Source: an uncultured Nitrospiraceae bacterium
GTDB lineage: Bacteria; Nitrospirota; Thermodesulfovibrionia; Thermodesulfovibrionales; Dissulfurispiraceae
Assembly: GCA_963705105.1 (NCBI GenBank)
Contig: CAVPIW010000006.1
Coordinates: 544,001-608,000, forward strand
Length of the DNA stretch: 64,000 nucleotides
Direction of reading: 5' to 3'
In this document: positions 1-64,000 of the stretch, piece after piece
How positions within the stretch are numbered: the stretch's first letter is position 1
Layout of the letters: each line of letters opens with the position of its first letter
Translations under genes and position numbers: made by a program
The notes under the pieces: generated by a model
The model's input: only the letters and a program-made list of their open reading frames with translations
The model's database searches: none
Told to the model about the DNA's origin: nothing

Positions 1-1501
1 CGATGATCTCTCTCACCTCTTCGAGATGGAGCCTCGGGTCATTCCGCTCAGCAGACCGTTCAATGACGCGTCTGACCTTCTCGACGTCAGGGGTAAAATC
101 GACGAGGATCGCTTCGGGAGTCTCGCGGAGCAGCTTGAGATTGTAGTCGTATTGATACATATAGAGAAAACAACGTATTGCCTGCTCAGGGGCGACGAAG
201 GTCGGTATGCCATGGCTGGTGAGAAACTCCCTGGACAAATCGATCTGTTCCGCCCCGAGGAGAACGGAGAGGATGGGGAGGTCGGGTCGTGCCTTCGACG
301 CAGACGCAATGGACGAGGCGATCTCCCGGGGATTGACGCCCGGATAGGGGAGATAGAGCGCCAGAACGCCGTCCACATCAGGGTCCTTCATGCAGCTCGT
401 CAGGGCATTCTCATATGCTGCAGGCGTAACCTCGGAAAGGAGATGGACGGGATTCTCCGCCCCGGAACCGACGGGAAGACCCGTTCGGATGCCCTCCGTC
501 GTCTCGCGTCCGAGCGTTGCGAGTTCACCTCCCTGGCGCAGGAGGCAGTCGACGACGATGGAAAGGGAACTTCTCGAATTGGTGACGACGGCGAGCCGTT
601 TTCCTCTCGGACGTTTCTGCTTGGCCAAAGCCTCCGTCATATAGTAGAGATCGAGCATTTCATCGATTCTCACGGCGCCGCCCCTCTTCAGGACGGCTTC
701 ATACACCCCGTCTTCAATCTCAGCGGGACCGTGAACACCCGCACCCGTGCCGGCGTGACCGCCATAGGTCCCGGACCTGACGACGATGATCGGTTTCATG
801 TTGGCGAAGCTCCGCAAGGCCGCCAGGAACTTGCGCCCCCTTGTGACGTGCTGCATGAAGAGGATGATCGCCCTCGTCTCCATGTCGAACCCGAGGAAGT
901 CGATGAGATCGGAAAAATCGATGTCCAGTTTATACCCGAGGGAGATGAAATAGCTGAACCCCACGCTCCTGCTGACGGCCCGTTCAAGGAAGGCCGAAGA
1001 AAAGGTGCCGGCCTGGGAAATGAAAGCGATGTTCCCCCTTTGCGGGAGGAGGGGATAGAGGCTGGCGTTGAGATGTTTTGAGGGCCGCAGGAAACCGAGT
1101 GAGTTCGGCCCGAGCATCCTGAACCCGTAGATGGACGACAACTCGGTGATACGGGACTTCAGTGCATCGGGGTCCGCCACGCGGTAATCGAAGTCCGGAG
1201 CAAGAAGCACGACACCCTTCACATCCTTCTGTCCGCACTCGTCGAGGATCTCCGGGAATTCCGAGGGGTCGTTCGCCACAATCGCAAGATCGACGGGATG
1301 CGGGACTGCATTGATATTCCTATGGGCCTCAACACCCTGGATACCGTCAGCGGCGGGATGGATCGGAAAGACGACTCCCCTGAAGCCTTTTCCGACGAGG
1401 TTGCGGAAGACATGGTATCCGAGACGCTTCGGGTCTTCGCTCGCGCCGATGACGGCTATTTTCTTCGGGTTGAAGAAGACATCGAGATGCTTGATCGACA
1501 T
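1..1501 (-). CDS. Acetate--CoA ligase family / Pat-type acetyltransferase N-terminal region (partial, runs off the left edge)
   Basis: Not in the ORF track because no stop lies in the window. Hand-translated segments from ATG at 1501: MSIKHLDVFFNPKKIAVIGASEDPKRLGYHVFRNL...LGPNSLG...GNIAFISQAG...KPIIVVRSG, typical of the CoA-binding and ligase domains of NDP-forming acyl-CoA synthetases. Confidence 0.85.
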   Translation of the reverse strand, partial: MSIKHLDVFFNPKKIAVIGASEDPKRLGYHVFRNLVGKGFRGVVFPIHPAADGIQGVEAHRNINAVPHPVDLAIVANDPSEFPEILDECGQKDVKGVVLLAPDFDYRVADPDALKSRITELSSIYGFRMLGPNSLGFLRPSKHLNASLYPLLPQRGNIAFISQAGTFSSAFLERAVSRSVGFSYFISLGYKLDIDFSDLIDFLGFDMETRAIILFMQHVTRGRKFLAALRSFANMKPIIVVRSGTYGGHAGTGAGVHGPAEIEDGVYEAVLKRGGAVRIDEMLDLYYMTEALAKQKRPRGKRLAVVTNSRSSLSIVVDCLLRQGGELATLGRETTEGIRTGLPVGSGAENPVHLLSEVTPAAYENALTSCMKDPDVDGVLALYLPYPGVNPREIASSIASASKARPDLPILSVLLGAEQIDLSREFLTSHGIPTFVAPEQAIRCFLYMYQYDYNLKLLRETPEAILVDFTPDVEKVRRVIERSAERNDPRLHLEEVREII

Positions 1502-1603
1502 TGACCCGTCCTTTCTGTCGCTACACTTTCAATATAAACGGCTCAGTCTGTCATACGCAAAGCCGCAAAGAACGCAAAGAAAGAAAACAGCATCTACCTT
1601 ATC

Positions 1604-1785
1604 ATTGCATACGCCCGACCGGAAAGACGGGGCGAATGCGCCGAAAAGCATCGGTGCTGCGAAACCTTTGCCTTCCCATGAGGATCAATTCAGGCCAACG
1701 GCTGAAAAAAGTGAACCTTTTACTGACACTCACACTGTCACTGACACTGTTTTGGAGCACTTTGTCCCGCCTTTTCATCCAACTG
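1604..1785 (+). repeat. Intergenic modular repeat, short unit (copy R1)
   Basis: TTGCATACGCC..GGAAAGACGGGGCGAATGCGCCGAAAAGC ... CTGACACTCACACTGTCACTGACACTG ... GTCCCGCCTTTTCATCCAAC; the same motifs recur at many intergenic sites. Confidence 0.85.
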
Positions 1786-1803
1786 GAAGGTATAGTTAGC
1801 GCT

Positions 1804-3090
1804 TTATTTTTCCTTGTTCAGAGCCCTTTCGACGGTCTTGATCGCGCAAAATTCGCCGCACATGCTGCAGACCTCCGCAACCGCCGGCGGCGCTTCGCCG
1901 CGCCATGCCCGGACCCGGTCGGGATCGAAGCTGAGCGCCATCTGCCCCTCCCAGTCGAGGTTTTTCCTGCACCGCGCCATCCTGAGGTCCTTCTCGATCG
2001 CCCCGGGCACTCCCTTCGCGATGTCGGCGGCGTGGGCAGCTATCTTCGACGCGATGACACCTTCGCGGACGTCGTCGACGCCGGGCAGGCGGATGTGCTC
2101 CGACGGCGTCACATAGCAGAGGAAGTCGGCGCCGGCGGCGCCGGCGATCGCTCCCCCGATGGCCGCAGCGATGTGATCGTACCCCATCGCGATGTCGGTG
2201 ACAAGGGGGCCGAGGACATAAAAGGGTGCGCCCTTGCAGATCTCTTTCTGGATCTTGATGTTCAGCTCGACCTGGTTGAGCGGCACATGGCCGGGTCCCT
2301 CGATGATCACCTGCACGCCCGCGTCGACGGCCCTGTCTCGCAGCTCGCCAAGGGTGATCAGTTCGTCGAGCTGGGCCCTGTCCGTGGCGTCGGCAAGGCA
2401 GCCCGGCCTCAATCCGTCGCCGAGGCTGAGAGTCATGTCATAACGCCGCGCAATGTCGAGGAGGCGGTCATACTGCTCATAGAGCGGGTTCTCTCTGCCG
2501 TTGTAAATCATCCACTCCAGGAGGAACGCCCCGCCACGGCTGACCACATCGAGCACCCTCCTGTCTTCCCTGAGGCGTTCGATCGCCCGGAGGGTGACCC
2601 CGCAATGGACCGTCACGAAATCGACGCCGTCCTCTCCGTGTCCTTCGATGACGGAAAACAGGTCGTCGGCGGTCATCTTCGCTATCTGGCCGTGATTTTC
2701 GACAGCCCTGACGACGGACTCATAGATCGGCACCGTCCCGACGGCTATGGGCGATCTGGCGATGAGGTCCCTGCGCATCTCCCTGATCGCGCCGCCTGTG
2801 GAAAGGTCCATCACCGCGTCGGCGCCGTACTTCACGAGGGTATCGAGCTTCAGGATTTCGTCGTCAAAGTTCATCCTGTCTTTCGAGGTGCCGATGTTCG
2901 CGTTGATCTTCGTCCTGAGACGCCTGCCCACACCGAGCGGCGTAATGGGACGAAGCGTGTTCCGCGTGATGACGGTGAATCCCCGGGCGATGTCCGAGGC
3001 AAGCTGTTCCGGTTCAATATGCTCCGCCGTCGCGACGGCCTTCATCTCCTCCGTCACGCCACCCTTTTTTGCATGTTCGATCCGTGTCAT
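1804..3090 (-). CDS. thiC: Phosphomethylpyrimidine synthase ThiC
   Basis: TKINANIGTS, DAVMDLSTGG, SLGDGLRPG, EGPGHVP, CYVTPSEH and C-terminal CSMCGEFCA motifs. Confidence 0.98.
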   Translation of the reverse strand: MTRIEHAKKGGVTEEMKAVATAEHIEPEQLASDIARGFTVITRNTLRPITPLGVGRRLRTKINANIGTSKDRMNFDDEILKLDTLVKYGADAVMDLSTGGAIREMRRDLIARSPIAVGTVPIYESVVRAVENHGQIAKMTADDLFSVIEGHGEDGVDFVTVHCGVTLRAIERLREDRRVLDVVSRGGAFLLEWMIYNGRENPLYEQYDRLLDIARRYDMTLSLGDGLRPGCLADATDRAQLDELITLGELRDRAVDAGVQVIIEGPGHVPLNQVELNIKIQKEICKGAPFYVLGPLVTDIAMGYDHIAAAIGGAIAGAAGADFLCYVTPSEHIRLPGVDDVREGVIASKIAAHAADIAKGVPGAIEKDLRMARCRKNLDWEGQMALSFDPDRVRAWRGEAPPAVAEVCSMCGEFCAIKTVERALNKEK

Positions 3091-3728
3091 TCCTCACTCC
3101 CCCACAGACTGTTAAAACTCTCCGCAGCATGCCTGCGATCCGGCGCCGAAAGGATGCCGCTGATGAGAGCTATGCCGTTTACGCCTGTCTCCATGACTTC
3201 CCTCACGTTGTCCGATTTTATCCCGCCTATGCCGAACATCGGCACCGATACACGTTCCCTTACCGCCCTCACGGTCTCAAGTCCGATGGGCGCTCCGTAC
3301 CTGAGCTTCGACGGAGTCGGGAACACAGGCCCGATCGTTATGAAATCCGCCTTCTCCTCCTCCGCCTGCAGGGCCTCTTCGACGGAGTGCGTCGAAACCC
3401 CGATGAGCATGTCATCAGGCAGGACCTTTCTGACGGCGCGGACAGGCATGCCTGCCTGCCCGAGATGGACCCCCTCCGCCCCGACAGCCAGGGCGATGTC
3501 GGCACGGTCGTTGATGAAGAGCGAAGCGCCGTATCGACCCGTCACATCGCGCATACGATAGGACAGGCTGAGCAGCTCTCTTGTCGGCAGGTCTTTTTCC
3601 CGGACCTGAACAGCCCTGACTCCGCCTTTCAATGCCTCCTCAACCCCTTCCAGGAGTCCGTCGATGCCGCTGAAAAGGCGCCTGTCCGTGATGAGATAGA
3701 CCCTGAAGCCGATGTCCCGGGGCATCAC
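3087..3728 (-). CDS. thiE: Thiamine phosphate synthase (ThiE/TenI family)
   Basis: VQVREKD, INDRADIA, GVHLGQ, IGVSTHS, GPVFPTPSK motifs; lies in the thi operon. Confidence 0.9.
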   Translation of the reverse strand: MMPRDIGFRVYLITDRRLFSGIDGLLEGVEEALKGGVRAVQVREKDLPTRELLSLSYRMRDVTGRYGASLFINDRADIALAVGAEGVHLGQAGMPVRAVRKVLPDDMLIGVSTHSVEEALQAEEEKADFITIGPVFPTPSKLRYGAPIGLETVRAVRERVSVPMFGIGGIKSDNVREVMETGVNGIALISGILSAPDRRHAAESFNSLWGSEE

Positions 3729-3792
3729 CGGCGTCCGAAATAACCTTGTCGCAGCACTCGTCCCGCCTTTCCGTCAATGGCGCCATTGTGTC

Positions 3793-4764
3793 TCAGAGCA
3801 TGCCCTCAATGGGACTGCTCGCCGTTGCGTAGAGCTTTTTCGGTATCCGCCCGGCCCTGAATGCCAGTCTGCCGGCAATGACGGCATGTTTCATCGCATC
3901 GGCCATGGCGATGGGGTCACGAGCGCTTGCAATGGCTGTGTTGATGAGCACGGCGTCACAGCCCAGCTCCATGGCGATCGTCGCATCCGAAGCGGTACCC
4001 ACGCCGGCGTCGACAATGATCGGCACTTTCGCGGCTTCGAGAATGATTTTGATCGTGTAAGGGTTCCTGATGCCAAGCCCTGATCCTATCGGCGCCCCGA
4101 GGGGCATGACGGCGATGGCCCCTGCATCTTCGAGTCTCTTCGCCATGACCGGGTCGTCGTTCGTATAGGGAAAAACGAGAAAGCCCTCTTTCGCAAGGAT
4201 TTCCGTCGCCATCAGGAGGCCGATCGTGTCGGGGAACAGGGTCTTTTCGTCACCGATCACCTCGAGCTTGATCATGTCGGACACACCGGCCTCACGGGCG
4301 AGCCGGGAATACCGCAGGGCATCGTCGACGTTGTAACAGCCCGCCGTGTTCGGCAGAATCTTGTAGACTTTCGGGTCTATATAATCGAGCAGGTTCGGCT
4401 GTTTGCGGTCCGTGATATTGACCCTCCGGACGGCAACGGTCACGACGTCGGCGCCCGACGCCTCGATAGCCCGCGCCGTTTCGTCGAAATCCCTGTATTT
4501 TCCCGTGCCCACCCAGAGCCGGGAGCGAAATTCGATATTCCCTATCACAAGTCTGTCTTCCATGGAACCTCCTCCGCCGACAAAATTGACGACCTCAACG
4601 GCATCTCCGTCGCTGAGCGGCGTCGTGTCAATATCAGCCTTCCTGATCACCTGCATGTTCACCTCAACGGCGACGCGTCCCGGCGTGATCCCGAGGCGAT
4701 TCAGCAGTTCGCCCACAGTCCTGCATTCCGTCTCGTACGACTCGCCGTTGAGCCTCAGTTTCAC
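3793..4764 (-). CDS. thiG: ThiS-ThiG fusion (sulfur carrier plus thiazole synthase)
   Basis: Probable GTG start at 4764. The ThiS part ends EVVNFVGG and continues in frame (GS) into MEDRL...GTGKY...LPNTAGC...IKLEV (ThiG, Met at 4563). Confidence 0.93.
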
Positions 4765-4778
4765 TTTTCCGTCCTCAA

Positions 4779-4809
4779 CAAAAAACCCCTTTCCGGGATG
4801 GGAAGGGGC
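4779..4809 (-). terminator. Intrinsic terminator of the riboswitch expression platform
   Basis: Minus strand GCCCCTTCCCATCCCGGAAAGGGG followed by TTTTTTG, between the aptamer and the thiS start. Confidence 0.75.
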
Positions 4810-4827
4810 ATCTGTGCGTCTATGCAT

Positions 4828-4917
4828 CCCGTTCCCTCCGCCGGTATGATCCGGATCAGGTTCGAGGGGTCTTTCCCGCAGAGCGGGAAACTCTCAGGCC
4901 CGCAGCCTCCCCCAGGG
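4828..4917 (-). promoter_or_regulatory. TPP riboswitch
   Basis: Minus strand GGGGGAG..GCCTGAGAG...ACCCCTCGAACCTGATCCGGATCATACCGGCGGAGGGAA matches the THI-box consensus, directly upstream of the thi genes. Confidence 0.95.
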
Positions 4918-5006
4918 TTTTTATTATTATACAATGTTTCCCCTGCTGGTGCATAATAAAGCTGAATGTTGTTTCCGAAGCTTGGTTGCAGGAGGTTTGG
5001 ATCACA

Positions 5007-5462
5007 ATGATCAGCAGGAGAATCATCATGGCAGTCTTGATGTGTATCGCCACATTCGGCGTGGCCGACGCGTTTTCAGAGATCCGCTGGATTACGCTCA
5101 AAGAGGGCATGGAGAAAGCCCGGGTGGAGCGGAAGCCCGTCATCGTCGATTTCTTTTACGGGAAAGGCTGCCGCCGCTGCGAAGTGCTGGAAAAAACGGT
5201 GTACGGCAACGCCGCCATTATACAAAAGGTGGGGGATCACTTTGTCGCCGTCAGGATCGATCTCACGAAAAAGCTGTCCGCCGAAGAGGAAGAACTCGGG
5301 AAAACCTATGATTTCAGGGACGATTGTCTCCTTCTCTTCCTCGACCATACCGGCGAGGTCATGAAAGACGTGAGCGGCAAGAGACTCTGCTTCATCGATG
5401 CCGTTGACCCGGAATGGTTTGACCGGTACCTGGACATGGTGCGTGAGCGTTACAGGCGGTGA
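5007..5462 (+). CDS. Exported thioredoxin-fold protein
   Basis: Signal peptide, W...EGMEKARVERKPVIVDF, CRRC motif; AGGAGG upstream of ATG 5007. Confidence 0.8.
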   Translation: MISRRIIMAVLMCIATFGVADAFSEIRWITLKEGMEKARVERKPVIVDFFYGKGCRRCEVLEKTVYGNAAIIQKVGDHFVAVRIDLTKKLSAEEEELGKTYDFRDDCLLLFLDHTGEVMKDVSGKRLCFIDAVDPEWFDRYLDMVRERYRR

Positions 5463-5492
5463 ACGTTCCGCCGCATCAGCCCTTGTTATTCG

Positions 5493-5520
5493 TTGACAAA
5501 GGGTGTATATTTCATATAAC
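5493..5520 (+). promoter_or_regulatory. Putative sigma70 promoter for glyQS
   Basis: TTGACA-N16-TATAAC. Confidence 0.55.
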
Positions 5521-5591
5521 ATTTGTATCCACATGCGGTCCCAGCGCGGAACACGACACCCGATGGAGACTTGCTGCCGTGTTTAATCCCA

Positions 5592-6470
<879 letters not shown>

Positions 6471-8552
6471 ATGCAGAATAACATGGAATTCTCGCAGAGC
6501 GCCTCTCTCCTGCTCGTGGAGCTCGGAACGGAAGAGATTCCCGCCCGGTTTCTTCCCGAGGCGATCGCAAAGCTGCGTGAAAACGGAGAGCGGCTCTTCG
6601 CCGAATACCGCCTTTCCGTATCGACTCTTAAGGCCTATGCGACGCCCCGCCGGCTTACTCTCCTGGCGGACGTTGATCCTGTCCAGACGGCGGTGGAGAG
6701 GGAAGTCTGGGGACCTCCCGTCTCCGCGGCCTTTGACGAAACCGGCAACCCGACGAAGGCGGCGGAGGCCTTCGCGAAGGCGCAGGGCGTCCCTATCGAT
6801 TCTCTTCAGCGCAGGGAGAAGGGCAAGGGCGCGTACATCGTGGCCTCGGTGAAAGAGGAGGCCCGGCCGGCGACGGACGTGCTGCCGGAGATCCTGACGA
6901 AGCTCATCCTTTCCCTGAACTTCCCGAAATCAATGCGCTGGGGCGACAGCGATTTCAGGTTCGTCCGGCCCATACACTGGATCCTGAGCCTCTACAACAA
7001 TGAAAAGGTCGTATTCGAGATCCGGGACCTGCAGAGCGGCAGCACGACGCGCGGACACCGGTTCCTCTCTCCCGCCTCCTTCGAGATCAGGGACATCAGA
7101 GCGTACATAAACCTCCTGCGCAACAACTATGTCATTCTCGACCCCGAAGAGCGGGTCCGCATGATCCTTGAGGGATCGAACAGGCTGGCCGCCTCGGTGA
7201 ACGCCGTGCTCGTCCAGGACGACGAACTGCTGAACCATGTCTCCTTCCTCATCGAGTATCCCGTGCCCGTGCTCGGGACCTTTCCCTTCGAGTACCTCGC
7301 CCTGCCGAGGGAGCTGCTCATCACCGTCATGAAGGGTCACCAGAAATACTTCGCCCTGGAAGACAGGTACGGCAAGCTTTCCAACTCCTTCATCATAGTC
7401 AGCAATACCAAGCCGGACAATGCCGAAACCGTCCGGAGAGGGGCGGAGCGGGTCATCAAGGCGCGCTTCGAGGATGCCCGGTTCTATTTCGAGGAAGACC
7501 GGCGTGTGCCTCTCATGGAGCGACTTGAGGGGCTGAAAAAGGTGATTTATCATGAGCGACTCGGCAGCATTCATGCCAAGACGCTCCGGATAGACTCCCT
7601 GGCCGGGTTTATTGCCGAACGGTGCCATCCCGGCAGGAAAGAGGACATTCATACGGCGGCCCTTCTCACAAAGACGGACCTCATCAGCGGCGTCGTCAGG
7701 GAATTCCCTGAGTTGCAGGGCATCATGGGCGGGTATTACGCGCGGCTGGAGGGGTACAAAGAGGATGTCGCCCGGGCCGTGTCGGAACATTACCGTCCCG
7801 CCTTCTCGGGTGACAAGGTCCCTGAGACGGACATCGGCGCCGTCGTCAGCCTTGCGGACAAATGCGATAATCTTGCTTCATTTTTCATGCTCGGGCTCAC
7901 GCCGACGGGCACTGAAGACCCCTTCGCCCTGAGGCGCCAGGCTCTCAGCTCGCTGGCCATCCTGATCCAGAGAAGGCTCGACATCTCTCTTGAAGAGATA
8001 CTTTCCAAAGCCCTGGAACCATACAGCATCGACAACAGGGACGCTATCGTCGACCAGTTGATCGCCTTCATCGCCCAGAGGGCGGAGCACTACTTCCAGT
8101 CCGAAGGGTTCCCTCAAGACGTCGTGGCCGCCGTGATGGGTCACCTGAGGAACAGGCCTCTCCACAGGGTGATTGAGACCCTTGCCGCCCTGAAGACCTT
8201 CAGGGAAGACCCCGGCTGCGCGCCGTTCCTGCTCGTCATGAAGAGGGTGAACAACATTGCGCCTCGGGAAGAGATGCCGGAGGTGTCACCGGCCCTTTTC
8301 GTGGAGAATGAAGAGAGGGTCCTGTGGGAGCGCCTCGGGATGGTGAAAACGGGGCTTCCGGCAGCGATAGCATCACACGATGACAAGGCGGCCATCGACC
8401 TCCTGGCGACACTTCAGGAACCCGTCAACCTGTTTTTCGACAAAGTCCTCATCATGGATAAGAGGGATGAGGTAAAGAGGAACCGCCTGTCGCTCCTCAG
8501 GCAGATCCTGGACCTCTCGATCCGGGTCGCAGACTTTTCAAAGCTCTCCTGA
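6471..8552 (+). CDS. glyS: Glycine--tRNA ligase beta subunit
   Basis: ELGTEEIP, TPRRL, PKSMRW, FPELQGIMG, DPFALRR; directly follows glyQ. Confidence 0.97.
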   Translation: MQNNMEFSQSASLLLVELGTEEIPARFLPEAIAKLRENGERLFAEYRLSVSTLKAYATPRRLTLLADVDPVQTAVEREVWGPPVSAAFDETGNPTKAAEAFAKAQGVPIDSLQRREKGKGAYIVASVKEEARPATDVLPEILTKLILSLNFPKSMRWGDSDFRFVRPIHWILSLYNNEKVVFEIRDLQSGSTTRGHRFLSPASFEIRDIRAYINLLRNNYVILDPEERVRMILEGSNRLAASVNAVLVQDDELLNHVSFLIEYPVPVLGTFPFEYLALPRELLITVMKGHQKYFALEDRYGKLSNSFIIVSNTKPDNAETVRRGAERVIKARFEDARFYFEEDRRVPLMERLEGLKKVIYHERLGSIHAKTLRIDSLAGFIAERCHPGRKEDIHTAALLTKTDLISGVVREFPELQGIMGGYYARLEGYKEDVARAVSEHYRPAFSGDKVPETDIGAVVSLADKCDNLASFFMLGLTPTGTEDPFALRRQALSSLAILIQRRLDISLEEILSKALEPYSIDNRDAIVDQLIAFIAQRAEHYFQSEGFPQDVVAAVMGHLRNRPLHRVIETLAALKTFREDPGCAPFLLVMKRVNNIAPREEMPEVSPALFVENEERVLWERLGMVKTGLPAAIASHDDKAAIDLLATLQEPVNLFFDKVLIMDKRDEVKRNRLSLLRQILDLSIRVADFSKLS

Positions 8553-8931
8553 TCATTAGATCTGCGCAGTTCGCGTTCCTCGTGCACCGCAGAGTGCATC
8601 GCCTGTCAATGTCACTGTCTTCCTTACCTCTTCCTGTTCCTTGAACTGTCAGCGCGCAAACCTTACGACACTGCAAGCACTTTCTTCTTGACCGCCACTG
8701 ACCATTCGAAATATAAAATATTTAATTACTATTATGACTCATGTTAGACAAAATAATGTATTACATTGTACAACATACTATTTGCCGTTTTTTACGAATA
8801 CGTTAACTCAAGTAGTTACTCTTTATGTGAAATCTGTTTTTTATTTAGAAGTATGAAAATTGCCGGAGTTATCGAGTTAACTATGTAAGAAATCTTTCGC
8901 GGCGGCTTAACTGCCTCATTAGTTTCTCGAA

Positions 8932-10004
8932 ATGGATACGATCGATGACTCTAAGTCTTTTCATATTAATGACGCTTGCGAGCGAATTTGACGACATCTA
9001 CGAGTATTTAATTCGATTTGCAGTCGGTGATTCTTTATTCGATGTTGTTCGCGCGTATGATATTCGTAATCAGCGGAATATCCTTGCCGACATAGTGCAA
9101 GCTATTACCGATTCTGATTTGATCATTGCTGATCTGTCCACGGCCAATGCAAACGTTTATTAAGAACTCTGCCTTGCACATGCCTTTGGCAAGCATCTAA
9201 TTCTCCTCGCTCAAGATATTGAGGAAGTGCCTTTTTACCTTCGCTCCTATCGATTATTGACCTATAAGACCCATTTCTCCAACATCAATGAGGCAAGAGA
9301 AGAACTGATACAATTGGCTCTTGGCGCTCGGGATATTACCGTTCAATTTGGAAGTCCGTTGTCAGACTTCCGCGCACTATCCGGACCCATGGCCACCCCG
9401 ATAATTTCCGTTGCTGAGCAAGGTATTACAGTAACGAAGGACGATCGTGGCTTTCTCGATTTTCAGAATGATCTCAAAGACAGTTTTGAAGTAATTACGA
9501 ATGTGCTCGTGGAATTTATCACTCGTTCCAGTCGCTTAACTCTGAGATCGTGACGACTAGAGAACAGCTGCAAGACTCAGCCAATACGTCTTCCAAGAAA
9601 CGCAGGGTAATAGTTCGCGCCCTCGCATCCTCGTTGGAGGAGTACGCAAAGTGTCTGCGCGGAGGCAATACTCAATATCGCAAGGCGTTGGCTCGAATCA
9701 GCGAGACTCTCAACGCTTTGTTCATTGTAGATTTCGAAATAGAAAAGGACGCTTTGCCGCAACTGCGCGCATTTATATCAACGATGCGCAGCATTGAGCA
9801 ACAAGCACATGCATTACGTGAAACGTTTTATGGCCTTGTCGGCACAATGGAAAGATTGCCACGGATCGAGAAGGAATTTAATCGCGCGAAGCGGTATATG
9901 GCGTAAGAATTAAAGGAACTACTGAACAATATTGAGCAAACGGTATCAGCCTTGGCGAAGGCGCGTAATGCATCAACGCAGCTTCTTAGCGACAACGAAA
10001 TCTA
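8932..10004 (+). pseudogene. Nucleoside 2-deoxyribosyltransferase-like (TIR-related fold) protein with helical C-terminus, disrupted
   Basis: IVQAITDSDLIIADLSTANANVY*ELCLAHAFGKHLILLAQDIEEVPFYLRSYRLLTY matches the ADxxxxNxNVxYELGxAHAxxK...PFD family pattern. Stop at 9161, frame break near 9550, stop at 9904, final TAA at 10002-10004. Confidence 0.75.
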
Positions 10005-10115
10005 ACTTTAAGTCGAACAGACGTTCCGCAGGCGCCGCGCGCTTCAGGAACGCAAAAATTAATTGAATAATCATGGCGCCACCGCAATCAGTTTACGCAG
10101 CGGAAGCTCAAATAG
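9998..10115 (+). other. Degenerate attC-like site
   Basis: ATCTAAC overlaps the gene stop, followed by TTCCGC...GCGGAA inverted arms; no clean GTTRRRY end. Confidence 0.35.
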
Positions 10116-11793
10116 ATCAATCAGAAAATTAAGAAATACTATCAAGTGAAAGCGAATCAAGGGCAAGAGCAAATTATTCTGTAAATACGACTTTGTTGAC
10201 ATGCAGTAGTCCACATTTTTTTAAGAAACTTCATGGTCGGCAATTGAATGACCCTCAAAGACTTTGTAAGCATCTCGTCAAAGCCCTCACTATTAGTGGC
10301 ATTCCGGACTATTTAAAACAATATAGCGAAGACATACACTAGTTTGCTCAACACAATGTTGCATTTACAACGAGAGAAAATGCACTTAAAAGCAAGAAAT
10401 GGGACAAAAAGTTTCCGATATCAGACTGCAGCATTAAAACGACCAAATCAGCGAAAAAGAAAAAGTATCATTACATTGAAGGCATTGGAGACGAAAAGAA
10501 AATCTAGGCGAATCTTCTACTATCTGAAGGTGCTATCTCTTTTACCATAAGTAATTTTCATGGGAGTTATGACCTGAATTCTCAAGCAAGTCATATTCAT
10601 TGGAATTATAGAGACATGGAGCAAGCAGTCATTAATTGGATAAATGGACGAATACAACAGAACGAAAAAAGATGACGCTCCAGTGGCTACAAAGAGAACT
10701 ATAGTAAAGAAGCTTAATCCTGAACCAATCTTCGTGAGCAGCATGAAAACAATTGCTACTGAAAAAGTCGATACGTCATCGGGTCTCTTGGAGTTGCCCG
10801 ACGGACTTATCCATGCGATTTGATGAAATCAAGAAATATGATGATGTCATAGGCGGTATCGAACGCAATAAGGTCAATACTTACATTTCAAATACAAGTA
10901 ATTTGCTAATATATTCCATCAATGAAGCATGAACATATTACTATAACGTTTGTCCTTCGTCAGCCACATCAGAGATTAGCTTACCCGAAGCAGGCATCTC
11001 GTCACCACTGCGGTTCGTTATAACAATTGACGGCGCAGATAACTTTCCCAAGAACTTTCTTTTCATGGAAAAAGCAGTTAAGCAGTGGCTCACAGATGAA
11101 TACAACAAAATTAGAAACACTGAAATCTGAAAACAAAGATGAAGACAGCGTACAATCGGTTAAGGGACGGCGTTTCGCCGTCCCTCCCCACACCACTTGG
11201 CTTGCGGGTACGCACCGGGCGGTCTGTGGAAATCATCGGGCCATAGCCGGATTGAATCCAAATCTGCAATGAACACAAGCGCTCTCACGGAGACCAGATC
11301 GGCGTGAAAGCATTCCCTACGCGCCGATGTTCAGTTCCTTAGGTTGGTTTCAGCGCCGATATGGAACTCTTTGGGTGCACCAGCTCATTTCCACGTTCGG
11401 GCCTTCCTTCCGGGTTGCGGGAAGCAATCATGCCGTCTGCTGAATTCTGCGTGCTGACCGGATATGTTTCCACATCCGGCGCTCCGGGAATGCTCATGAG
11501 ATGCTGTCTGCTTTGTGTTTCCCTGAAGGGGCTCATATCCGGCCACAGCAGCAGGGTATGCCGGGTCATTGATCAACCGGATAGCGCTCGTCCGGATTCT
11601 GCTCATGAATCTCCTGTCGCATGACGCGCTTATCTCCCCGGATAAGAGCGTGAACTTTCTGTGCACAACCGCCGCATTTACCCTATCCCCTGAACCTGCG
11701 GGCTTCGTTGTGTTGTGCCAACTCGCCCGGGGACTGAGCCTTGTATGCGGTGTCTGTCCGTCGGATCAAGTCCAGGGAAGGCTCCAGCTCGCA

Positions 11794-13154
11794 GGTAGTG
11801 TCAAGAATCTTTCGCACATTTGATTTGGCGACCTCGATCCAGTATTCCCATTAAGCTGCCGTTATTCCCCGCGCCAGGTCGTCGATCCGGTCCATTCTGA
11901 GATATTGCCTGGTGCCCCACTTGGTGGCCGCGATATGCCTCAGTCGTGCAGCCACCAACATCAATGCCGAGTTGCCGTCGGGAAAGCAGCCAACGACCCT
12001 GGTCCGTCTCCTGATTTCCCTCATGATCCTCTCAAGGGGATTATTCGTCCGTATCCGCAGCCAATGTTCACGGGGAAACTCATAATACCCCAGCGTCTCT
12101 TCAATCCCCTCACGGACTATCCCAGCCGCTTTGGCCAGTCTCATCTCCTGGAGCTTCCTGCAGACCATCGCCGCTTTCTCCCGTGCCTCTTTCCGATCCT
12201 CCTGCGCATGGATCGCTTTGAGCATCGCAGCGACATCCTTCACTTTCTCCTTCGGCACTGCTGTAAAGACATTCCGGTAAAAATGCACCATGCACCGCTG
12301 CCACAGCGCCTCCGGGTAAAATTCCCCCAGTGCCTCAATCAGTCCAAGACACTTATCCGTGATGAACAGCCTGACGCCTTTCAGTCCCCTTTCTTTGAGG
12401 TATCTGAGGAAAATAACCCAGCTTGCTTTATCCTCCTTTGCACCCTCCGCTACCCCAAGAACCTCACGATAGCCACTCTCGTCAACTCCCACGGCAACCA
12501 GAACCGCGACGTTCCTGACTTCCCCTGCCCAACTGCGCTTCAGTGCTATCCCGTCCAGATAGACATACGGATGCTCCCCGTGGATCGGCCTCATCCTCCA
12601 TGCCTCAATGGTCTTATAGATCTTCGCATTCAGTCCAGAGACTGTCCCCGGACTCACTCTTGTGCCCCAGAGGGCTTCGGTAATATCCTCCACTCTCCTG
12701 ACGGATACCCCGGCGAGGCACATTTCGACAAGGGCCTCCTCGACCGATATCTCCTTTCGCCGGTACCGCTCAATGATGGCTGTCTCAAAAGGCAGTGATC
12801 TGAGCTTCGGAACCTTCAGGATTACCTCCCCAGAGGTCGTCTGAAGCTTCCTCTAATCCTTGCCCGCCCTCGTGTCTTTCCTGCTCTCCGTCCGCTCATA
12901 TCGCCTGGCATTGCAAAGCCGGTCCGCTTCTTCGCTCAGAAGGGTATTTAGCGTCTCTTCCACTGCCGTCCTGACAACTTCTCCCACATGCGCTCGTACC
13001 TGCCCCTCATCAATCCTGATAATCTTGCCCTTCTTTGGTGTCCAATTCTTCTGAGTCATGGTGTGCCTCCTCCGGTAAGGTGTTTTTGGCAAAACTACAT
13101 TACCAGATTCGAGGTCACCATGACTCAATTGTGCGAAAAATATCGTACGTTATC
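11794..13154 (-). mobile_element. IS256-family insertion sequence (1361 bp)
   Basis: Imperfect terminal IRs GGTAGTGTCAAGAATCTTTCGCACA and (reverse complement) GATAACGTACGATATTTTTCGCACA; 8-bp target duplication AGCTCGCA at 11786-11793 and 13155-13162. Confidence 0.92.
11851..13059 (-). pseudogene. IS256 transposase with in-frame TAG
   Basis: YVYLDG, GYREVLG, WQRCMVHFYRN, IRTNNPLER motifs. ORFs 12853..13128 and 11851..12723 are in the same frame, separated by TAG at 12853-12855. Confidence 0.9.
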
Positions 13155-13359
13155 AGCTCGCACATTCGCACTCAGGCTTCCTTCAGACCCCTCCTCGCGG
13201 AGACGCCCCCGGATCATGTCCGGGGCGGGCTCTTGCCTTCGGCTCATACTTGTGATAGCATTCATATGTATGAACACTTTCCGGTTCTCGTACAGGGGAG
13301 TTTCACCCCATAAGCTCACGCTCATGCCTGGCGTACACAAATCGCACAAGGAGTGACAG

Positions 13360-14274
13360 ATGACCGGCCCGGTCGAGATCTTCTTCTCGTACGCGCACGA
13401 AGACGAAGACCTCATGAACGATGTGCGACGCCAATTGGTCGTCGAGGAACGCAATGGACGCATCCTCAAGTGGCATGACCGCATGATTCCGCCGGGCGAA
13501 GACTGGCGAGAGCAGATTGACAGGCGCCTAAACAGAGCTGCCATCGTTTTGCTCTTTGTGAGCCCGCACTTGGTCAAATCCCGGCTATTACTCCGAGATC
13601 AAGGGCAGTCGGTTTTTCAGCGGCAAGAGACGGGAGAGGCACGAGTCATCCCCATAATCTTGCGGCCATGCATGTGGGAACGGGCACCGTTCGGAAGGTT
13701 GCAGGCGCTTCCCCGAGACGCCCAACCGTTAAGCAGGTGGCCGGATCGCGACGAGGCATGCTTGGACGTGGCCAGGGGCATAATGGCCGTAGTCGACGAA
13801 GTATTGGGTGGGCGCTCTTCCGGCGGGGCGATGCCAGCCCGACCCATCGCTGAAGAATCCGGCGGACAAACGGTTCGATCGTCCGCCGACACGTCCGCCG
13901 GCCAGCACGCCAGGATTGAACGCCTGATGCCGGATCTGCTCAGCGAAATGCGGAAGGACCTCACTAAACATCCGACCACACGCGAGTTCGTCGTGCTCAA
14001 GCGCGGGTGGGTGTACAACAGGCGTGGCTTCTACCTAGCGTACTACTTGGATGAACACGACGACCTCGAAGGTAAGCTTCAAATCCTAGAGAACCTCGGT
14101 TGTATCCGAGAGATTACGTACAACAGTGTTCGGCGTTTCGTATTCGAGGAGCATTTTGTCGATTACCTGACTGAGCCGGCTAATCGGGTAAGGGACGGCT
14201 TTAGCCGTCCCTCCCCACACCACCCGGCTTGCGGGTCCGCACCGGGCGGTTCGCGGAAATCATCTGGGCCGTAG
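13360..14274 (+). CDS. TIR-domain protein (probable gene cassette; C-terminus altered by intron insertion)
   Basis: IFFSYAHED, WHDRMIPPGEDW, VIPIILRPCMW, LQALP are TIR_2 motifs; AAGGAG RBS. Confidence 0.85.
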   Translation: MTGPVEIFFSYAHEDEDLMNDVRRQLVVEERNGRILKWHDRMIPPGEDWREQIDRRLNRAAIVLLFVSPHLVKSRLLLRDQGQSVFQRQETGEARVIPIILRPCMWERAPFGRLQALPRDAQPLSRWPDRDEACLDVARGIMAVVDEVLGGRSSGGAMPARPIAEESGGQTVRSSADTSAGQHARIERLMPDLLSEMRKDLTKHPTTREFVVLKRGWVYNRRGFYLAYYLDEHDDLEGKLQILENLGCIREITYNSVRRFVFEEHFVDYLTEPANRVRDGFSRPSPHHPACGSAPGGSRKSSGP

Positions 14275-14777
14275 CCGGATTGAATCCAAATCTGCCGTCT
14301 GCTGACTTCTGCGTGCTGACCGGATATGTTTCCACAGCGGCGCTCCGGGAATGTTCATGAGATGCTGTCTGCTTTGTGTTTCTCCAAAAAGAGACTCGCA
14401 TCTGCCCACAGCGGACGGAATGCGCAGGGTCATTGGTCAACCGGTTAGACCTCGTGCGGATTCTGCTCAATGAAGGTCCTGTCGCGTGACAAGCAGATCT
14501 CCCCGGAAAAGGCTTGTCCCGGACTCCGATCCGGGAACGTGACCTTTCCGTGCACAACCGCCGCATTTACACTATCCCCTGAACCTGCGGGCTTCATTGT
14601 GTTGTGCCAACTTGCCCGGAGACTGAGCCGTGTATGCGGTTTCTGTTCCCCGGATCAGGTCCGGGGCGGGCTCTTGCCTTCGGCTCGTACTTGTGATAGC
14701 ATCCATTAGTATGAACACTCTCAGGTTCTCGTACAGGGGACTTTCACCCCATAAGCTCACGCCCATGCCGGGCGTAC
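14183..14777 (-). mobile_element. Group IIC (attC-type) intron, ORF-less, 595 nt
   Basis: Minus strand 5' TTGT|GTACGCCCGGCATGGGCG; intact short DV GAACCGCCCGGTGCGGACCCGCAAGCCGGGTGGT with CGC triad; DVI ending CCCTTACCCGAT|TAGCC; colinear with the 11155-13336 copy. Confidence 0.9.
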
Positions 14778-14860
14778 ACAACCGGCTCGACCAGATGGCG
14801 AATAGCCTGAGCGGTTCTTGCAAAGGTGGTTGACGCCACTGGTCGGCCTCCTTGCGAGAA
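14778..14860 (+). other. Remainder of the attC-like site split by the intron
   Basis: Rejoined site GGCTA|ACAACCGGCTCGACCAGATGGCG...CGCCACTGGTCGG has a TAAC core and a hairpin with an extrahelical base; the right end is degenerate. Confidence 0.6.
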
Positions 14861-14933
14861 AGAGGGGATCGTCAAGAAAAACAAATGAGGAATATCAAGA
14901 CTTAAAGATATAATAGAGACGAAAGGAGGCGGA

Positions 14934-15155
14934 ATGACACAAAAACTAACCGCAATAATAGAGAAAGAGAACGACGGCTACGTTTCTCTTTGTCCGGAGC
15001 TTGATATTGCAAGCCAGGGAGATACTATAGAACAGGCACGTGACAACCTCAAAGAGGCTCTGGAGCTTTTCTTTGAGACCGCCTCTCCCGAGGAGATAAA
15101 ACACCGGCTTCACGGTGACATATTTGTGACACAAATTGAGGTAGCTGTTGGGTAG
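14934..15155 (+). CDS. hicB: HicB-family antitoxin (short form)
   Basis: AIIEKENDGYVSLCPELDIASQGDTIEQARDNLKEALELF. Confidence 0.9.
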   Translation: MTQKLTAIIEKENDGYVSLCPELDIASQGDTIEQARDNLKEALELFFETASPEEIKHRLHGDIFVTQIEVAVG

Positions 15156-15369
15156 ATTTCGCATCCTTTCAGGAAAGGAAGTATGTGACATTCTCGCACG
15201 TCATGGCTTTGCCGAGGTAAGAAGAAGAGGCAGCCATATCATAATGCAGAAGAGGCTGTCTGACGGCACAATTACTGTCCCCGTGCCTGACCATAACGAA
15301 ATCAGAATAGGTACTCTCCAATCCATAATCAGACAGTCGGGAATTCCCAGATCAGAATTTGAATCGTAA
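15148..15369 (+). CDS. hicA: HicA-family toxin
   Basis: LSGKEVCDIL..HGF..VRRRGSHIIM...TVPVPDH..I..GTL.SIIRQ; overlaps hicB. Confidence 0.9.
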   Translation: MGRFRILSGKEVCDILARHGFAEVRRRGSHIIMQKRLSDGTITVPVPDHNEIRIGTLQSIIRQSGIPRSEFES

Positions 15370-15470
15370 AGAGATTTACCATCCCCTAAACCTGCGTGAA
15401 TTTTTCTTCAGAAACGGCACCCTGTCCTCGTTTTCAAGGTATCGCGGCAAGATATTTTGGACAGCGGTCA

Positions 15471-15500
15471 TCGTACAGGGGACTTTCACCCCATAAGCTC
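15471..15500 (-). mobile_element. Fragment of a third group IIC intron 5' domain
   Basis: TCGTACAGGGGACTTTCACCCCATAAGCTC is identical to 14729-14758. Confidence 0.7.
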
Positions 15501-15508
15501 CCCACCCG

Positions 15509-17041
15509 TCAGTAACGGGCAACGCCGCGTATGAGCTGAGTCGGGAAAAGACCGGTTAAATCCTCAATGTGCATCGTCACTTTGTCGGCCTCGAACCTGA
15601 AGGCGACGCGGAAGTGATTGACACCGTCGGCCTCGGCATAGTCGATAAAGAATTCGTCGCTGCCGCTCCATTGCCCTCTCACCGCCAGGGTCGGCCCGGC
15701 AGGATCGGGTGTTGAGAACCGGTAATTCCCGTCCAATCCGACCGCCAGTGTGAGTGTGTCCTTCCCGAGACGCAGATCGAGTGCGGCTTCCTCCCGCCCC
15801 TTAAAGTGCAGGGAAAAGCGCTTTATGTCCAGCAAGTTGGGCTCAAACATATATACCCGGCCGGAAAACTCACGGGCCCGCTTCGGCAGTCCCGGGGGCG
15901 GTGCGGGTGGAGGCGGCCGTGCGGCAGAGGCGATCTTGTCTGTCAGTCGCCGGAAAGCGGGTTCATTCTCCGGCAAGGTCCGGTCCGGTTTTAACGACGC
16001 CAATAAAAGAGGAGCAAGCAGGCCAGGGTCGAGACCGGCCCCGTTCACGACCACGACCAGGTCCGCCCCCGGCCAGACCAGGACGCGCTGCCCTCCCCGG
16101 CCCGCCGCCGTGTACATGCCGATCAGGTTGCGAGGTCCAATCCACCAGCCGTATCCGTAGTCCGCATCGCCCTTCGGGACGTTAACCCTGCGGTTTGCCG
16201 ACTGGCGGACCCAGCCCGGAGAGAGGATCTGCCAGCCTCGCCATCGGCCTTCGTGCAGATAGAGGTAGCCGATTTTGGCCATGTCGCGCGGATGCATCCT
16301 CAGGTCTGTCCAGCCATAGGTGATACCCTGAGGATCGGCAGGCCAGATAACATCCCGGATCCCCAGCGGCTCGAACAGCAGCAGACGCCCGAAATCCAGG
16401 GCACTCACACCCGCTGCGCGCGTCAGGACGGCCGAAAGCAGATGCGTCGAGCCGCTGCAATAGGAGAACTCGCTGCCAGGCTTCGTTCGCATCGGCAGAT
16501 TGAATACGGCGGCAACGAAATCCTCGCTCCGCTGCATTTCAAGCGCCTCGATCTCACCGGGCCGGTACCCGCAGTCCAGGCCGGCCGTCATGGTCAGGAG
16601 GTGCTCGACGGCTATGCTTTTCTTTGCATCGGGAAGAACGTTCCCGTATTCCGGAAAGAAGTCGATCACACGCTGCCCGGTGCCCTTGATATACTCATGA
16701 TCAACGGCAAGCCCGACAAGGGTGGAGGTGATGCTCTTCGTTACCGAGGCCCAGGAGTGCAGGGTCCTGCCGTCATAGGGATAGAAGTAGGCCTCCAGAA
16801 CGATATAACCGTGGCGTATGATGAGGAGGCTATGAACGGGTAAGCCCTTCTCCTTGATGACGTCGAGGGCTTGTCCCAGGGCTTCGGAATCGATGCCCTG
16901 CTGCTCGGGAGTCGAGGTCCTCCAGGCTTCCGTCGGCCAGTAGAGGGATTCAGGTTTCGGCGTCGCAACGCAACCCGCAAAGCCAATGGCGCACGCGACG
17001 ATGAGCCCAACGAGGAGTGCAACCCGAACGCGATTGCTCAT
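15509..17041 (-). CDS. Serine hydrolase (beta-lactamase class C fold), probable lipoprotein
   Basis: SVTK catalytic motif, HLLTMTAG, PGSEFSYCS, YGYGWW; lipobox FAGC. The ORF-track extension upstream of 17041 is repeat sequence. Confidence 0.88.
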   Translation of the reverse strand: MSNRVRVALLVGLIVACAIGFAGCVATPKPESLYWPTEAWRTSTPEQQGIDSEALGQALDVIKEKGLPVHSLLIIRHGYIVLEAYFYPYDGRTLHSWASVTKSITSTLVGLAVDHEYIKGTGQRVIDFFPEYGNVLPDAKKSIAVEHLLTMTAGLDCGYRPGEIEALEMQRSEDFVAAVFNLPMRTKPGSEFSYCSGSTHLLSAVLTRAAGVSALDFGRLLLFEPLGIRDVIWPADPQGITYGWTDLRMHPRDMAKIGYLYLHEGRWRGWQILSPGWVRQSANRRVNVPKGDADYGYGWWIGPRNLIGMYTAAGRGGQRVLVWPGADLVVVVNGAGLDPGLLAPLLLASLKPDRTLPENEPAFRRLTDKIASAARPPPPAPPPGLPKRAREFSGRVYMFEPNLLDIKRFSLHFKGREEAALDLRLGKDTLTLAVGLDGNYRFSTPDPAGPTLAVRGQWSGSDEFFIDYAEADGVNHFRVAFRFEADKVTMHIEDLTGLFPTQLIRGVARY

Positions 17042-17054
17042 ATGTGAACCTTGT

Positions 17055-17240
17055 CGTTGCATAGAAAGACAGGGCGAAACGCTCTGAAAGACAGTGTACG
17101 TGTCAGTGTGAGTGTCAGAAAAAAGGCTCGCTTTCTTCTGACAGCGGCTTGAATCATTTTCTTTTGTGACGGTTACGGCGTCGCCGCAGCAAGGTTTTCG
17201 GCGCATACGCCCCGCCTTTCCCGGGAGTGTAGTGCAACGA
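17055..17240 (-). repeat. Intergenic modular repeat, short unit (copy R2)
   Basis: Reverse complement closely matches 46298-46490. Confidence 0.9.
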
Positions 17241-17261
17241 TAATGTGATAAGGTCCGCCGG

Positions 17262-18089
17262 TCAGGATGATGCCTTTTCCCCCTTTGCAAGGTAGGCTGC
17301 ATAGGCCTTTGCAAGCTCCGTGAGAGCGGAGAGATAATCGCCGAGGACAGGGTTTTGCGTCTTCCTTTCCTTCATCTCCCTGCGGCAGAGGCGGGCCTGG
17401 TTGCTGATAAAGCGATGGTATTCCGCGGCGGTGAAACCAGCGGCGTCAAGGATCTCAAAGAGGACCGGCAGCGGGATGGGGACTTCAAGAATGCCTTCCC
17501 CCTCAAGGAGGTCCCTGAAGGCTTGGTGTCCCCGGAGCATCGAGAGAATCTTTTCCATAAAGGGCCGCTGCTTCAGAAGGCCGGCCTGATACCGGTGAAA
17601 GGCCCTCCCGTATGCGGGATCAATGAATTTGCCCTGCGACCAGACGACGGCATCCTTTTCATCGGCGGGCCTGAAACCCCTGCACCGGGAGAATTTCCCC
17701 TGCCGCTGGTCCCTGAAAACGATGTACTGCATCTCCTCGGGGTAGATCGCGCAGAAGGGAACGAGTCCGCACTGGGACGGCTTTCTGTTCTCCCCGTGGA
17801 GGCTGCAGAGGTTGTCGTCGCCGAGGGCCCGGCACCGCCTCCGGAAACGATTGCCGGCAATGAAGTCGCCGACGATGTATGTGCCGCCCGCCCTGAAGCC
17901 GATGGATGCGAGGAGGTCCCTGTGACTGTCGCTCAAAGGGGCGCATCGCCTGAACCCGACGGTGACGGGAAAGACGTCGTCACAGGCCCTGATCTCGTCG
18001 ATCGTCACAAGCGTCGCCCCGCCGCAGCACCACTCGGCGCAGTCGATAGTGCAACGGAAGGCGCATTCTCTGTCAGTCACGTCGCTCAT
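17262..18089 (-). CDS. YkgJ-like cysteine-cluster (Zn/Fe-chelating) protein
   Basis: FRCTIDCAEWCC, C..L...NLCSLH...KPSQC..PF pattern. Confidence 0.7.
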   Translation of the reverse strand: MSDVTDRECAFRCTIDCAEWCCGGATLVTIDEIRACDDVFPVTVGFRRCAPLSDSHRDLLASIGFRAGGTYIVGDFIAGNRFRRRCRALGDDNLCSLHGENRKPSQCGLVPFCAIYPEEMQYIVFRDQRQGKFSRCRGFRPADEKDAVVWSQGKFIDPAYGRAFHRYQAGLLKQRPFMEKILSMLRGHQAFRDLLEGEGILEVPIPLPVLFEILDAAGFTAAEYHRFISNQARLCRREMKERKTQNPVLGDYLSALTELAKAYAAYLAKGEKASS

Positions 18090-18182
18090 TTCATCAATCA
18101 GTCGTCTGCTGTGCTATTGTACCAAATCGCACGGCCTGTGTGCCGACCCTCAAAGGCCCCCGAAACAGTCCCTTGAAACAGC

Positions 18183-18211
18183 TTGACCATGGATCGATTC
18201 AGTGGTATTAT
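18183..18211 (+). promoter_or_regulatory. Putative sigma70 promoter
   Basis: TTGACC-N17-TATTAT just upstream of ATG 18220. Confidence 0.45.
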
Positions 18212-18219
18212 TATGCCTG

Positions 18220-19197
18220 ATGAGAAGAATCGCCCACACATTAACTGTGATACTGTCCCTGCTGCTCCTCCCGGCATATGCCCAGGCCGATGAATGCCGC
18301 GGCAACCGCTGGCAGCCGACCTTTGTGCGGCATGACAGCGTCGCGCCCACCCTTTATTATGTAGAACCGGGCGGTGGTTTTACTCCCATGCGCACGCCGC
18401 AGGAGGCCCAGGAAACCTGCCAGGCCAGGGGAGTGCGCAACACAATCGACGGCCAGAACTGCTGGCAGAGGCAGTGGGGGGATTTCGGCTGCGGCTGCAA
18501 CATCACCCCATCGCCGAACTCCACCTGCGCCAGATTCCAGGATTTCCTCAGATCCCGCTCCGCCGCCGGTGCGGGAATGGAGCAGGACGTCGACCGTCCG
18601 GGCGGTGACTACAGGAATTTCGCGTCTCCCACCCCGAACCCCGCGGTCTGCCAGAATGCATGCCAGAGCGAATCACAGTGCAGGGCATGGACTTATGTTA
18701 AACCGGGTATACAGGGTGCTCAGGCGCAATGCTGGCTGAAGTCGACTGTTCCCCCGCCGCGCCAGAGCACCTGCTGCATTTCCGGCGTTATGTCCTCCTC
18801 GGCGGGATCCGCACCTCCCGGCGTCATGCAGCCGAACGACCGAATCTTCCACAATCCGTCAGTCAACGGTATTCGCGTGGACTGGTGCCTCCAGTGGGGA
18901 AAATATTGCGGCAAGCCTGCTGCTGATGAGTTCTGCCGCCGCCAGGGATTCACAGAGTCGCGGAGCTTCAAGGTCCTCAACGACAGCCCTCCAACCCTCG
19001 TGATCGGCAGCGGTCAGGTATGCCGCGAGTCCTATTGCGACGGGTTCTCGGAAGTCATCTGCGCCGGAGGTTCTTCACCGTCTCCCGGAGGTTCTGCGCC
19101 GCCCCAGCCGCGTGGTGGGTTGCCGGGTGGAGCAACCTGCAATAGCAACACGGACTGCGCCAGCGGCATGTGCCTGCTCGGGGTGTGCTCCAACTAG
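18220..19197 (+). CDS. Secreted cysteine-rich protein with PAN/Apple domain
   Basis: Signal peptide (AYAQA); DRPGGDY...CQNACQSESQCRAWTYVKPG.....CWLK is a PAN_4 pattern; additional Cys-rich modules. Confidence 0.8.
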   Translation: MRRIAHTLTVILSLLLLPAYAQADECRGNRWQPTFVRHDSVAPTLYYVEPGGGFTPMRTPQEAQETCQARGVRNTIDGQNCWQRQWGDFGCGCNITPSPNSTCARFQDFLRSRSAAGAGMEQDVDRPGGDYRNFASPTPNPAVCQNACQSESQCRAWTYVKPGIQGAQAQCWLKSTVPPPRQSTCCISGVMSSSAGSAPPGVMQPNDRIFHNPSVNGIRVDWCLQWGKYCGKPAADEFCRRQGFTESRSFKVLNDSPPTLVIGSGQVCRESYCDGFSEVICAGGSSPSPGGSAPPQPRGGLPGGATCNSNTDCASGMCLLGVCSN

Positions 19198-19246
19198 GAC
19201 CCTGCCGTTCCTTGGCTGCGTTCGTCCTTGTCTTTTCTCCGTCCGA

Positions 19247-20863
19247 CTATCGATTGCCATTACTGTTTGACTGCGGCTGCTTTAAAGAAATGTCCATGCC
19301 CTTGTCCATGGTATAGATCGGATGGACGCGGTACCCCTGCACCCATGATTGCACCACGACGTAGTCGGTCTTGTGCCAGAAGGAGACCCAGGGGACATCC
19401 CTGTTGATGATCTCCTCGGCCTTGCGGTAGAACTCATCCCTCTGCACCAGGTCCTTCGACGACCGGCCCCCTTCGATCAGAGCATCCACGCCGGCATTAA
19501 TATATCTCGTGCGGTTTCCGGCGGCACCGTGGTTGGCTGAATGAAAAAGGGGAAAGAGGAAGTTTTCAGGGTCGGGGTAGTCGGCCCACCAGCTCAGCCA
19601 GAAGAGGTCCGGTTCTCCCCTGTTCACGGCTTCCTTGAAGGCGCTCCATTCGAGCTGCCTGATGACGACATCGATCCCGGCGGCCCGGAGGTAGGACTGG
19701 ATGATCTCGGCGAGATCGACCACCTCCTGGTCGGCGGTGACGAAGAAGTTGACCTTTCTTCCCGCCATGCCGCTGCGCCTGGCGATCTCCTTTGCCAGTG
19801 CGGGATTGTATAGTTCAGCGGCGCCGATCCTCCACGTCCTGAGCAGATCGGGCACAGGTCCCCCGGCAAGCCGCCCCCTGCCTTCGAAAAAGGTTTGCCT
19901 GATCTTCTCCCGGTCGATGGCAAGGGAGACGGCCCTCCTCATATCGGCATTGCTGAAAGGCGGCTTCGATGCGTTCAGACCGAGGTAATACGTATTCAGC
20001 CCCTCGATGGAAAAAATGTGACTCTTCCAGGCTTTGTCTCCCCTGAACCGGGCATATGCCGATGCAGGGAGGGCAAGCACGTCCAGGTTGCCCAGTTCGA
20101 ACTCCGTCACTGCCGTCAGGTCTTCGGGGATGATGCGGTAGACGATGCCGTCGACGGCGGCTCTCCCGTCGAAGTAGTCCTGCCGCCTCTCGAGGACGAT
20201 CTCCCTGTCGGGATGCCAGTGCCTGAGAATGAAGGGGCCTGTGCCGGCGGGGCGACGCGAGAAATCAGGGCCCTGCTCTGCCACCACCTCACGGGGAACG
20301 ACATAACAGGGCGACATGGTGAGTATGTTCAGGAAAGGAGAAAAGGGCCTCTTCAGGCGGATCTCGAAAATATGATCGGCGACGACCCTGAATCCCGCCA
20401 CTTCCTTCGCCTTTCCTGCAAAAAATTCAGCGGCCCCGTCGACACTGTCAAAGACCCAGGCATTGGGCGATCTCGTTTTCGGGTCCAGGATCCGCTGGAA
20501 AGAGAACTTGAAATCGGAGGCGAGGACTTCCCGCCCGTTCGAAAACCGCACGCCGGGACGGAGAAAGAAGGAATAGACCTTTCCATCCGCCGACACCTGC
20601 CAGTGACTCGCAATGTCCGGCACGACGGTCATGCCGTCGCCGAGCCTGATCAGGCCGTTGAAGAGCTTGGCGGCGACGACGGCGCCCGTGACATCCGTGA
20701 TAAGCGCGGGATCAAGGGTAGAGGGGTTTGCATTGAGACGGTAGGAGACATGTCCCTCCACCCTGTTCGTTGTCGTGCAGGAGGGGAAAGCGAGGAGCGA
20801 AAGGATCGCTCCTGCAATAATGGACAGAGCGGCCAGGGAAAGGCCGGGAGAAGGCCCTCTCAA
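19247..20863 (-). CDS. ABC transporter substrate-binding protein, family 5 (OppA/DppA-like)
   Basis: PSTLDPA, LRPGVRFSNG, PAGTGPF, WWADYPDPENFL; probable lipoprotein signal. Confidence 0.92.
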   Translation of the reverse strand: MRGPSPGLSLAALSIIAGAILSLLAFPSCTTTNRVEGHVSYRLNANPSTLDPALITDVTGAVVAAKLFNGLIRLGDGMTVVPDIASHWQVSADGKVYSFFLRPGVRFSNGREVLASDFKFSFQRILDPKTRSPNAWVFDSVDGAAEFFAGKAKEVAGFRVVADHIFEIRLKRPFSPFLNILTMSPCYVVPREVVAEQGPDFSRRPAGTGPFILRHWHPDREIVLERRQDYFDGRAAVDGIVYRIIPEDLTAVTEFELGNLDVLALPASAYARFRGDKAWKSHIFSIEGLNTYYLGLNASKPPFSNADMRRAVSLAIDREKIRQTFFEGRGRLAGGPVPDLLRTWRIGAAELYNPALAKEIARRSGMAGRKVNFFVTADQEVVDLAEIIQSYLRAAGIDVVIRQLEWSAFKEAVNRGEPDLFWLSWWADYPDPENFLFPLFHSANHGAAGNRTRYINAGVDALIEGGRSSKDLVQRDEFYRKAEEIINRDVPWVSFWHKTDYVVVQSWVQGYRVHPIYTMDKGMDISLKQPQSNSNGNR

Positions 20864-21981
20864 AACCTCAGAAATGCACCGATGCCGCCGGCGTCTTCGA
20901 GCTCTTTATTTGCGTCGATGACATCGATGGGGGCGCCCTGCTGGATAGCCTTCTGTCCTGCCAGGTCGACAATGGTGTCGACGGGGGTCAGCGGTCCCTT
21001 GCAATAGGGACAGGCATCGGCGGGCTGTGTCGCCAGCGCGTTGCAGGAGGGGCAACTGAAACCGCTTGCCCTGTATTGCCTGCTATAGACGAGTCTCATG
21101 ACGCGCTGCTCCTGCAGGACATGGAGCACGTTGTCGAGGCCGAGCACCGCCCGTTCGTTCTTCATCGCTTTGGCGACGAGGTCTTTGACCATGGCGTTGT
21201 TCTTTTCCTTTTCATATGCGGCGACGACCGGCTCGACCTTTTTGATCACATCGTCATTCTTGGCGAACATCTCGACTTTGACCGTGCCGATGACCTTTTC
21301 GAGGATACCCTTGTTCAGGATTCCCTTCACCATGGAGAAGGCTTCATCGGAGCCGCCGATAATGACCCGCCCGATGGCCTCGCCTGACATGAACTCCGCC
21401 AGCCTCTCCGTCACTTCCTTCAGGTGGAGGCCGACGTGCACATCGGTATGCCGCTCGAAATTGTTTTGCGAAAGGGCGAACCAGCCGCCCTTCTTGTGCT
21501 TCCCCGGTATGTCCGGCGTGTGCACCTCGCCGTATTCGACGATCTCGCCGAGATGGACCACGAAGATCCGGGCCGACTCCTTGTCCACAAGCAGGACGGC
21601 ATATCGCTCGTGCCTGTCCAGAATATCCAGCAGGGGGCGGATGAAGGGGGCCTTTTCGACACGGAGGTCGTTCATGACGGGGACACTGAGGTTGAACTCG
21701 CGCCAGAGGCCGCTCTCCGATGAGCTGATGATCGACAGGCCCTTCTTGAAAAGCCGCTTGTTGGCGAAAACGTAAGCGTCTATCTTGTCGAGGTCCGCCT
21801 TCACCCTCTTGTAGACGGCCTTGTCGAGGGACTCGGAGGTCTCTTTCATCATATTCTTGAAATGGACGAGAAAATCCCCCCTCTGGTTATGGAGGGGATC
21901 GACGTTCAGGTACATGCTCACGCAATAGTTGTCATTCCCCTCGAGAGATGCGAGCGCTTTCAGATCATTCAGGTTCAGCAT
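20860..21981 (-). CDS. Bacterial archaeo-eukaryotic release factor 1 (aeRF1)-like protein
   Basis: SMYLNVDP, APFIRPL, VLLVDKESARIF, GKHKKGGW...SQ..FERH, CPSC...CPYC ribbon and C-terminal GGIGAFLRF typical of eRF1 domain 3. Confidence 0.85.
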   Translation of the reverse strand: MLNLNDLKALASLEGNDNYCVSMYLNVDPLHNQRGDFLVHFKNMMKETSESLDKAVYKRVKADLDKIDAYVFANKRLFKKGLSIISSSESGLWREFNLSVPVMNDLRVEKAPFIRPLLDILDRHERYAVLLVDKESARIFVVHLGEIVEYGEVHTPDIPGKHKKGGWFALSQNNFERHTDVHVGLHLKEVTERLAEFMSGEAIGRVIIGGSDEAFSMVKGILNKGILEKVIGTVKVEMFAKNDDVIKKVEPVVAAYEKEKNNAMVKDLVAKAMKNERAVLGLDNVLHVLQEQRVMRLVYSRQYRASGFSCPSCNALATQPADACPYCKGPLTPVDTIVDLAGQKAIQQGAPIDVIDANKELEDAGGIGAFLRF

Positions 21982-22013
21982 GGTATCCTCCTTCAGTACT
22001 GCGTTGTCCCTCC

Positions 22014-22811
22014 CTATCGCGGCGCCTTCTTTCCCAAATCTGTGACGGGGCGTCCCATCCTGTCTTCGGGAAGACGCCGCGCGCTCCTGATGAAGGAGTT
22101 GAAGAGGAGAGCGGAAAAGTTATTATAATTATAGCACGACCTTTCCCCGGCACCATCCGACGCTTTTTCGAGGCGCCGCTCGGGGTGCCACTGCACTCCC
22201 ACGAGGAACGGATAGCCTTCCAGAAAAAAGCCTTCGACGATGCCGTCCTCGGCGGAGGCAAAGACGACAAGCCCCTCGCCCCGTTCTTTCACCGCCTGAT
22301 GGTGGCTGGAATTGACCGTCAGGGCGGACAGGGGTACTTCGAAGGGCAGACCCGGCGGGGACGTGAAAAAGACGGGGTGATCCCCTTTCCGGTGATCGGG
22401 GGAGCATTGCCTCTGCGTCCCGATATCCTGGTAGAGCGTTCCTTTGAAGATGACGTTGATGAGCTGCATGCCGTAGCAGATCGCGAGGATCGGTTTTCGC
22501 CGGGCCGTCATGGCCTGAACGAGGGCGGTCTCGAAATCTGCCCTCCCGTCATTGACAAGGTGCAGGAGACCTTCGGGAACGACAATCCTTTCGCCGTACC
22601 TGGCGGGGTGCAGGTCACCGCCTCCCGGCAGGAGGAGCCCGTCGATCCGTTCCGCAATAAGGTCGCATTCCTTTCCCTTCGCTCCCTCCTGCAGTGAAGG
22701 GGTGAGAATGAGCGGCATTCCCCCGGCGGCCGACACAGCATCGACGTACTCCGTTTTCAGCCTGAAGAAGCCGTCAGCGATGTCAGCCGTTATGCCGATG
22801 AGTGGTTTCAT
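22014..22811 (-). CDS. Gamma-glutamyl-gamma-aminobutyrate hydrolase family (peptidase C26)
   Basis: KPLIGIT, DGLLLPGGGD, LAICYGMQ, VNSSHHQAV, GVQWHPE. Confidence 0.92.
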   Translation of the reverse strand: MKPLIGITADIADGFFRLKTEYVDAVSAAGGMPLILTPSLQEGAKGKECDLIAERIDGLLLPGGGDLHPARYGERIVVPEGLLHLVNDGRADFETALVQAMTARRKPILAICYGMQLINVIFKGTLYQDIGTQRQCSPDHRKGDHPVFFTSPPGLPFEVPLSALTVNSSHHQAVKERGEGLVVFASAEDGIVEGFFLEGYPFLVGVQWHPERRLEKASDGAGERSCYNYNNFSALLFNSFIRSARRLPEDRMGRPVTDLGKKAPR

Positions 22812-22821
22812 TTACCCTGTC

Positions 22822-23018
22822 ATTGCAATAGGACATCCGGAAAGGTGGGGCGAAGATGCCGAAAAGCCTTGGTGCTGCGAAACCATTGCCTTCCCATGCG
22901 GATCATGTCAGGCCGATGGTTGATGACGCAAAGGTGGAATCCCCAATGTCCAATTTCAAATGATCATGCTCGCTATCAGCAAGGCTTTGAGGCACTTCGT
23001 CCCGCCTTTTCATGCAAA
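22822..23018 (+). repeat. Intergenic modular repeat (copy R3)
   Basis: TTGCAATA..CCGGAAAGGTGGGGCGAA...TCGCTATCAGCAAGGCTTTGAGGCACTTCGTCCCGCCTTTTCATGCAA. Confidence 0.85.
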
Positions 23019-23031
23019 CGGAAGGGTTTAC

Positions 23032-24612
23032 TTACCCGTGAGATGATCTCAGCACCCTGCCGGGACGGGCGCCTGTCGGCTCACCGTCCCGGACCACGGG
23101 GGCGCCGTTGACGAAAACGGCGACGATGCCGTCAGGCTTTTGAAAGGGGTCAGAAAAAGTCGCCCTGTCGGAGAGTTTGTCGCGATCGAACACGGTAAGG
23201 TCTGCAAACATGCCGGCCTGCAGCCTGCCCCGGTCCCTCAGACCGAAAGTATCCGCCGGCAGGGACGTCATCCTCCGCACCGCCTCTTCGATCGGCAGGA
23301 GACTCTTTTCCCTGGCGTAACGGGCGAGGAAACGGGGGAAGCTGCCGAAACCCCGCGGATGGGGCTTCCCCCGGCGCGTAGGGCCGCTGAAAGACCGGGC
23401 CGAGCTGTCCGAGCCGATCATGAGATAAGGCAAGCGGAGGAAATGGAGGAGGTTCTCTTCACTCATGGAAAAGAAGATGGCGCCGACCCGGGTCCTCTCC
23501 GCCACGAGGAGGTCAATGAGGGCAGTGTGCACAGACTTTTTCTCTGCCCCGGCGATGTCGGCGACGCTCCTGCCTTCCATCCAGGCGCGTTCTTCCGTCG
23601 TGACGGACGACACGACGACGTTCTTCCAGTACGGACTGCCCTCCGGCTGCACGTCCGCCAGGATTTCTTTCCGCGTCAACGGGTCTGTCAGGCGCCTCAG
23701 TTCCTCGTCCGTCCCTCCCTCATAGGCCCATGACGGCAGGACCGTGTCGAGATCGGTGCTCGCCGCCACGTAGGGGTAACGGTCGCAGGTCACCTGCACG
23801 CCTGAGCGCCGCGCCTCTTCGATGCATGCGATCGCGTCCTGACGCTTCCACCAGTTCTGCTCCCCTGACGTCTTCAGATGAGAGACGTGCACGGGAATGC
23901 GGGCCCTCCGGCCGATCGTGACCACTTCGCCGATGGCCTCGATAAGTGCGTCACCCTCGCTCCTCATATGAGACGCGTAGATCCCGCAAGGGACATCCGA
24001 AAGCCCCTGGGCCAGGGCGACGAGTTCCTCCGTCTCCGCATAGACGCCGGGCGGATAAATGAGCCCCGTCGAGAGCCCCTTTGCACCATCGCGGAGGGCT
24101 TCGGCGAGGAGCGACTTCATGCGGGTCATGTCGCCGGGGTCAGGCCGCCTGTTCCGGTACCCCATAACGGAGCCGCGGATGTTGCCGTGACCGCAGAGGG
24201 TGGCGAAATTCAGGGAGATGCCCCTCGATTCGAGAAGTGAAAAATATTGGGTGAAGGTCGACCATCGTTCGGCGATGCCGAGTTCCCTGAGGTCCTCCTC
24301 ACGTCGCTGCATCGCCTCACCGAGGAGGGGCGCAGCCGAGAGCCCGCAGTTGCCGCTGATTTCGGTTGTGACACCCTGGCAGATTTTGCCCTCGGCCCTG
24401 CCGTCGGCAAGGAGGGTGAATTCGGAGTGGCTGTGTGTGTCGATAAATCCGGGCGCGACGATCAATCCGCCGGCGTCGATGACCTGCGCGGCGGCGGGTT
24501 CACCGCTGCCCATGAAGACGATCCGGTCTCCCTTTATGCCGACATGCGACTCGTAAAGGGGCGTCCCCATTCCGTCAACGACGAGTCCCCCCCTGATCAG
24601 GAAATCAAGCAT
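23032..24612 (-). CDS. N-acyl-D-amino-acid deacylase (D-aminoacylase)
   Basis: APGFIDTHSHS, QGVTTEISGNCG, STGLIYPPG, SHMRSE, PHPRGFGSFPRFL. Confidence 0.93.
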   Translation of the reverse strand: MLDFLIRGGLVVDGMGTPLYESHVGIKGDRIVFMGSGEPAAAQVIDAGGLIVAPGFIDTHSHSEFTLLADGRAEGKICQGVTTEISGNCGLSAAPLLGEAMQRREEDLRELGIAERWSTFTQYFSLLESRGISLNFATLCGHGNIRGSVMGYRNRRPDPGDMTRMKSLLAEALRDGAKGLSTGLIYPPGVYAETEELVALAQGLSDVPCGIYASHMRSEGDALIEAIGEVVTIGRRARIPVHVSHLKTSGEQNWWKRQDAIACIEEARRSGVQVTCDRYPYVAASTDLDTVLPSWAYEGGTDEELRRLTDPLTRKEILADVQPEGSPYWKNVVVSSVTTEERAWMEGRSVADIAGAEKKSVHTALIDLLVAERTRVGAIFFSMSEENLLHFLRLPYLMIGSDSSARSFSGPTRRGKPHPRGFGSFPRFLARYAREKSLLPIEEAVRRMTSLPADTFGLRDRGRLQAGMFADLTVFDRDKLSDRATFSDPFQKPDGIVAVFVNGAPVVRDGEPTGARPGRVLRSSHG

Positions 24613-24654
24613 GATTCGCCCTGCCTTTCCGGGGGTTTCCGTAAGGGGGTTACC

Positions 24655-25350
24655 TTGCAGTTGCATGGATAAAGCGTGGCGAAGCGCCTCAAAGCCTTGC
24701 TGATCGCGACTCTCCTCCGGGAAGGCAAATATGGTTCAAAGCCTTTCCAATGCGATGATGAGGACCATTTCGGCAGGTGCACCGAAAGGCAGGGCAAAGT
24801 GCCTCAAAGCCTCGCTGATTGCGAGCATGATTGGTTATTATCGGTTGTGAAGATTTCATCCTTTGTATTATCAACAGTTGTGCTTCCATGCTCTCAACGG
24901 GACGGCAGCGGTTTCGCAGCACCGATGCTTTTCGGTACTTCACCCCGCCTTTCGGTCCGGCGTATGAGGCAACGTGTCCATCTCAGGGTGTTCAGCCTCT
25001 GATGCCTGACGGGCACTTGGTATAGATCGACACGGCAAAGGGTGGTCTGGGGATCAATAAGGTATCTTAGAGGAAAGGTTTTTCACCACATCAGCCTTCC
25101 CGTCGGTACGATTGTCGTCCGGTTTCCGTCTTTGCATGCTGTCTATTGTCTATGTAGGAGTGGCATAGAAAGGCGGGGCGAAACGCCTCAAAGCCTTGCT
25201 GAAGGCGACGATACTCCTCGTCATCTTCGTGTTTCAGGATTTCACTCTTTGTGTCATCGACCATTAGCATATAGTTCATCTTTCGTTTTGATACAGGTGT
25301 CGCCGCAGCAAGGTTTTCGGCGCATACGCCCCGCCTTTCCATGCAACAGC
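24655..25350 (-). repeat. Composite modular repeat: long nested-hairpin unit (24717-25104) plus short units (copy R4)
   Basis: Reverse complement of 24717-25104 is colinear with 29941-30330 and with 46219-46803. Confidence 0.9.
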
Positions 25351-25359
25351 AGGTTTCAC

Positions 25360-26628
25360 CTATCTCTCGGTATACGATGCGGGAATGGCGCGATTGCCGC
25401 CGGACCTGGCGGTCTTCTGCTGCGGCACCGATGAAAAGTAGCCGTGGATCCCCCTGGCGATGGATTCCGCCAGGGCCTGGCGGTAATGGTCCTTCGACAG
25501 AAGGGTTTCCTCTATGGGATTGCTGATGAACGAGACCTCCACAAGAGCCGAGGGCATTTTCGCACCGACGAGCACATAGAACAGCGCCTGCTTGACGCCG
25601 AGGTCCGTCACGAGGGAATATTCATCCCTCATGTTTGTGACAAGGGTGTTCTGGATGTTGCCTGCCAACTTCACCGATTCGTTTCTCTTCGCCTCCCGTT
25701 CGAGCGAAGCGAGAATGAACCCGAGCTCACTCTGGACCTGCTTCATTTTTTTCAGGGAAATGGCGTTTTCTCTGGCCGCCACCTTCATCGCCTCGATGTC
25801 GTTTGTCCAGTTCAGCAGGTACGTCTCGATGCCCTTGGCATTCCTGTTCGTGCTTGCGTTCGCATGGATTGACACGAAAAGGTCCGCCTTGTTCTTGTTG
25901 GCGATCGACGCCCGCACGTCAAGGGGGAGAAACACATCCTTGTCTCTCGTCAGCATGATCTCGTAGAGGGGATACTCTCTCGCCATGATCTGCCTGACCC
26001 GCAGTGCGACGTCAAGGACGACGTTCTTTTCATAGAGGCCGTTGCGGCCGACGGCGCCGGGGTCATGACCGCCGTGCCCGGCATCGATGACGACCCTCCG
26101 CTTCAGGGACGGGTCGGCCCGGATGACGGGCTGCTTCACATCTTCCTTCTTCTCCTGGATCTTCGGCTCCGGAGCATTCAGCTCCGGCGTCTTCAGCCCC
26201 GGCGTTCTTGAGGAGATATCGATGACAAGCCTCGACGGCTCCCCCTGCCATGAGACACGGTAATCATAGTCCGCCTTCACGATATCGACGACGACGCGGA
26301 CCGTCTCCCTGTCGAACCGGCCGATCCTCACCCCTTTGACAAGGCCGTCGTTCACGGGAAGCGCGGCAGGCACACCGCGGCCGATGACGGCCCCCTTCAG
26401 GTCGATGAAAACCCTCTCGGGGTTGCCGATTCTGCCTTTGGCAAATTCGGCCTGGCCGGAAAGGCCGATGGAAATGCGGGTCTGGTCGGCACCGGAGGCA
26501 TGCCTGAGGCCGTTCACTTCCAAAGCATGCTTGCCCTGCCCGGAGGCGGAACTGACGACGAGTACGACGAACATCAGAGCGGAAAAAAACGCAAAGGCTT
26601 TCGCATGTGTCGCCGCTTTCGTGCTCAT
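25360..26628 (-). CDS. N-acetylmuramoyl-L-alanine amidase with AMIN domain (AmiC-like)
   Basis: VVIDAGHGGHDPGA, EKNVVL, LFVSIHANAS, LVEVSFISN; signal peptide and AMIN-like N-terminus. Confidence 0.95.
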   Translation of the reverse strand: MSTKAATHAKAFAFFSALMFVVLVVSSASGQGKHALEVNGLRHASGADQTRISIGLSGQAEFAKGRIGNPERVFIDLKGAVIGRGVPAALPVNDGLVKGVRIGRFDRETVRVVVDIVKADYDYRVSWQGEPSRLVIDISSRTPGLKTPELNAPEPKIQEKKEDVKQPVIRADPSLKRRVVIDAGHGGHDPGAVGRNGLYEKNVVLDVALRVRQIMAREYPLYEIMLTRDKDVFLPLDVRASIANKNKADLFVSIHANASTNRNAKGIETYLLNWTNDIEAMKVAARENAISLKKMKQVQSELGFILASLEREAKRNESVKLAGNIQNTLVTNMRDEYSLVTDLGVKQALFYVLVGAKMPSALVEVSFISNPIEETLLSKDHYRQALAESIARGIHGYFSSVPQQKTARSGGNRAIPASYTER

Positions 26629-26645
26629 GCCTTCCCCCCGGCTCG

Positions 26646-26873
26646 TTATTGCCGTTCCTTGACGGCACGAATCTCGGGAATCTCTTTCTTGAGAGTCGTC
26701 TCGACCCAGTTTTTCATTGTCAGTGTCGACATGGGACAGGTCTCACAGGCGCCGGTCAGCCTGACATAGACGACATCATTCCTTATCTCGACGAGCTCTA
26801 TATCACCGCCTTCGGACTTCAGCCCGGCCCGTATCTTGCCGAGTACCTCCTCAACCCTTTCCTGCGTAACCAT
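26646..26873 (-). CDS. NifU/Nfu C-terminal domain protein
   Basis: GGDIELV...VRLTGACETCPMSTLTMK. Confidence 0.92.
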   Translation of the reverse strand: MVTQERVEEVLGKIRAGLKSEGGDIELVEIRNDVVYVRLTGACETCPMSTLTMKNWVETTLKKEIPEIRAVKERQ

Positions 26874-27221
26874 TCCAGCCTCCTCTGCACCCTGAAATCC
26901 TTATGGATAGCAGTTTCTATCTTCATCATAGCCGAAGATGCGCAAATTATCAAGATTTATATGCATAAGGAACGGTCGTTCAAAACAGTCTCACGCAAAG
27001 TCGCAAAGAGCGCAAAGAAGGAACGTGTTCGTGCAAGATTATTTTGAACAGCGGTGTTCCTTGGTATAATGATATCCATGGACATCACGCTCACCTATCC
27101 CCATCAATTATTCGAGCGAAATCCCGCTGTGCAGGAGGGACGAAGTGCAGCGCCTGTGCACCGGCCATATCCGGAAGGCTGAGCGGTTTCTCGAAACCCT
27201 TACGTGACAGGAGGACATGTT

Positions 27222-27671
27222 GTGCAGGATGCGGAAAAACTCATCGGGCGTATAAGGAGAATCCTGACATCGCAGCGGCTTGCGGTGCTCTCGACCTATG
27301 GCGGCGATCAACCCTATGCAAGCCTTGTCGCCTTCACTGCAACTGATGACCTGCAACAGATCTTTTTCGCCACCACCCGCTCCACACGCAAGTATGCCAA
27401 CCTGTCGGAGAAAGACAAGGTCGCCCTGCTCATCGACACCCGCAGGAACAGGCCGGCGGACTTCGCGAACGCCGTCGCCGTGACCGCCATCGGACAGGTC
27501 CGCGAGGCGCCGCCGGGAGAGCGGCGACGGCTCATCGCCATACACACGGCGAAGCACCCGGCCCTCACTTCCTTTCTCGCATCGCCGACGTGCGCACTCC
27601 TTGTCATGGACGTCCGGGCATACTACTTCGTCAGCCATTTTCAGGACGTCCGGGAGGTTCATCTCCGATGA
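27222..27671 (+). CDS. Pyridoxamine 5'-phosphate oxidase-like (split barrel) protein
   Basis: LAVLST....PYASLVAF, FATTRSTRKYANL...VALLID; AGGAGG upstream of GTG 27222. Confidence 0.85.
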   Translation: MQDAEKLIGRIRRILTSQRLAVLSTYGGDQPYASLVAFTATDDLQQIFFATTRSTRKYANLSEKDKVALLIDTRRNRPADFANAVAVTAIGQVREAPPGERRRLIAIHTAKHPALTSFLASPTCALLVMDVRAYYFVSHFQDVREVHLR

Positions 27672-29824
27672 GATATTGCATAGCCCTGGATGCCATAGAG
27701 CAGTCCGACCGCGACAACGTGGGGGGCAAGGCCTACGCATTGTCCGGTGTCCTCCGCGAGGGGCTCACCATCCCATCAGGCCTCGCGATCACGGCAGCGG
27801 CGTACGATGATTTCGCCAGGATCACGGGACTGCGGGAGCGTATTATGATCGAGCTGGGCCGCAAAGACTTCCGTGCTATGCGGTGGGAGGAGATATGGGA
27901 CGGGGCGCTCAGAATACGGAATCTCTTCGTGACGACGCCCCTTCCACCCGAGATGAGCGCGGCATTGCACGGGGAGTTTCAACCTTTCGGAGATGGGCGG
28001 CCTGTCGTCATTCGCTCCTCTGCCCCCGGTGAGGACTCGGCGGAGCGGTCTTTTGCCGGTCTGCACGAATCCTATGTGGGCATCGCCGGCATTGCAGCCA
28101 TCATCGACCACGTGAAGCTCGTCTGGGCGTCCCTCTGGTCCGACCGGGCCCTTCTGTACCGTCGGGAACTGGGCCTCGATCCCTTCAGGAGCCGCATGGC
28201 CGTTGTGATCCAGGCGCTTGTCGAGGGGGAGGTGTCGGGCATCGCTTTCGGCAAACATCCTGCGAACCCGTCGCACCGGGTCGTCGAGGCGGTCTCGGGT
28301 CTCAACCAGGCGCTCGTGGACGGCTCCATTACGCCGGACCGCTGGACCGTCGACCGGATGACCAACAGGATCATCGCATACGAGGCAGGCGATCGCGGGC
28401 GCCGCATGATCATGACTGCCGGAGGACCCGTTTTTGAAGAAACCGGTGACAGCCAGGGGATGGCACCCCTGTTGACGGAGGAAGCCGTATCAGCCGTTAC
28501 ATCGGCAAACGCCCGTCTGGAAGAGCTTTTCAAGAGCCCCCAGGACGTGGAATGGACGATGACAGGCACGCGGCTCGTCATACTCCAGTCCCGGCCCATC
28601 ACCACATCCTCCGCCGGCAGTGACGATCAAAGGCCATGGTACCTGAGCCTTACCCGCAGTTTCGGGAATCTCAGGACCCTGCGCCGGAAGATCGAGGACG
28701 ATCTCATTCCCCGGATGATCGCCGAAGCGGACGATATGGCTGCCAGGGATCTCTCCGCCTGTGATGAAAAAGCCCTCGCGGCGGAGGTGCTCCACCGCGC
28801 CCTCCGCTACAGCGCCTGGGTCGATACCTATTGGGCCGATTTCATTCCCTATGCCCACGGCGTCCGCCTTTTCGGGATGATCTACAATGACGCCGTGAGG
28901 CCCGACGATCCCTTCGAGTTTACGGCACTGCTTGCCGAAAACGACCTCGAATCGGTCCGGCGGAATGACCTCATCGAAGACATGGCTGAGATGGTGCGCC
29001 GCGATCCCGTGCTCCGTTCGGCACTGCGCGACGGCGTCTTTGCCGACGAGACGTTCAACGGACTGCTCGAAACGTTCATCGGGGCCTTCGGCGATCTTGC
29101 CTGCGGTGCTGAGGCCTGTGTGAGCGGCAGGCAAGCCGTGGCGGGCATCGTCATCGAGACGGCTGCGAGGCCGCGCGCCGCCCGCGCCGGGTCATCTTAT
29201 CCGATACTACGGGAACGATTCCTCTCACGCTTTGATGCCGGGCGCCGTGACTTCGCCGAGGAAGTGCTTGCGCTGGGCCGGTCGAGCTACAGCCTCAGGG
29301 ATAATGACAACCTCTATCTCGGGAGAATCAAGATGCAGTTCATCAGGGCACTCGAGACCTTTCAGGACCGCTTCGGCTCCATCGACGGCCTGAAAGGGGA
29401 ACACCCTGAAATCGCCCGCGCCGTCGGGATGCTGCCGGACGACCATCCTCTCAGGCCGGCGACAACCGCCGGCGCACTCACGACGGACAAATTTGTCACC
29501 AGGGCGCGCCAGCTCACCGGCCAGCCTGCCGGACCCGGCATCGCCCGCGGAACCGCCCGGGTCATCATCAATCACGGTGATCTTTTCACCTTCAAAGCCG
29601 GGGAGATCCTGGTCTGTGACAGCATCGACCCAACCATGACTTTCGTCATCCCCCTCGCGGCAGCCGTCGTCGAGCGCCGGGGAGGCATGCTCATCCACGG
29701 CGCCATCATCGCCCGCGAGTACGGGCTTCCCTGTGTGACGGGCATCCAGGACGCCACCCTTTTCATAAAAACCGGCGATACCGTGACAGTCGACGGATAC
29801 CTCGGGATCGTCACCATGGACTGA
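27668..29824 (+). CDS. PEP-synthase-like phosphotransferase (ATP-grasp, central domain, C-terminal His swivel domain)
   Basis: VGGKA, IRSSAPGED..SFAG, QDVEW, LQSRPIT, GGMLIHGAIIAREYGLPCV; ATGA overlap with the upstream gene. Confidence 0.88.
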   Translation: MRYCIALDAIEQSDRDNVGGKAYALSGVLREGLTIPSGLAITAAAYDDFARITGLRERIMIELGRKDFRAMRWEEIWDGALRIRNLFVTTPLPPEMSAALHGEFQPFGDGRPVVIRSSAPGEDSAERSFAGLHESYVGIAGIAAIIDHVKLVWASLWSDRALLYRRELGLDPFRSRMAVVIQALVEGEVSGIAFGKHPANPSHRVVEAVSGLNQALVDGSITPDRWTVDRMTNRIIAYEAGDRGRRMIMTAGGPVFEETGDSQGMAPLLTEEAVSAVTSANARLEELFKSPQDVEWTMTGTRLVILQSRPITTSSAGSDDQRPWYLSLTRSFGNLRTLRRKIEDDLIPRMIAEADDMAARDLSACDEKALAAEVLHRALRYSAWVDTYWADFIPYAHGVRLFGMIYNDAVRPDDPFEFTALLAENDLESVRRNDLIEDMAEMVRRDPVLRSALRDGVFADETFNGLLETFIGAFGDLACGAEACVSGRQAVAGIVIETAARPRAARAGSSYPILRERFLSRFDAGRRDFAEEVLALGRSSYSLRDNDNLYLGRIKMQFIRALETFQDRFGSIDGLKGEHPEIARAVGMLPDDHPLRPATTAGALTTDKFVTRARQLTGQPAGPGIARGTARVIINHGDLFTFKAGEILVCDSIDPTMTFVIPLAAAVVERRGGMLIHGAIIAREYGLPCVTGIQDATLFIKTGDTVTVDGYLGIVTMD

Positions 29825-29844
29825 CCGGGACCTTCTTTACCTTA

Positions 29845-30422
29845 TCGTTGCAATACACTCCCGGGAAAGGCGGGGTGTATGAGCCGAAACAGCAGACAAG
29901 AAACAGTAGTCAGTCGTCGGAACAGGGCTGCGAACAGCCGGACGGGAAGGCTGATGTGGTGAAAAGCCTTTCCTCTAAGCTACCTTGTGTATCCCCAGAC
30001 CACGCTTTGCCGTGTCTATTGATACCCTAAGCCCGTCAGGCAGCAGGCGCTGAACAACCTGAGATGACATATTCTTCATATTCCCGACCGGAAAGGCGGG
30101 GTGAATGCGCCGAAAAGCATCGGTGCTGCGAAACCGCTGCCGTCCCGTGAAGAGCATGAAAGCACAACTGTCGACGATACAAAGGATGAAAATGTTTAAA
30201 ATCCAATAATAAATAATCATGCTCGCTATCAGCGAGGCTTTGAGGCGCTTCGCCCCGCCTTTCGGTGCATCTGCCAAAATGGTCCTCATCATGGCATTGG
30301 AAAGGCTTTGACCCCTATCAGCCTTCCCGGAGACAGCGGTCGTGACACCGACACTGACACTGACACTCACACTGTCACTGTTTTTCAGAGCGCTTCGCAC
30401 CGCCTTTTCACGCAACTGCAAG
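29845..30422 (+). repeat. Composite modular repeat: long nested-hairpin unit (29941-30330) inside short-unit termini (copy R5)
   Basis: Begins TCGTTGCAATAC, ends with a GACACT/CACACT tract and CCGCCTTTTCACGCAACTGCAAG; encloses the long unit. Confidence 0.9.
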
Positions 30423-30465
30423 ACCCCGTTCACAAAAATTTCCAGCCTCGTGTATACTATGAGCC

Positions 30466-31383
30466 ATGAAAAAAGTCGGCTTCCTCTACGATGACATATT
30501 TCTGAAGCACGAGACCCCCATGGGTCACCCGGAGAACAAGGAGCGTCTCGTCCATATCCTTCATGTCCTCAGGGAATCGGGCCTATGGGATAAGCTTGTC
30601 CATATCAAACCCCGCAAGGCGTCCTTCGACGACATCGCCCTCGTTCACGAGTCGCGGTACATCGAGCGGGTGCAAAAATTCGGCACGGGATATCTCGACC
30701 CCGACACCTACGTTTCGAAAGACAGTGTCGAGGCGGCGCTCTATGCTGCAGGAGCCGTCATGGAGGCGATCGAGAAATGCAAGTCCGGTGAGATCGACCG
30801 GGCCTTCTGCGCCGTGAGACCGCCGGGTCACCACGCCGAATCCCACCGGGGCATGGGGTTCTGCATCTTCAATAATGTCGCTGTCGGCGCCCGGCATGCC
30901 CAGAAGATCGGATACGAGAAGATCTTCGTCATCGACTTCGACGTCCACCACGGCAACGGGACCCAGCACCTCTTCGAGGAGGACGACAGCGTGTTCTATT
31001 TCAGCTCCCACCAGTATCCCCACTATCCCGGAACGGGCTCCGCATCGGAGACGGGACGGGGCAAGGGAAAGGGAAACACGTACAATGTTCCCCTCCACTG
31101 GGGAGCCGACGATGACGATTTCATCAAGATTTACGGGACTATCGTGCCTGAGCTGGTCGACTCGTTCAAGCCCGATCTGCTCCTCGTCTCATCGGGTTAT
31201 GACATCAGGAAGGAAGACCCCCTTGCGGGAATCCGCGTCACCGGTGAAGGCATAAAGGGCATCGTCTCGGGCATCCTCTCGGCCACATCGAAGCCCGTCA
31301 TCTTCAGCCTCGAAGGCGGATACAATCTGAACGCCCTGGCCGATTCCGTCCGTATCACCCTCCTGGAAATGCTCAGCCACTGA
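30466..31383 (+). CDS. Histone deacetylase family (Zn-dependent) deacetylase
   Basis: [33 protein letters not shown]. Confidence 0.95.
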
Positions 31384-32599
31384 GCGCCTCAAGAGCGGCC
31401 CGCACCCTCCTCCCGTACTCATCCCTGCAGGTCTGCTCGATCGCGCAGAGTCGTTCGAAGGGCTCCCGGAAGTCCTGCGCCCCCGCCGTAAAAACACCAT
31501 GGCCGTAAACGATGGCGCCCCTGCCCTCCCGCATGGCCGCAGGCACGGTGTGCATGAGACCTGACGGACCGGTCCCGATGTCCCCCGACACGACAGGAAT
31601 GCCGGCGATGCGGTCCCTCATCATGGCCCCGGGAGCTATTGTGCAGACGTCTGGGGAAGAAACCATCGACATGATGACTGCGAACTTCGGATGGCCGTGG
31701 AGTATGGCCCTGCATTGCGTTTCGGCATAGATGTTCCGGTGGGCCGACAGCTCCGACGACGCGGTGATGCCGACCGATGACGACCCGTCGAGCGGCACGG
31801 CGTCGATGCACCCCCCCAGCTCGTCCATGGAGCTCCCGGTCTGGCTGATGAAGATGCTGCCGTCATAGAGATATGAGATGTTGCCGAAGTAGGAATCGAC
31901 AAGGCGGCGGTCCACAACGGCCCTGCCCGCCTCGCAGATCATCGAGATGACGTGGTCCTCGTCAACTGGAGGACCCGGCAGGAGGGATGCCGTCTCCCCG
32001 GCGGAACGGCTCACCTGCATCACCTCCCACACGCGGCTGAACTGACGAATAAAAGATTTGTCCGGCCGCGCCCCGCCGGCCACGGCCGATTCAAGATGGC
32101 TCAGACCCTTCGCGAAATAACAGACGAAAGTGGAAAAGCAGGCCGAGCTGAATGAAACGAAGGCCTGCTCCGGCGTCACCCTCCCGTGGGAAACGATGCC
32201 GCGGTCCCTGATGATCACCGACTTCCTCTGCGAGAGCGCCGACGAGATATCTTCAGCGGTGAAGGCATGGATGACGGGGATGTCGTGGAAAAACGTCCTC
32301 GTCTCGCAGTCTTCCGGGACGATCCGCTCAAGGCCGCCACAGGTGGTCCTCCGCGAGAGGAGATGGCCGCTGTCGCCGCAGAGCTCTGCGATGATCGTCC
32401 GGTAGGGCTCCGCGGGTTCGGCAAAGAGAAGGGCATTGATGCTCATTTGGTCGAAGAGTCGGCGAAGTTCCTCCGCTTCGGCAGGCGGCGCCCCCGCCGA
32501 GCAGATGTCGGCGTCGAGGGCCATGAGAAAGGCCCCGTCAGTGCGGGCCAGGCCCTGCGCCTCGAGCTTATGCTGATACTTCCTGAGCTGCCCCTGCAT
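31373..32599 (-). CDS. Class II aldolase/adducin-family protein, two-domain
   Basis: [35 protein letters not shown]-terminal part with [12 protein letters not shown]. Confidence 0.8.
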
Positions 32600-34295
32600 G
32601 TCCGTCAAATCCCCGGATGTTGTAATATCTCTCCCGCGCCGCGAGAAAGGATGCCCGGTCAATGGGTGGAATCCTGACGGAGCCGCCGGAGCTGCCTTCT
32701 TCCGTAAAAAAACGCCGCGGGAGGTCGTCCTCACGGGCCGTGAACCCATTGGACTCATTCAGCCTCCGCTCGAGTTTCCATATCTCCTCGCCGATTGACA
32801 GGAGGGACTGTACATGGTGGTGTCCGCCCGTCACGGCATTGACCGCCTTGGCGTACTCCTCCAGGGATGAGGCGAAAAAGACGAACTTGCAGGCCGTCAG
32901 TGAATCGACAACGGCGTTCATGTCTTCGGCGATCCTGATGATTCTCGCCTTGCCCTCGAAGGAAAACCGGTCTGTCGCGACGGGCTTTCGCAGGATCTCG
33001 TGGCTGACGGGATAGGCTCTGAGGTGGCATCCTCCCCTGTTGGACGTCGCATAGGCGAGGGCCATCCCGTAAGCCCCGCGGGGGTCGTAGGCGGGAAGCT
33101 CCAGCCCCTTGACGGTCATGCTCAGGTCTCCCCTGCCCCGGGCCACGGCATAGCGCAGGGAGCCCTCGGCAAGCTCGTCGCCCGTCCCGCTCCTGGAGGC
33201 GATGAGAGGCAGCCATTGCAGGATCTGCGAAGGCTGAAGGCATTTGCCCGTGATCTCACCGTGACATGCGAGTGTCGATGCGGCGCTGATGGTGTCGAGC
33301 CCGAGGTCGTTGCAGAGCCTGTTCGCCGCGACGATGTATGCCGGGTCGCTGCAGCCGTTCAGCGCTCCGAAATGTGAGACCGTCTCGTATTCCGGCATCA
33401 CCTCGCCGCCGGCGCCCCTCTTCTTGCAGAGGATGGGACAGCCTGCGCATCCCGTCCTCTTCGTCATGTACCGCGTCTTCAGACGGTAGCCCGAATAGTC
33501 TGAGGAGTTGGGGAAAAAGGTCTTGCGGAAGTTCTCCGTCGGCTCCATGCGCCGTGCGTGAATGAGGTCAACAAGGGCCGCTGTGCCGAACTCGGCGAGG
33601 CCGAATTCACCGAACACGGCGGGCGAGGCCCTGAGGAGGCGCATGATGTCCCCGCGGGCTTCCTCCAGACCTTCCGGGTCAGCAACGGGAATGCCGCCCG
33701 TCCCCCGCACGCGGATGAGCTTGAGCCGCTTTGCACCCATGACGGCGCCGAGCCCTCCCCTGCCGGCGTTGTAATGGCCGTCGACGACAATGGAGGCGAA
33801 CCGCACGAGACGCTCGCCGGCAGCGCCGATGGCGGCATAGGAATACTCCTTCGGAATCAGTGCTGCGATGTCGGAGAGGTTTTTCCCCTCCAGGGCCGGC
33901 GCTTTTTCGAGAACCACGGTGCCGTCATCGATCGTCAGGACGGACCAGTCATCGGACCTGCCGGTGATGGTGATGAAGTCGAAGCCCGCCCTTTTGAGCT
34001 GCGTGCCGAAACGTCCGCCCACTGAACAGTCGAAGATCGTTCCCGTTAAAGGCGATCTGGACACGACGGCCATGCGTCCCGACGTGGGTGTCGCCGTCCC
34101 GACAAGGGGGCCCGTGGCGAAGACGAGGGGCAAGGCAGGATCGTATGGAGACCTCGTCATGTGGTCCGAGACAAGGGCGACGCCGATCCCCCTGCCTCCA
34201 AGGTACCTGTCACAGAGATCTTTCGGCGTGTCACCGATGACGACGCTGCCCCTTGTCAGGTAAACATGAATGCACTTTCCGACGTAACCGGACAT
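32568..34295 (-). CDS. Aldehyde ferredoxin oxidoreductase family (W/Mo-pterin)
   Basis: YLGGRG, SPLTG, GRGGLGAVMGAK, CAGCPILC, EYET, GLDTIS, YDPR, RGGCHL. Confidence 0.95.
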   Translation of the reverse strand: MSGYVGKCIHVYLTRGSVVIGDTPKDLCDRYLGGRGIGVALVSDHMTRSPYDPALPLVFATGPLVGTATPTSGRMAVVSRSPLTGTIFDCSVGGRFGTQLKRAGFDFITITGRSDDWSVLTIDDGTVVLEKAPALEGKNLSDIAALIPKEYSYAAIGAAGERLVRFASIVVDGHYNAGRGGLGAVMGAKRLKLIRVRGTGGIPVADPEGLEEARGDIMRLLRASPAVFGEFGLAEFGTAALVDLIHARRMEPTENFRKTFFPNSSDYSGYRLKTRYMTKRTGCAGCPILCKKRGAGGEVMPEYETVSHFGALNGCSDPAYIVAANRLCNDLGLDTISAASTLACHGEITGKCLQPSQILQWLPLIASRSGTGDELAEGSLRYAVARGRGDLSMTVKGLELPAYDPRGAYGMALAYATSNRGGCHLRAYPVSHEILRKPVATDRFSFEGKARIIRIAEDMNAVVDSLTACKFVFFASSLEEYAKAVNAVTGGHHHVQSLLSIGEEIWKLERRLNESNGFTAREDDLPRRFFTEEGSSGGSVRIPPIDRASFLAARERYYNIRGFDGHAGAAQEVSA

Positions 34296-34624
34296 GATCG
34301 TATTCTACCATTGAACCGTCGCTGCCTTCCCATGCGACAATGTCAGTGTCGGTGGGATGAAGCTCCAAATCTCCAAACACTCAAGATATTCTCGCGCAAA
34401 GCCGCCCAGCGCGCAAATAAAGACCTTAACAGCATCAGTGACAGCATGAAAGGGGAGTCGTCCCGGTCATCGGGCCGTTCGGGGAACGGCCCCTGCAGTC
34501 TCTCGATTTCATCCCTTGTGTCACCAACCATTGCACGTACGCGGTGGTCTTGCGTTTCACCAAGGTCGCCGCTGCCCGCACGGGCGCTGCAAATATCGCG
34601 TGATCACTGTACAATATATGTGCC

Positions 34625-35257
34625 ATGCTCGAGTGGACCGAGTATATCAAAATCTTCACCACCCTCGTTGCGATAGTGAACCCTCTCGGGGCGATTCCTA
34701 TCTTCATCAGTCTCACGGGAAACCTGGCAACGCACCAACGCAAAAGCATCATCAATACTGCGAGCATAACCGTATGCGTGGTCCTGATAGTGGCTGCTCT
34801 CCTGGGCAAGCTTTTGCTCACTTTTTTCGGCATCAGCATCGCGTCGTTCAAGGTAGGAGGCGGTATCCTCCTGCTGCTCATGGCTATCTCGATGATGCAG
34901 GCCAAATACACGCAGACAAAACAGACCCCTGAAGAGGAGGCTGAAGCAGAGGAAAAAGAGAGCATCGGCGTGGTGCCGATCGCCATGCCGCTGCTCTCGG
35001 GGCCGGGCGCCATATCCACCGTCATCATCTATGCCGATGCCTCTGCCCACGCCTTCCACGTCGCCCTCATGATCGTAAGCAGTCTCCTGGTGGCGCTGTT
35101 GACCTGGATTGCATTGAATCTCGCCAGCCCGGTCAGAAACATGCTCAGTAAGACCGGAATCAACATCGCAACCCGTCTTATGGGACTGCTCCTGGCTGCC
35201 ATAGCTGTGGAATTTATTGCCGGGGGACTGACGGTGCTCCTTCCCGGACTGAAATAG
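34625..35257 (+). CDS. MarC/YchE family membrane protein
   Basis: IVNPLG, FKVGGGILL, VPIAMPLLSGPGAIST, TRLMGLLL. Confidence 0.93.
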   Translation: MLEWTEYIKIFTTLVAIVNPLGAIPIFISLTGNLATHQRKSIINTASITVCVVLIVAALLGKLLLTFFGISIASFKVGGGILLLLMAISMMQAKYTQTKQTPEEEAEAEEKESIGVVPIAMPLLSGPGAISTVIIYADASAHAFHVALMIVSSLLVALLTWIALNLASPVRNMLSKTGINIATRLMGLLLAAIAVEFIAGGLTVLLPGLK

Positions 35258-35275
35258 AAAGGAGGCGGTCTCTGT

Positions 35276-35953
35276 ATGCCTGCAGATGTGCCATTACATC
35301 GTCTCAGCGAGCTGCTGAAGAGTATGACCGTCTATGACATCTCCGTCCTTCTCGGCGGCGAATCGGTCGGCTATCCGGGCGACATGCCCTATGGCAGGAC
35401 CGTCACGTCCTTCATCGGTCAGCCGGGCACGTACGAGCTCTCCCATCTCGTCCTCAGTGCCCACGGGGGCACACACATCGATGTGCCGGCCCATTTCGTC
35501 CGCAACGGCAGGAGGATCGACGACTATGAACCGGGTGAGTTCATCTTCCCCGCCGTCGTCGTGCAGACAGAAACCTTTCCGTCCATCGTTGTGGATGACC
35601 TGGCAGTGATCAATCTGCAGGAGGGAGACGCCGTCCTCTTCAAGACCCGCAACTCCACGAGCGGACTGATTGAGAGCGGACAGTTCAGGGAAGACTTTGT
35701 TGCTCTTTCAGAGGAGGCGGCCCGGTTCCTCGCGGCCAGGCGGATCGGGTTGGTCGGTATTGACTATGTCTCGATCGAACGGCCTGACAGCAAGTCTTTC
35801 CCCGTGCACAGATCGCTGCTCGAAAACGACATCCTCATCCTCGAAAGCATCACCCTCCGGATCGTCCCGCCGGGCCGGTACACCCTCATCTGCCTTCCGC
35901 TGAAGATCAGGGACGGCGAGGCATCGCCGGTGCGTGCCATCCTCATCGGATAG
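35276..35953 (+). CDS. Cyclase family metal-dependent hydrolase (kynurenine formamidase-like)
   Basis: HGGTHIDVPAH, VGIDYVS, LPLKI.DGEASPVRA; start may be the Met at 35324. Confidence 0.9.
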   Translation: MPADVPLHRLSELLKSMTVYDISVLLGGESVGYPGDMPYGRTVTSFIGQPGTYELSHLVLSAHGGTHIDVPAHFVRNGRRIDDYEPGEFIFPAVVVQTETFPSIVVDDLAVINLQEGDAVLFKTRNSTSGLIESGQFREDFVALSEEAARFLAARRIGLVGIDYVSIERPDSKSFPVHRSLLENDILILESITLRIVPPGRYTLICLPLKIRDGEASPVRAILIG

Positions 35954-35954
35954 A

Positions 35955-36626
35955 TTACCGGTTCCTGCGGTCCAGGGACCAGTCGAGCGGATTGATCAGG
36001 GTGAATCCGAGGCTTTCGAGTTTCTTCTTCACCTTTGTCACGTTGTTGCTCAACAGATAGGTGAAGACGGCGCGCTTTCCCCCGTCCCAGCGGCGGGCCA
36101 CGAGGATGCTCCCGAAGGGAATCCCCTCCTCGGTGATGGCATCGACGATCTTTTTGGTCTGTCCCTGCTTGTCCTCCGCGAGGATGCCGAGGAGCTTGCC
36201 GGGTTCTTCGATATTGAGCACGTTGATAAACGCGCGCAGGAGATCACGGACCGACAGCATGCCCACCAGCTTGCCGTCCCGGTCCACGACGGGAAAGGCG
36301 CCGACGCGGATCTTCTGCGTGATCAGGAGGGCGTCCTGAATGGTGTCCGTCTCGTTCAGGGTGATGACATTCCTCGCCATGATGTCTTTCACCTTCAGTT
36401 TCCCGAAGCTCTCATGGGCCTTTGCATAATCCTCGCTCGTCAGGAACGATGAGGGGAGAGCGCTCCTCACATCCCGGTCCGTCACGATGCCGACGAGGTA
36501 GTTCTCACCATCCACCACCGGGAGATGCCGGATCTTGTTCTTTTCCATCTTTTCCCTGGCTTCCGTGAGACTGGCTTCCTCACCGATGGTTATGACGTTC
36601 GTCGTCATGGACTTATCGATAAACAT
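35955..36626 (-). CDS. AcuB-like CBS-pair plus ACT-like domain protein
   Basis: Two CBS repeats (IRHLPVVD...GIVTDRD; GAFPVVD) and C-terminal EDKQG ACT-like region; next to a deacetylase. Confidence 0.85.
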   Translation of the reverse strand: MFIDKSMTTNVITIGEEASLTEAREKMEKNKIRHLPVVDGENYLVGIVTDRDVRSALPSSFLTSEDYAKAHESFGKLKVKDIMARNVITLNETDTIQDALLITQKIRVGAFPVVDRDGKLVGMLSVRDLLRAFINVLNIEEPGKLLGILAEDKQGQTKKIVDAITEEGIPFGSILVARRWDGGKRAVFTYLLSNNVTKVKKKLESLGFTLINPLDWSLDRRNR

Positions 36627-36703
36627 AATCTCCTCCGTGGTCTGTTGGTGATTACAGGTCTGCCTTTCAGTTGCATGGAGAGGGTGTAGTGCAACGATGA
36701 GGT

Positions 36704-37678
36704 CTATACGCCGAGAAGGATCGCCACATGGTTCCTGATGAGTTCCGGCAGACGCTCAAGGCAGTAGCCGCCCTCCAGCACCGACACGAGCCGTCCTCCC
36801 GCATACCTCTCGGCCATCCCGACGATCCTTGTCATGATCCAGGAAAAGCACTCCGGCGAGAGGCGGATGCTTGACATATCATCTTCCGCAATAGCGTCGA
36901 AGCCGGCAGACACGAGCATGACCTGGGGCTTGAAATCGGCGAAGGCGGGAAAGAGATCGCGCTCCAGGAGCGTCCTGTATTCGTCATCCCCCTTGCAGGG
37001 GAGCACCGGCGTATTAAGGGTATAGCCGAGACCGGCGCCGGCGCCCTTCTCATGTTCCCGGCCCGTGCCGGGATAGGCGAAGGTGGGGTGCTCGTGTATG
37101 GAATAGAAGAACACCCCCGGGTCTTCCTCGAAGATGTGCTGCGTTCCGTTGCCGTGGTGGACATCGAAATCGATGATGCCGATCCTCTCTATGCCCCAGG
37201 TGCTCTGGATATATCGCGCCGCAATGGCTACGTTGTTGAAGTAACAGAATCCGAGGGCCTTCATCACCTCGGCGTGATGGCCCGGCGGTCGCACGGCGCA
37301 AAAAGCGTTGTCAAGTTCGCCTTCCATCACCAGCGTCACGGTGTTGACAATGCCGCCCACGGCGAGAAGCGCCGCCTCGAAGGTGTCGTAGCAGATCTGG
37401 TTGTCGGGGTGATCGAAATATTCCTTTTCCGAGAGGCAGGCCTCCTCAAAGCGATCGATATAATGGGGCGGGTGAACGGCCTCGATCCACGCGCGCTTCG
37501 CCCGTTTCGCTTTTATCACGCGGAGGTGGGGAAGGAGACCGCCCTCCTCGATGCCGCGGTATGCGGCGAGCAGGCGATCGGGAAGTTCCGGGTGATCGCG
37601 ATCGACGCGGTGCAGGAGAAACCGTTCGTCATAAAGCAGGCCTGTTCTTCTCAAATTCCGTGACCTCAGAAAACGCAT
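36704..37678 (-). CDS. Histone deacetylase family deacetylase (second paralogue)
   Basis: [33 protein letters not shown]; exact start uncertain. Confidence 0.93.
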   Translation of the reverse strand: MRFLRSRNLRRTGLLYDERFLLHRVDRDHPELPDRLLAAYRGIEEGGLLPHLRVIKAKRAKRAWIEAVHPPHYIDRFEEACLSEKEYFDHPDNQICYDTFEAALLAVGGIVNTVTLVMEGELDNAFCAVRPPGHHAEVMKALGFCYFNNVAIAARYIQSTWGIERIGIIDFDVHHGNGTQHIFEEDPGVFFYSIHEHPTFAYPGTGREHEKGAGAGLGYTLNTPVLPCKGDDEYRTLLERDLFPAFADFKPQVMLVSAGFDAIAEDDMSSIRLSPECFSWIMTRIVGMAERYAGGRLVSVLEGGYCLERLPELIRNHVAILLGV

Positions 37679-37784
37679 GTGAGTTAGTGTCAGATGAATA
37701 ATACATCTTCTCAACGGACAATTTCAAAAAGGACAAATAGGGCGTGCATAAGGGCTCCGGTGTCTGGTACGATAAAAACGTGGC

Positions 37785-39167
37785 ATGAGCAATATCATGA
37801 TGAATAGGCGTCTCAGGATCTTCTTCTCCGGCATCGGCGGCAGCGGCATGTCCGCCCTTGCGACGTTCATGTCCGGCAGGGGCAGCGAGATCGTCGGCTC
37901 CGACAGGGCCTTTGACAGGAACCCCCGTCATCCCGTTCACCAGGTCCTCCTGTCACGGGGCATAAAAATCGTGCCGCAGGACGGCAGGGGGCTCGACGGG
38001 TCCTTCGACATCGCAGTCTTCAGCACCGCCGTGGAAGGTGATCAGCCCGAGGCGGTCAGGGCGCGGTCACTGGGCCTGACCGTCATGACGAGACCGCAAT
38101 TCCTCGCCGGGATCGTCTCATCCCTCAGCACCATCGCCGTGGCAGGCACGAGCGGCAAGTCGACCACATCGGGCATGCTCGCCTTTCTCATGAGAGAGCT
38201 CTGCCTCGACCCGAGCTTCATAGGCGGCGGACGGGTCAAAGACTTCAGAACCGAACACAACCCGGGCAACGCCATCACCGGCACGTCGGACCATCTCGTC
38301 ATCGAGGCCTGCGAGTCCGACGGTACCATCGTCGACTATCACCCCGTCCGGACCATCATCCTCAACCTCGATCTCGACCACCACAGCATCGGGGACACAT
38401 CGGGGATGTTCAGGATGCTCATGGACAACACGAAGGGATTGATCATCGCGAATGGCGATGACAGAAATCTCAGGGAGATCGTTCCGGGAAATGCAGTAAC
38501 TTTTTCTCTTGACGCGCCGTCGGATTACAGGGTGGACAATATCCATCTGCTTCCACTCGGGAGCGCATTTTCCGCCAGAGGGGTGCCGTTGCGGCTCAAT
38601 CTCCCCGGCCGCTACAATATTTCAAATGCTGCCGCATGCATCGCCCTGCTGTCCGAGTTGGGAATACCGGTTCGGGACATAGCCCCTGCCCTTGAAAGAT
38701 TCCAGGGCATCGAGAGGCGCTTCGACATCCACCGCGACGACGCAGAGGGTCTCGTCATCGACGATTACGCTCACAATCCCCACAAGATCGCGGCCCTCAT
38801 GGAGGCCGTCAAGCCGCTCAGGGAGAGGATCTGCTACATCTTTCAGCCCCACGGGTTCGGCCCGACGCGCATGATGAAAAACGAATACATCGCGGCATTC
38901 GCCGATAACCTGCGTGACGGTGACCACCTCGTCGTCCTGCCGATTTTTTATGAGGGAGGGACAGTTGTGAGGGACATCTCCGGCAGGGACATCAGCGATG
39001 GGGTAGCTGCCCGGGGAAAGTCAGCCGAGGCAGTCACAGGGAGAGAGGAGATGCTCGGCAAAGTCAGCGGCTGGGACGGCTATGTCGTGCTCGGCGCCCG
39101 GGACGAGACGCTCTCCGATTTCGCCCGTCAGATCGCCCAAAGAGTCACGCCGCTTCGGAGGGGATGA
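37785..39167 (+). CDS. MurC/Mpl-like Mur ligase
   Basis: GIGGSGMSALA, AVAGTSGKSTT, IEACESD, DDYAHNP, FQPHG. Confidence 0.88.
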   Translation: MSNIMMNRRLRIFFSGIGGSGMSALATFMSGRGSEIVGSDRAFDRNPRHPVHQVLLSRGIKIVPQDGRGLDGSFDIAVFSTAVEGDQPEAVRARSLGLTVMTRPQFLAGIVSSLSTIAVAGTSGKSTTSGMLAFLMRELCLDPSFIGGGRVKDFRTEHNPGNAITGTSDHLVIEACESDGTIVDYHPVRTIILNLDLDHHSIGDTSGMFRMLMDNTKGLIIANGDDRNLREIVPGNAVTFSLDAPSDYRVDNIHLLPLGSAFSARGVPLRLNLPGRYNISNAAACIALLSELGIPVRDIAPALERFQGIERRFDIHRDDAEGLVIDDYAHNPHKIAALMEAVKPLRERICYIFQPHGFGPTRMMKNEYIAAFADNLRDGDHLVVLPIFYEGGTVVRDISGRDISDGVAARGKSAEAVTGREEMLGKVSGWDGYVVLGARDETLSDFARQIAQRVTPLRRG

Positions 39168-40410
39168 CCTTCAGTCCCCCCAGCATGGAGATGAATTCCC
39201 GGAGGAGATGCCGGTCGTATTCTCCGTTCTCCTGGAGTATCCTGGCCAGGGCATAGAAGGGTTTCATCGCCTTCCGGTAAGGACGATTGGTGGTGAGGGC
39301 ATCATAGCAGTCGACGATGCCCGTAATCCTCCCGAACAGGGACACGTCCCTACCTGAAAGACCCGCAGGATACCCTTTCCCGCTCAACTTCTCATGGTGC
39401 TCGACGACGGCGGAAACCGCCTCTCTCGGAATCCCTGGCTGGGACCGGACGATCTTTTCTCCCTCCGGCACGTGCTGTTGCATGACCTGGTACTCCCGGT
39501 TAGTGAGCCTGCCCATCTTGTTGAGAATCTCGTGGGGTATCGTCTTCTTGCCCACATCATGAAGAAGCGCGCCGATACCGAGCCGCTCGACATCATCCCT
39601 CGGCAGGCTGACGGCGACGCCGAGGCCGATGGCAAGGACTGCAACGTTGACCGAGTGGGCGTACGTGTATGAGTCGAAACTGTTGAGCGACAGGAGATCA
39701 TACATGACGTTCCTGTTGTCGAGAATGCCGTCGATCATCACGTTCACGGCGTCAACGGAAGTGCGCACCTTTTCATCGGTGATTGCGTTGTCGAGGAGAT
39801 CTTTCACAAGGATTTTCGAGTTCTCCTTCAGCGCGATGACCTGTGTCCGTTTCCTGTTCCTTCCGTCGGCGCCGGCCTGCATGAGGCCGCTGAGAAAATC
39901 CCTGTAGAGATCCACGTCGGTCTTATTTATGCAGAAGTCTCCCTCGACGGAAAGCACCGCATCCTCGACGGTTACCGGATGATGCTCAGTCGCCGTGAGC
40001 AGAGTTTCGCAGGAGTAGTCCTTCAGGACGTGAATGCTGAAGGGAACGGACAGCCCGGGCCTGAGAATTGACCGCTCTATCTGGAAGTACTGCTCTTTCT
40101 GATCGGTATAGCGGCTGAACGATTCCTGGGCCTCGACTGCCGGGGACTTGCGGACCCGGGGGGCGGAGGGAGGAGTTTCCAGGGAATGAGCGTCGCTCTT
40201 CCTGAGGAAGACTTCGGTGATCTTCCGTTCTCTCAGGACATCCCTCTCGTTTTCCGTCAGCCTGCCGCCGGCCTCCAAAAAACAGACAAAGGCAAGCCCG
40301 TCTTTTACATAAACCGGACAGGAAAGGGTCGAATCTTTGGGTACCTTGTCGACGTCGACGGGAACAAGCGGCTCCGCCGTCTCGATCTGCCGCCGTATGA
40401 TCATACTCAT
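39145..40410 (-). CDS. HD-GYP domain cyclic dinucleotide phosphodiesterase
   Basis: YTYAHSVNV, LLHDVGK, HHEKLSGKGYP, DCYDALTTNRPY. Confidence 0.92.
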   Translation of the reverse strand: MSMIIRRQIETAEPLVPVDVDKVPKDSTLSCPVYVKDGLAFVCFLEAGGRLTENERDVLRERKITEVFLRKSDAHSLETPPSAPRVRKSPAVEAQESFSRYTDQKEQYFQIERSILRPGLSVPFSIHVLKDYSCETLLTATEHHPVTVEDAVLSVEGDFCINKTDVDLYRDFLSGLMQAGADGRNRKRTQVIALKENSKILVKDLLDNAITDEKVRTSVDAVNVMIDGILDNRNVMYDLLSLNSFDSYTYAHSVNVAVLAIGLGVAVSLPRDDVERLGIGALLHDVGKKTIPHEILNKMGRLTNREYQVMQQHVPEGEKIVRSQPGIPREAVSAVVEHHEKLSGKGYPAGLSGRDVSLFGRITGIVDCYDALTTNRPYRKAMKPFYALARILQENGEYDRHLLREFISMLGGLKVIPSEAA

Positions 40411-40621
40411 CTTATCGGCGAAACCCGATGATGTCTCACCGGACGGCCGGAGATATCCCGGTGCTGCGGCTACACACCTGACCTTGCAGTTGCGGGGCGA
40501 AGCGCCTCAAAGCCTTGCTGAAGGCGGCAATAAGGTTGATGCAACTATTTCCATATCAACCAAAAAGATTCGATCCGTGAATTGTGTCGGACCCCGGCAA
40601 TGACTGGATGATCGAGGAATT

Positions 40622-41035
40622 CTACAGGATTTCCAGGGCTGAGAAGAAGTACGGTATCTCAAAAGCTGCGGACTCGGGCGAGTCGGAGCCGTGGACGACG
40701 TTCCGCTCCACATTCTCGGCGAAGTCCTTCCTGATCGTGCCCGGCGCAGCATTGGCGGGGTTCGTCGCGCCCATGATGTCGCGCACCTTTGAAATGGCCT
40801 GATCCCCCTCGATGACCATGACGACGATGGGTCCCTCGGACATGAAATCAGTCAGGCTGTCATAGAAAGGCCTCTCCTTATGGACGATGTAGAATCCCTG
40901 CGCCTCTTCCTTCGAAAGGGCTATCTTCCTGAGAGCCGCTATGCGCAGCCCCTGTTTCTCAAAGCGGCTGATGACCTCGCCGATGACATTCTTCTTGACG
41001 CCGTCGGGCTTGATGATCGAAAGCGTTCTCTCCAT
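40622..41035 (-). CDS. ndk: Nucleoside diphosphate kinase
   Basis: [18 protein letters not shown]. Confidence 0.98.
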
Positions 41036-41072
41036 TCCGTTCTCCTTGTATAACAGATATTTTTAGACTATT

Positions 41073-41204
41073 GTTGCAGACGCCCCCCCGGAAAGGCGGG
41101 GCTGGGGTGAATGCGCCGCAAACCTTGATGCGGCGACACCATAACAGTCACAAAAGACAACATTATTAGTCAACAGCTGACACTCACACTCTCACTCACA
41201 CTGA
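41073..41204 (+). repeat. Intergenic modular repeat, truncated short unit (copy R8)
   Basis: GTTGCAGACGCC..GGAAAGGCGGGGCTGGGGTGAATGCGCCG...CTGACACTCACACTCTCACTCACACTG. Confidence 0.85.
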
Positions 41205-42131
41205 TTATATATTGATGATGCCGCAGAGCTCCCTGACCGCCGCAACAGACTTCGCAAAATCCTGCCGCTCCTGCTCGTTCAGGTTCAGCTCGACGATCCT
41301 CTGCAGGCCGCCCTCGCCGAGGATCACGGGTACGCCTGTGTACACGTCCTTTACCCCGTACTCGCCGTCCAGGTAGGCTGAGCAGGGCAGCATCCGCCGC
41401 TCGTCCAGGAGAATGGCCTTAACCATCTGGAACGTCGAGGCTGCCGGCGCATAGTAGGCGCTGCCCGTCTTCAGCAGGGCGACGATCTCTGCGCCGCCGC
41501 TTTTCGTCCTTGTGACAAGCGCATCGATCCGGTCCTTGCTCAGCAGTTCCGTGATGGGGACTCCTTTGACGGTCGTGAACCGGGGCAGCGGGGTCATGAG
41601 ATCACCGTGCCCCCCGAGAACGAGGGCCTCCACGTCCTCGGGCGAAACTCCGCATTCCCATGCTACGAAAGTCCTGAATCGCGCCGAGTCGAGGACTCCG
41701 CCCATCCCGAGCACCCGTTTCGAATCGAAGCCGGAAACCTTGAAAGTCAACTGGGCCATGACATCCATGGGGTTCGTGACGGCAATGTAGACCGCCTGAG
41801 GCGAGAGCTTCATCGTGTTCTCGACGACACCCGACACGACTTTGGCGTTCGCCATGAGCAGGTCGTCCCTGCTCATGCCGGGCTTCCTGGCCAGACCGGC
41901 GGTGACAACGACGACCGAGGAGCCTGCTGTGGGGCCGTACTCGTTCGTCCCGACGACGGATGAGGCCGACGCCCAGAGGGGACAGGCCTCGGACAGGTCG
42001 AGGGCCTTGCCCTGGGGCATGCCCTCCGCGATATCGTAGAGCACCACATCGGCGATGCCGGACTGTGCGATCATATGGGCGAGGGAAGCACCCACGTTCC
42101 CAGCGCCGACAACGGTAACCTTGTTTTTCAT
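41205..42131 (-). CDS. mdh: Malate dehydrogenase (LDH-like)
   Basis: VGAGNVG, ARKPGMSRDDL, VLGGHGD, GSAYYAP. Confidence 0.96.
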   Translation of the reverse strand: MKNKVTVVGAGNVGASLAHMIAQSGIADVVLYDIAEGMPQGKALDLSEACPLWASASSVVGTNEYGPTAGSSVVVVTAGLARKPGMSRDDLLMANAKVVSGVVENTMKLSPQAVYIAVTNPMDVMAQLTFKVSGFDSKRVLGMGGVLDSARFRTFVAWECGVSPEDVEALVLGGHGDLMTPLPRFTTVKGVPITELLSKDRIDALVTRTKSGGAEIVALLKTGSAYYAPAASTFQMVKAILLDERRMLPCSAYLDGEYGVKDVYTGVPVILGEGGLQRIVELNLNEQERQDFAKSVAAVRELCGIINI

Positions 42132-42242
42132 TGTGTTGTCTCCTTATTATTCACTCTTTGCTTTAGATAATACTGCATAAGACACACGACGATCAAGCAG
42201 TTCGGGGAACGGCCTCAACATGTCATTCGCACGACCAACTTT

Positions 42243-42479
42243 CTATCCGCACATGCTGAAAGGGCCCTTGATCTTCACCCGGAGGTGGCCGTCGTCCTCT
42301 TTTTCGACGGTGTAATCGGCCCTGCAGGCCCTGATGTAGATCTCGAACTTCCTGAGGTCTTCCTTGTCGTCATCGATCAGCACGTCGACATCGACAAAGA
42401 CGCTGCAGAGTCCTTCAAGATGGCGCTTGAACTCCCTGATGTGCTCCGGGTTCTTCAGTCCCCGCGCGTCGATGAGCAT
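42243..42479 (-). CDS. Small TusA/SirA-like fold protein lacking the CPxP cysteine
   Basis: LIDARGLKNPEH versus the TusA consensus DxRGLxCPxP; VLIDD motif; matching length. Confidence 0.55.
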   Translation of the reverse strand: MLIDARGLKNPEHIREFKRHLEGLCSVFVDVDVLIDDDKEDLRKFEIYIRACRADYTVEKEDDGHLRVKIKGPFSMCG

Positions 42480-42572
42480 GACGACCCCCCTTTCAGCAGA
42501 CGGATTGATCGATTGATCTCAGGCAGCGATACTCAGCCGGCAGTCGGAAAGATAAAACATACGGTCAACGCA

Positions 42573-42745
42573 GACGGGGAGGCCGATGTGGTGAAAAGCC
42601 TTTCCGCTAAGATACCTTGTTTATCTCCAGACCACCCTTTGCCGTGTCTATTGATACCGGAAGCCAATCAGGCAACAGGCACCGGACACCTTGAAATGTC
42701 TCACCATCGCATTGGAAAGACTTTGAACCATATCTGCCTTCCCGG
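42573..42745 (+). repeat. Long-unit outer shell without the inner module (copy R9)
   Basis: GACGGGGAGGCCGATGTGGTGAAAAGCCTTTCC...GGAAAGACTTTGAACCATATCTGCCTTCCCGG, lacking the inner hairpin present in R4, R5 and R10. Confidence 0.88.
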
Positions 42746-42798
42746 AAAAACACCGTGTACAACGAAATCGAGCCGAATAGACTCCGGGCAACGTCTTT

Positions 42799-43737
42799 CT
42801 ACAATGCCGACAGGGTTTTGTTCAGCGTCTCTACATTCTCGACGTTGAAGATGCGCACCGAGGGCTCTATTCTTTTGATCAGTCCCGAGAGCACTTTGCC
42901 CGGCCCGACTTCGATGAAAGTGCCGGCATCGGTCGCCGCAATGGCCTTCACACAATCCTCCCACAGGACGGGATGACTGAGTTGTTTCACGAGGGCCTGC
43001 CGGATGACAGCGCTTTCCGTCGTGATGCGTGCGTCGGCATTGCAGACGATGGGGATTTTCGCATCCCTCAGGGCGATCGCCGCGAGGGCGCTTTCGAACA
43101 GCTTGGCCGCCTCCTCCATGAGCCTGCAGTGAGAAGGGATGCTGACATTCAGCTTCACTGCCCGTTTCGCCCCGCTGTCGAGGGCTTTCTTCATGGCCTC
43201 CTCGACGGCTTCTTTCTCGCCCGATATGACTATCTGGCCGGGGCAGTTGTAGTTCGCCGCCCCGACATAGCCCGTCGTAATGCCCGCGCAGACATCATCG
43301 AGGTCCTTTCTTTCCATGCCGAGGATGGCCGCCATGAGCCCCGTGCCTTCCGGTACCGCCTCCTGCATGATACGGCCACGCACCTCCGTTATCCTGACGG
43401 CGTCGGCAAAGGACAAGGCGCCGGCGGCGACGAGGGCTGAGTACTCACCGAGGCTGTGCCCCGCAACGACCGAGGGGACGACACCTTTCAACGTAAGGGC
43501 CCGGTACGCTGCGACGCTTGCGACGAGGAGGCTGGGCTGCGTCCTGACGGTCCTGTTCAGCTCCGACGCCGGTCCCTCGAAGCTCAGCTGTCCGAGATCA
43601 TATCCGAGAAGGCCCGAGGCCTCCTCATAATAGCCCTTTACCTCACCGACCCGTTCAAAGAGGTCTTTGCCCATGCCGACGGACTGGGACCCCTGCCCGG
43701 GAAAGACGACGGCGATCTTACTCTTGTCCTTTAGCAT
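42799..43737 (-). CDS. fabD: Malonyl CoA-ACP transacylase
   Basis: FPGQGSQ, GHSLGEY, ANYNCPGQ, EVGPGKVL. Confidence 0.97.
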   Translation of the reverse strand: MLKDKSKIAVVFPGQGSQSVGMGKDLFERVGEVKGYYEEASGLLGYDLGQLSFEGPASELNRTVRTQPSLLVASVAAYRALTLKGVVPSVVAGHSLGEYSALVAAGALSFADAVRITEVRGRIMQEAVPEGTGLMAAILGMERKDLDDVCAGITTGYVGAANYNCPGQIVISGEKEAVEEAMKKALDSGAKRAVKLNVSIPSHCRLMEEAAKLFESALAAIALRDAKIPIVCNADARITTESAVIRQALVKQLSHPVLWEDCVKAIAATDAGTFIEVGPGKVLSGLIKRIEPSVRIFNVENVETLNKTLSAL

Positions 43738-44917
43738 CTTTCAGTTTCCTTATCAGGACCGGCACCACCTCGTTGACATCGCCGACGATGCCGTAAGTCG
43801 CCACGGAGAAGATGGGCGCGTCCGGGTTCTTGTTGATAGCGATGATCATGTCTGACGACTGCATCCCCACAAGGTGCTGCACCGCGCCGGAGATGCCGCA
43901 GGCGATGTATATCTTCGGGCAGACCGTCTTGCCCGTCTGGCCGACCTGGTGACTGTAAGAGACCCATCCCTCGTCCACGGCGGCCCTCGATGCGGCAAGG
44001 GCGCCTCCCAGCAGATTAGCCAGCTCGGAGAGCATCTCGAACCCCTTGGGGCCGCCCACTCCCCTGCCGCCGGCGACGATGAACTCGGCCTCCTGGAGGT
44101 TGACGGAGCACTCCGATTCCTCTTTCACCGACTCCAGGACCTTCGTTCTGCAACGGACGTTCTCCGGTTTTATCTCTATGATCTCTCCCGTTCTTGCCGG
44201 GTCGTACTCGTTCCTCTTCATGACCCTCGGCCTCACCGTCGCCATCTGGGGCCGGTGGCGGGGGCACAGGATGGTGGCCATGATGTTGCCGCCGAAGGCG
44301 GGCCGCACCTGGAGGAGGTGACCCGATTCCTCGTCGATTGAAAGGGAAGTGCAGTCCGCTGTCAGGCCCGTACGGAGGCGGGCGGCGACGCGGGGGAAGA
44401 AAGACCTGCCGATGGGTGTTGCCCCGGCAAGGACGATTTCCGGTTTATGGGACCCGATGAGCTCCATGAACATCTGCGCATAGGGCTCGTCGTTGAACTG
44501 GTCGAAAAGGGGGTCGCTGACGTGATAGACCCTGTCGGCGCCCCAGGCGATGAGCTCCCGTGCCTCCTCCGGGGAGGCGCCGAAAAGCACCGCAGAAAGG
44601 CTTGTCTTCCGCACGTCGGCGAGGGCCCTGCCGGCGCCGAGAAGCTCGTACGCCACGGAGGCGACCAGGCCTTCTCTCTGCTCTGCGAAGACCCAGACAC
44701 CACTGTATCCGGACAGGTCGACAGCCGTCCTCTCGTCACCCGCCTCGGCCACCTCGACGATGGCCCCTTCGGGGCAGAGGCTCATGCAGATCTTGCAGAA
44801 ATCGCAGTAATCGGTGATCAGGGCCTTTTCGCCCTGCATTTCGATGGCTGAATGGGGGCATGAATCGACGCACTGTCCGCAGCCCGTGCAGAGTTCCTCC
44901 CTGATGACTATACGCAT
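43718..44917 (-). CDS. etfA: Electron transfer flavoprotein alpha subunit with N-terminal 2x[4Fe-4S] ferredoxin
   Basis: CTGCGQCVDSCP and CDFCKICMSLCP; GLTADCT, RPAFGGN, QVGQTGK, GISGAVQH. Confidence 0.95.
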   Translation of the reverse strand: MRIVIREELCTGCGQCVDSCPHSAIEMQGEKALITDYCDFCKICMSLCPEGAIVEVAEAGDERTAVDLSGYSGVWVFAEQREGLVASVAYELLGAGRALADVRKTSLSAVLFGASPEEARELIAWGADRVYHVSDPLFDQFNDEPYAQMFMELIGSHKPEIVLAGATPIGRSFFPRVAARLRTGLTADCTSLSIDEESGHLLQVRPAFGGNIMATILCPRHRPQMATVRPRVMKRNEYDPARTGEIIEIKPENVRCRTKVLESVKEESECSVNLQEAEFIVAGGRGVGGPKGFEMLSELANLLGGALAASRAAVDEGWVSYSHQVGQTGKTVCPKIYIACGISGAVQHLVGMQSSDMIIAINKNPDAPIFSVATYGIVGDVNEVVPVLIRKLKDAKGQE

Positions 44918-45690
44918 TGCAGCCTCTTCAGCTCCCGGACCAGTTCCTCGACCTGCTCCTCCATCGACCCTTCGAGCTTCCGCCGGTCCGACTTCGCCGG
45001 CGGCGGAAAGATGTTCTTCACCTGAGTCGGCGATCCTTTCAACCCGACGTCATCGCCTGCAGCGCCGATGGAGGCCATATCCATACGCTGAATGACAGCC
45101 TTCTTCGCGGCCATCTTCCCCTTCAGCGAAGGCAGGCGGGGCGTGTTTATCTCCCTGACGACGGTCAGCAAGACCGGCAGCGACGATTCAACCCGGTCGA
45201 ACCCGTCATCCATGAGCCTCTGGACCACGATTGTTTGTGCCGTTACCTCATCGATTTTCCTGACATAGGCGATGTGGGGAATATCGAGGAACTCCGCCAT
45301 TTCCGGTCCGACCTGGGCGGTGTCGCCGTCGATCGCCTGTTTGCCACAAAGAATGAGATCGAAACCGGCCGCTTCCGACGCCTTTGCCAGCGTGTAGGCT
45401 GTCGCCCACGTGTCCGCCCCTGCAAAGGCCCTGTCGGTGATGAGTCTCGCCTCGTCGACGCCCATGGCGATCGTCTCCCTGAGGGCATCCTCCGCCTGGG
45501 GCGGGCCCATCGTCATGACGGTCACCTTCCCCCCTACCTTTTCGCGGACCTGGAGCGCCGCCTCGACGGCGTGGAGGTCATAGGGATTGATGATGCTCGG
45601 CACTCCCTCCCGGATGAGCGTGTGCGTCTCAGGGTGGATCCTGACATCGGCTGTATCGGGTACCTGCTTAATGCAGACGATGATGTTCAC
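44908..45690 (-). CDS. etfB: Electron transfer flavoprotein beta subunit
   Basis: CIKQVPDT, DRAFAGADTWAT, GKQAIDGDTAQVG. Confidence 0.96.
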   Translation of the reverse strand: MNIIVCIKQVPDTADVRIHPETHTLIREGVPSIINPYDLHAVEAALQVREKVGGKVTVMTMGPPQAEDALRETIAMGVDEARLITDRAFAGADTWATAYTLAKASEAAGFDLILCGKQAIDGDTAQVGPEMAEFLDIPHIAYVRKIDEVTAQTIVVQRLMDDGFDRVESSLPVLLTVVREINTPRLPSLKGKMAAKKAVIQRMDMASIGAAGDDVGLKGSPTQVKNIFPPPAKSDRRKLEGSMEEQVEELVRELKRLQCV

Positions 45691-45731
45691 GTCCGTCCTC
45701 CCGCAAAAATTTAGAACCGATAGTTTACCGT

Positions 45732-46121
45732 TTATTCTTCTTTCTTTTCAAGTACTACAGTGGCGACTGCATAGGTCGTTTCGTGTGCCAGTGTCAGGTG
45801 GATGACCGTACCCGCGCAGACGGCGGAGAGCCTCCCGTGAACGATGAGAGACGGCTTGCCGGATGGGGCATTGACGACCTCGATATCCCTCAGGACCGAC
45901 ACCGGCAACACCCTGCGTCCGACCTCCGTGCTGAAGGCCTTGATGAAGGCCTCCTTTGCGGCGAAGCGGACCGCCAGGGATGGAAAGGGGTCCTTTCTCG
46001 TCATGCAATGCGCGATCTCGCCGTCGGTGAAGACCTTCTTCAGGAAGCGGTCTCCCCACCGCCCGACGGCCCGGCGCATCCTTGACACGTCAACGATGTC
46101 AGTACCGATGCCTCGTATCAT
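45732..46121 (-). CDS. acpS: Holo-ACP synthase
   Basis: GIGTDIV, RFAAKEAFIKA, SGKP. Confidence 0.95.
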   Translation of the reverse strand: MIRGIGTDIVDVSRMRRAVGRWGDRFLKKVFTDGEIAHCMTRKDPFPSLAVRFAAKEAFIKAFSTEVGRRVLPVSVLRDIEVVNAPSGKPSLIVHGRLSAVCAGTVIHLTLAHETTYAVATVVLEKKEE

Positions 46122-46131
46122 CCACACCCCG

Positions 46132-46174
46132 GTCATTAAGTCATTGAGTTATTAAGTCACTGAGTCATTGAGTC
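46132..46174. repeat. 8-bp tandem repeat (GTCATTGA-like, five units)
   Basis: GTCATTAA GTCATTGA GTTATTAA GTCACTGA GTCATTGA GTC. Confidence 0.8.
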
Positions 46175-46218
46175 TTTCGTCAGCAGTCGAAAGTCGAAAC
46201 CACGCTGTGATGGCCCGA

Positions 46219-46858
46219 ACGGGAAAGCTGATGTGGTGAAAATCCTTTCCGCTAAGATACCTTATTCATCCCCGGACCACCCTTTGCCGTGTCTACTTAT
46301 CGGAGCATACGCCATCCGGAAAGGCCGGGTGTATGCGCCGAAAACCTTAATGCGGCAACACCGTAACCGTCACAAAAGAAAATGATTCAGGCCGCTGTCA
46401 GAAAAGAGCGAGCCTTTTTTCTGACACTCACACTGACACGTACACTGTCTTTCAGAGCGCTTCGTCCCGCCTTTCTATGCAACTGCAAGGTCTACTGCTG
46501 CCACAAACCCGTCAGGCAAAAGGCGATGAACACCTCGAGATGTGCACATTGCTTCATAGGCCCGACCGAAAGGCGAGGCAAAGCGCCGAAAAGCATCGGT
46601 GCTGCGAAACCGCTGCCGTCCCATAGAGAGCATGGAAGCACAACTGTTGATGATACAAAGGGTGAAATCTTCACAACCAATAATAAACAATCATGCTCGC
46701 TATCAGCGAGGCTTTGAGGCGTTTTGCCCCGCCTTTCGGTGCATCTGCCAATATGGTGCTCATCATCGCATTGGAAAGGCTTTGAACCATATCTGACTTC
46801 CCGATAAACGCACAGCTATCCGCACGTCTTTAACACACTGTGTCCCGCCTTTTCATGC
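46219..46858 (+). repeat. Composite modular repeat: long unit (46219-46803) with a short unit inserted at 46298-46496 (copy R10)
   Basis: Long unit colinear with R5; the insert is flanked by GTCTACT at 46291-46297 and 46490-46496. Confidence 0.9.
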
Positions 46859-46869
46859 TCTCAGGCACT

Positions 46870-47592
46870 TCATGACGCCTGCGCCTTCGCTATGAGGTCC
46901 TTCATCTCCCTGACAGCCCGTTCTATGCCGACGAGCACAGACCTCGAAATGATGCTGTGGCCGATGTAGAGTCCCCTTAATCCCTTGATGGAGGCGATTT
47001 TCCGGACATTGAAATAGGTGAGCCCGTGGCCTGCATTCGCAAGGAGGCCTTCCCGGTGCGCCGTCCCGATCGCCTCCATCACGCGGTGCAGCTCCCCGTC
47101 CTGCGCTTTTCCCCGGGAGTTCGCGTAGAGTCCCGTATGGATCTCGACCATGTCCGCGCCGGTCTCTTTCGCTATTTCGACATCGGAAGCCGAGGGGTTG
47201 ATGAAGAGGCTCACGGGCATGCCGCCGTCATGTATCCTGGCGATCGCCTGTTTCAGGTGGTCCCGCATGGCAGCCATATCAAGCCCGCCTTCCGTCGTCA
47301 GCTCCTGCCGCTTTTCCGGCACGAGCGTGACGAAATCAGGATGGACCGTGAGGGCGATCCCGATCATTTCATCCGTCGCCGCCATCTCGAGATTGAGCTC
47401 CGTCCGGACGACCTCCCTCATGATCCTGAGGTCCCTGTCATTGATATGTCGCCGGTCTTCCCTCAGATGGACGGTGATACCGTCGGCGCCGCCCAATACG
47501 GCAAGGGTCGCCGCCATGACGGGATCGGGCTCAAAGGTCTTCCGCGCCTCCCTCACGGTGGCGACATGATCGACATTCACACCGAGTACCAT
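46870..47592 (-). CDS. pdxJ: Pyridoxine 5'-phosphate synthase
   Basis: LGVNVDHVATVR, ITVHLREDRRHI, ELTTEGG, NAGHGL. Confidence 0.98.
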   Translation of the reverse strand: MVLGVNVDHVATVREARKTFEPDPVMAATLAVLGGADGITVHLREDRRHINDRDLRIMREVVRTELNLEMAATDEMIGIALTVHPDFVTLVPEKRQELTTEGGLDMAAMRDHLKQAIARIHDGGMPVSLFINPSASDVEIAKETGADMVEIHTGLYANSRGKAQDGELHRVMEAIGTAHREGLLANAGHGLTYFNVRKIASIKGLRGLYIGHSIISRSVLVGIERAVREMKDLIAKAQAS

Positions 47593-47603
47593 GCAGTTCC
47601 TCC

Positions 47604-48353
47604 TCAGTAGATAATGGTATAAAAAGCGATTCCCAGGTATTCATGCACTGCCGCGGCGACTTTTCGGTAGTCGCTTGGCAGGTAGTCTGTCCAGTCGTAT
47701 TGTTTTCCCTGTGCCGACTTGAACGACGCGGGAAAGGGTGTCACGTCCATGCCGGCTTTCCTGAAGCTCAGGACGGCCCTCTTGAGATGGTAGGCTGAGG
47801 TGACGACAACGGGACGTTTCAGCCTGAGTTCACGGCAGAGCTCCTTCGTATATTGAGCGTTCTCGAAGGTGTCCCTGCTCCTTTCCTCGACAATGATCTG
47901 CTGAGGAGCCACCCCAAGGTCAAGGAGAAAGCGTCTGACGATCGGCGCCTCCGCCTCCTTGTGTTCGAAAACCTTGCCGCCCGACACGATAATGGGAATG
48001 TCGAGCTTCTTCTGGAGCCGCACGGCCGTCACGATCCTGCCGTACATCTCCTCCGACGGGGCGCCCGTGCCGGTCATATCCGGCGCCTTCCCGTAGACGC
48101 CTCCTCCGAGCAGAACGATCACGTCTCCTTTGGGATCCCGGGGGATGGGAAAGTCACGCTCCAGCCCCCTCATCAGGGCATCGGAGACGGGTGTGACGGA
48201 CACGCCCCACATGACGAGGCCTATCAGGAAGGTCACCAGGCCCGGCGCCACCTTTTTTCTCAGGAAAAACCAGACCGCCGCGAACAGGAGGATGACGATG
48301 AATATCCCCGGCGGCAGGATGAATGCGGCGATGGCCTTCTTGATCAGAAACAC
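47604..48353 (-). CDS. YdcF/ElyC (DUF218) family membrane protein
   Basis: IVLLGGG, IIVSGG, SRDTFENA, VTSAYHLKRA, HEYLG. Confidence 0.9.
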   Translation of the reverse strand: MFLIKKAIAAFILPPGIFIVILLFAAVWFFLRKKVAPGLVTFLIGLVMWGVSVTPVSDALMRGLERDFPIPRDPKGDVIVLLGGGVYGKAPDMTGTGAPSEEMYGRIVTAVRLQKKLDIPIIVSGGKVFEHKEAEAPIVRRFLLDLGVAPQQIIVEERSRDTFENAQYTKELCRELRLKRPVVVTSAYHLKRAVLSFRKAGMDVTPFPASFKSAQGKQYDWTDYLPSDYRKVAAAVHEYLGIAFYTIIY

Positions 48354-48356
48354 CGG

Positions 48357-50054
48357 TCAGTCCGTGCCGGAGAATTTGACGAGAGTCCCACGCTTCGACC
48401 CGTAACGAAAAACGGTTATGCCCTTGAGGCCCTTCTCATAGGCGAGGAGGAGGATCTCCGCTATCCCCTCAGGGGAGATGGTCCGGGGGAGGTTGATCGT
48501 CTTTGATACGGCGTTGTCCGTGTATTCCTGGAAGGCGGCCTGCATCCCGATATGGTCTTTCGGCGGGATTTCGTGGGCCGTCCTGAACAGTGCCCTGACA
48601 TCCCGCGGCAATTCCCTGATGCCCTTCAGTGTTCCCTGCCGCCTGACGCGCTCCATGAGTGCGCCGGAATAGAACCCCCGGTCCTTCGCGGTCTGCACGA
48701 AGAGACGATTGATCTCCGTGAGTTCCGTGTCGAGGACGAACCGCTTGTACGCAAGGGCGAAGACAGGCTCTATGCCGCTCGAACAGTCAGCGATCGTCGA
48801 CAGGGTGCCTGTGGGGGCAATGGTCGTCCTCGTCGCATTGCGGACCATCGGCATGCCGGGAGAGTCATAGACGGAGCCACGGAAATTGGGAAACACGCCC
48901 CGCTCCCCGGCAAGCCCTACCGACGCCTCGTTCGCCTTGTCCCGGATGAAACCCATGACCGTCCTCGCCAGGTTGAAGGCGTCGTGGCGATTGTAGGGGA
49001 TGCCCATGAGGATGAGCATATCCGCCCAGCCCATGACACCGAGACCCACTTTCCTGTTTCCCCTGTGCATCCTCTCGATCTCCGGCAGGGGATAGGCGTT
49101 TACGTCGATAGCATCGTCGAGAAACCTGATGCCCGTGACGACATCCCTCCCGAGCAAGGGGAAATCGATGGTCCCGTCGGCCACGTATTTCGAGAGGTTC
49201 AGCGACCCGAGCACGCAGGCCTCGAAGGGCAACAGGGGCTGCTCGCCGCAGGGATTGGTGCTTTCCATGGCGCCGAGGCCCGGCGTGGGGTTCGCCCGGT
49301 TGATCCGGTCGATGAAGACGATGCCGGGATCACCCGTCTCCCAGGCGCTCCGGACGATCTCGTCGAAGACGGTGCGGGCCCTGAGCCGCCGGACCGTATC
49401 GCCGGACCGGGGATTGATCAGGCCATACTCGCCGTCCTGTTTCAGGGCGTCCATGAACGCATCGGTGATGGCCACGGAGATGTTGAAATTGGTTAACTCT
49501 CCACCAGTCCTCTTGACACGCACAAACTCGAGGATATCGGGGTGATCGACGCGGAGGATGCCCATGTTCGCGCCACGCCTGGCGCCGCCCTGCTTGATCA
49601 CGTCCGTCGCCGCGTTGTAGACCTTCATGAACGAGACGGGTCCGCTCGCAATGCCTCCGGTGGACCTGACAATATCGGCGCGGGGCCGCAGCCGGGAGAA
49701 GGAGAAACCCGTACCCCCGCCGCTCTGGAGGATGAGTGCCGCATGCTTCAGGGTGTCAAAGATGCCCTTCATGGAGTCCTCCACGGGCAGGACGAAGCAG
49801 GCGGCGAGCTGACCGGGAGATTTCCCCGCGTTCATGAGTGTCGGGGAATTCGGCAGGAACCGGAGGGACGTCATGATCTCGTAAAAACGTTCCTCCCAGA
49901 GGGCTGCATCGTGGCGATAGATCGATTCCGCCTTGGCGACATGACGGGCGACGCGGCGGAACATCTCATCGGGTGTTTCAATGACCTCGCCTTCTTGGTT
50001 CCTGAAAAGATACCTCGCCCTCAGTATTTTTATGGCGTTTTCTGTCAGTTCCAT
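48357..50054 (-). CDS. nrdJ: Adenosylcobalamin-dependent (class II) ribonucleotide reductase, short NrdJa-like
   Basis: FLPNSPTLMNAG, AACFV, QGGARRGANM, TNPCGEQ, ACVLGS, APTGT, DNAVSKTIN. Confidence 0.9.
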   Translation of the reverse strand: MELTENAIKILRARYLFRNQEGEVIETPDEMFRRVARHVAKAESIYRHDAALWEERFYEIMTSLRFLPNSPTLMNAGKSPGQLAACFVLPVEDSMKGIFDTLKHAALILQSGGGTGFSFSRLRPRADIVRSTGGIASGPVSFMKVYNAATDVIKQGGARRGANMGILRVDHPDILEFVRVKRTGGELTNFNISVAITDAFMDALKQDGEYGLINPRSGDTVRRLRARTVFDEIVRSAWETGDPGIVFIDRINRANPTPGLGAMESTNPCGEQPLLPFEACVLGSLNLSKYVADGTIDFPLLGRDVVTGIRFLDDAIDVNAYPLPEIERMHRGNRKVGLGVMGWADMLILMGIPYNRHDAFNLARTVMGFIRDKANEASVGLAGERGVFPNFRGSVYDSPGMPMVRNATRTTIAPTGTLSTIADCSSGIEPVFALAYKRFVLDTELTEINRLFVQTAKDRGFYSGALMERVRRQGTLKGIRELPRDVRALFRTAHEIPPKDHIGMQAAFQEYTDNAVSKTINLPRTISPEGIAEILLLAYEKGLKGITVFRYGSKRGTLVKFSGTD

Positions 50055-50073
50055 GAGTATAATAGTATACTAC

Positions 50074-50625
50074 ATGATGGATGCCGTGAGGCTTATCGAA
50101 AAGTATTACCCCCAGGATTCCCTTGCCCGTCGTCTCCTTTTGGCTCATAGTATGCTCGTCGCCCGGAAAGCCCTGGAAATCGCCCGGGGGGTTCCTGAAT
50201 TCAGTCCGGACCTTGCCTTTATCGAAGAGGCGTCCCTGCTTCATGACATCGGTATTTTCATGACCAGGGCGGCACGGATCGGCTGCCACGGAGATTTGCC
50301 GTACATCGCCCATGGGCTTATGGGCAGGGAGATACTCGAACAGGAGGGACTGCCCCGGCACGCCCTCGTCTGTGAGCGTCACGTGGGACTCGGCATCACC
50401 CTGTCCGAGATCGAGGAGAATGATTTACCTTTGCCGGCGCACGACATGTCGCCGGTTACCATCGAGGAAAAGATCATCTGCCTCGCCGATAAGTTCTATT
50501 CGAAATACGGGAGCGGACTGACGAGGGAAAAGCCCCTGGACCAAGTCCGGAATGAGATCAGGAAGTACGGGGAACAGAAACTGAAAACCCTGGAGGAGTG
50601 GCTCGTCCTGTTCAGGATGACCTGA
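50074..50625 (+). CDS. HD-domain phosphohydrolase
   Basis: HSMLVA, LLHDIG, CERHVG, ICLADKF. Confidence 0.88.
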   Translation: MMDAVRLIEKYYPQDSLARRLLLAHSMLVARKALEIARGVPEFSPDLAFIEEASLLHDIGIFMTRAARIGCHGDLPYIAHGLMGREILEQEGLPRHALVCERHVGLGITLSEIEENDLPLPAHDMSPVTIEEKIICLADKFYSKYGSGLTREKPLDQVRNEIRKYGEQKLKTLEEWLVLFRMT

Positions 50626-50831
50626 GATGCATCATTCGATTTTCCCGTCTTGCTTCAAAGACACATAAACGTCACTTCCTCTTGCATGGAAAGTCCTTGG
50701 AATACCCGTCGCGACTCGATTTATCAGCCTGCAATCGGATACAATTGATTTTCCGGAAGCCCTGACAACAGTCATCCGTTCCCGGTCGGCAGGGGATCAC
50801 CAATGACAGGATAGGAGAGAGGAGGTGTCCA

Positions 50832-50993
50832 TTGTTCGGCTTCGGTGATGTCTGGGTTGCCCTGGCATACATCCTCTGCGTCGTGAGTTCCCTGTTCTGT
50901 GTGGGCTACGGCATCCTGCACTGGAACGACGAGGAGATGCCGCCGCCCGTCCATCCTCCCGATGAGAACCCGGATTTCGAGGAGACGGAGTAA
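50832..50993 (+). CDS. Small membrane protein, probable symporter accessory subunit (53 aa, below the ORF-track cutoff)
   Basis: GGAGG RBS, TTG start, MFGFGDVWVALAYILCVVSSLFCVGYGILHWNDEEMPPPVHPPDENPDFEETE; directly upstream of the symporter. Confidence 0.8.
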   Translation: MFGFGDVWVALAYILCVVSSLFCVGYGILHWNDEEMPPPVHPPDENPDFEETE

Positions 50994-51036
50994 TGCGGCC
51001 CTGTGAGGGGTCCTGCGAGGGGACTTTTTTCAGGTC

Positions 51037-52614
51037 ATGAACTACGAGGTTCTCGTCATCATCATCGGCGCCTATGCGCTCATCACGGGGTATCTCGGCT
51101 GGCTCGGCTACAGGAAGACAACGAGCGCTGCCGACTATCTCGTCGGCGGCAGAGAGATCCATCCCGTCCTCATGGCCCTCGCCTACGGCAGCACATTCAT
51201 CAGCACATCGGCCATCGTCGGTTTCGGCGGCGTCGCCGCCCTCCTCGGCATGGGCCTCCTGTATCTCACGTTCCTCAACATCCTCGTGGGCATTTTCATC
51301 GCTTTCGTCGTCTTCGGACGGAGGACCCGCAGCATCGGCGCCCGCCTCGACGCGCACACCTTTCCCGAGCTCCTCGGCCGCCGCTTCGGATCGCGGTTCA
51401 TCCAGGGGTTCTCCGGCGGGATCATCGCCCTGCTCCTGCCCCTCTACGCCTCAGCGGTCATGATCGGCGGCGCCCGCTTCCTCGAGGTCCAGCTGAAAAT
51501 GGACTATGGTCTCGCCCTCTTTGTTTTTTCGGCCATTGTGGTGTTCTATGTGTTTTTCGGCGGGCTGAAGGGCGTTGTCTATACCGACGCGTTTCAGGGC
51601 ACGATCATGCTTGCCGGCATGACAGTGCTCCTCATTTATACCTACACTCTCGTCGGGGGCTTCGGGAGTCATCAGGCGCTTACAGACCTGGCGCCGCTAG
51701 TGCCTCAGAAATTGCGGGCCGACGGTCACCAGGGGTGGACGGCCATGCCGTCATTCGGTTCGAAGATATGGTGGCAGATGGTCTCGACGATCATCCTCGG
51801 CGTCGGCATCGGTGTGCTCGCGCAGCCCCAGCTCGCCGTCCGGTTCATGACGGTGAAGAGCGGCAGGGAACTGCACCGGGCACTTGTGCCGGGAGGGATA
51901 TTCATGCTTGTCATGGTCGGCGTCGCCTACATCGTCGGCTCTCTCAGCAACCTCTACTTCTGGAGAAAGGAAGGTAAGATCGCCCTCGCCATGGTGACTG
52001 ACCCTGCAACAGGCAAACCGAATATCGATAAAATCATGCCGACATTCATCAGCCACGCAATGCCCGAGTGGTTCGGCTACCTCTTCTTGGTCACCCTGCT
52101 CGCGGCGGCCATGTCGACCCTGAGCGGCCTCTTCCACGCCATCGGCACGTCCATCGGGAGAGACCTCTATCAGCAGGCGATCGCCGGGGGCAAACACCAG
52201 GAGCGGACCGTACCGATCGCGAAGTGCGGGATCTTTTTCGCCTTTATCGTCTCGACGATCCTTGCCTATAACCTCGAGCCGGGCATCATCGCCATCGCGA
52301 CGGCCCTGTTTTTCGGCATGTGCGCGGCCGTCTTCCTCCCGGCTTATGTATCGGCCCTGTTCTGGAAGGCAGCGACCCGGTCAGGCGTCATCGCCGGCAT
52401 CGTCACGGGGTTTTCATCGTGGGCCCTCTGGGTGCTCTTCATCCATGAGAGGGAATCGGCCGCTCTCGGGATTTCAAAGCTCCTTTTCGGCGTCCCGAGC
52501 CTCGTCACCGGCACCATGTGGGCCGTCGTCGACCCCATCGTCATCGCGCTGCCCCTGTCGTCCCTCGTGACCGTCGCGGGCTCGGTCATGACCAAGGACC
52601 GGGGCCGCTCCTGA
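51037..52614 (+). CDS. Sodium:solute symporter family transporter
   Basis: DYLVGGR, STFISTSAIVGFGG, GGLKGVVYTD, QPQLAVRF, AAAMST; many TM helices. Confidence 0.95.
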   Translation: MNYEVLVIIIGAYALITGYLGWLGYRKTTSAADYLVGGREIHPVLMALAYGSTFISTSAIVGFGGVAALLGMGLLYLTFLNILVGIFIAFVVFGRRTRSIGARLDAHTFPELLGRRFGSRFIQGFSGGIIALLLPLYASAVMIGGARFLEVQLKMDYGLALFVFSAIVVFYVFFGGLKGVVYTDAFQGTIMLAGMTVLLIYTYTLVGGFGSHQALTDLAPLVPQKLRADGHQGWTAMPSFGSKIWWQMVSTIILGVGIGVLAQPQLAVRFMTVKSGRELHRALVPGGIFMLVMVGVAYIVGSLSNLYFWRKEGKIALAMVTDPATGKPNIDKIMPTFISHAMPEWFGYLFLVTLLAAAMSTLSGLFHAIGTSIGRDLYQQAIAGGKHQERTVPIAKCGIFFAFIVSTILAYNLEPGIIAIATALFFGMCAAVFLPAYVSALFWKAATRSGVIAGIVTGFSSWALWVLFIHERESAALGISKLLFGVPSLVTGTMWAVVDPIVIALPLSSLVTVAGSVMTKDRGRS

Positions 52615-52626
52615 GCTACACATAAC

Positions 52627-52825
52627 CATATCGTTGCATACGCCTTCCGGAAAGGCGGGGCTGGGGTGTATGCACCGAAAACCTTGCTGCGGCGACACCT
52701 GTATCATTGCGAAGGCGAGGCATACGCCGATGTCAGGAGAATTGGACTTCTTTTCCGACACTGACACTCACACTCACACTGTTTTCAGAGCGCTTCGCCC
52801 GCCTTTGTCATGCAATTGTGAGGTT
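52627..52825 (+). repeat. Intergenic modular repeat, short unit (copy R11)
   Basis: Highly similar to 53276-53480. Confidence 0.9.
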
Positions 52826-52831
52826 GGCTGA

Positions 52832-53143
52832 CTAACAGCCTTCGACGGGTTTCTTCTTTGCAGGCTCTGTTGCCGGCTTCTTCGGCGCATCCGGTGCTTT
52901 GCTCGGCGGGGCCGGCGCAGGTTCAGGCTTCGGGGCCTCTTTCACGGTCTTCGGCGCGGGCTTCTCCGGGACACCGGTGGTCTGCTCAACGGGCTTTTCC
53001 GGCGCCGCCGGCACGGGGCTGACGGCCTCCTTCTTCGGGGCCTCGGCGGGTTTCTGCTCCTCCGCCTTCTTGCATCCCCCGGCAAACAGAAGACATGCCG
53101 AGCACAAGGCCACCACAACGATAATCAATCCGTTCTTCATCAT
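52832..53143 (-). CDS. Small Pro/Lys/Ala-rich putative lipoprotein
   Basis: Signal peptide ending LFAGGC, low-complexity body, ends KKKPVEGC. Confidence 0.7.
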   Translation of the reverse strand: MMKNGLIIVVVALCSACLLFAGGCKKAEEQKPAEAPKKEAVSPVPAAPEKPVEQTTGVPEKPAPKTVKEAPKPEPAPAPPSKAPDAPKKPATEPAKKKPVEGC

Positions 53144-53275
53144 GACGCACCTCCGAGGGGAAAAAAATGTCACTCTTCCGGCGATATTCATTCCATGATA
53201 TCCTAAATGTATGATCGATGCAAACATCGGGCAGGCGGCTGCGTTGGGAATGCGCGTCGCCAAGCGATGGGATAA

Positions 53276-53480
53276 CCTTATCGTTGCAATACATTCCCCG
53301 GAAAGGCGGGGCTGGGGTGCATGCGCCGAAAACCGTGCTGCGGCGACACCTGTATCATTGCGGAAGGCGCGGCATACGCCGATGTCAGGAGAATTGGACC
53401 TCTTTTCCGACACTGACACTGACACTCACACTGACACTGTTTTCAGAGCGCTTCGCCCCGCCTTTCCATGTAACGACAGG
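53276..53480 (+). repeat. Intergenic modular repeat, short unit (copy R12)
   Basis: CCTTATCGTTGCAATAC...GGAAAGGCGGGGCTGGGG...GACACT tract...CGCCCCGCCTTTCCATG. Confidence 0.9.
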
Positions 53481-53503
53481 GATACCTCATCCGTGGCAGG
53501 TCC

Positions 53504-54793
53504 GTGGTGAAGACGGCAACACTCCTGCACAGCAATGCAGGCGCCCTTACTCTCCCTCTGCTCCTGTTCATCTGCCTCGTCCTCGTCATGGCTCTCGCGA
53601 CGGGCGCAGTCATTTCCTCGACGGCACAACATATCCGGACCGTCGAGAGGCTCGCCCAGGAGGCCCTGAACAGCACCGCCCTCGCCCTCGCCTCCACAAC
53701 GGAACGCATGGTGGCCGAAAGGGGAGCCATGAGCGGCGAGGAATTCCGTGATGTCCTGTCTGACCGGGTCGTCGCGTATGCACTTATCGCGTCCGAAAAC
53801 GGCACCATCCTGTTTCATACCAACCCCCGTCTTGTGGGCGCCGCGTTAACCGAACGGGAAAACATGGCGTCATTCCTCCCCCTCAACATGACAGGGCGCA
53901 GGGTGACCCTGCAGACGGGCACCCCGGCCTATGAGTTTTTCTATATCCTTCATCGTGATGACGGCGCGGCGGACCTTCTCAAGATCGTGTTGCACACATT
54001 CCCCGCAGACTCCATCACCGAAAGGGCGAAGGAAATGTGGTGGAGCGTCGCGGTGGTGCTCACCGCCCTCTGGATTGTCGGCCTTGCCCTCGCATGGACC
54101 GTCCGCAGATACGCCGGCCTCCAGGCGAAGCGGGAAAAAGACAGGCAGATGGCGGTGATCGGACAGATGACATCCGTCCTGGCCCACGAGATCAGGAACG
54201 CCATCGGCGGCGTCAAGGGCTTCACGCAGTGGATCGACGAGAAGACGGAATCCTCGGACCACCGGAAAGCCGCCCTGGCCCTCGTGCTGAAGGGGACGGG
54301 GAGGATCGAAACACTGGTGAATGACCTTCTCCTCTATGCGCGCAATGAGACATACTCGATCGAAAGTGTCAATGTCGCGCCCCTTCTTGACGAGGCAATG
54401 ACTGTCGCCACCGCATCCTGGGAGGGAGAGAAGAAATCTGAATTCGACCCTGACATTCCCGTGCTGGCAGACAGGGAGAAACTCCTCCGTGTATTATTGA
54501 ATGGGATGCAGAATGCGGTGCAAGCAATGGGCGACGGGGGGCATCTCAGGGTATCGGCGAAATCCTCCGGCAGGTGGGTCACCATCGTCATCGAGGATAA
54601 CGGCCCCGGCATCTCCCCGGACGTGCAGGAGCACCTCTTCTCTCCCTTTTACACAACCAAGCCGACGGGAACGGGACTGGGGCTTGCATATTGCGGAAAG
54701 GCAATCGGAGACATGAAGGGAACAATCACACTTATGAACAGGACGAACGGCCGGGGCGCCGCGCTTACGATACGGCTTCCGGCGCCGCCGTGA
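53504..54793 (+). CDS. Membrane sensor histidine kinase (ZraS/NtrB-like)
   Basis: Two TM segments, LAHEIRN H-box, NAVQA, DNGPG, GTGLGL. Confidence 0.93.
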   Translation: MVKTATLLHSNAGALTLPLLLFICLVLVMALATGAVISSTAQHIRTVERLAQEALNSTALALASTTERMVAERGAMSGEEFRDVLSDRVVAYALIASENGTILFHTNPRLVGAALTERENMASFLPLNMTGRRVTLQTGTPAYEFFYILHRDDGAADLLKIVLHTFPADSITERAKEMWWSVAVVLTALWIVGLALAWTVRRYAGLQAKREKDRQMAVIGQMTSVLAHEIRNAIGGVKGFTQWIDEKTESSDHRKAALALVLKGTGRIETLVNDLLLYARNETYSIESVNVAPLLDEAMTVATASWEGEKKSEFDPDIPVLADREKLLRVLLNGMQNAVQAMGDGGHLRVSAKSSGRWVTIVIEDNGPGISPDVQEHLFSPFYTTKPTGTGLGLAYCGKAIGDMKGTITLMNRTNGRGAALTIRLPAPP

Positions 54794-54834
54794 ACCCTCC
54801 TTTTCATGGGTTTTACGCAACGATGTGGGTTATT

Positions 54835-54982
54835 TAGTGTCTGTTTATAAACTCATAAAGTGCAGTATATTTGTCATTCCGGCTTGTCCGGAATCGTTCT
54901 TTCAGAAGGATTCCCGACGCCCCCGCATCACGTGCGGGGTTGCGGGAATGACAGATGAAGTCTACTTTATGGACAGACTCTA
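54835..54982. mobile_element. MITE-like element enclosing a GTCATTCC-type REP pair
   Basis: TAGTGTCTGTTTATAAACT ... ACTTTATGGACAGACTCTA inverted ends; internal TGTCATTCCGGC ... GCGGGAATGACA. Confidence 0.65.
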
Positions 54983-55003
54983 TTTAGACAGTAGTGAGGT
55001 GAT

Positions 55004-56335
55004 ATGAATAAAACGATACTGGTTGTTGACGACGATGAATTGATGCGGGCCTTCTTCGTGACCGTTCTCCGCGAAGAGGGGTACACCGTTGACGAGGCCC
55101 CGGACGGGAAGAAGGCGCTCGCGCGGCTCAGCGGAGCCGATATCGGCCTGGTCATAACGGACGTAAAGATGCCGGGACTGAGCGGCATGACACTCCTGGA
55201 GGAAGGCAGAAAGATGCGCCCCGATGTCAGGTGGATCATGATCACCGCCTACGGGTCTATCGGGCAGGCCGTCGAAGCGATGAAGGCCGGAGCGAGCGAC
55301 TATCTGGCGAAGCCCCTGCAGAGCCCCGAGGAGCTGCGCCACGTCGTGCGCCGGGTTCTCAGGGACGCGGAGAACGAGCGCAGGATAGAGCTGCTGACGG
55401 AGGAGCTCGGCAGCGCCTTTCCGCCGCCGGAGATGGTCTTCCTGGGGGAAGGAATGCAGGAGGTCTACCGGCTTGTGCAGGAGGTTGCGCCGACGCCCGC
55501 GACGGTCCTCGTTCTTGGGCCGAGCGGGACCGGCAAGGAGCTCATCGCGCGGGTCATTCACCGGCTGAGCCCGAGAAAGGACAAGCCCTTCGTCGCCGTC
55601 AACTGCGCAGCCCTTGCTGAATCTGTCCTCGAAAGCGAGCTTTTCGGTCACGAACGCGGCTCTTTCACCGGTGCGGCGGGCATGAGAAAAGGACGGTTCG
55701 AGCTTGCCGACGGCGGAACGATGTTTCTCGACGAAGTGGCGGAGATACCGCCGCCCGTACAGGTCAAACTGCTGCGCGTCCTCCAGGAGCGGGCCATCGA
55801 GCGGGTCGGCGGCTCGACGGCCATCCCTGTCGACATCCGGATCATATCGGCGACAAACAAGGACCTGACGGCCGAGGTGGCGGCAAACCGCTTCAGGGAG
55901 GACCTCTTTTACCGGGTCAACGTCTTCCCCATCACCCTGCCGCCGCTCACCGGCAGAAGGGATGCGATCATTCCCCTGGCGGAGTATTTCGTCAAGAAAT
56001 ATGCGGCATCCCTCGGCAAGAAACCGTGTCCCCTGTCGGACAGCGCACGGTCCCGCCTGCTGGACTATCACTGGCCGGGGAACATCCGTGAGCTCCAGAA
56101 CGTGATAGAGAGGGCCGTCATCCTCTGCAAAGACGTGATCGATGCCTGTCATCTGAACCTGCAGGCGGCAGATGAAGGGGCTGCTCCGGAAGGGGGTATG
56201 CTCGGGAGGAGGGAGAGGGAAGCGATTGAGGAGGCCCTTCTCAAGACGGGAGGGAACAGGAAAAAAGCGGCGGAGATGCTCGGCATTTCCCGGAGGACTT
56301 TGCATTATCGGCTCAAACAGTTCGGGATTACGTAA
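55004..56335 (+). CDS. Sigma54-dependent response regulator (NtrC/ZraR/AtoC family)
   Basis: Receiver VVDDD/TDVKMP, GPSGTGKE, ESELFGHERGSFTGA, FLDEV, WPGNIREL, C-terminal Fis-type HTH. Confidence 0.96.
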   Translation: MNKTILVVDDDELMRAFFVTVLREEGYTVDEAPDGKKALARLSGADIGLVITDVKMPGLSGMTLLEEGRKMRPDVRWIMITAYGSIGQAVEAMKAGASDYLAKPLQSPEELRHVVRRVLRDAENERRIELLTEELGSAFPPPEMVFLGEGMQEVYRLVQEVAPTPATVLVLGPSGTGKELIARVIHRLSPRKDKPFVAVNCAALAESVLESELFGHERGSFTGAAGMRKGRFELADGGTMFLDEVAEIPPPVQVKLLRVLQERAIERVGGSTAIPVDIRIISATNKDLTAEVAANRFREDLFYRVNVFPITLPPLTGRRDAIIPLAEYFVKKYAASLGKKPCPLSDSARSRLLDYHWPGNIRELQNVIERAVILCKDVIDACHLNLQAADEGAAPEGGMLGRREREAIEEALLKTGGNRKKAAEMLGISRRTLHYRLKQFGIT

Positions 56336-56387
56336 ATGGAACGGCTCTTGCAAAGATTGATTATTGATACTTGCGTGAATGAAATAA

Positions 56388-56570
56388 CATTATCGTCGCA
56401 CACCCCCTCCGAAAAGGCGGGGCTGGGGTGAATGCGCCGAAAACCTTGGTGCGGCGACACCTGTATCGAGACATGGGTGAATTGGACATCTTTTCCGACA
56501 CAGACACTCACACTCACACTGACATTGTTTCCAGAGTGCTTCGCCCCGCCTTTTCACGCAACTGATAGGT
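56388..56570 (+). repeat. Intergenic modular repeat, short unit (copy R13)
   Basis: Same termini and CACACT tract as R11 and R12. Confidence 0.88.
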
Positions 56571-56574
56571 AACC

Positions 56575-57075
56575 ATGAAGATTTCTGTCGTGTTCATCAT
56601 CCTGCTCATGACGCTCCTCGTTCCGCAGGGCGCCCCGTCGGCGGAGGACGCCCTGCTCGAAAAAAGCGGCATCCGTTATCCCGAAGGGTTCGATCTCAAC
56701 ACGGTCCATGAAATCCAGGGAAAGGTGCGGGGGGTCACCATGCCCGAACAGGGGCCTGTCAGCTTCAGCCTCTCTGCAAAGAGAGAGGCCTATACGGTTT
56801 TCGCGTCGCCCCGGTGGTACTGGGATGACCTTGAGGTCTCCCTCGGGGAAGGCGCGGAGGTACGCGTCCTCGGATCGACGACGCTGGGCAGGGACGGACA
56901 CCTTTACATTGTCGCCCAGGAGCTGACTGTCCTCGATTCCCGCAAGTCATACAGTTTCAGGGCGAGCGACGGGACCCCGCTCTGGAGAGGACCCCGTATC
57001 GGATCAGGCGGGAGGGGCGTGGGAGGCGGCCACCAGATGAGGGGCGGCGGAGGCCAGGGAAGGGGGCGGAGATGA
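56575..57075 (+). CDS. Exported hypothetical protein, possible OB-fold, Gly/Arg-rich tail
   Basis: Signal peptide, beta-rich core, DGTPLWRG then a GR-rich tail; ATGA overlap with the next gene. Confidence 0.7.
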   Translation: MKISVVFIILLMTLLVPQGAPSAEDALLEKSGIRYPEGFDLNTVHEIQGKVRGVTMPEQGPVSFSLSAKREAYTVFASPRWYWDDLEVSLGEGAEVRVLGSTTLGRDGHLYIVAQELTVLDSRKSYSFRASDGTPLWRGPRIGSGGRGVGGGHQMRGGGGQGRGRR

Positions 57076-57965
57076 CGACTCGGGGGTCGGCCTCTTTTTT
57101 CCTTTCCATCGCCTCAGCCATCCTTCTGCTCATTGCAGGGATTCCCGCCGGGGCCGCCTGGGAATCCCTCGTCAGAGTCGGCTTCGACTCCAACGTCAAC
57201 AGGGACATCGACAATGAGAAGAGCGACACCTATGCATCGTTCAGACTCCTGACGGAGAAGGAACCGACCGGTGAATCCCGCATGGAGTGGACCTATGCGG
57301 CATTGGTCGAAGCGACAGTATACAACCGCTATGATGAACTGAATTCCATAGACCTTTCCTTCACTCCCGGGCTCGTCTACCGGCCGCACCTCTCGGTGAC
57401 CATCGGACTCCACCCCTTTGTGGGCGGGCAGTTGGTGAGCGAATCGGACCTGTCCTCTCTGACTGTCGGGGGCCAGGCAAGTCTCCGCGGCTATATCTCT
57501 CCATCTGTCTCTCTGAATGTCTACTATTCCTATCGGGAGAGTTTTGCCAACAACGATATTTATTCCTACGGGATGCACAGTGCGGGAATCGCTGCTTCAA
57601 TGGCGGTCAGCGCGAAGGTCGCCATTGAGGCGGGCTATGAATACGGTCACGGCGACTCCTTTCTCGGGCTGGGGGGAGAAGACAAATCAGGACAGGGGGG
57701 TCCTCCTGGAGGGGGACAGCGACCTGGAGGGGGACAGGGACCCGGAGGGGGACAGGGGAACCAGTTCCGCGGCAGCCTCTCCCCCGTCTTCGGTGAATCC
57801 GTCGTCAAAGAGACCGTCGACCGGCACACCTTCGAAGCGGCAGTGACCGTCAATTGGAATCGTTCCTGGTTCAGTTCCGTACAGTATATCTTCACCTCCT
57901 GGCAGGGTGATTCAGGGACTGCATCATCCCACGGGGGATACCTGTCCGCAGGCTATCGCTTCTGA
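57072..57965 (+). CDS. Putative outer-membrane beta-barrel protein
   Basis: Signal peptide, GFDSNV, alternating aromatic strands, C-terminal AGYRF beta-signal. Confidence 0.75.
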   Translation: MTTRGSASFFLSIASAILLLIAGIPAGAAWESLVRVGFDSNVNRDIDNEKSDTYASFRLLTEKEPTGESRMEWTYAALVEATVYNRYDELNSIDLSFTPGLVYRPHLSVTIGLHPFVGGQLVSESDLSSLTVGGQASLRGYISPSVSLNVYYSYRESFANNDIYSYGMHSAGIAASMAVSAKVAIEAGYEYGHGDSFLGLGGEDKSGQGGPPGGGQRPGGGQGPGGGQGNQFRGSLSPVFGESVVKETVDRHTFEAAVTVNWNRSWFSSVQYIFTSWQGDSGTASSHGGYLSAGYRF

Positions 57966-57992
57966 AGAATTCGGCTCTCATTTCCGACAACC

Positions 57993-58104
57993 AAGCAATA
58001 ATTGCGCACCTGCGCAGAAAAGAGCGCAAATATTGCGCACCCCGATGACGCTCCTGCCTCTTTTCTCTATCTTTCAGAATGTTACCTCCTGGCACAAATG
58101 TTGA
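57993..58104 (+). promoter_or_regulatory. Putative sigma54 promoter with upstream activator sites
   Basis: TGGCAC-N5-TTGA at 58090-58104; palindromic GCGCAAATATTGCGC and GCAATAATTGC upstream. Confidence 0.6.
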
Positions 58105-58156
58105 TATATGTTCATGAAGCACCAGTAAACCCACACTCATGAAGGAGGTAGTAAAA

Positions 58157-58444
58157 ATGAAAAAAGGCATTGGAGTTTTTCTGATCGCTGCATCGACCGT
58201 TTTCCTCTTCTCGCTGTCCGACGCGGATGCGCAGGGAAGGGGTCAGGGAGCGCGACTCAGGGACGGGTCATGCACAAGGTCCAACACGAGCACGCAGACA
58301 CAGACACAAACCGGTTCGACATGGACCAACCGGAACAGGAGCGGTGTTCGGCCGATGGACGGCAGCGGCGCCGGTTTCGGTGACGGGACACGGCCTCAGC
58401 CCCGCGACGGCAGCGGCTTCGGCAGAGGGGCGACGAGACAGTAA
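58157..58444 (+). CDS. Small secreted Gly/Arg-rich protein with repeated DGS motifs
   Basis: AGGAGG RBS, signal peptide (ADA), RLRDGSC, PMDGSG, PRDGSG. Confidence 0.75.
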   Translation: MKKGIGVFLIAASTVFLFSLSDADAQGRGQGARLRDGSCTRSNTSTQTQTQTGSTWTNRNRSGVRPMDGSGAGFGDGTRPQPRDGSGFGRGATRQ

Positions 58445-58464
58445 CTGTTTCCGGAAAGGGATGA

Positions 58465-58498
58465 AGAAAGGGCCTGCCCCGCACGCAGGCCCTTTCTT
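58465..58498. terminator. Intrinsic terminator, probably bidirectional
   Basis: AAGAAAGGGCCTGC-loop-GCAGGCCCTTTCTT between convergent genes. Confidence 0.75.
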
Positions 58499-58516
58499 AA
58501 TGAACCCACGCCCTCT

Positions 58517-58978
58517 TCACAATCCTTCCCTGATAACCCTCTCCCTGATCGATTCTATCCGGCTGCGGTTCACGCCGATGTCCCAGTACCCGGTGCGGGA
58601 TGCGGAGCGGACATGGATGACCCCGTTCTCCCGGTCCAGGAGGAACTGGGCGTCATCGACGAAACCCAGCAGGGTCCTGAACTCGGCATGCATGTACCCT
58701 TCCACATCGGTCACGATCGTCGCCCTCTTCATGGTCATGATGATCTTCCTGAGCCGGTTCATCGCGTCATCCGGCGAGGAGGTGTAGCGCAACGGCTCGA
58801 TGAAATGACCCTCGTCGGCACTCAGGCTCGAAACACAGTTCGGCGATGAAGGACAGGGTGCGAGTCTCCCTTTCATAGCGTCGTCACTACTCACTACGGC
58901 CTCTCCAAAAACAGCAACGAGCAGGCATAAGACGACAAGCGAGAGGCACCCCAGAAGAGTTGTATTTTTTTCCATCAT
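58517..58978 (-). CDS. DUF1499 family protein
   Basis: LAPCPSSPNCVSS, GFVDD, VRSASRTGYWDIGVNR.R. Confidence 0.9.
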   Translation of the reverse strand: MMEKNTTLLGCLSLVVLCLLVAVFGEAVVSSDDAMKGRLAPCPSSPNCVSSLSADEGHFIEPLRYTSSPDDAMNRLRKIIMTMKRATIVTDVEGYMHAEFRTLLGFVDDAQFLLDRENGVIHVRSASRTGYWDIGVNRSRIESIRERVIREGL

Positions 58979-59078
58979 GTTCCATAGTAAAACCAGTACG
59001 GTCTTTTCTTCAAGTGTCGCCAGCTGCTGCGCCGATCACGCCAGACCCGACACTGCCACGGCAGGGACTGCAGACACA

Positions 59079-59633
59079 ATGGAATCCCCACAGGTCACAT
59101 TCAGACGGGCACGGCAGGCCGATTATCCCGCCCTTGTCGGACTGCAGCAGGAGAACCTCTTTTCCAGCCTCAGCGGGGATGAGCTGACAGACGGATTCCT
59201 CTCGATCGCCTATTCCCCGGAAGAGTTCGAGGCGATGAACAGGGACCTTGCCGTCGTCGTCGCCGAGAAGGGCGGTACGATCGTCGGTTACCTCTGCGGG
59301 ACGACCTGCACATATGCCCGTCAATTCCCGATCCTCCGCGCCCTTCTCGACGTACTCACGGAAACCCCCGTTGCCGGGATCTTTCTGACACCGTCCAACA
59401 CGTTCATCTACGGCCCCGTCTGCGTTGCAAAACATGCCAGGGGTTCAGGCATCCTCGCAGGCCTGGTCCGAACATTGTGCGACATCGCCCGTGAACGCTA
59501 CGCTTTTTGTGCCCTCTTTATCGCCGACGCAAACAGGCGCTCTCTCAGGGCACACCTCAAGCTCGGCATGGACGATCTCGGAACCTTCGAGTTGAGCGGA
59601 ATGACTTACCACGCTCTCGCCATGGCCCTCTGA
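59079..59633 (+). CDS. GNAT-family N-acetyltransferase
   Basis: FRRARQAD, YGPVCVAKHARGSG, NRRSLRAH.KLG. Confidence 0.85.
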   Translation: MESPQVTFRRARQADYPALVGLQQENLFSSLSGDELTDGFLSIAYSPEEFEAMNRDLAVVVAEKGGTIVGYLCGTTCTYARQFPILRALLDVLTETPVAGIFLTPSNTFIYGPVCVAKHARGSGILAGLVRTLCDIARERYAFCALFIADANRRSLRAHLKLGMDDLGTFELSGMTYHALAMAL

Positions 59634-59653
59634 CCGGCTGCGTATAAACGGAC

Positions 59654-59893
59654 ATCATCGTTGCACATGCCCTCGGGAAAGGCGGGGCGGAGGCGCTGAA
59701 AAGCCCCGGTGCTGCGAACCCTCCGCCTTCCCATAAGGACCATTTCAGGCCGACGGTCGATGCCACAAAGAATGGAATCGAATCGTGTAGGGGCCGTTCC
59801 CCGAACGGCCCGACATTAATGAACTGACACTCACACTGTCACTGACACTGTTTTTCAGAGTGCTTCACCCCGCCTTTTCATGCATTGCAGGGT
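59654..59893 (+). repeat. Intergenic modular repeat (copy R14) containing a GTAG-type REP
   Basis: Short-unit termini plus GTAGGGGCCGTTCCCCGAACGGCCC at 59787-59811. Confidence 0.85.
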
Positions 59894-59902
59894 AGTCTGA
59901 CC

Positions 59903-60829
59903 CTACGGAAGGATCCCCCGAAGGCTCTGGATCACCGAACCCGGATCGGCACACTCGTCGGTGAAACGCCACAGCTCAATCTGGACGCTGAAAGACTGGA
60001 TGAGGTCAATGTTCTTCGTCTTCAGAAAGTTTACAATCTCCATGAGGTTCGGCGGCGCAAGGGAGCCGATGGTGTAAGTCCCTTCGGGGATCGAAAGCCC
60101 GGCATTAATACAGAAAAGGGGCAGTATGACGATGCTCGTCTGACCGGGGGAGAGGGTGACAACGAAATCTGTAACGAGCAGGAGATTCTGAAAGGCCTTG
60201 GTGCTGCTGGCGAACATGAGGCCTGCCGGAACGGTGAAGGTGACCGGTGATCCGCTGTTGTTCAGGAACGTCAGTGCAAGGGCAAAGGGGCCGACAAGGC
60301 CCGGGTCATCGGGGACGGAGATATTCGTAATCACGACACTTCCGGGCAGCCATGGCAGGAACGGCCGGCCCGTGTTGATAACGCCTCCCTCGCAGGTGAA
60401 CCTGAAGGGGGCCGAACACTGGGCAACTGTTGAATCGTTGAAAGAATCCTTTAGTTCGAGGGTCCAGATGATGTCTCCTTGGACGGTGTAATCGGGCAAT
60501 CCGAAGGGCAGACTGGGGATCACAAAGATCGGCGCGTCAGTGATCGACAGGCCCGGCGAAATGGTGATATTGTCCACCCAGGGAACACGGTTGGTGTGGC
60601 CCGTCGACCCGTCCCAGTAGAGGACCGCCTGATCCACCTGGACGGAAAAGAATATATCGACCGTCGAGGTCCTGTCGGAAGTAAAATCCAGCAGGACGGC
60701 AAATTCGTCGCCTCCGTGGTGGACCGGCAGGTTCATACTGAGATTGCAGCTCGTCGCCCCGGCATGAGACGAAATCATAAGAGCAATGCCGACAAGTGCC
60801 ATGATGCAAAAAACAATTCTTTTCATCAT
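59903..60829 (-). CDS. Secreted hypothetical protein with thioester-domain-like motifs
   Basis: Signal peptide; FCINAGLSIP and VQIELWRFTD in the C-terminal domain. Confidence 0.65.
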   Translation of the reverse strand: MMKRIVFCIMALVGIALMISSHAGATSCNLSMNLPVHHGGDEFAVLLDFTSDRTSTVDIFFSVQVDQAVLYWDGSTGHTNRVPWVDNITISPGLSITDAPIFVIPSLPFGLPDYTVQGDIIWTLELKDSFNDSTVAQCSAPFRFTCEGGVINTGRPFLPWLPGSVVITNISVPDDPGLVGPFALALTFLNNSGSPVTFTVPAGLMFASSTKAFQNLLLVTDFVVTLSPGQTSIVILPLFCINAGLSIPEGTYTIGSLAPPNLMEIVNFLKTKNIDLIQSFSVQIELWRFTDECADPGSVIQSLRGILP

Positions 60830-60925
60830 TTTCCCTCCGCGGAGAAGTCGGTCATGACATCCTCCGTTAACGGTTCGTACTCGGGAACGCCCTTGACCCT
60901 CGCGGACATGCGTTCCGACGTCACC

Positions 60926-61606
60926 TCAGGACCGGTAAAACCTGACGAGATGGGAGGGGGAAACGCCGAGGGAATAGAGAGTGATGAGCGTCCAGTTCCT
61001 CAGCGTGCCATAGACGACGCCCTCTTTATCCCATCGTCTCGGAGATGTCAGGACCCTGTCGGGCAAAACCGCCATCCTGCCCCCTGCCTTCTTGATTCTC
61101 CTGACGATCTCGACATCCTCCATGAGGGGGATCTCGGAATACCCGCCGATCTTTTCGAAAGCATCGCGGCTGATAAAGATCCCCTGATCGCCGTAGGGAA
61201 TGCCGGTGACCCGCGACCGGATGAAGGCCCCCTTCTCGATGATCCTGAAGATGATGCGTTCCGATCGTATACCGAGCGTGAAGGCCCCCCCGGCATATTC
61301 GCCCTTCTCCATGACCGAGCATATCTTCCGAAAGGCCCCTTCGGGAAGCTCCGTGTCGGCGTGCAGAAAGAGAAGGATTTCCCCCCGGGCGACGGATGCG
61401 CCCCTGTTCATCTGCGTTCCCCTGCCCTGCCGGGTCAGCAGGGTGATGACGGATTCATCGTGTATCACCGCTATCGTGTCCCCGTCGGGGTGCCCGTCGG
61501 CGACGATGATCTCCCGCGGCACCGGGGGATCGATGCGGCCGATATGGTCAATCAGTGCATTGATCGAGGCGGACTCCCTCCAGGCGGGGATGATCACCGA
61601 AAGCAT
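60926..61606 (-). CDS. GT2 glycosyltransferase (TIGR04283-like)
   Basis: LSVIIP, GRGTQMNRGA, LFLHADT, PYGDQGIF, PLMEDV, TSPRRW. Confidence 0.9.
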   Translation of the reverse strand: MLSVIIPAWRESASINALIDHIGRIDPPVPREIIVADGHPDGDTIAVIHDESVITLLTRQGRGTQMNRGASVARGEILLFLHADTELPEGAFRKICSVMEKGEYAGGAFTLGIRSERIIFRIIEKGAFIRSRVTGIPYGDQGIFISRDAFEKIGGYSEIPLMEDVEIVRRIKKAGGRMAVLPDRVLTSPRRWDKEGVVYGTLRNWTLITLYSLGVSPSHLVRFYRS

Positions 61607-61938
61607 ACATTCCCCCCTGCTGCTCGTTCCGGGCTGCCTTTCCATGACACCTATGCCTGAACTCAGAGACCCCTTTCTCTCCATGCCATATTATAAACCC
61701 TGTTGTTGCCGGATACGACAGAAAAAAACGGGATGACGACGGCGACATGACGGTCGGCAGTCAGCAGGCAAAAGACAGGAACCAGACGGCAGACACACCG
61801 GCGGGAAGGCTGACGTGATGACAGGCTTTCGCGCAAAAACCGGAAGTTTGGTATAATTCAAAGTTCTGCCTTGCCGTAAGGGGAGACGCAATCGTCCCCC
61901 TGTTTCAATTATGGTTTCCGGTATCGAGAGGTGCGCTC

Positions 61939-62727
61939 ATGATGACATCCGCTGATTTGGCCGGAAAGGTCGCCCTTGTAACGGGAAGCTCCCGGGGCAT
62001 CGGCGCCTCCATCGCCCGGACGCTCGCCGAGGCGGGCGCCGACGTGGTGATCAACTTCAGCAAAGCCGGGGGAAGGTCCCAGGGACAGGGACAGCTCCTG
62101 AAGGAGCAGATCGAAGGCATGGGCCGGCGGTCGTTGCTCGTGCAGGCCGACATAGCGGTCAAGGCATCGGTGAAGGACCTGTTTAAAGCCGTAGACGATC
62201 ATTTCGGGCGTCTCGACATCCTCGTCCTGAACGCGGCGAAGGCCCCCTTCAAACCCATCGAGCGTCTCCTCGAGCGGGAGATCCGGCAGCTCGTCGACAC
62301 GAATTACATAGGAAACGTTTTCTGTGTGCAGGAGTCCCTGCCCCTGCTCGGACGGTCGGGAGGCTCGATCGTCTTCATTTCCAGCCTTGGGAGCCGCTTC
62401 TACAATCAGTCTTATCCTCTCGGGAGCATGAAGGCGGCCATGGAATCCGTCGTGAGAGACCTCGCGGAAAGCCTGGGAGACAGGCACATACGTGTCAACG
62501 CCGTCTGCGGCGGCATCGTCAAGACCGATTCCTTCAAGGTCCTGCGGCAGTTCTGGGACGACATCGACATCATACCGGAGGAGCTCTTTGTCGAGCCCGA
62601 CGAACTCGCCGATGTGGTGCTCTTTCTCTGCCTCCCCGGCAGCAGGGCGATCCGGGGGCAGACGATCGTCGTCGACAGGGGACTGAGCAACATGCTCTCC
62701 AGGCCGATCCCCAAGGTGCGGTCGTGA
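61939..62727 (+). CDS. SDR oxidoreductase, enoyl-ACP reductase FabL-like
   Basis: TGSSRGIG, LVLNAA, SSLGS, Y......K spacing (YPLGSMK), GQTIVVD; precedes ACP and KS genes. Confidence 0.8.
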   Translation: MMTSADLAGKVALVTGSSRGIGASIARTLAEAGADVVINFSKAGGRSQGQGQLLKEQIEGMGRRSLLVQADIAVKASVKDLFKAVDDHFGRLDILVLNAAKAPFKPIERLLEREIRQLVDTNYIGNVFCVQESLPLLGRSGGSIVFISSLGSRFYNQSYPLGSMKAAMESVVRDLAESLGDRHIRVNAVCGGIVKTDSFKVLRQFWDDIDIIPEELFVEPDELADVVLFLCLPGSRAIRGQTIVVDRGLSNMLSRPIPKVRS

Positions 62728-62739
62728 GCAGCGCTCTGT

Positions 62740-62920
62740 CATTGCAGTACGCCCCCGGGGAAGGCGGGGTGTATGCGCCGAAAACCTTGCTGACAGCGGC
62801 ACGTTCTCCGGACAATCGTAACGTGGTCTCGACTACTGAACTATTGACTACAGCTTATTGTCCGCTGGTTAGTGACATCTTCATCCCGCCTTTCTGGAAA
62901 GCGTATACAACGACAAGGTA
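62740..62920 (+). repeat. Intergenic modular repeat variant (copy R16)
   Basis: TTGCAGTACGCC..GGGGAAGGCGGGGTGTATGCGCCGAAAACCTTGCTG ... CCCGCCTTTC...CAACGACAAGGT. Confidence 0.75.
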
Positions 62921-62940
62921 AACTATCACGGAGGAAATAG

Positions 62941-63504
62941 ATGAAGCAGAGCATCGTATCCGAAGAAGCCGTCATCGAAGAGGTCAAAAAAGCAGTCGCC
63001 GACACCCTGAACATCGATATGGAAACCATTAAGCCGGAACACTCCCTCATCAGGGACCTCAACGCCGAGTCCCTCGATTTTCTCGACATCAATTACAGGC
63101 TGGAACAGGCCTTCGGCATACGGATGGCCCGTCACTTCATACTCGAGCACATCGAGGAGATGTTCGGCGAAGGATCTGCCATCGACGAGAACAGCCAGCT
63201 CACCGCCAAGGCCGTTTCTCTTCTCACGCACCGCATGGGTGAGGACATTCCGGAGCTCAAGGCCGGCATGGATATGGACGAAGTGCCGGCACTCATCACG
63301 ATACAGTCCATGGCTCGGGGTGTCATGGACATTCTCGATTCGCTGCCCGAGTCCTGCCCTGCCTGTGGAGCCAGGACCTGGAAGACCGCCGAAGGATCGC
63401 GGATCTCCTGCGGTTCCTGCAGCGCGCCGGCGCCCTTCGCGGGGGGGGATGACCTCATCAGGCAATGGCTGACGGATGTGCAGAAGGAACACAGGATTTT
63501 CTGA
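62941..63504 (+). CDS. Acyl carrier protein with insertion and C-terminal zinc-ribbon-like extension
   Basis: DLNAESLDFLDINYRLEQAFGI ACP signature; CPAC...CGSC; 187 aa. Confidence 0.8.
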   Translation: MKQSIVSEEAVIEEVKKAVADTLNIDMETIKPEHSLIRDLNAESLDFLDINYRLEQAFGIRMARHFILEHIEEMFGEGSAIDENSQLTAKAVSLLTHRMGEDIPELKAGMDMDEVPALITIQSMARGVMDILDSLPESCPACGARTWKTAEGSRISCGSCSAPAPFAGGDDLIRQWLTDVQKEHRIF

Positions 63505-63531
63505 CCGGGCCTGACGATGCACCGCCGACCG

Positions 63532-64000
63532 ATGATCGAGGGGGAGAGGAAAAGAAGGGTTGTCATTACCGGATACGGGATGATCACTCCCCTGGGGAAA
63601 GACTGCGAGGAGACCTTCGGCCGTGCGTCACGGGGACACTCAGGCATCGACTTCATCACCTCCTTTGACACAACAGGGCTGCCCTGCCGCATCGCCGGGG
63701 AGGTAAAGGACGAATGGATCGAGGCTACCGGGGCGGGGGCGGATGACGAGGTCCTGCAGTACTCGGGTCGCGGCCTGACGCTCATGAATTGTGCCACAGC
63801 AGAGGCTGCGCTCATGGCGGGCCTCTCCGGGATTGCGAACCGCGAGCGCGTCGGCGTCTCCCTCGGGTTTCACGGCGACTATGCCTCCGTCGAGGATATC
63901 GTGTCCCTCCACAGGCACCTGGGGAATGACGGCACATGGGACATGAAAGGCCTGATCGAAGACGGCGCCTATTCGCCGGTGAACTTCCTGAGGAGAAAAC
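63532..64000 (+). CDS. Beta-ketoacyl-ACP synthase (FabF-like), partial, runs off the right edge
   Basis: Hand translation: RRVVITGYGMITPLG...GHSGIDFITSFDTTGLPCRIAGEV. Confidence 0.88.
   Translation, partial: MIEGERKRRVVITGYGMITPLGKDCEETFGRASRGHSGIDFITSFDTTGLPCRIAGEVKDEWIEATGAGADDEVLQYSGRGLTLMNCATAEAALMAGLSGIANRERVGVSLGFHGDYASVEDIVSLHRHLGNDGTWDMKGLIEDGAYSPVNFLRRK

Follow-up and report, generated by a model that had tools for sequence, protein, structure and literature searches.

Nested gene-less mobile elements with a common covarying hairpin in a Dissulfurispiraceae genome

Composite repeats in the window

The window analysed here (64,000 nucleotides of contig CAVPIW010000006.1, from an uncultured Dissulfurispiraceae bacterium) contains three colinear copies of a long repeat: copy A at 24717..25104 on the minus strand, and copies B (29941..30330) and C (46218..46804) on the plus strand, with 87.6-88.9% identity over 386-388 aligned bases. 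The initial annotation had described them as full copies of a single nested-hairpin element of about 390 nt; the motifs that it quoted all lie where it placed them and the colinearity holds. It was also right that the copies have no ORF in common, since no reading frame is kept across the 14 filled copies found in the genome. However, the 390-nt “element” is not one unit but a composite in which small DNA elements without genes sit one within the other, i.e., a 173-nt shell (family O) that in its filled form holds a decayed insert of ~215 nt (I′) from a MITE family (I), the shell itself usually lying within I elements.

In copy A, the insert (24763..24978, minus strand) has decayed MITE ends and an intact inner hairpin. 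Upstream there is a family I unit (25161..25353, minus), whose right terminus is replaced by the O linker. The sequence, the arm map and the genes delimit a larger composite A (24653..25353, minus) in which the outermost IS1380-type MITE ends surround the I unit, linker, O with its I′, and a right I arm, with an amidase gene on one side and an amidohydrolase gene on the other; its 4-bp flanks were compared and do not match. Composite B (29840..30423, plus) starts with an I-type left end after TTTA, followed by a linker, O with its I′ insert (30067..30284, plus), hexamer repeats and a decayed I-type right end. For both copies, the boundaries first given to the filled shell were correct, but the enclosing MITE ends had been missed. 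The computed fold of copy B has -152.5 kcal/mol (z -7.1) and that of the complementary strand -159.2 (z -7.2), both far beyond chance. Copy C, with pdxJ on one side and acpS on the other, carries I′ at 46543..46758 (plus) and, although colinear, is not the plain full copy it had been taken for: it is longer owing to a third element, a younger family I MITE at 46296..46490 (plus), in the left half of O and flanked by a TCTA duplication.

Copy D (42573..42745, plus) is an O shell of 173 nt with 86.7-88.4% identity to copies A and B; the surrounding MITE ends are gone, and both junctions recur in runs X4 and X6. It does consist of the outer shell alone, as originally noted, but is no exceptional form, since empty shells are the majority genome-wide (87 versus 14 filled). 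The lone left arm seen near 61797-61835 was recovered as a degenerate, truncated O left arm at 61793-61834 (70% identity over 40 bases), preceded by a typical linker (together 61750..61834, plus). The arm map also gives free family I MITEs at 1592..1796, 22810..23031, 53272..53485, 56382..56573 and 59652..59885 on the plus strand and at 17043..17248 on the minus strand. On its own, the inner stem is found at about 10 further places in the window, and the genome has hundreds of such occurrences.

Mobility and nesting of the elements

Family I elements are ~215 bp long, with ends CCTT…AAGG, ~620 arms of each kind in the genome and an element density of ~3.5% of the genome. Both ends are retained in 230 of 465 copies, and 130 of these 230 are flanked by 4-bp target duplications (TNNA), versus a shuffled mean of 13.8 and maximum of 24. 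A neighbour with at least 99% identity exists for 30 of 402 copies, and the ends that border unique DNA are the least conserved part of the element. An attC-like reading of the ends was discarded because the outer TAAC/GTTA is a variable target duplication and not a fixed box. In a related strain (run X4), one contig links positions 24612 and 25369 through 43 other letters, where ~51 are predicted from simple removal; the whole copy-A cluster is absent there. None of the contigs listed for runs X2, X3, X8, X6 and X11 spans copy B or copy C, short-sided joints at repeats being counted as paralogue artefacts. A paralogous empty site with a TAAA duplication was found at C14:248012, and the TCTA site in copy C is a second paralogous case. 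Family I and the composites with I shells are short and non-coding, and have IS-like terminal inverted repeats, target duplications and both empty and filled sites. They form a MITE family of ordinary type, if a dense one, and active enough that strains differ in it, which supports the earlier suggestion of a non-autonomous mobile element.

Neither the O shell nor the 390-nt form alone has ends and a duplication of its own: across 87 copies, the edges of O give no target-duplication signal and no IS-type ends, and the flanks are conserved linkers. Most copies ride within I shells, and these shells have target duplications in 10 of 25 cases (2.5 when shuffled, maximum 8), the 15 lacking them including copies A and B of the window, while 18 clusters consist of O alone. 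The first letters of O are GACG-like (87/68/87/100% per position), a feature that relatives do not share. O, I′ and I belong to one hairpin superfamily, in which O and I′ are the diverged members. A relative of O in another genome (G004) has IS-type ends and lacks the insert, and the empty form is probably ancestral. Filled and empty shells are interleaved in the tree, with 13 changes, at least 3 of them forced, although the poor resolution (18 of 98 branches starred) makes gain and loss indistinguishable. Linkage is low (r2 0.02-0.04) and declines with distance (p=0.001), and a Mantel test of shell and insert co-inheritance says little either way (rho 0.18, p 0.23, n=12).

Ends resembling those of family I were found in an IS1380 subclade (NF033539, 227 bits, cut-off 180) present in related genomes (L042, L085-L094). 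These IS end in CCTTGTAGTTGCA / CCTTAACGTTGCA, and 4 of the 6 complete elements lie between 4-bp sequences that match; I ends have the same 13-base CC…GG pattern. Judged from these ends, I elements are likely spread in trans by an IS1380-type transposase, although none is encoded here: the genome, 99% complete, has no PF13701 match and no tblastn remnant (best E 0.06), and no ORF lies inside the element. Several further genomes with many copies (G019, G051, G053 and G062) lack PF13701 too, and this absence speaks against such a source, as does the hairpin, which is not part of the matching IS1380 elements.

Other candidates were rejected. Most IS1380 loci in the series L035-L084 have other ends, L042 alone fitting. 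No multi-copy IS of the types that we take, from sequence, to be IS256, IS3, IS1634, IS4 and ISL3 has these ends, nor do DDE_Tnp_1 genes (9 representative loci covering 15 hits) or an IS1182 gene. Nine long arm pairs were candidates for enclosing a transposase; among the matches listed, they enclose host genes. Viral-contig scans gave 0 matches, and 3 one-armed chance matches. A transposase or RAYT next to the copies had been envisaged at the outset; the four RAYT/Y1 genes were rejected as mobiliser, each having ends of its own.

Our main reading, to which we give a probability of about 0.75, is a Russian-doll stack of gene-less MITEs whose outer ends and target duplications are IS1380-subclade-like and likely mobilised in trans, the inner layers being likely passengers. 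Family I and the end-less O are its observed layers. The 390-nt form would have arisen when an I-type MITE once entered O at one site and its ends then decayed, and the linkage decay and interleaved trees suggest that gene conversion among copies has since shuffled shells, inserts and linkers.

The common hairpin and its possible roles

Families O, I and I′ have one hairpin in common, a rod with stems of ~30 bp, arms 75-110 bases apart, a tandem GA/GA mismatch and a fixed 2-base bulge. Within the order, 38 of 151 genomes have it, spanning ~26 genera, with two different end types as its carriers, and it is better conserved than the transposon ends. The initial annotation had pointed to covariation as a check, and the signal is strong: 25 of 30 pairs covary, a value that 0 of 500 shuffles reach, and 90.5% of cells pair, versus 76.3% when shuffled and 38-47% when slid. 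Such strong covariation argues that the structural function of the hairpin is real.

A hairpin without function might nevertheless look like this, if copying from one arm to the other and gene conversion between the hundreds of copies were enough to keep the arms complementary and less diverged than the ends. The recombination signal among copies, the poor conservation of ends beside unique DNA and the change of GA/GA into a perfect GA/TC pair in 3 of 30 lineages are what this would predict. However, arm copying should erase the mismatch, the bulge and the wobbles, yet 86/87 and 85/87 O arms, as well as 25 of 30 lineages, retain GA. In the inner motif, the A-T pair and the CC after it do not vary in any of the 30 rows, and G-T outnumbers A-C on one strand across lineages (67:16). 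The latter bias is weak within O alone (40:24, p=0.06) and in I (285:75) is driven by a few subfamily positions (13 for, 6 against, 1 tied). We regard a functionless hairpin as unlikely.

Covariation and the G-T bias would fit an RNA equally well, be it a discrete ncRNA or an element protecting or processing mRNA, kept by host selection. In 25 of 30 rows the G-U-type wobble lies on one strand, and O varies at 2.8% of positions in its stems versus 10.9% inside. There is precedent in bcr1, transcribed and with compensatory changes, and in Correia elements, which RNase III cuts. Against it, the folding strand is not preferentially sense (I, 130 sense versus 143 antisense; O, 25 versus 46). The orientation bias that exists follows the replichores whatever the gene context (O 49:17, I 155:95). 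Replichores were called from the weak GC skew of a 19-contig assembly, and 35 of 101 O copies and 143 of 393 I copies, where the skew was flat, were left out. Since orientation tracks replication and not transcription, a role at the DNA level is favoured over an ncRNA. Gene context is not conserved, positions are polymorphic between strains, and Rfam gave no match in a gathering-threshold scan of the window or a scan of copy B at E<=10. In an RNA run from a more distant organism (X20), low-depth contigs, which do not give strand or ends, touch the repeats, one of them extending >300 bases past O. The repeat has the covariation of a structured ncRNA but not the Rfam match, transcription-tied strand or conserved gene context, and an RNA role, which the initial annotation had offered as a large ncRNA family, appears very unlikely. 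The case is also a warning that covariation in a multi-copy repeat, however strong, is by itself no proof of an ncRNA gene.

A mobile core is another candidate, i.e., the hairpin itself would be a REPIN- or attC-like single-stranded substrate of some enzyme, and the IS1380 ends one acquired vehicle. A fixed mismatch, a bulge and a one-strand bias are features of HUH or integrase substrates. The core outlives its ends in O, in I′ and in the O-alone clusters, and the 64 copies in relatives have a recognisable left end in only 29 cases and a right end in 21, with a target duplication in only 3 of the 14 that have both; the replication-strand bias and the two end types point the same way. Yet each of the four PF01797 (RAYT/Y1) genes carries short inverted ends of its own, with no hairpin or arms beside it. 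The 28 loci of relatives have no neighbour gene in common except for one pair, none of 80 genome-scan loci, out of at least 120, has a long ORF after a left arm, and no GTAG/CGTC tag is found at the hairpin foot family-wide across genera. The conserved linkers of O resemble remains of MITE flanks. All in all, an independently mobile core seems quite unlikely.

The least certain step of our main reading is that selection would act on the hairpin as a folded single strand of DNA, most likely during replication, and not as an RNA gene. A further tentative proposal, itself unlikely, is that the GA/GA-bulge hairpin would be an ancient, order-wide ssDNA signal, read by the IS1380 transposase or by some other enzyme. 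It would live as a parasite of MITE shells, retained after end loss and spread between shells by recombination. The inner hairpin is the main interest of the system; it is better conserved than the ends and folds on one, replication-oriented strand. Its natural variants (empty versus filled shell, GA/GA versus GA/TC) make a simple test of internal ssDNA structure in IS1380-type transposition or copy retention. If the signal exists, non-autonomous mobility would have a layer that had gone unrecognised, or there would be a first hint of a folded single strand being used in IS1380/piggyBac-like transposition at the replication fork.

Comparison with known systems

No published description of the family was found in the literature searched, most subscription papers and ISfinder lying outside its coverage. 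With the REP/REPIN/BIME sequences and their RAYTs, the family has in common abundant intergenic palindromes, mosaic clusters, G-T pairs and fixed stem mismatches. REPs (PMC3733652) are units of 20-40 bp, mostly with 6-9-bp stems and a GTAG/CGTC tag. Here, in contrast, stems are ~30 bp, there are 4-bp target duplications, and neither a foot tetranucleotide common to the family nor a flanked RAYT (Y1) gene was found. The bcr1 repeats of the Bacillus cereus group are closer in some respects, being mobile, ~155 bp long, with direct repeats, structure-keeping compensatory changes and an unclear mobiliser; as reviewed in PMC3184786, they differ by their 5-bp direct repeats, cruciform fold and demonstrated transcription, while the present elements have a 4-bp duplication and a rod fold with GA/GA and bulge.

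The IS1380 family (NF033539, PF13701) has the same 13-base CC…GG end pattern and 4-bp AT-rich duplications, but here there is no transposase in element or genome, and the hairpin interior does not come from the IS. Bacterial MITEs such as Correia/NEMIS, RUP, ERIC, Nezha and Chunjie are non-coding, 70-300 bp long, with IS-like inverted repeats and target duplications (PMC3184786, PMC10969869 and PMC3733652), and also occur as hundreds of intergenic copies with stable folds and empty and filled sites. Unlike those, the elements described here nest within one another in several layers with decayed inner ends, their shells and cargo recombine freely, and the inner hairpin, covarying across ~26 genera, is better conserved than the ends.

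Composite nature of the 390-nt repeat

Copies A (24717-25104, minus strand), B (29941-30330, plus) and C (46218-46804, plus), with the stretches and motifs lying where the initial annotation had placed them, are indeed colinear when aligned to one another (87.6 to 88.9% identity, 386 to 388 bases), and no reading frame is shared among the 14 filled copies of the genome. Copy D (42573-42745) aligned as the outer shell (O) without insert. Among the 111 outer-arm pairs of the 4.23-Mb genome, 87 measured 169 to 178 bases (69 exactly 173), 14 measured 373 to 610 and one 82, nine being spurious long pairs, and thus the shell alone, the "empty shell" of the initial annotation, is the normal form. The 390-nt unit is a composite, not a single element. 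The inner stem is that of a much more numerous family (family I), with 617 left and 624 right arms genome-wide, compared with 128 and 161 for O. The arms form 690 clusters (320 plain I pairs; 38 with I-left, O and I-right) that occupy ca. 3.5% of the genome, 15 of them within the window. Interiors of the decayed type (I') numbered 60, of which 43 were not directly within O.

Copy B folds strongly on both strands (z of -7.1 on one and -7.2 on its complement), as long inverted repeats do. Rfam gave nothing over copies A to D at the gathering score, and with copy B as a query at E ≤ 10 only two irrelevant eukaryotic matches (E about 5). A TPP riboswitch (RF00059, 66 bits) is located at 4816-4923 (minus) of the window.

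Family I and the IS1380 subclade

Family I behaves like a MITE. Exact 4-bp duplications, mostly T(A/T)(A/T)A, flank 130 of the 230 pairs with intact ends (both 13-base ends with at most two mismatches, from 465 I arm pairs), against a shuffled mean of 13.8 and maximum of 24. Nested insertions provided paralogous empty sites, one for an I copy within I' (C14:248012, TAAA duplicated) and another for the 195-base insert in copy C (TCTA duplicated). A 2142-base contig from sequencing run X4 (about 95% identical) joins window positions 23654-24612 to 25369-26507 with 43 letters between them, versus ca. 51 expected from simple removal of the copy A cluster; it spans the site directly, so the X4 strain lacks the entire cluster. 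Both junctions of copy D were found in runs X4 and X6. Neighbors of ≥99% identity exist for 30 of 402 I copies (median nearest identity, 92%). Hybrids bounded by a pair of left-type ends or a pair of right-type ends, as recombination between oppositely oriented copies should produce, occur at window 62737-62924 and in several clusters elsewhere in the genome. The non-autonomous mobile element proposed initially is supported for I-ended units, by their duplications, IS1380-type ends and empty sites, and not for the 390-nt form as a unit of its own; I-ended elements show the testable features of MITEs, and the 390-nt form and O alone do not.

Within this genome, family I ends were absent from all four Y1 genes, from the multi-copy IS and from the inspected DDE_Tnp_1 and IS1182 loci, all of which were discarded as carriers. 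The Y1 genes (PF01797; C5:264358-265311, C7:292476-293141, C5:339353-340237 and C6:957389-958360; L001 to L004) stand alone, each tightly enclosed by its own short inverted repeats, and the one on C6 adjoins, by eye, an attC-like site and the 5' part of a group II intron. In the window, intron domain fragments (RF01998, RF02001; 11400-11481, 11664-11768 and 14536-14713, minus) surround an IS256/Mutator-type transposase frame (11851-12723, minus) and a TIR_2-domain gene (13360-14274, plus); together they may form a small island made up of degraded mobile DNA and a defence gene.

The CC ends and the 4-bp duplication pointed to IS1380. PF13701 is absent from the genome, and likewise from several high-copy relatives. 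Among IS1380 loci of the same taxonomic family, L042, which passes NF033539 (227 bits, cut-off 180), has an end matching family I. Relatives of L042 were detected in 7 of 401 genomes of the phylum, ours not among them. This IS is about 1520 bp long, with ends CCTTGTAGTTGCA and CCTTAACGTTGCA, which by sequence comparison are those of the family I MITE; the 4-bp flanks match in four of six complete elements, four of the six being from one genome. It does not contain the hairpin. A tblastn search of our genome found no remnant of its transposase (best E, 0.06). Family I was likely moved in trans by a transposase of this subclade. In other genera, a second terminal repeat (CC-ATAATCCGTAA), perhaps from another IS1380 subclade, bounds the same hairpin (L099, L102, L105, L188 and L200).

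O as a likely passenger and the probable origin of the filled form

I-type ends were found near O on the left in 39 of 101 copies, on the right in 38 and on both sides in 25, ten of these 25 with a 4-bp duplication (shuffled, 2.5; maximum, 8); at the edges of O itself no duplication signal stands out. O is likely a passenger in I shells. Its flanks are variable linkers holding tandem repeats with short units of 6, 7 or 8 bases (CTGACA/CTCACA, AGACAGT/AGACAAT and GTCATTAA/GTCATTGA; e.g., window 46136-46217, 30346-30385 and 61750-61795), the number of which varies within MITE shells. Linkers also house autonomous IS copies (C10:155746-157143, C6:933816, C10:240917 and C6:831343), one copy of a 5-copy IS has linker sequence on its flanks, and IS1634-type and IS3-type ends stand after three O copies. 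In G004, a genome of the same family, an O homologue lies directly within IS1380-type ends and has no insert. O thus resembles a sister MITE of greater age that has lost its ends by decay, and the empty form looks ancestral.

The I' inserts have the length of the I MITE (201 to 219 bases as cut), with junctions always identical and ends that read by eye as decayed I ends. They are most simply explained by a single ancient insertion: an I-type MITE would have entered O once, its ends decaying afterwards to give the 390-nt form. On the O tree, of which only 18 of 98 branches are well supported, filled shells are intermixed with empty ones; it needs 13 changes, compared with 13.4 after shuffling, and at least 3 of them are forced. 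Repeated precise loss of the insert could possibly produce this interleaving. Gene conversion among copies, shuffling shells, inserts and linkers, would explain it together with the very low linkage within O, which declines with distance (r2 of 0.036 dropping to 0.016; p of 0.001 by permutation), and the almost free pairing of upstream and downstream linker types (p, 0.07).

The conserved hairpin and its known counterparts

O, I and I' belong to one hairpin superfamily, all members of which share a layout: a variable stem is followed by a GA/GA mismatch, then by AAA/TTT and a second stem, and after a 2-base bulge come GCGAY/RTCGC and ACC. A covariance model built from 12 copies matched 38 of the order's 151 genomes, spread over 26 of 80 genera and frequently with many matches per genome; across the phylum it matched 8 of 151 genomes, with a single weak match outside the order (G194:C18:65058-65250, E of 4e-5). 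A pattern scan of species genomes gave at least 120 loci; among the 80 listed, 30 passed a strict filter that required both arms. Nearly all of these 30 carry Nitrospirota titles, and titles of MAGs may be wrong. The covariation to which the initial annotation had looked is present, 25 of 30 pairs changing on both sides in the 30-row alignment; paired cells make up 90.5% (76.3% after shuffling, 38 to 47% after sliding), in a test favored by naming the structure from the same 30 sequences. GA/GA is retained in 25 of 30 rows, and on the GA strand G-T exceeds A-C 67:16. Within our genome, O varies at 2.8% of stem positions versus 10.9% inside, and the GA of its arms is kept in 86 and 85 of 87. 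Relatives' copies (64, with some loci reached twice) have IS-type ends on the left in 29 and on the right in 21 (control, 8/245), with a duplication in 3 of the 14 having both. Except for one pair, no neighboring gene is shared among 28 relatives' loci.

In a rival, less likely reading, the hairpin would act as RNA, on the model of the Correia hairpins cut by RNase III (PMC10969869). Genes were called roughly for this analysis, giving 3418 genes and 77% coding sequence. In co-directional gaps, the folding strand (that with the tandem GA/GA mismatch and 2-base bulge) was the sense strand for 130 I copies and the antisense strand for 143; for O the counts were 25 and 46. With replication strands assigned by third-position GC skew (35 O and 143 I copies set aside as flat), the folding strand coincides with the C-rich (lagging-sequence) strand for 49 versus 17 O and 155 versus 95 free I copies, a preference that holds in all three gene contexts. 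Replication-linked orientation has been documented for several IS families and argued to reflect mechanism, with no IS1380 figure in the sections treating it (PMC3971601). An orientation that follows replication favors an explanation at the DNA level, which may be transposase bias or loss of copies exposing the folding strand on the lagging-strand template.

We give a probability of roughly three in four to these repeats being nested IS1380-type MITEs, and the weight of the finding rests on the unexplained conservation of the hairpin. A literature search listed no description of the family. Bacterial MITEs work alike, their testable features being present in the I-ended elements of this genome. 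REP/REPIN identity was rejected: by the definitions in PMC3733652, our repeat differs in its missing tag, long stems, duplications and lack of a flanked RAYT. Among described repeats, the closest oddity is bcr1 (PMC3184786), which is mobile and shows compensatory changes.
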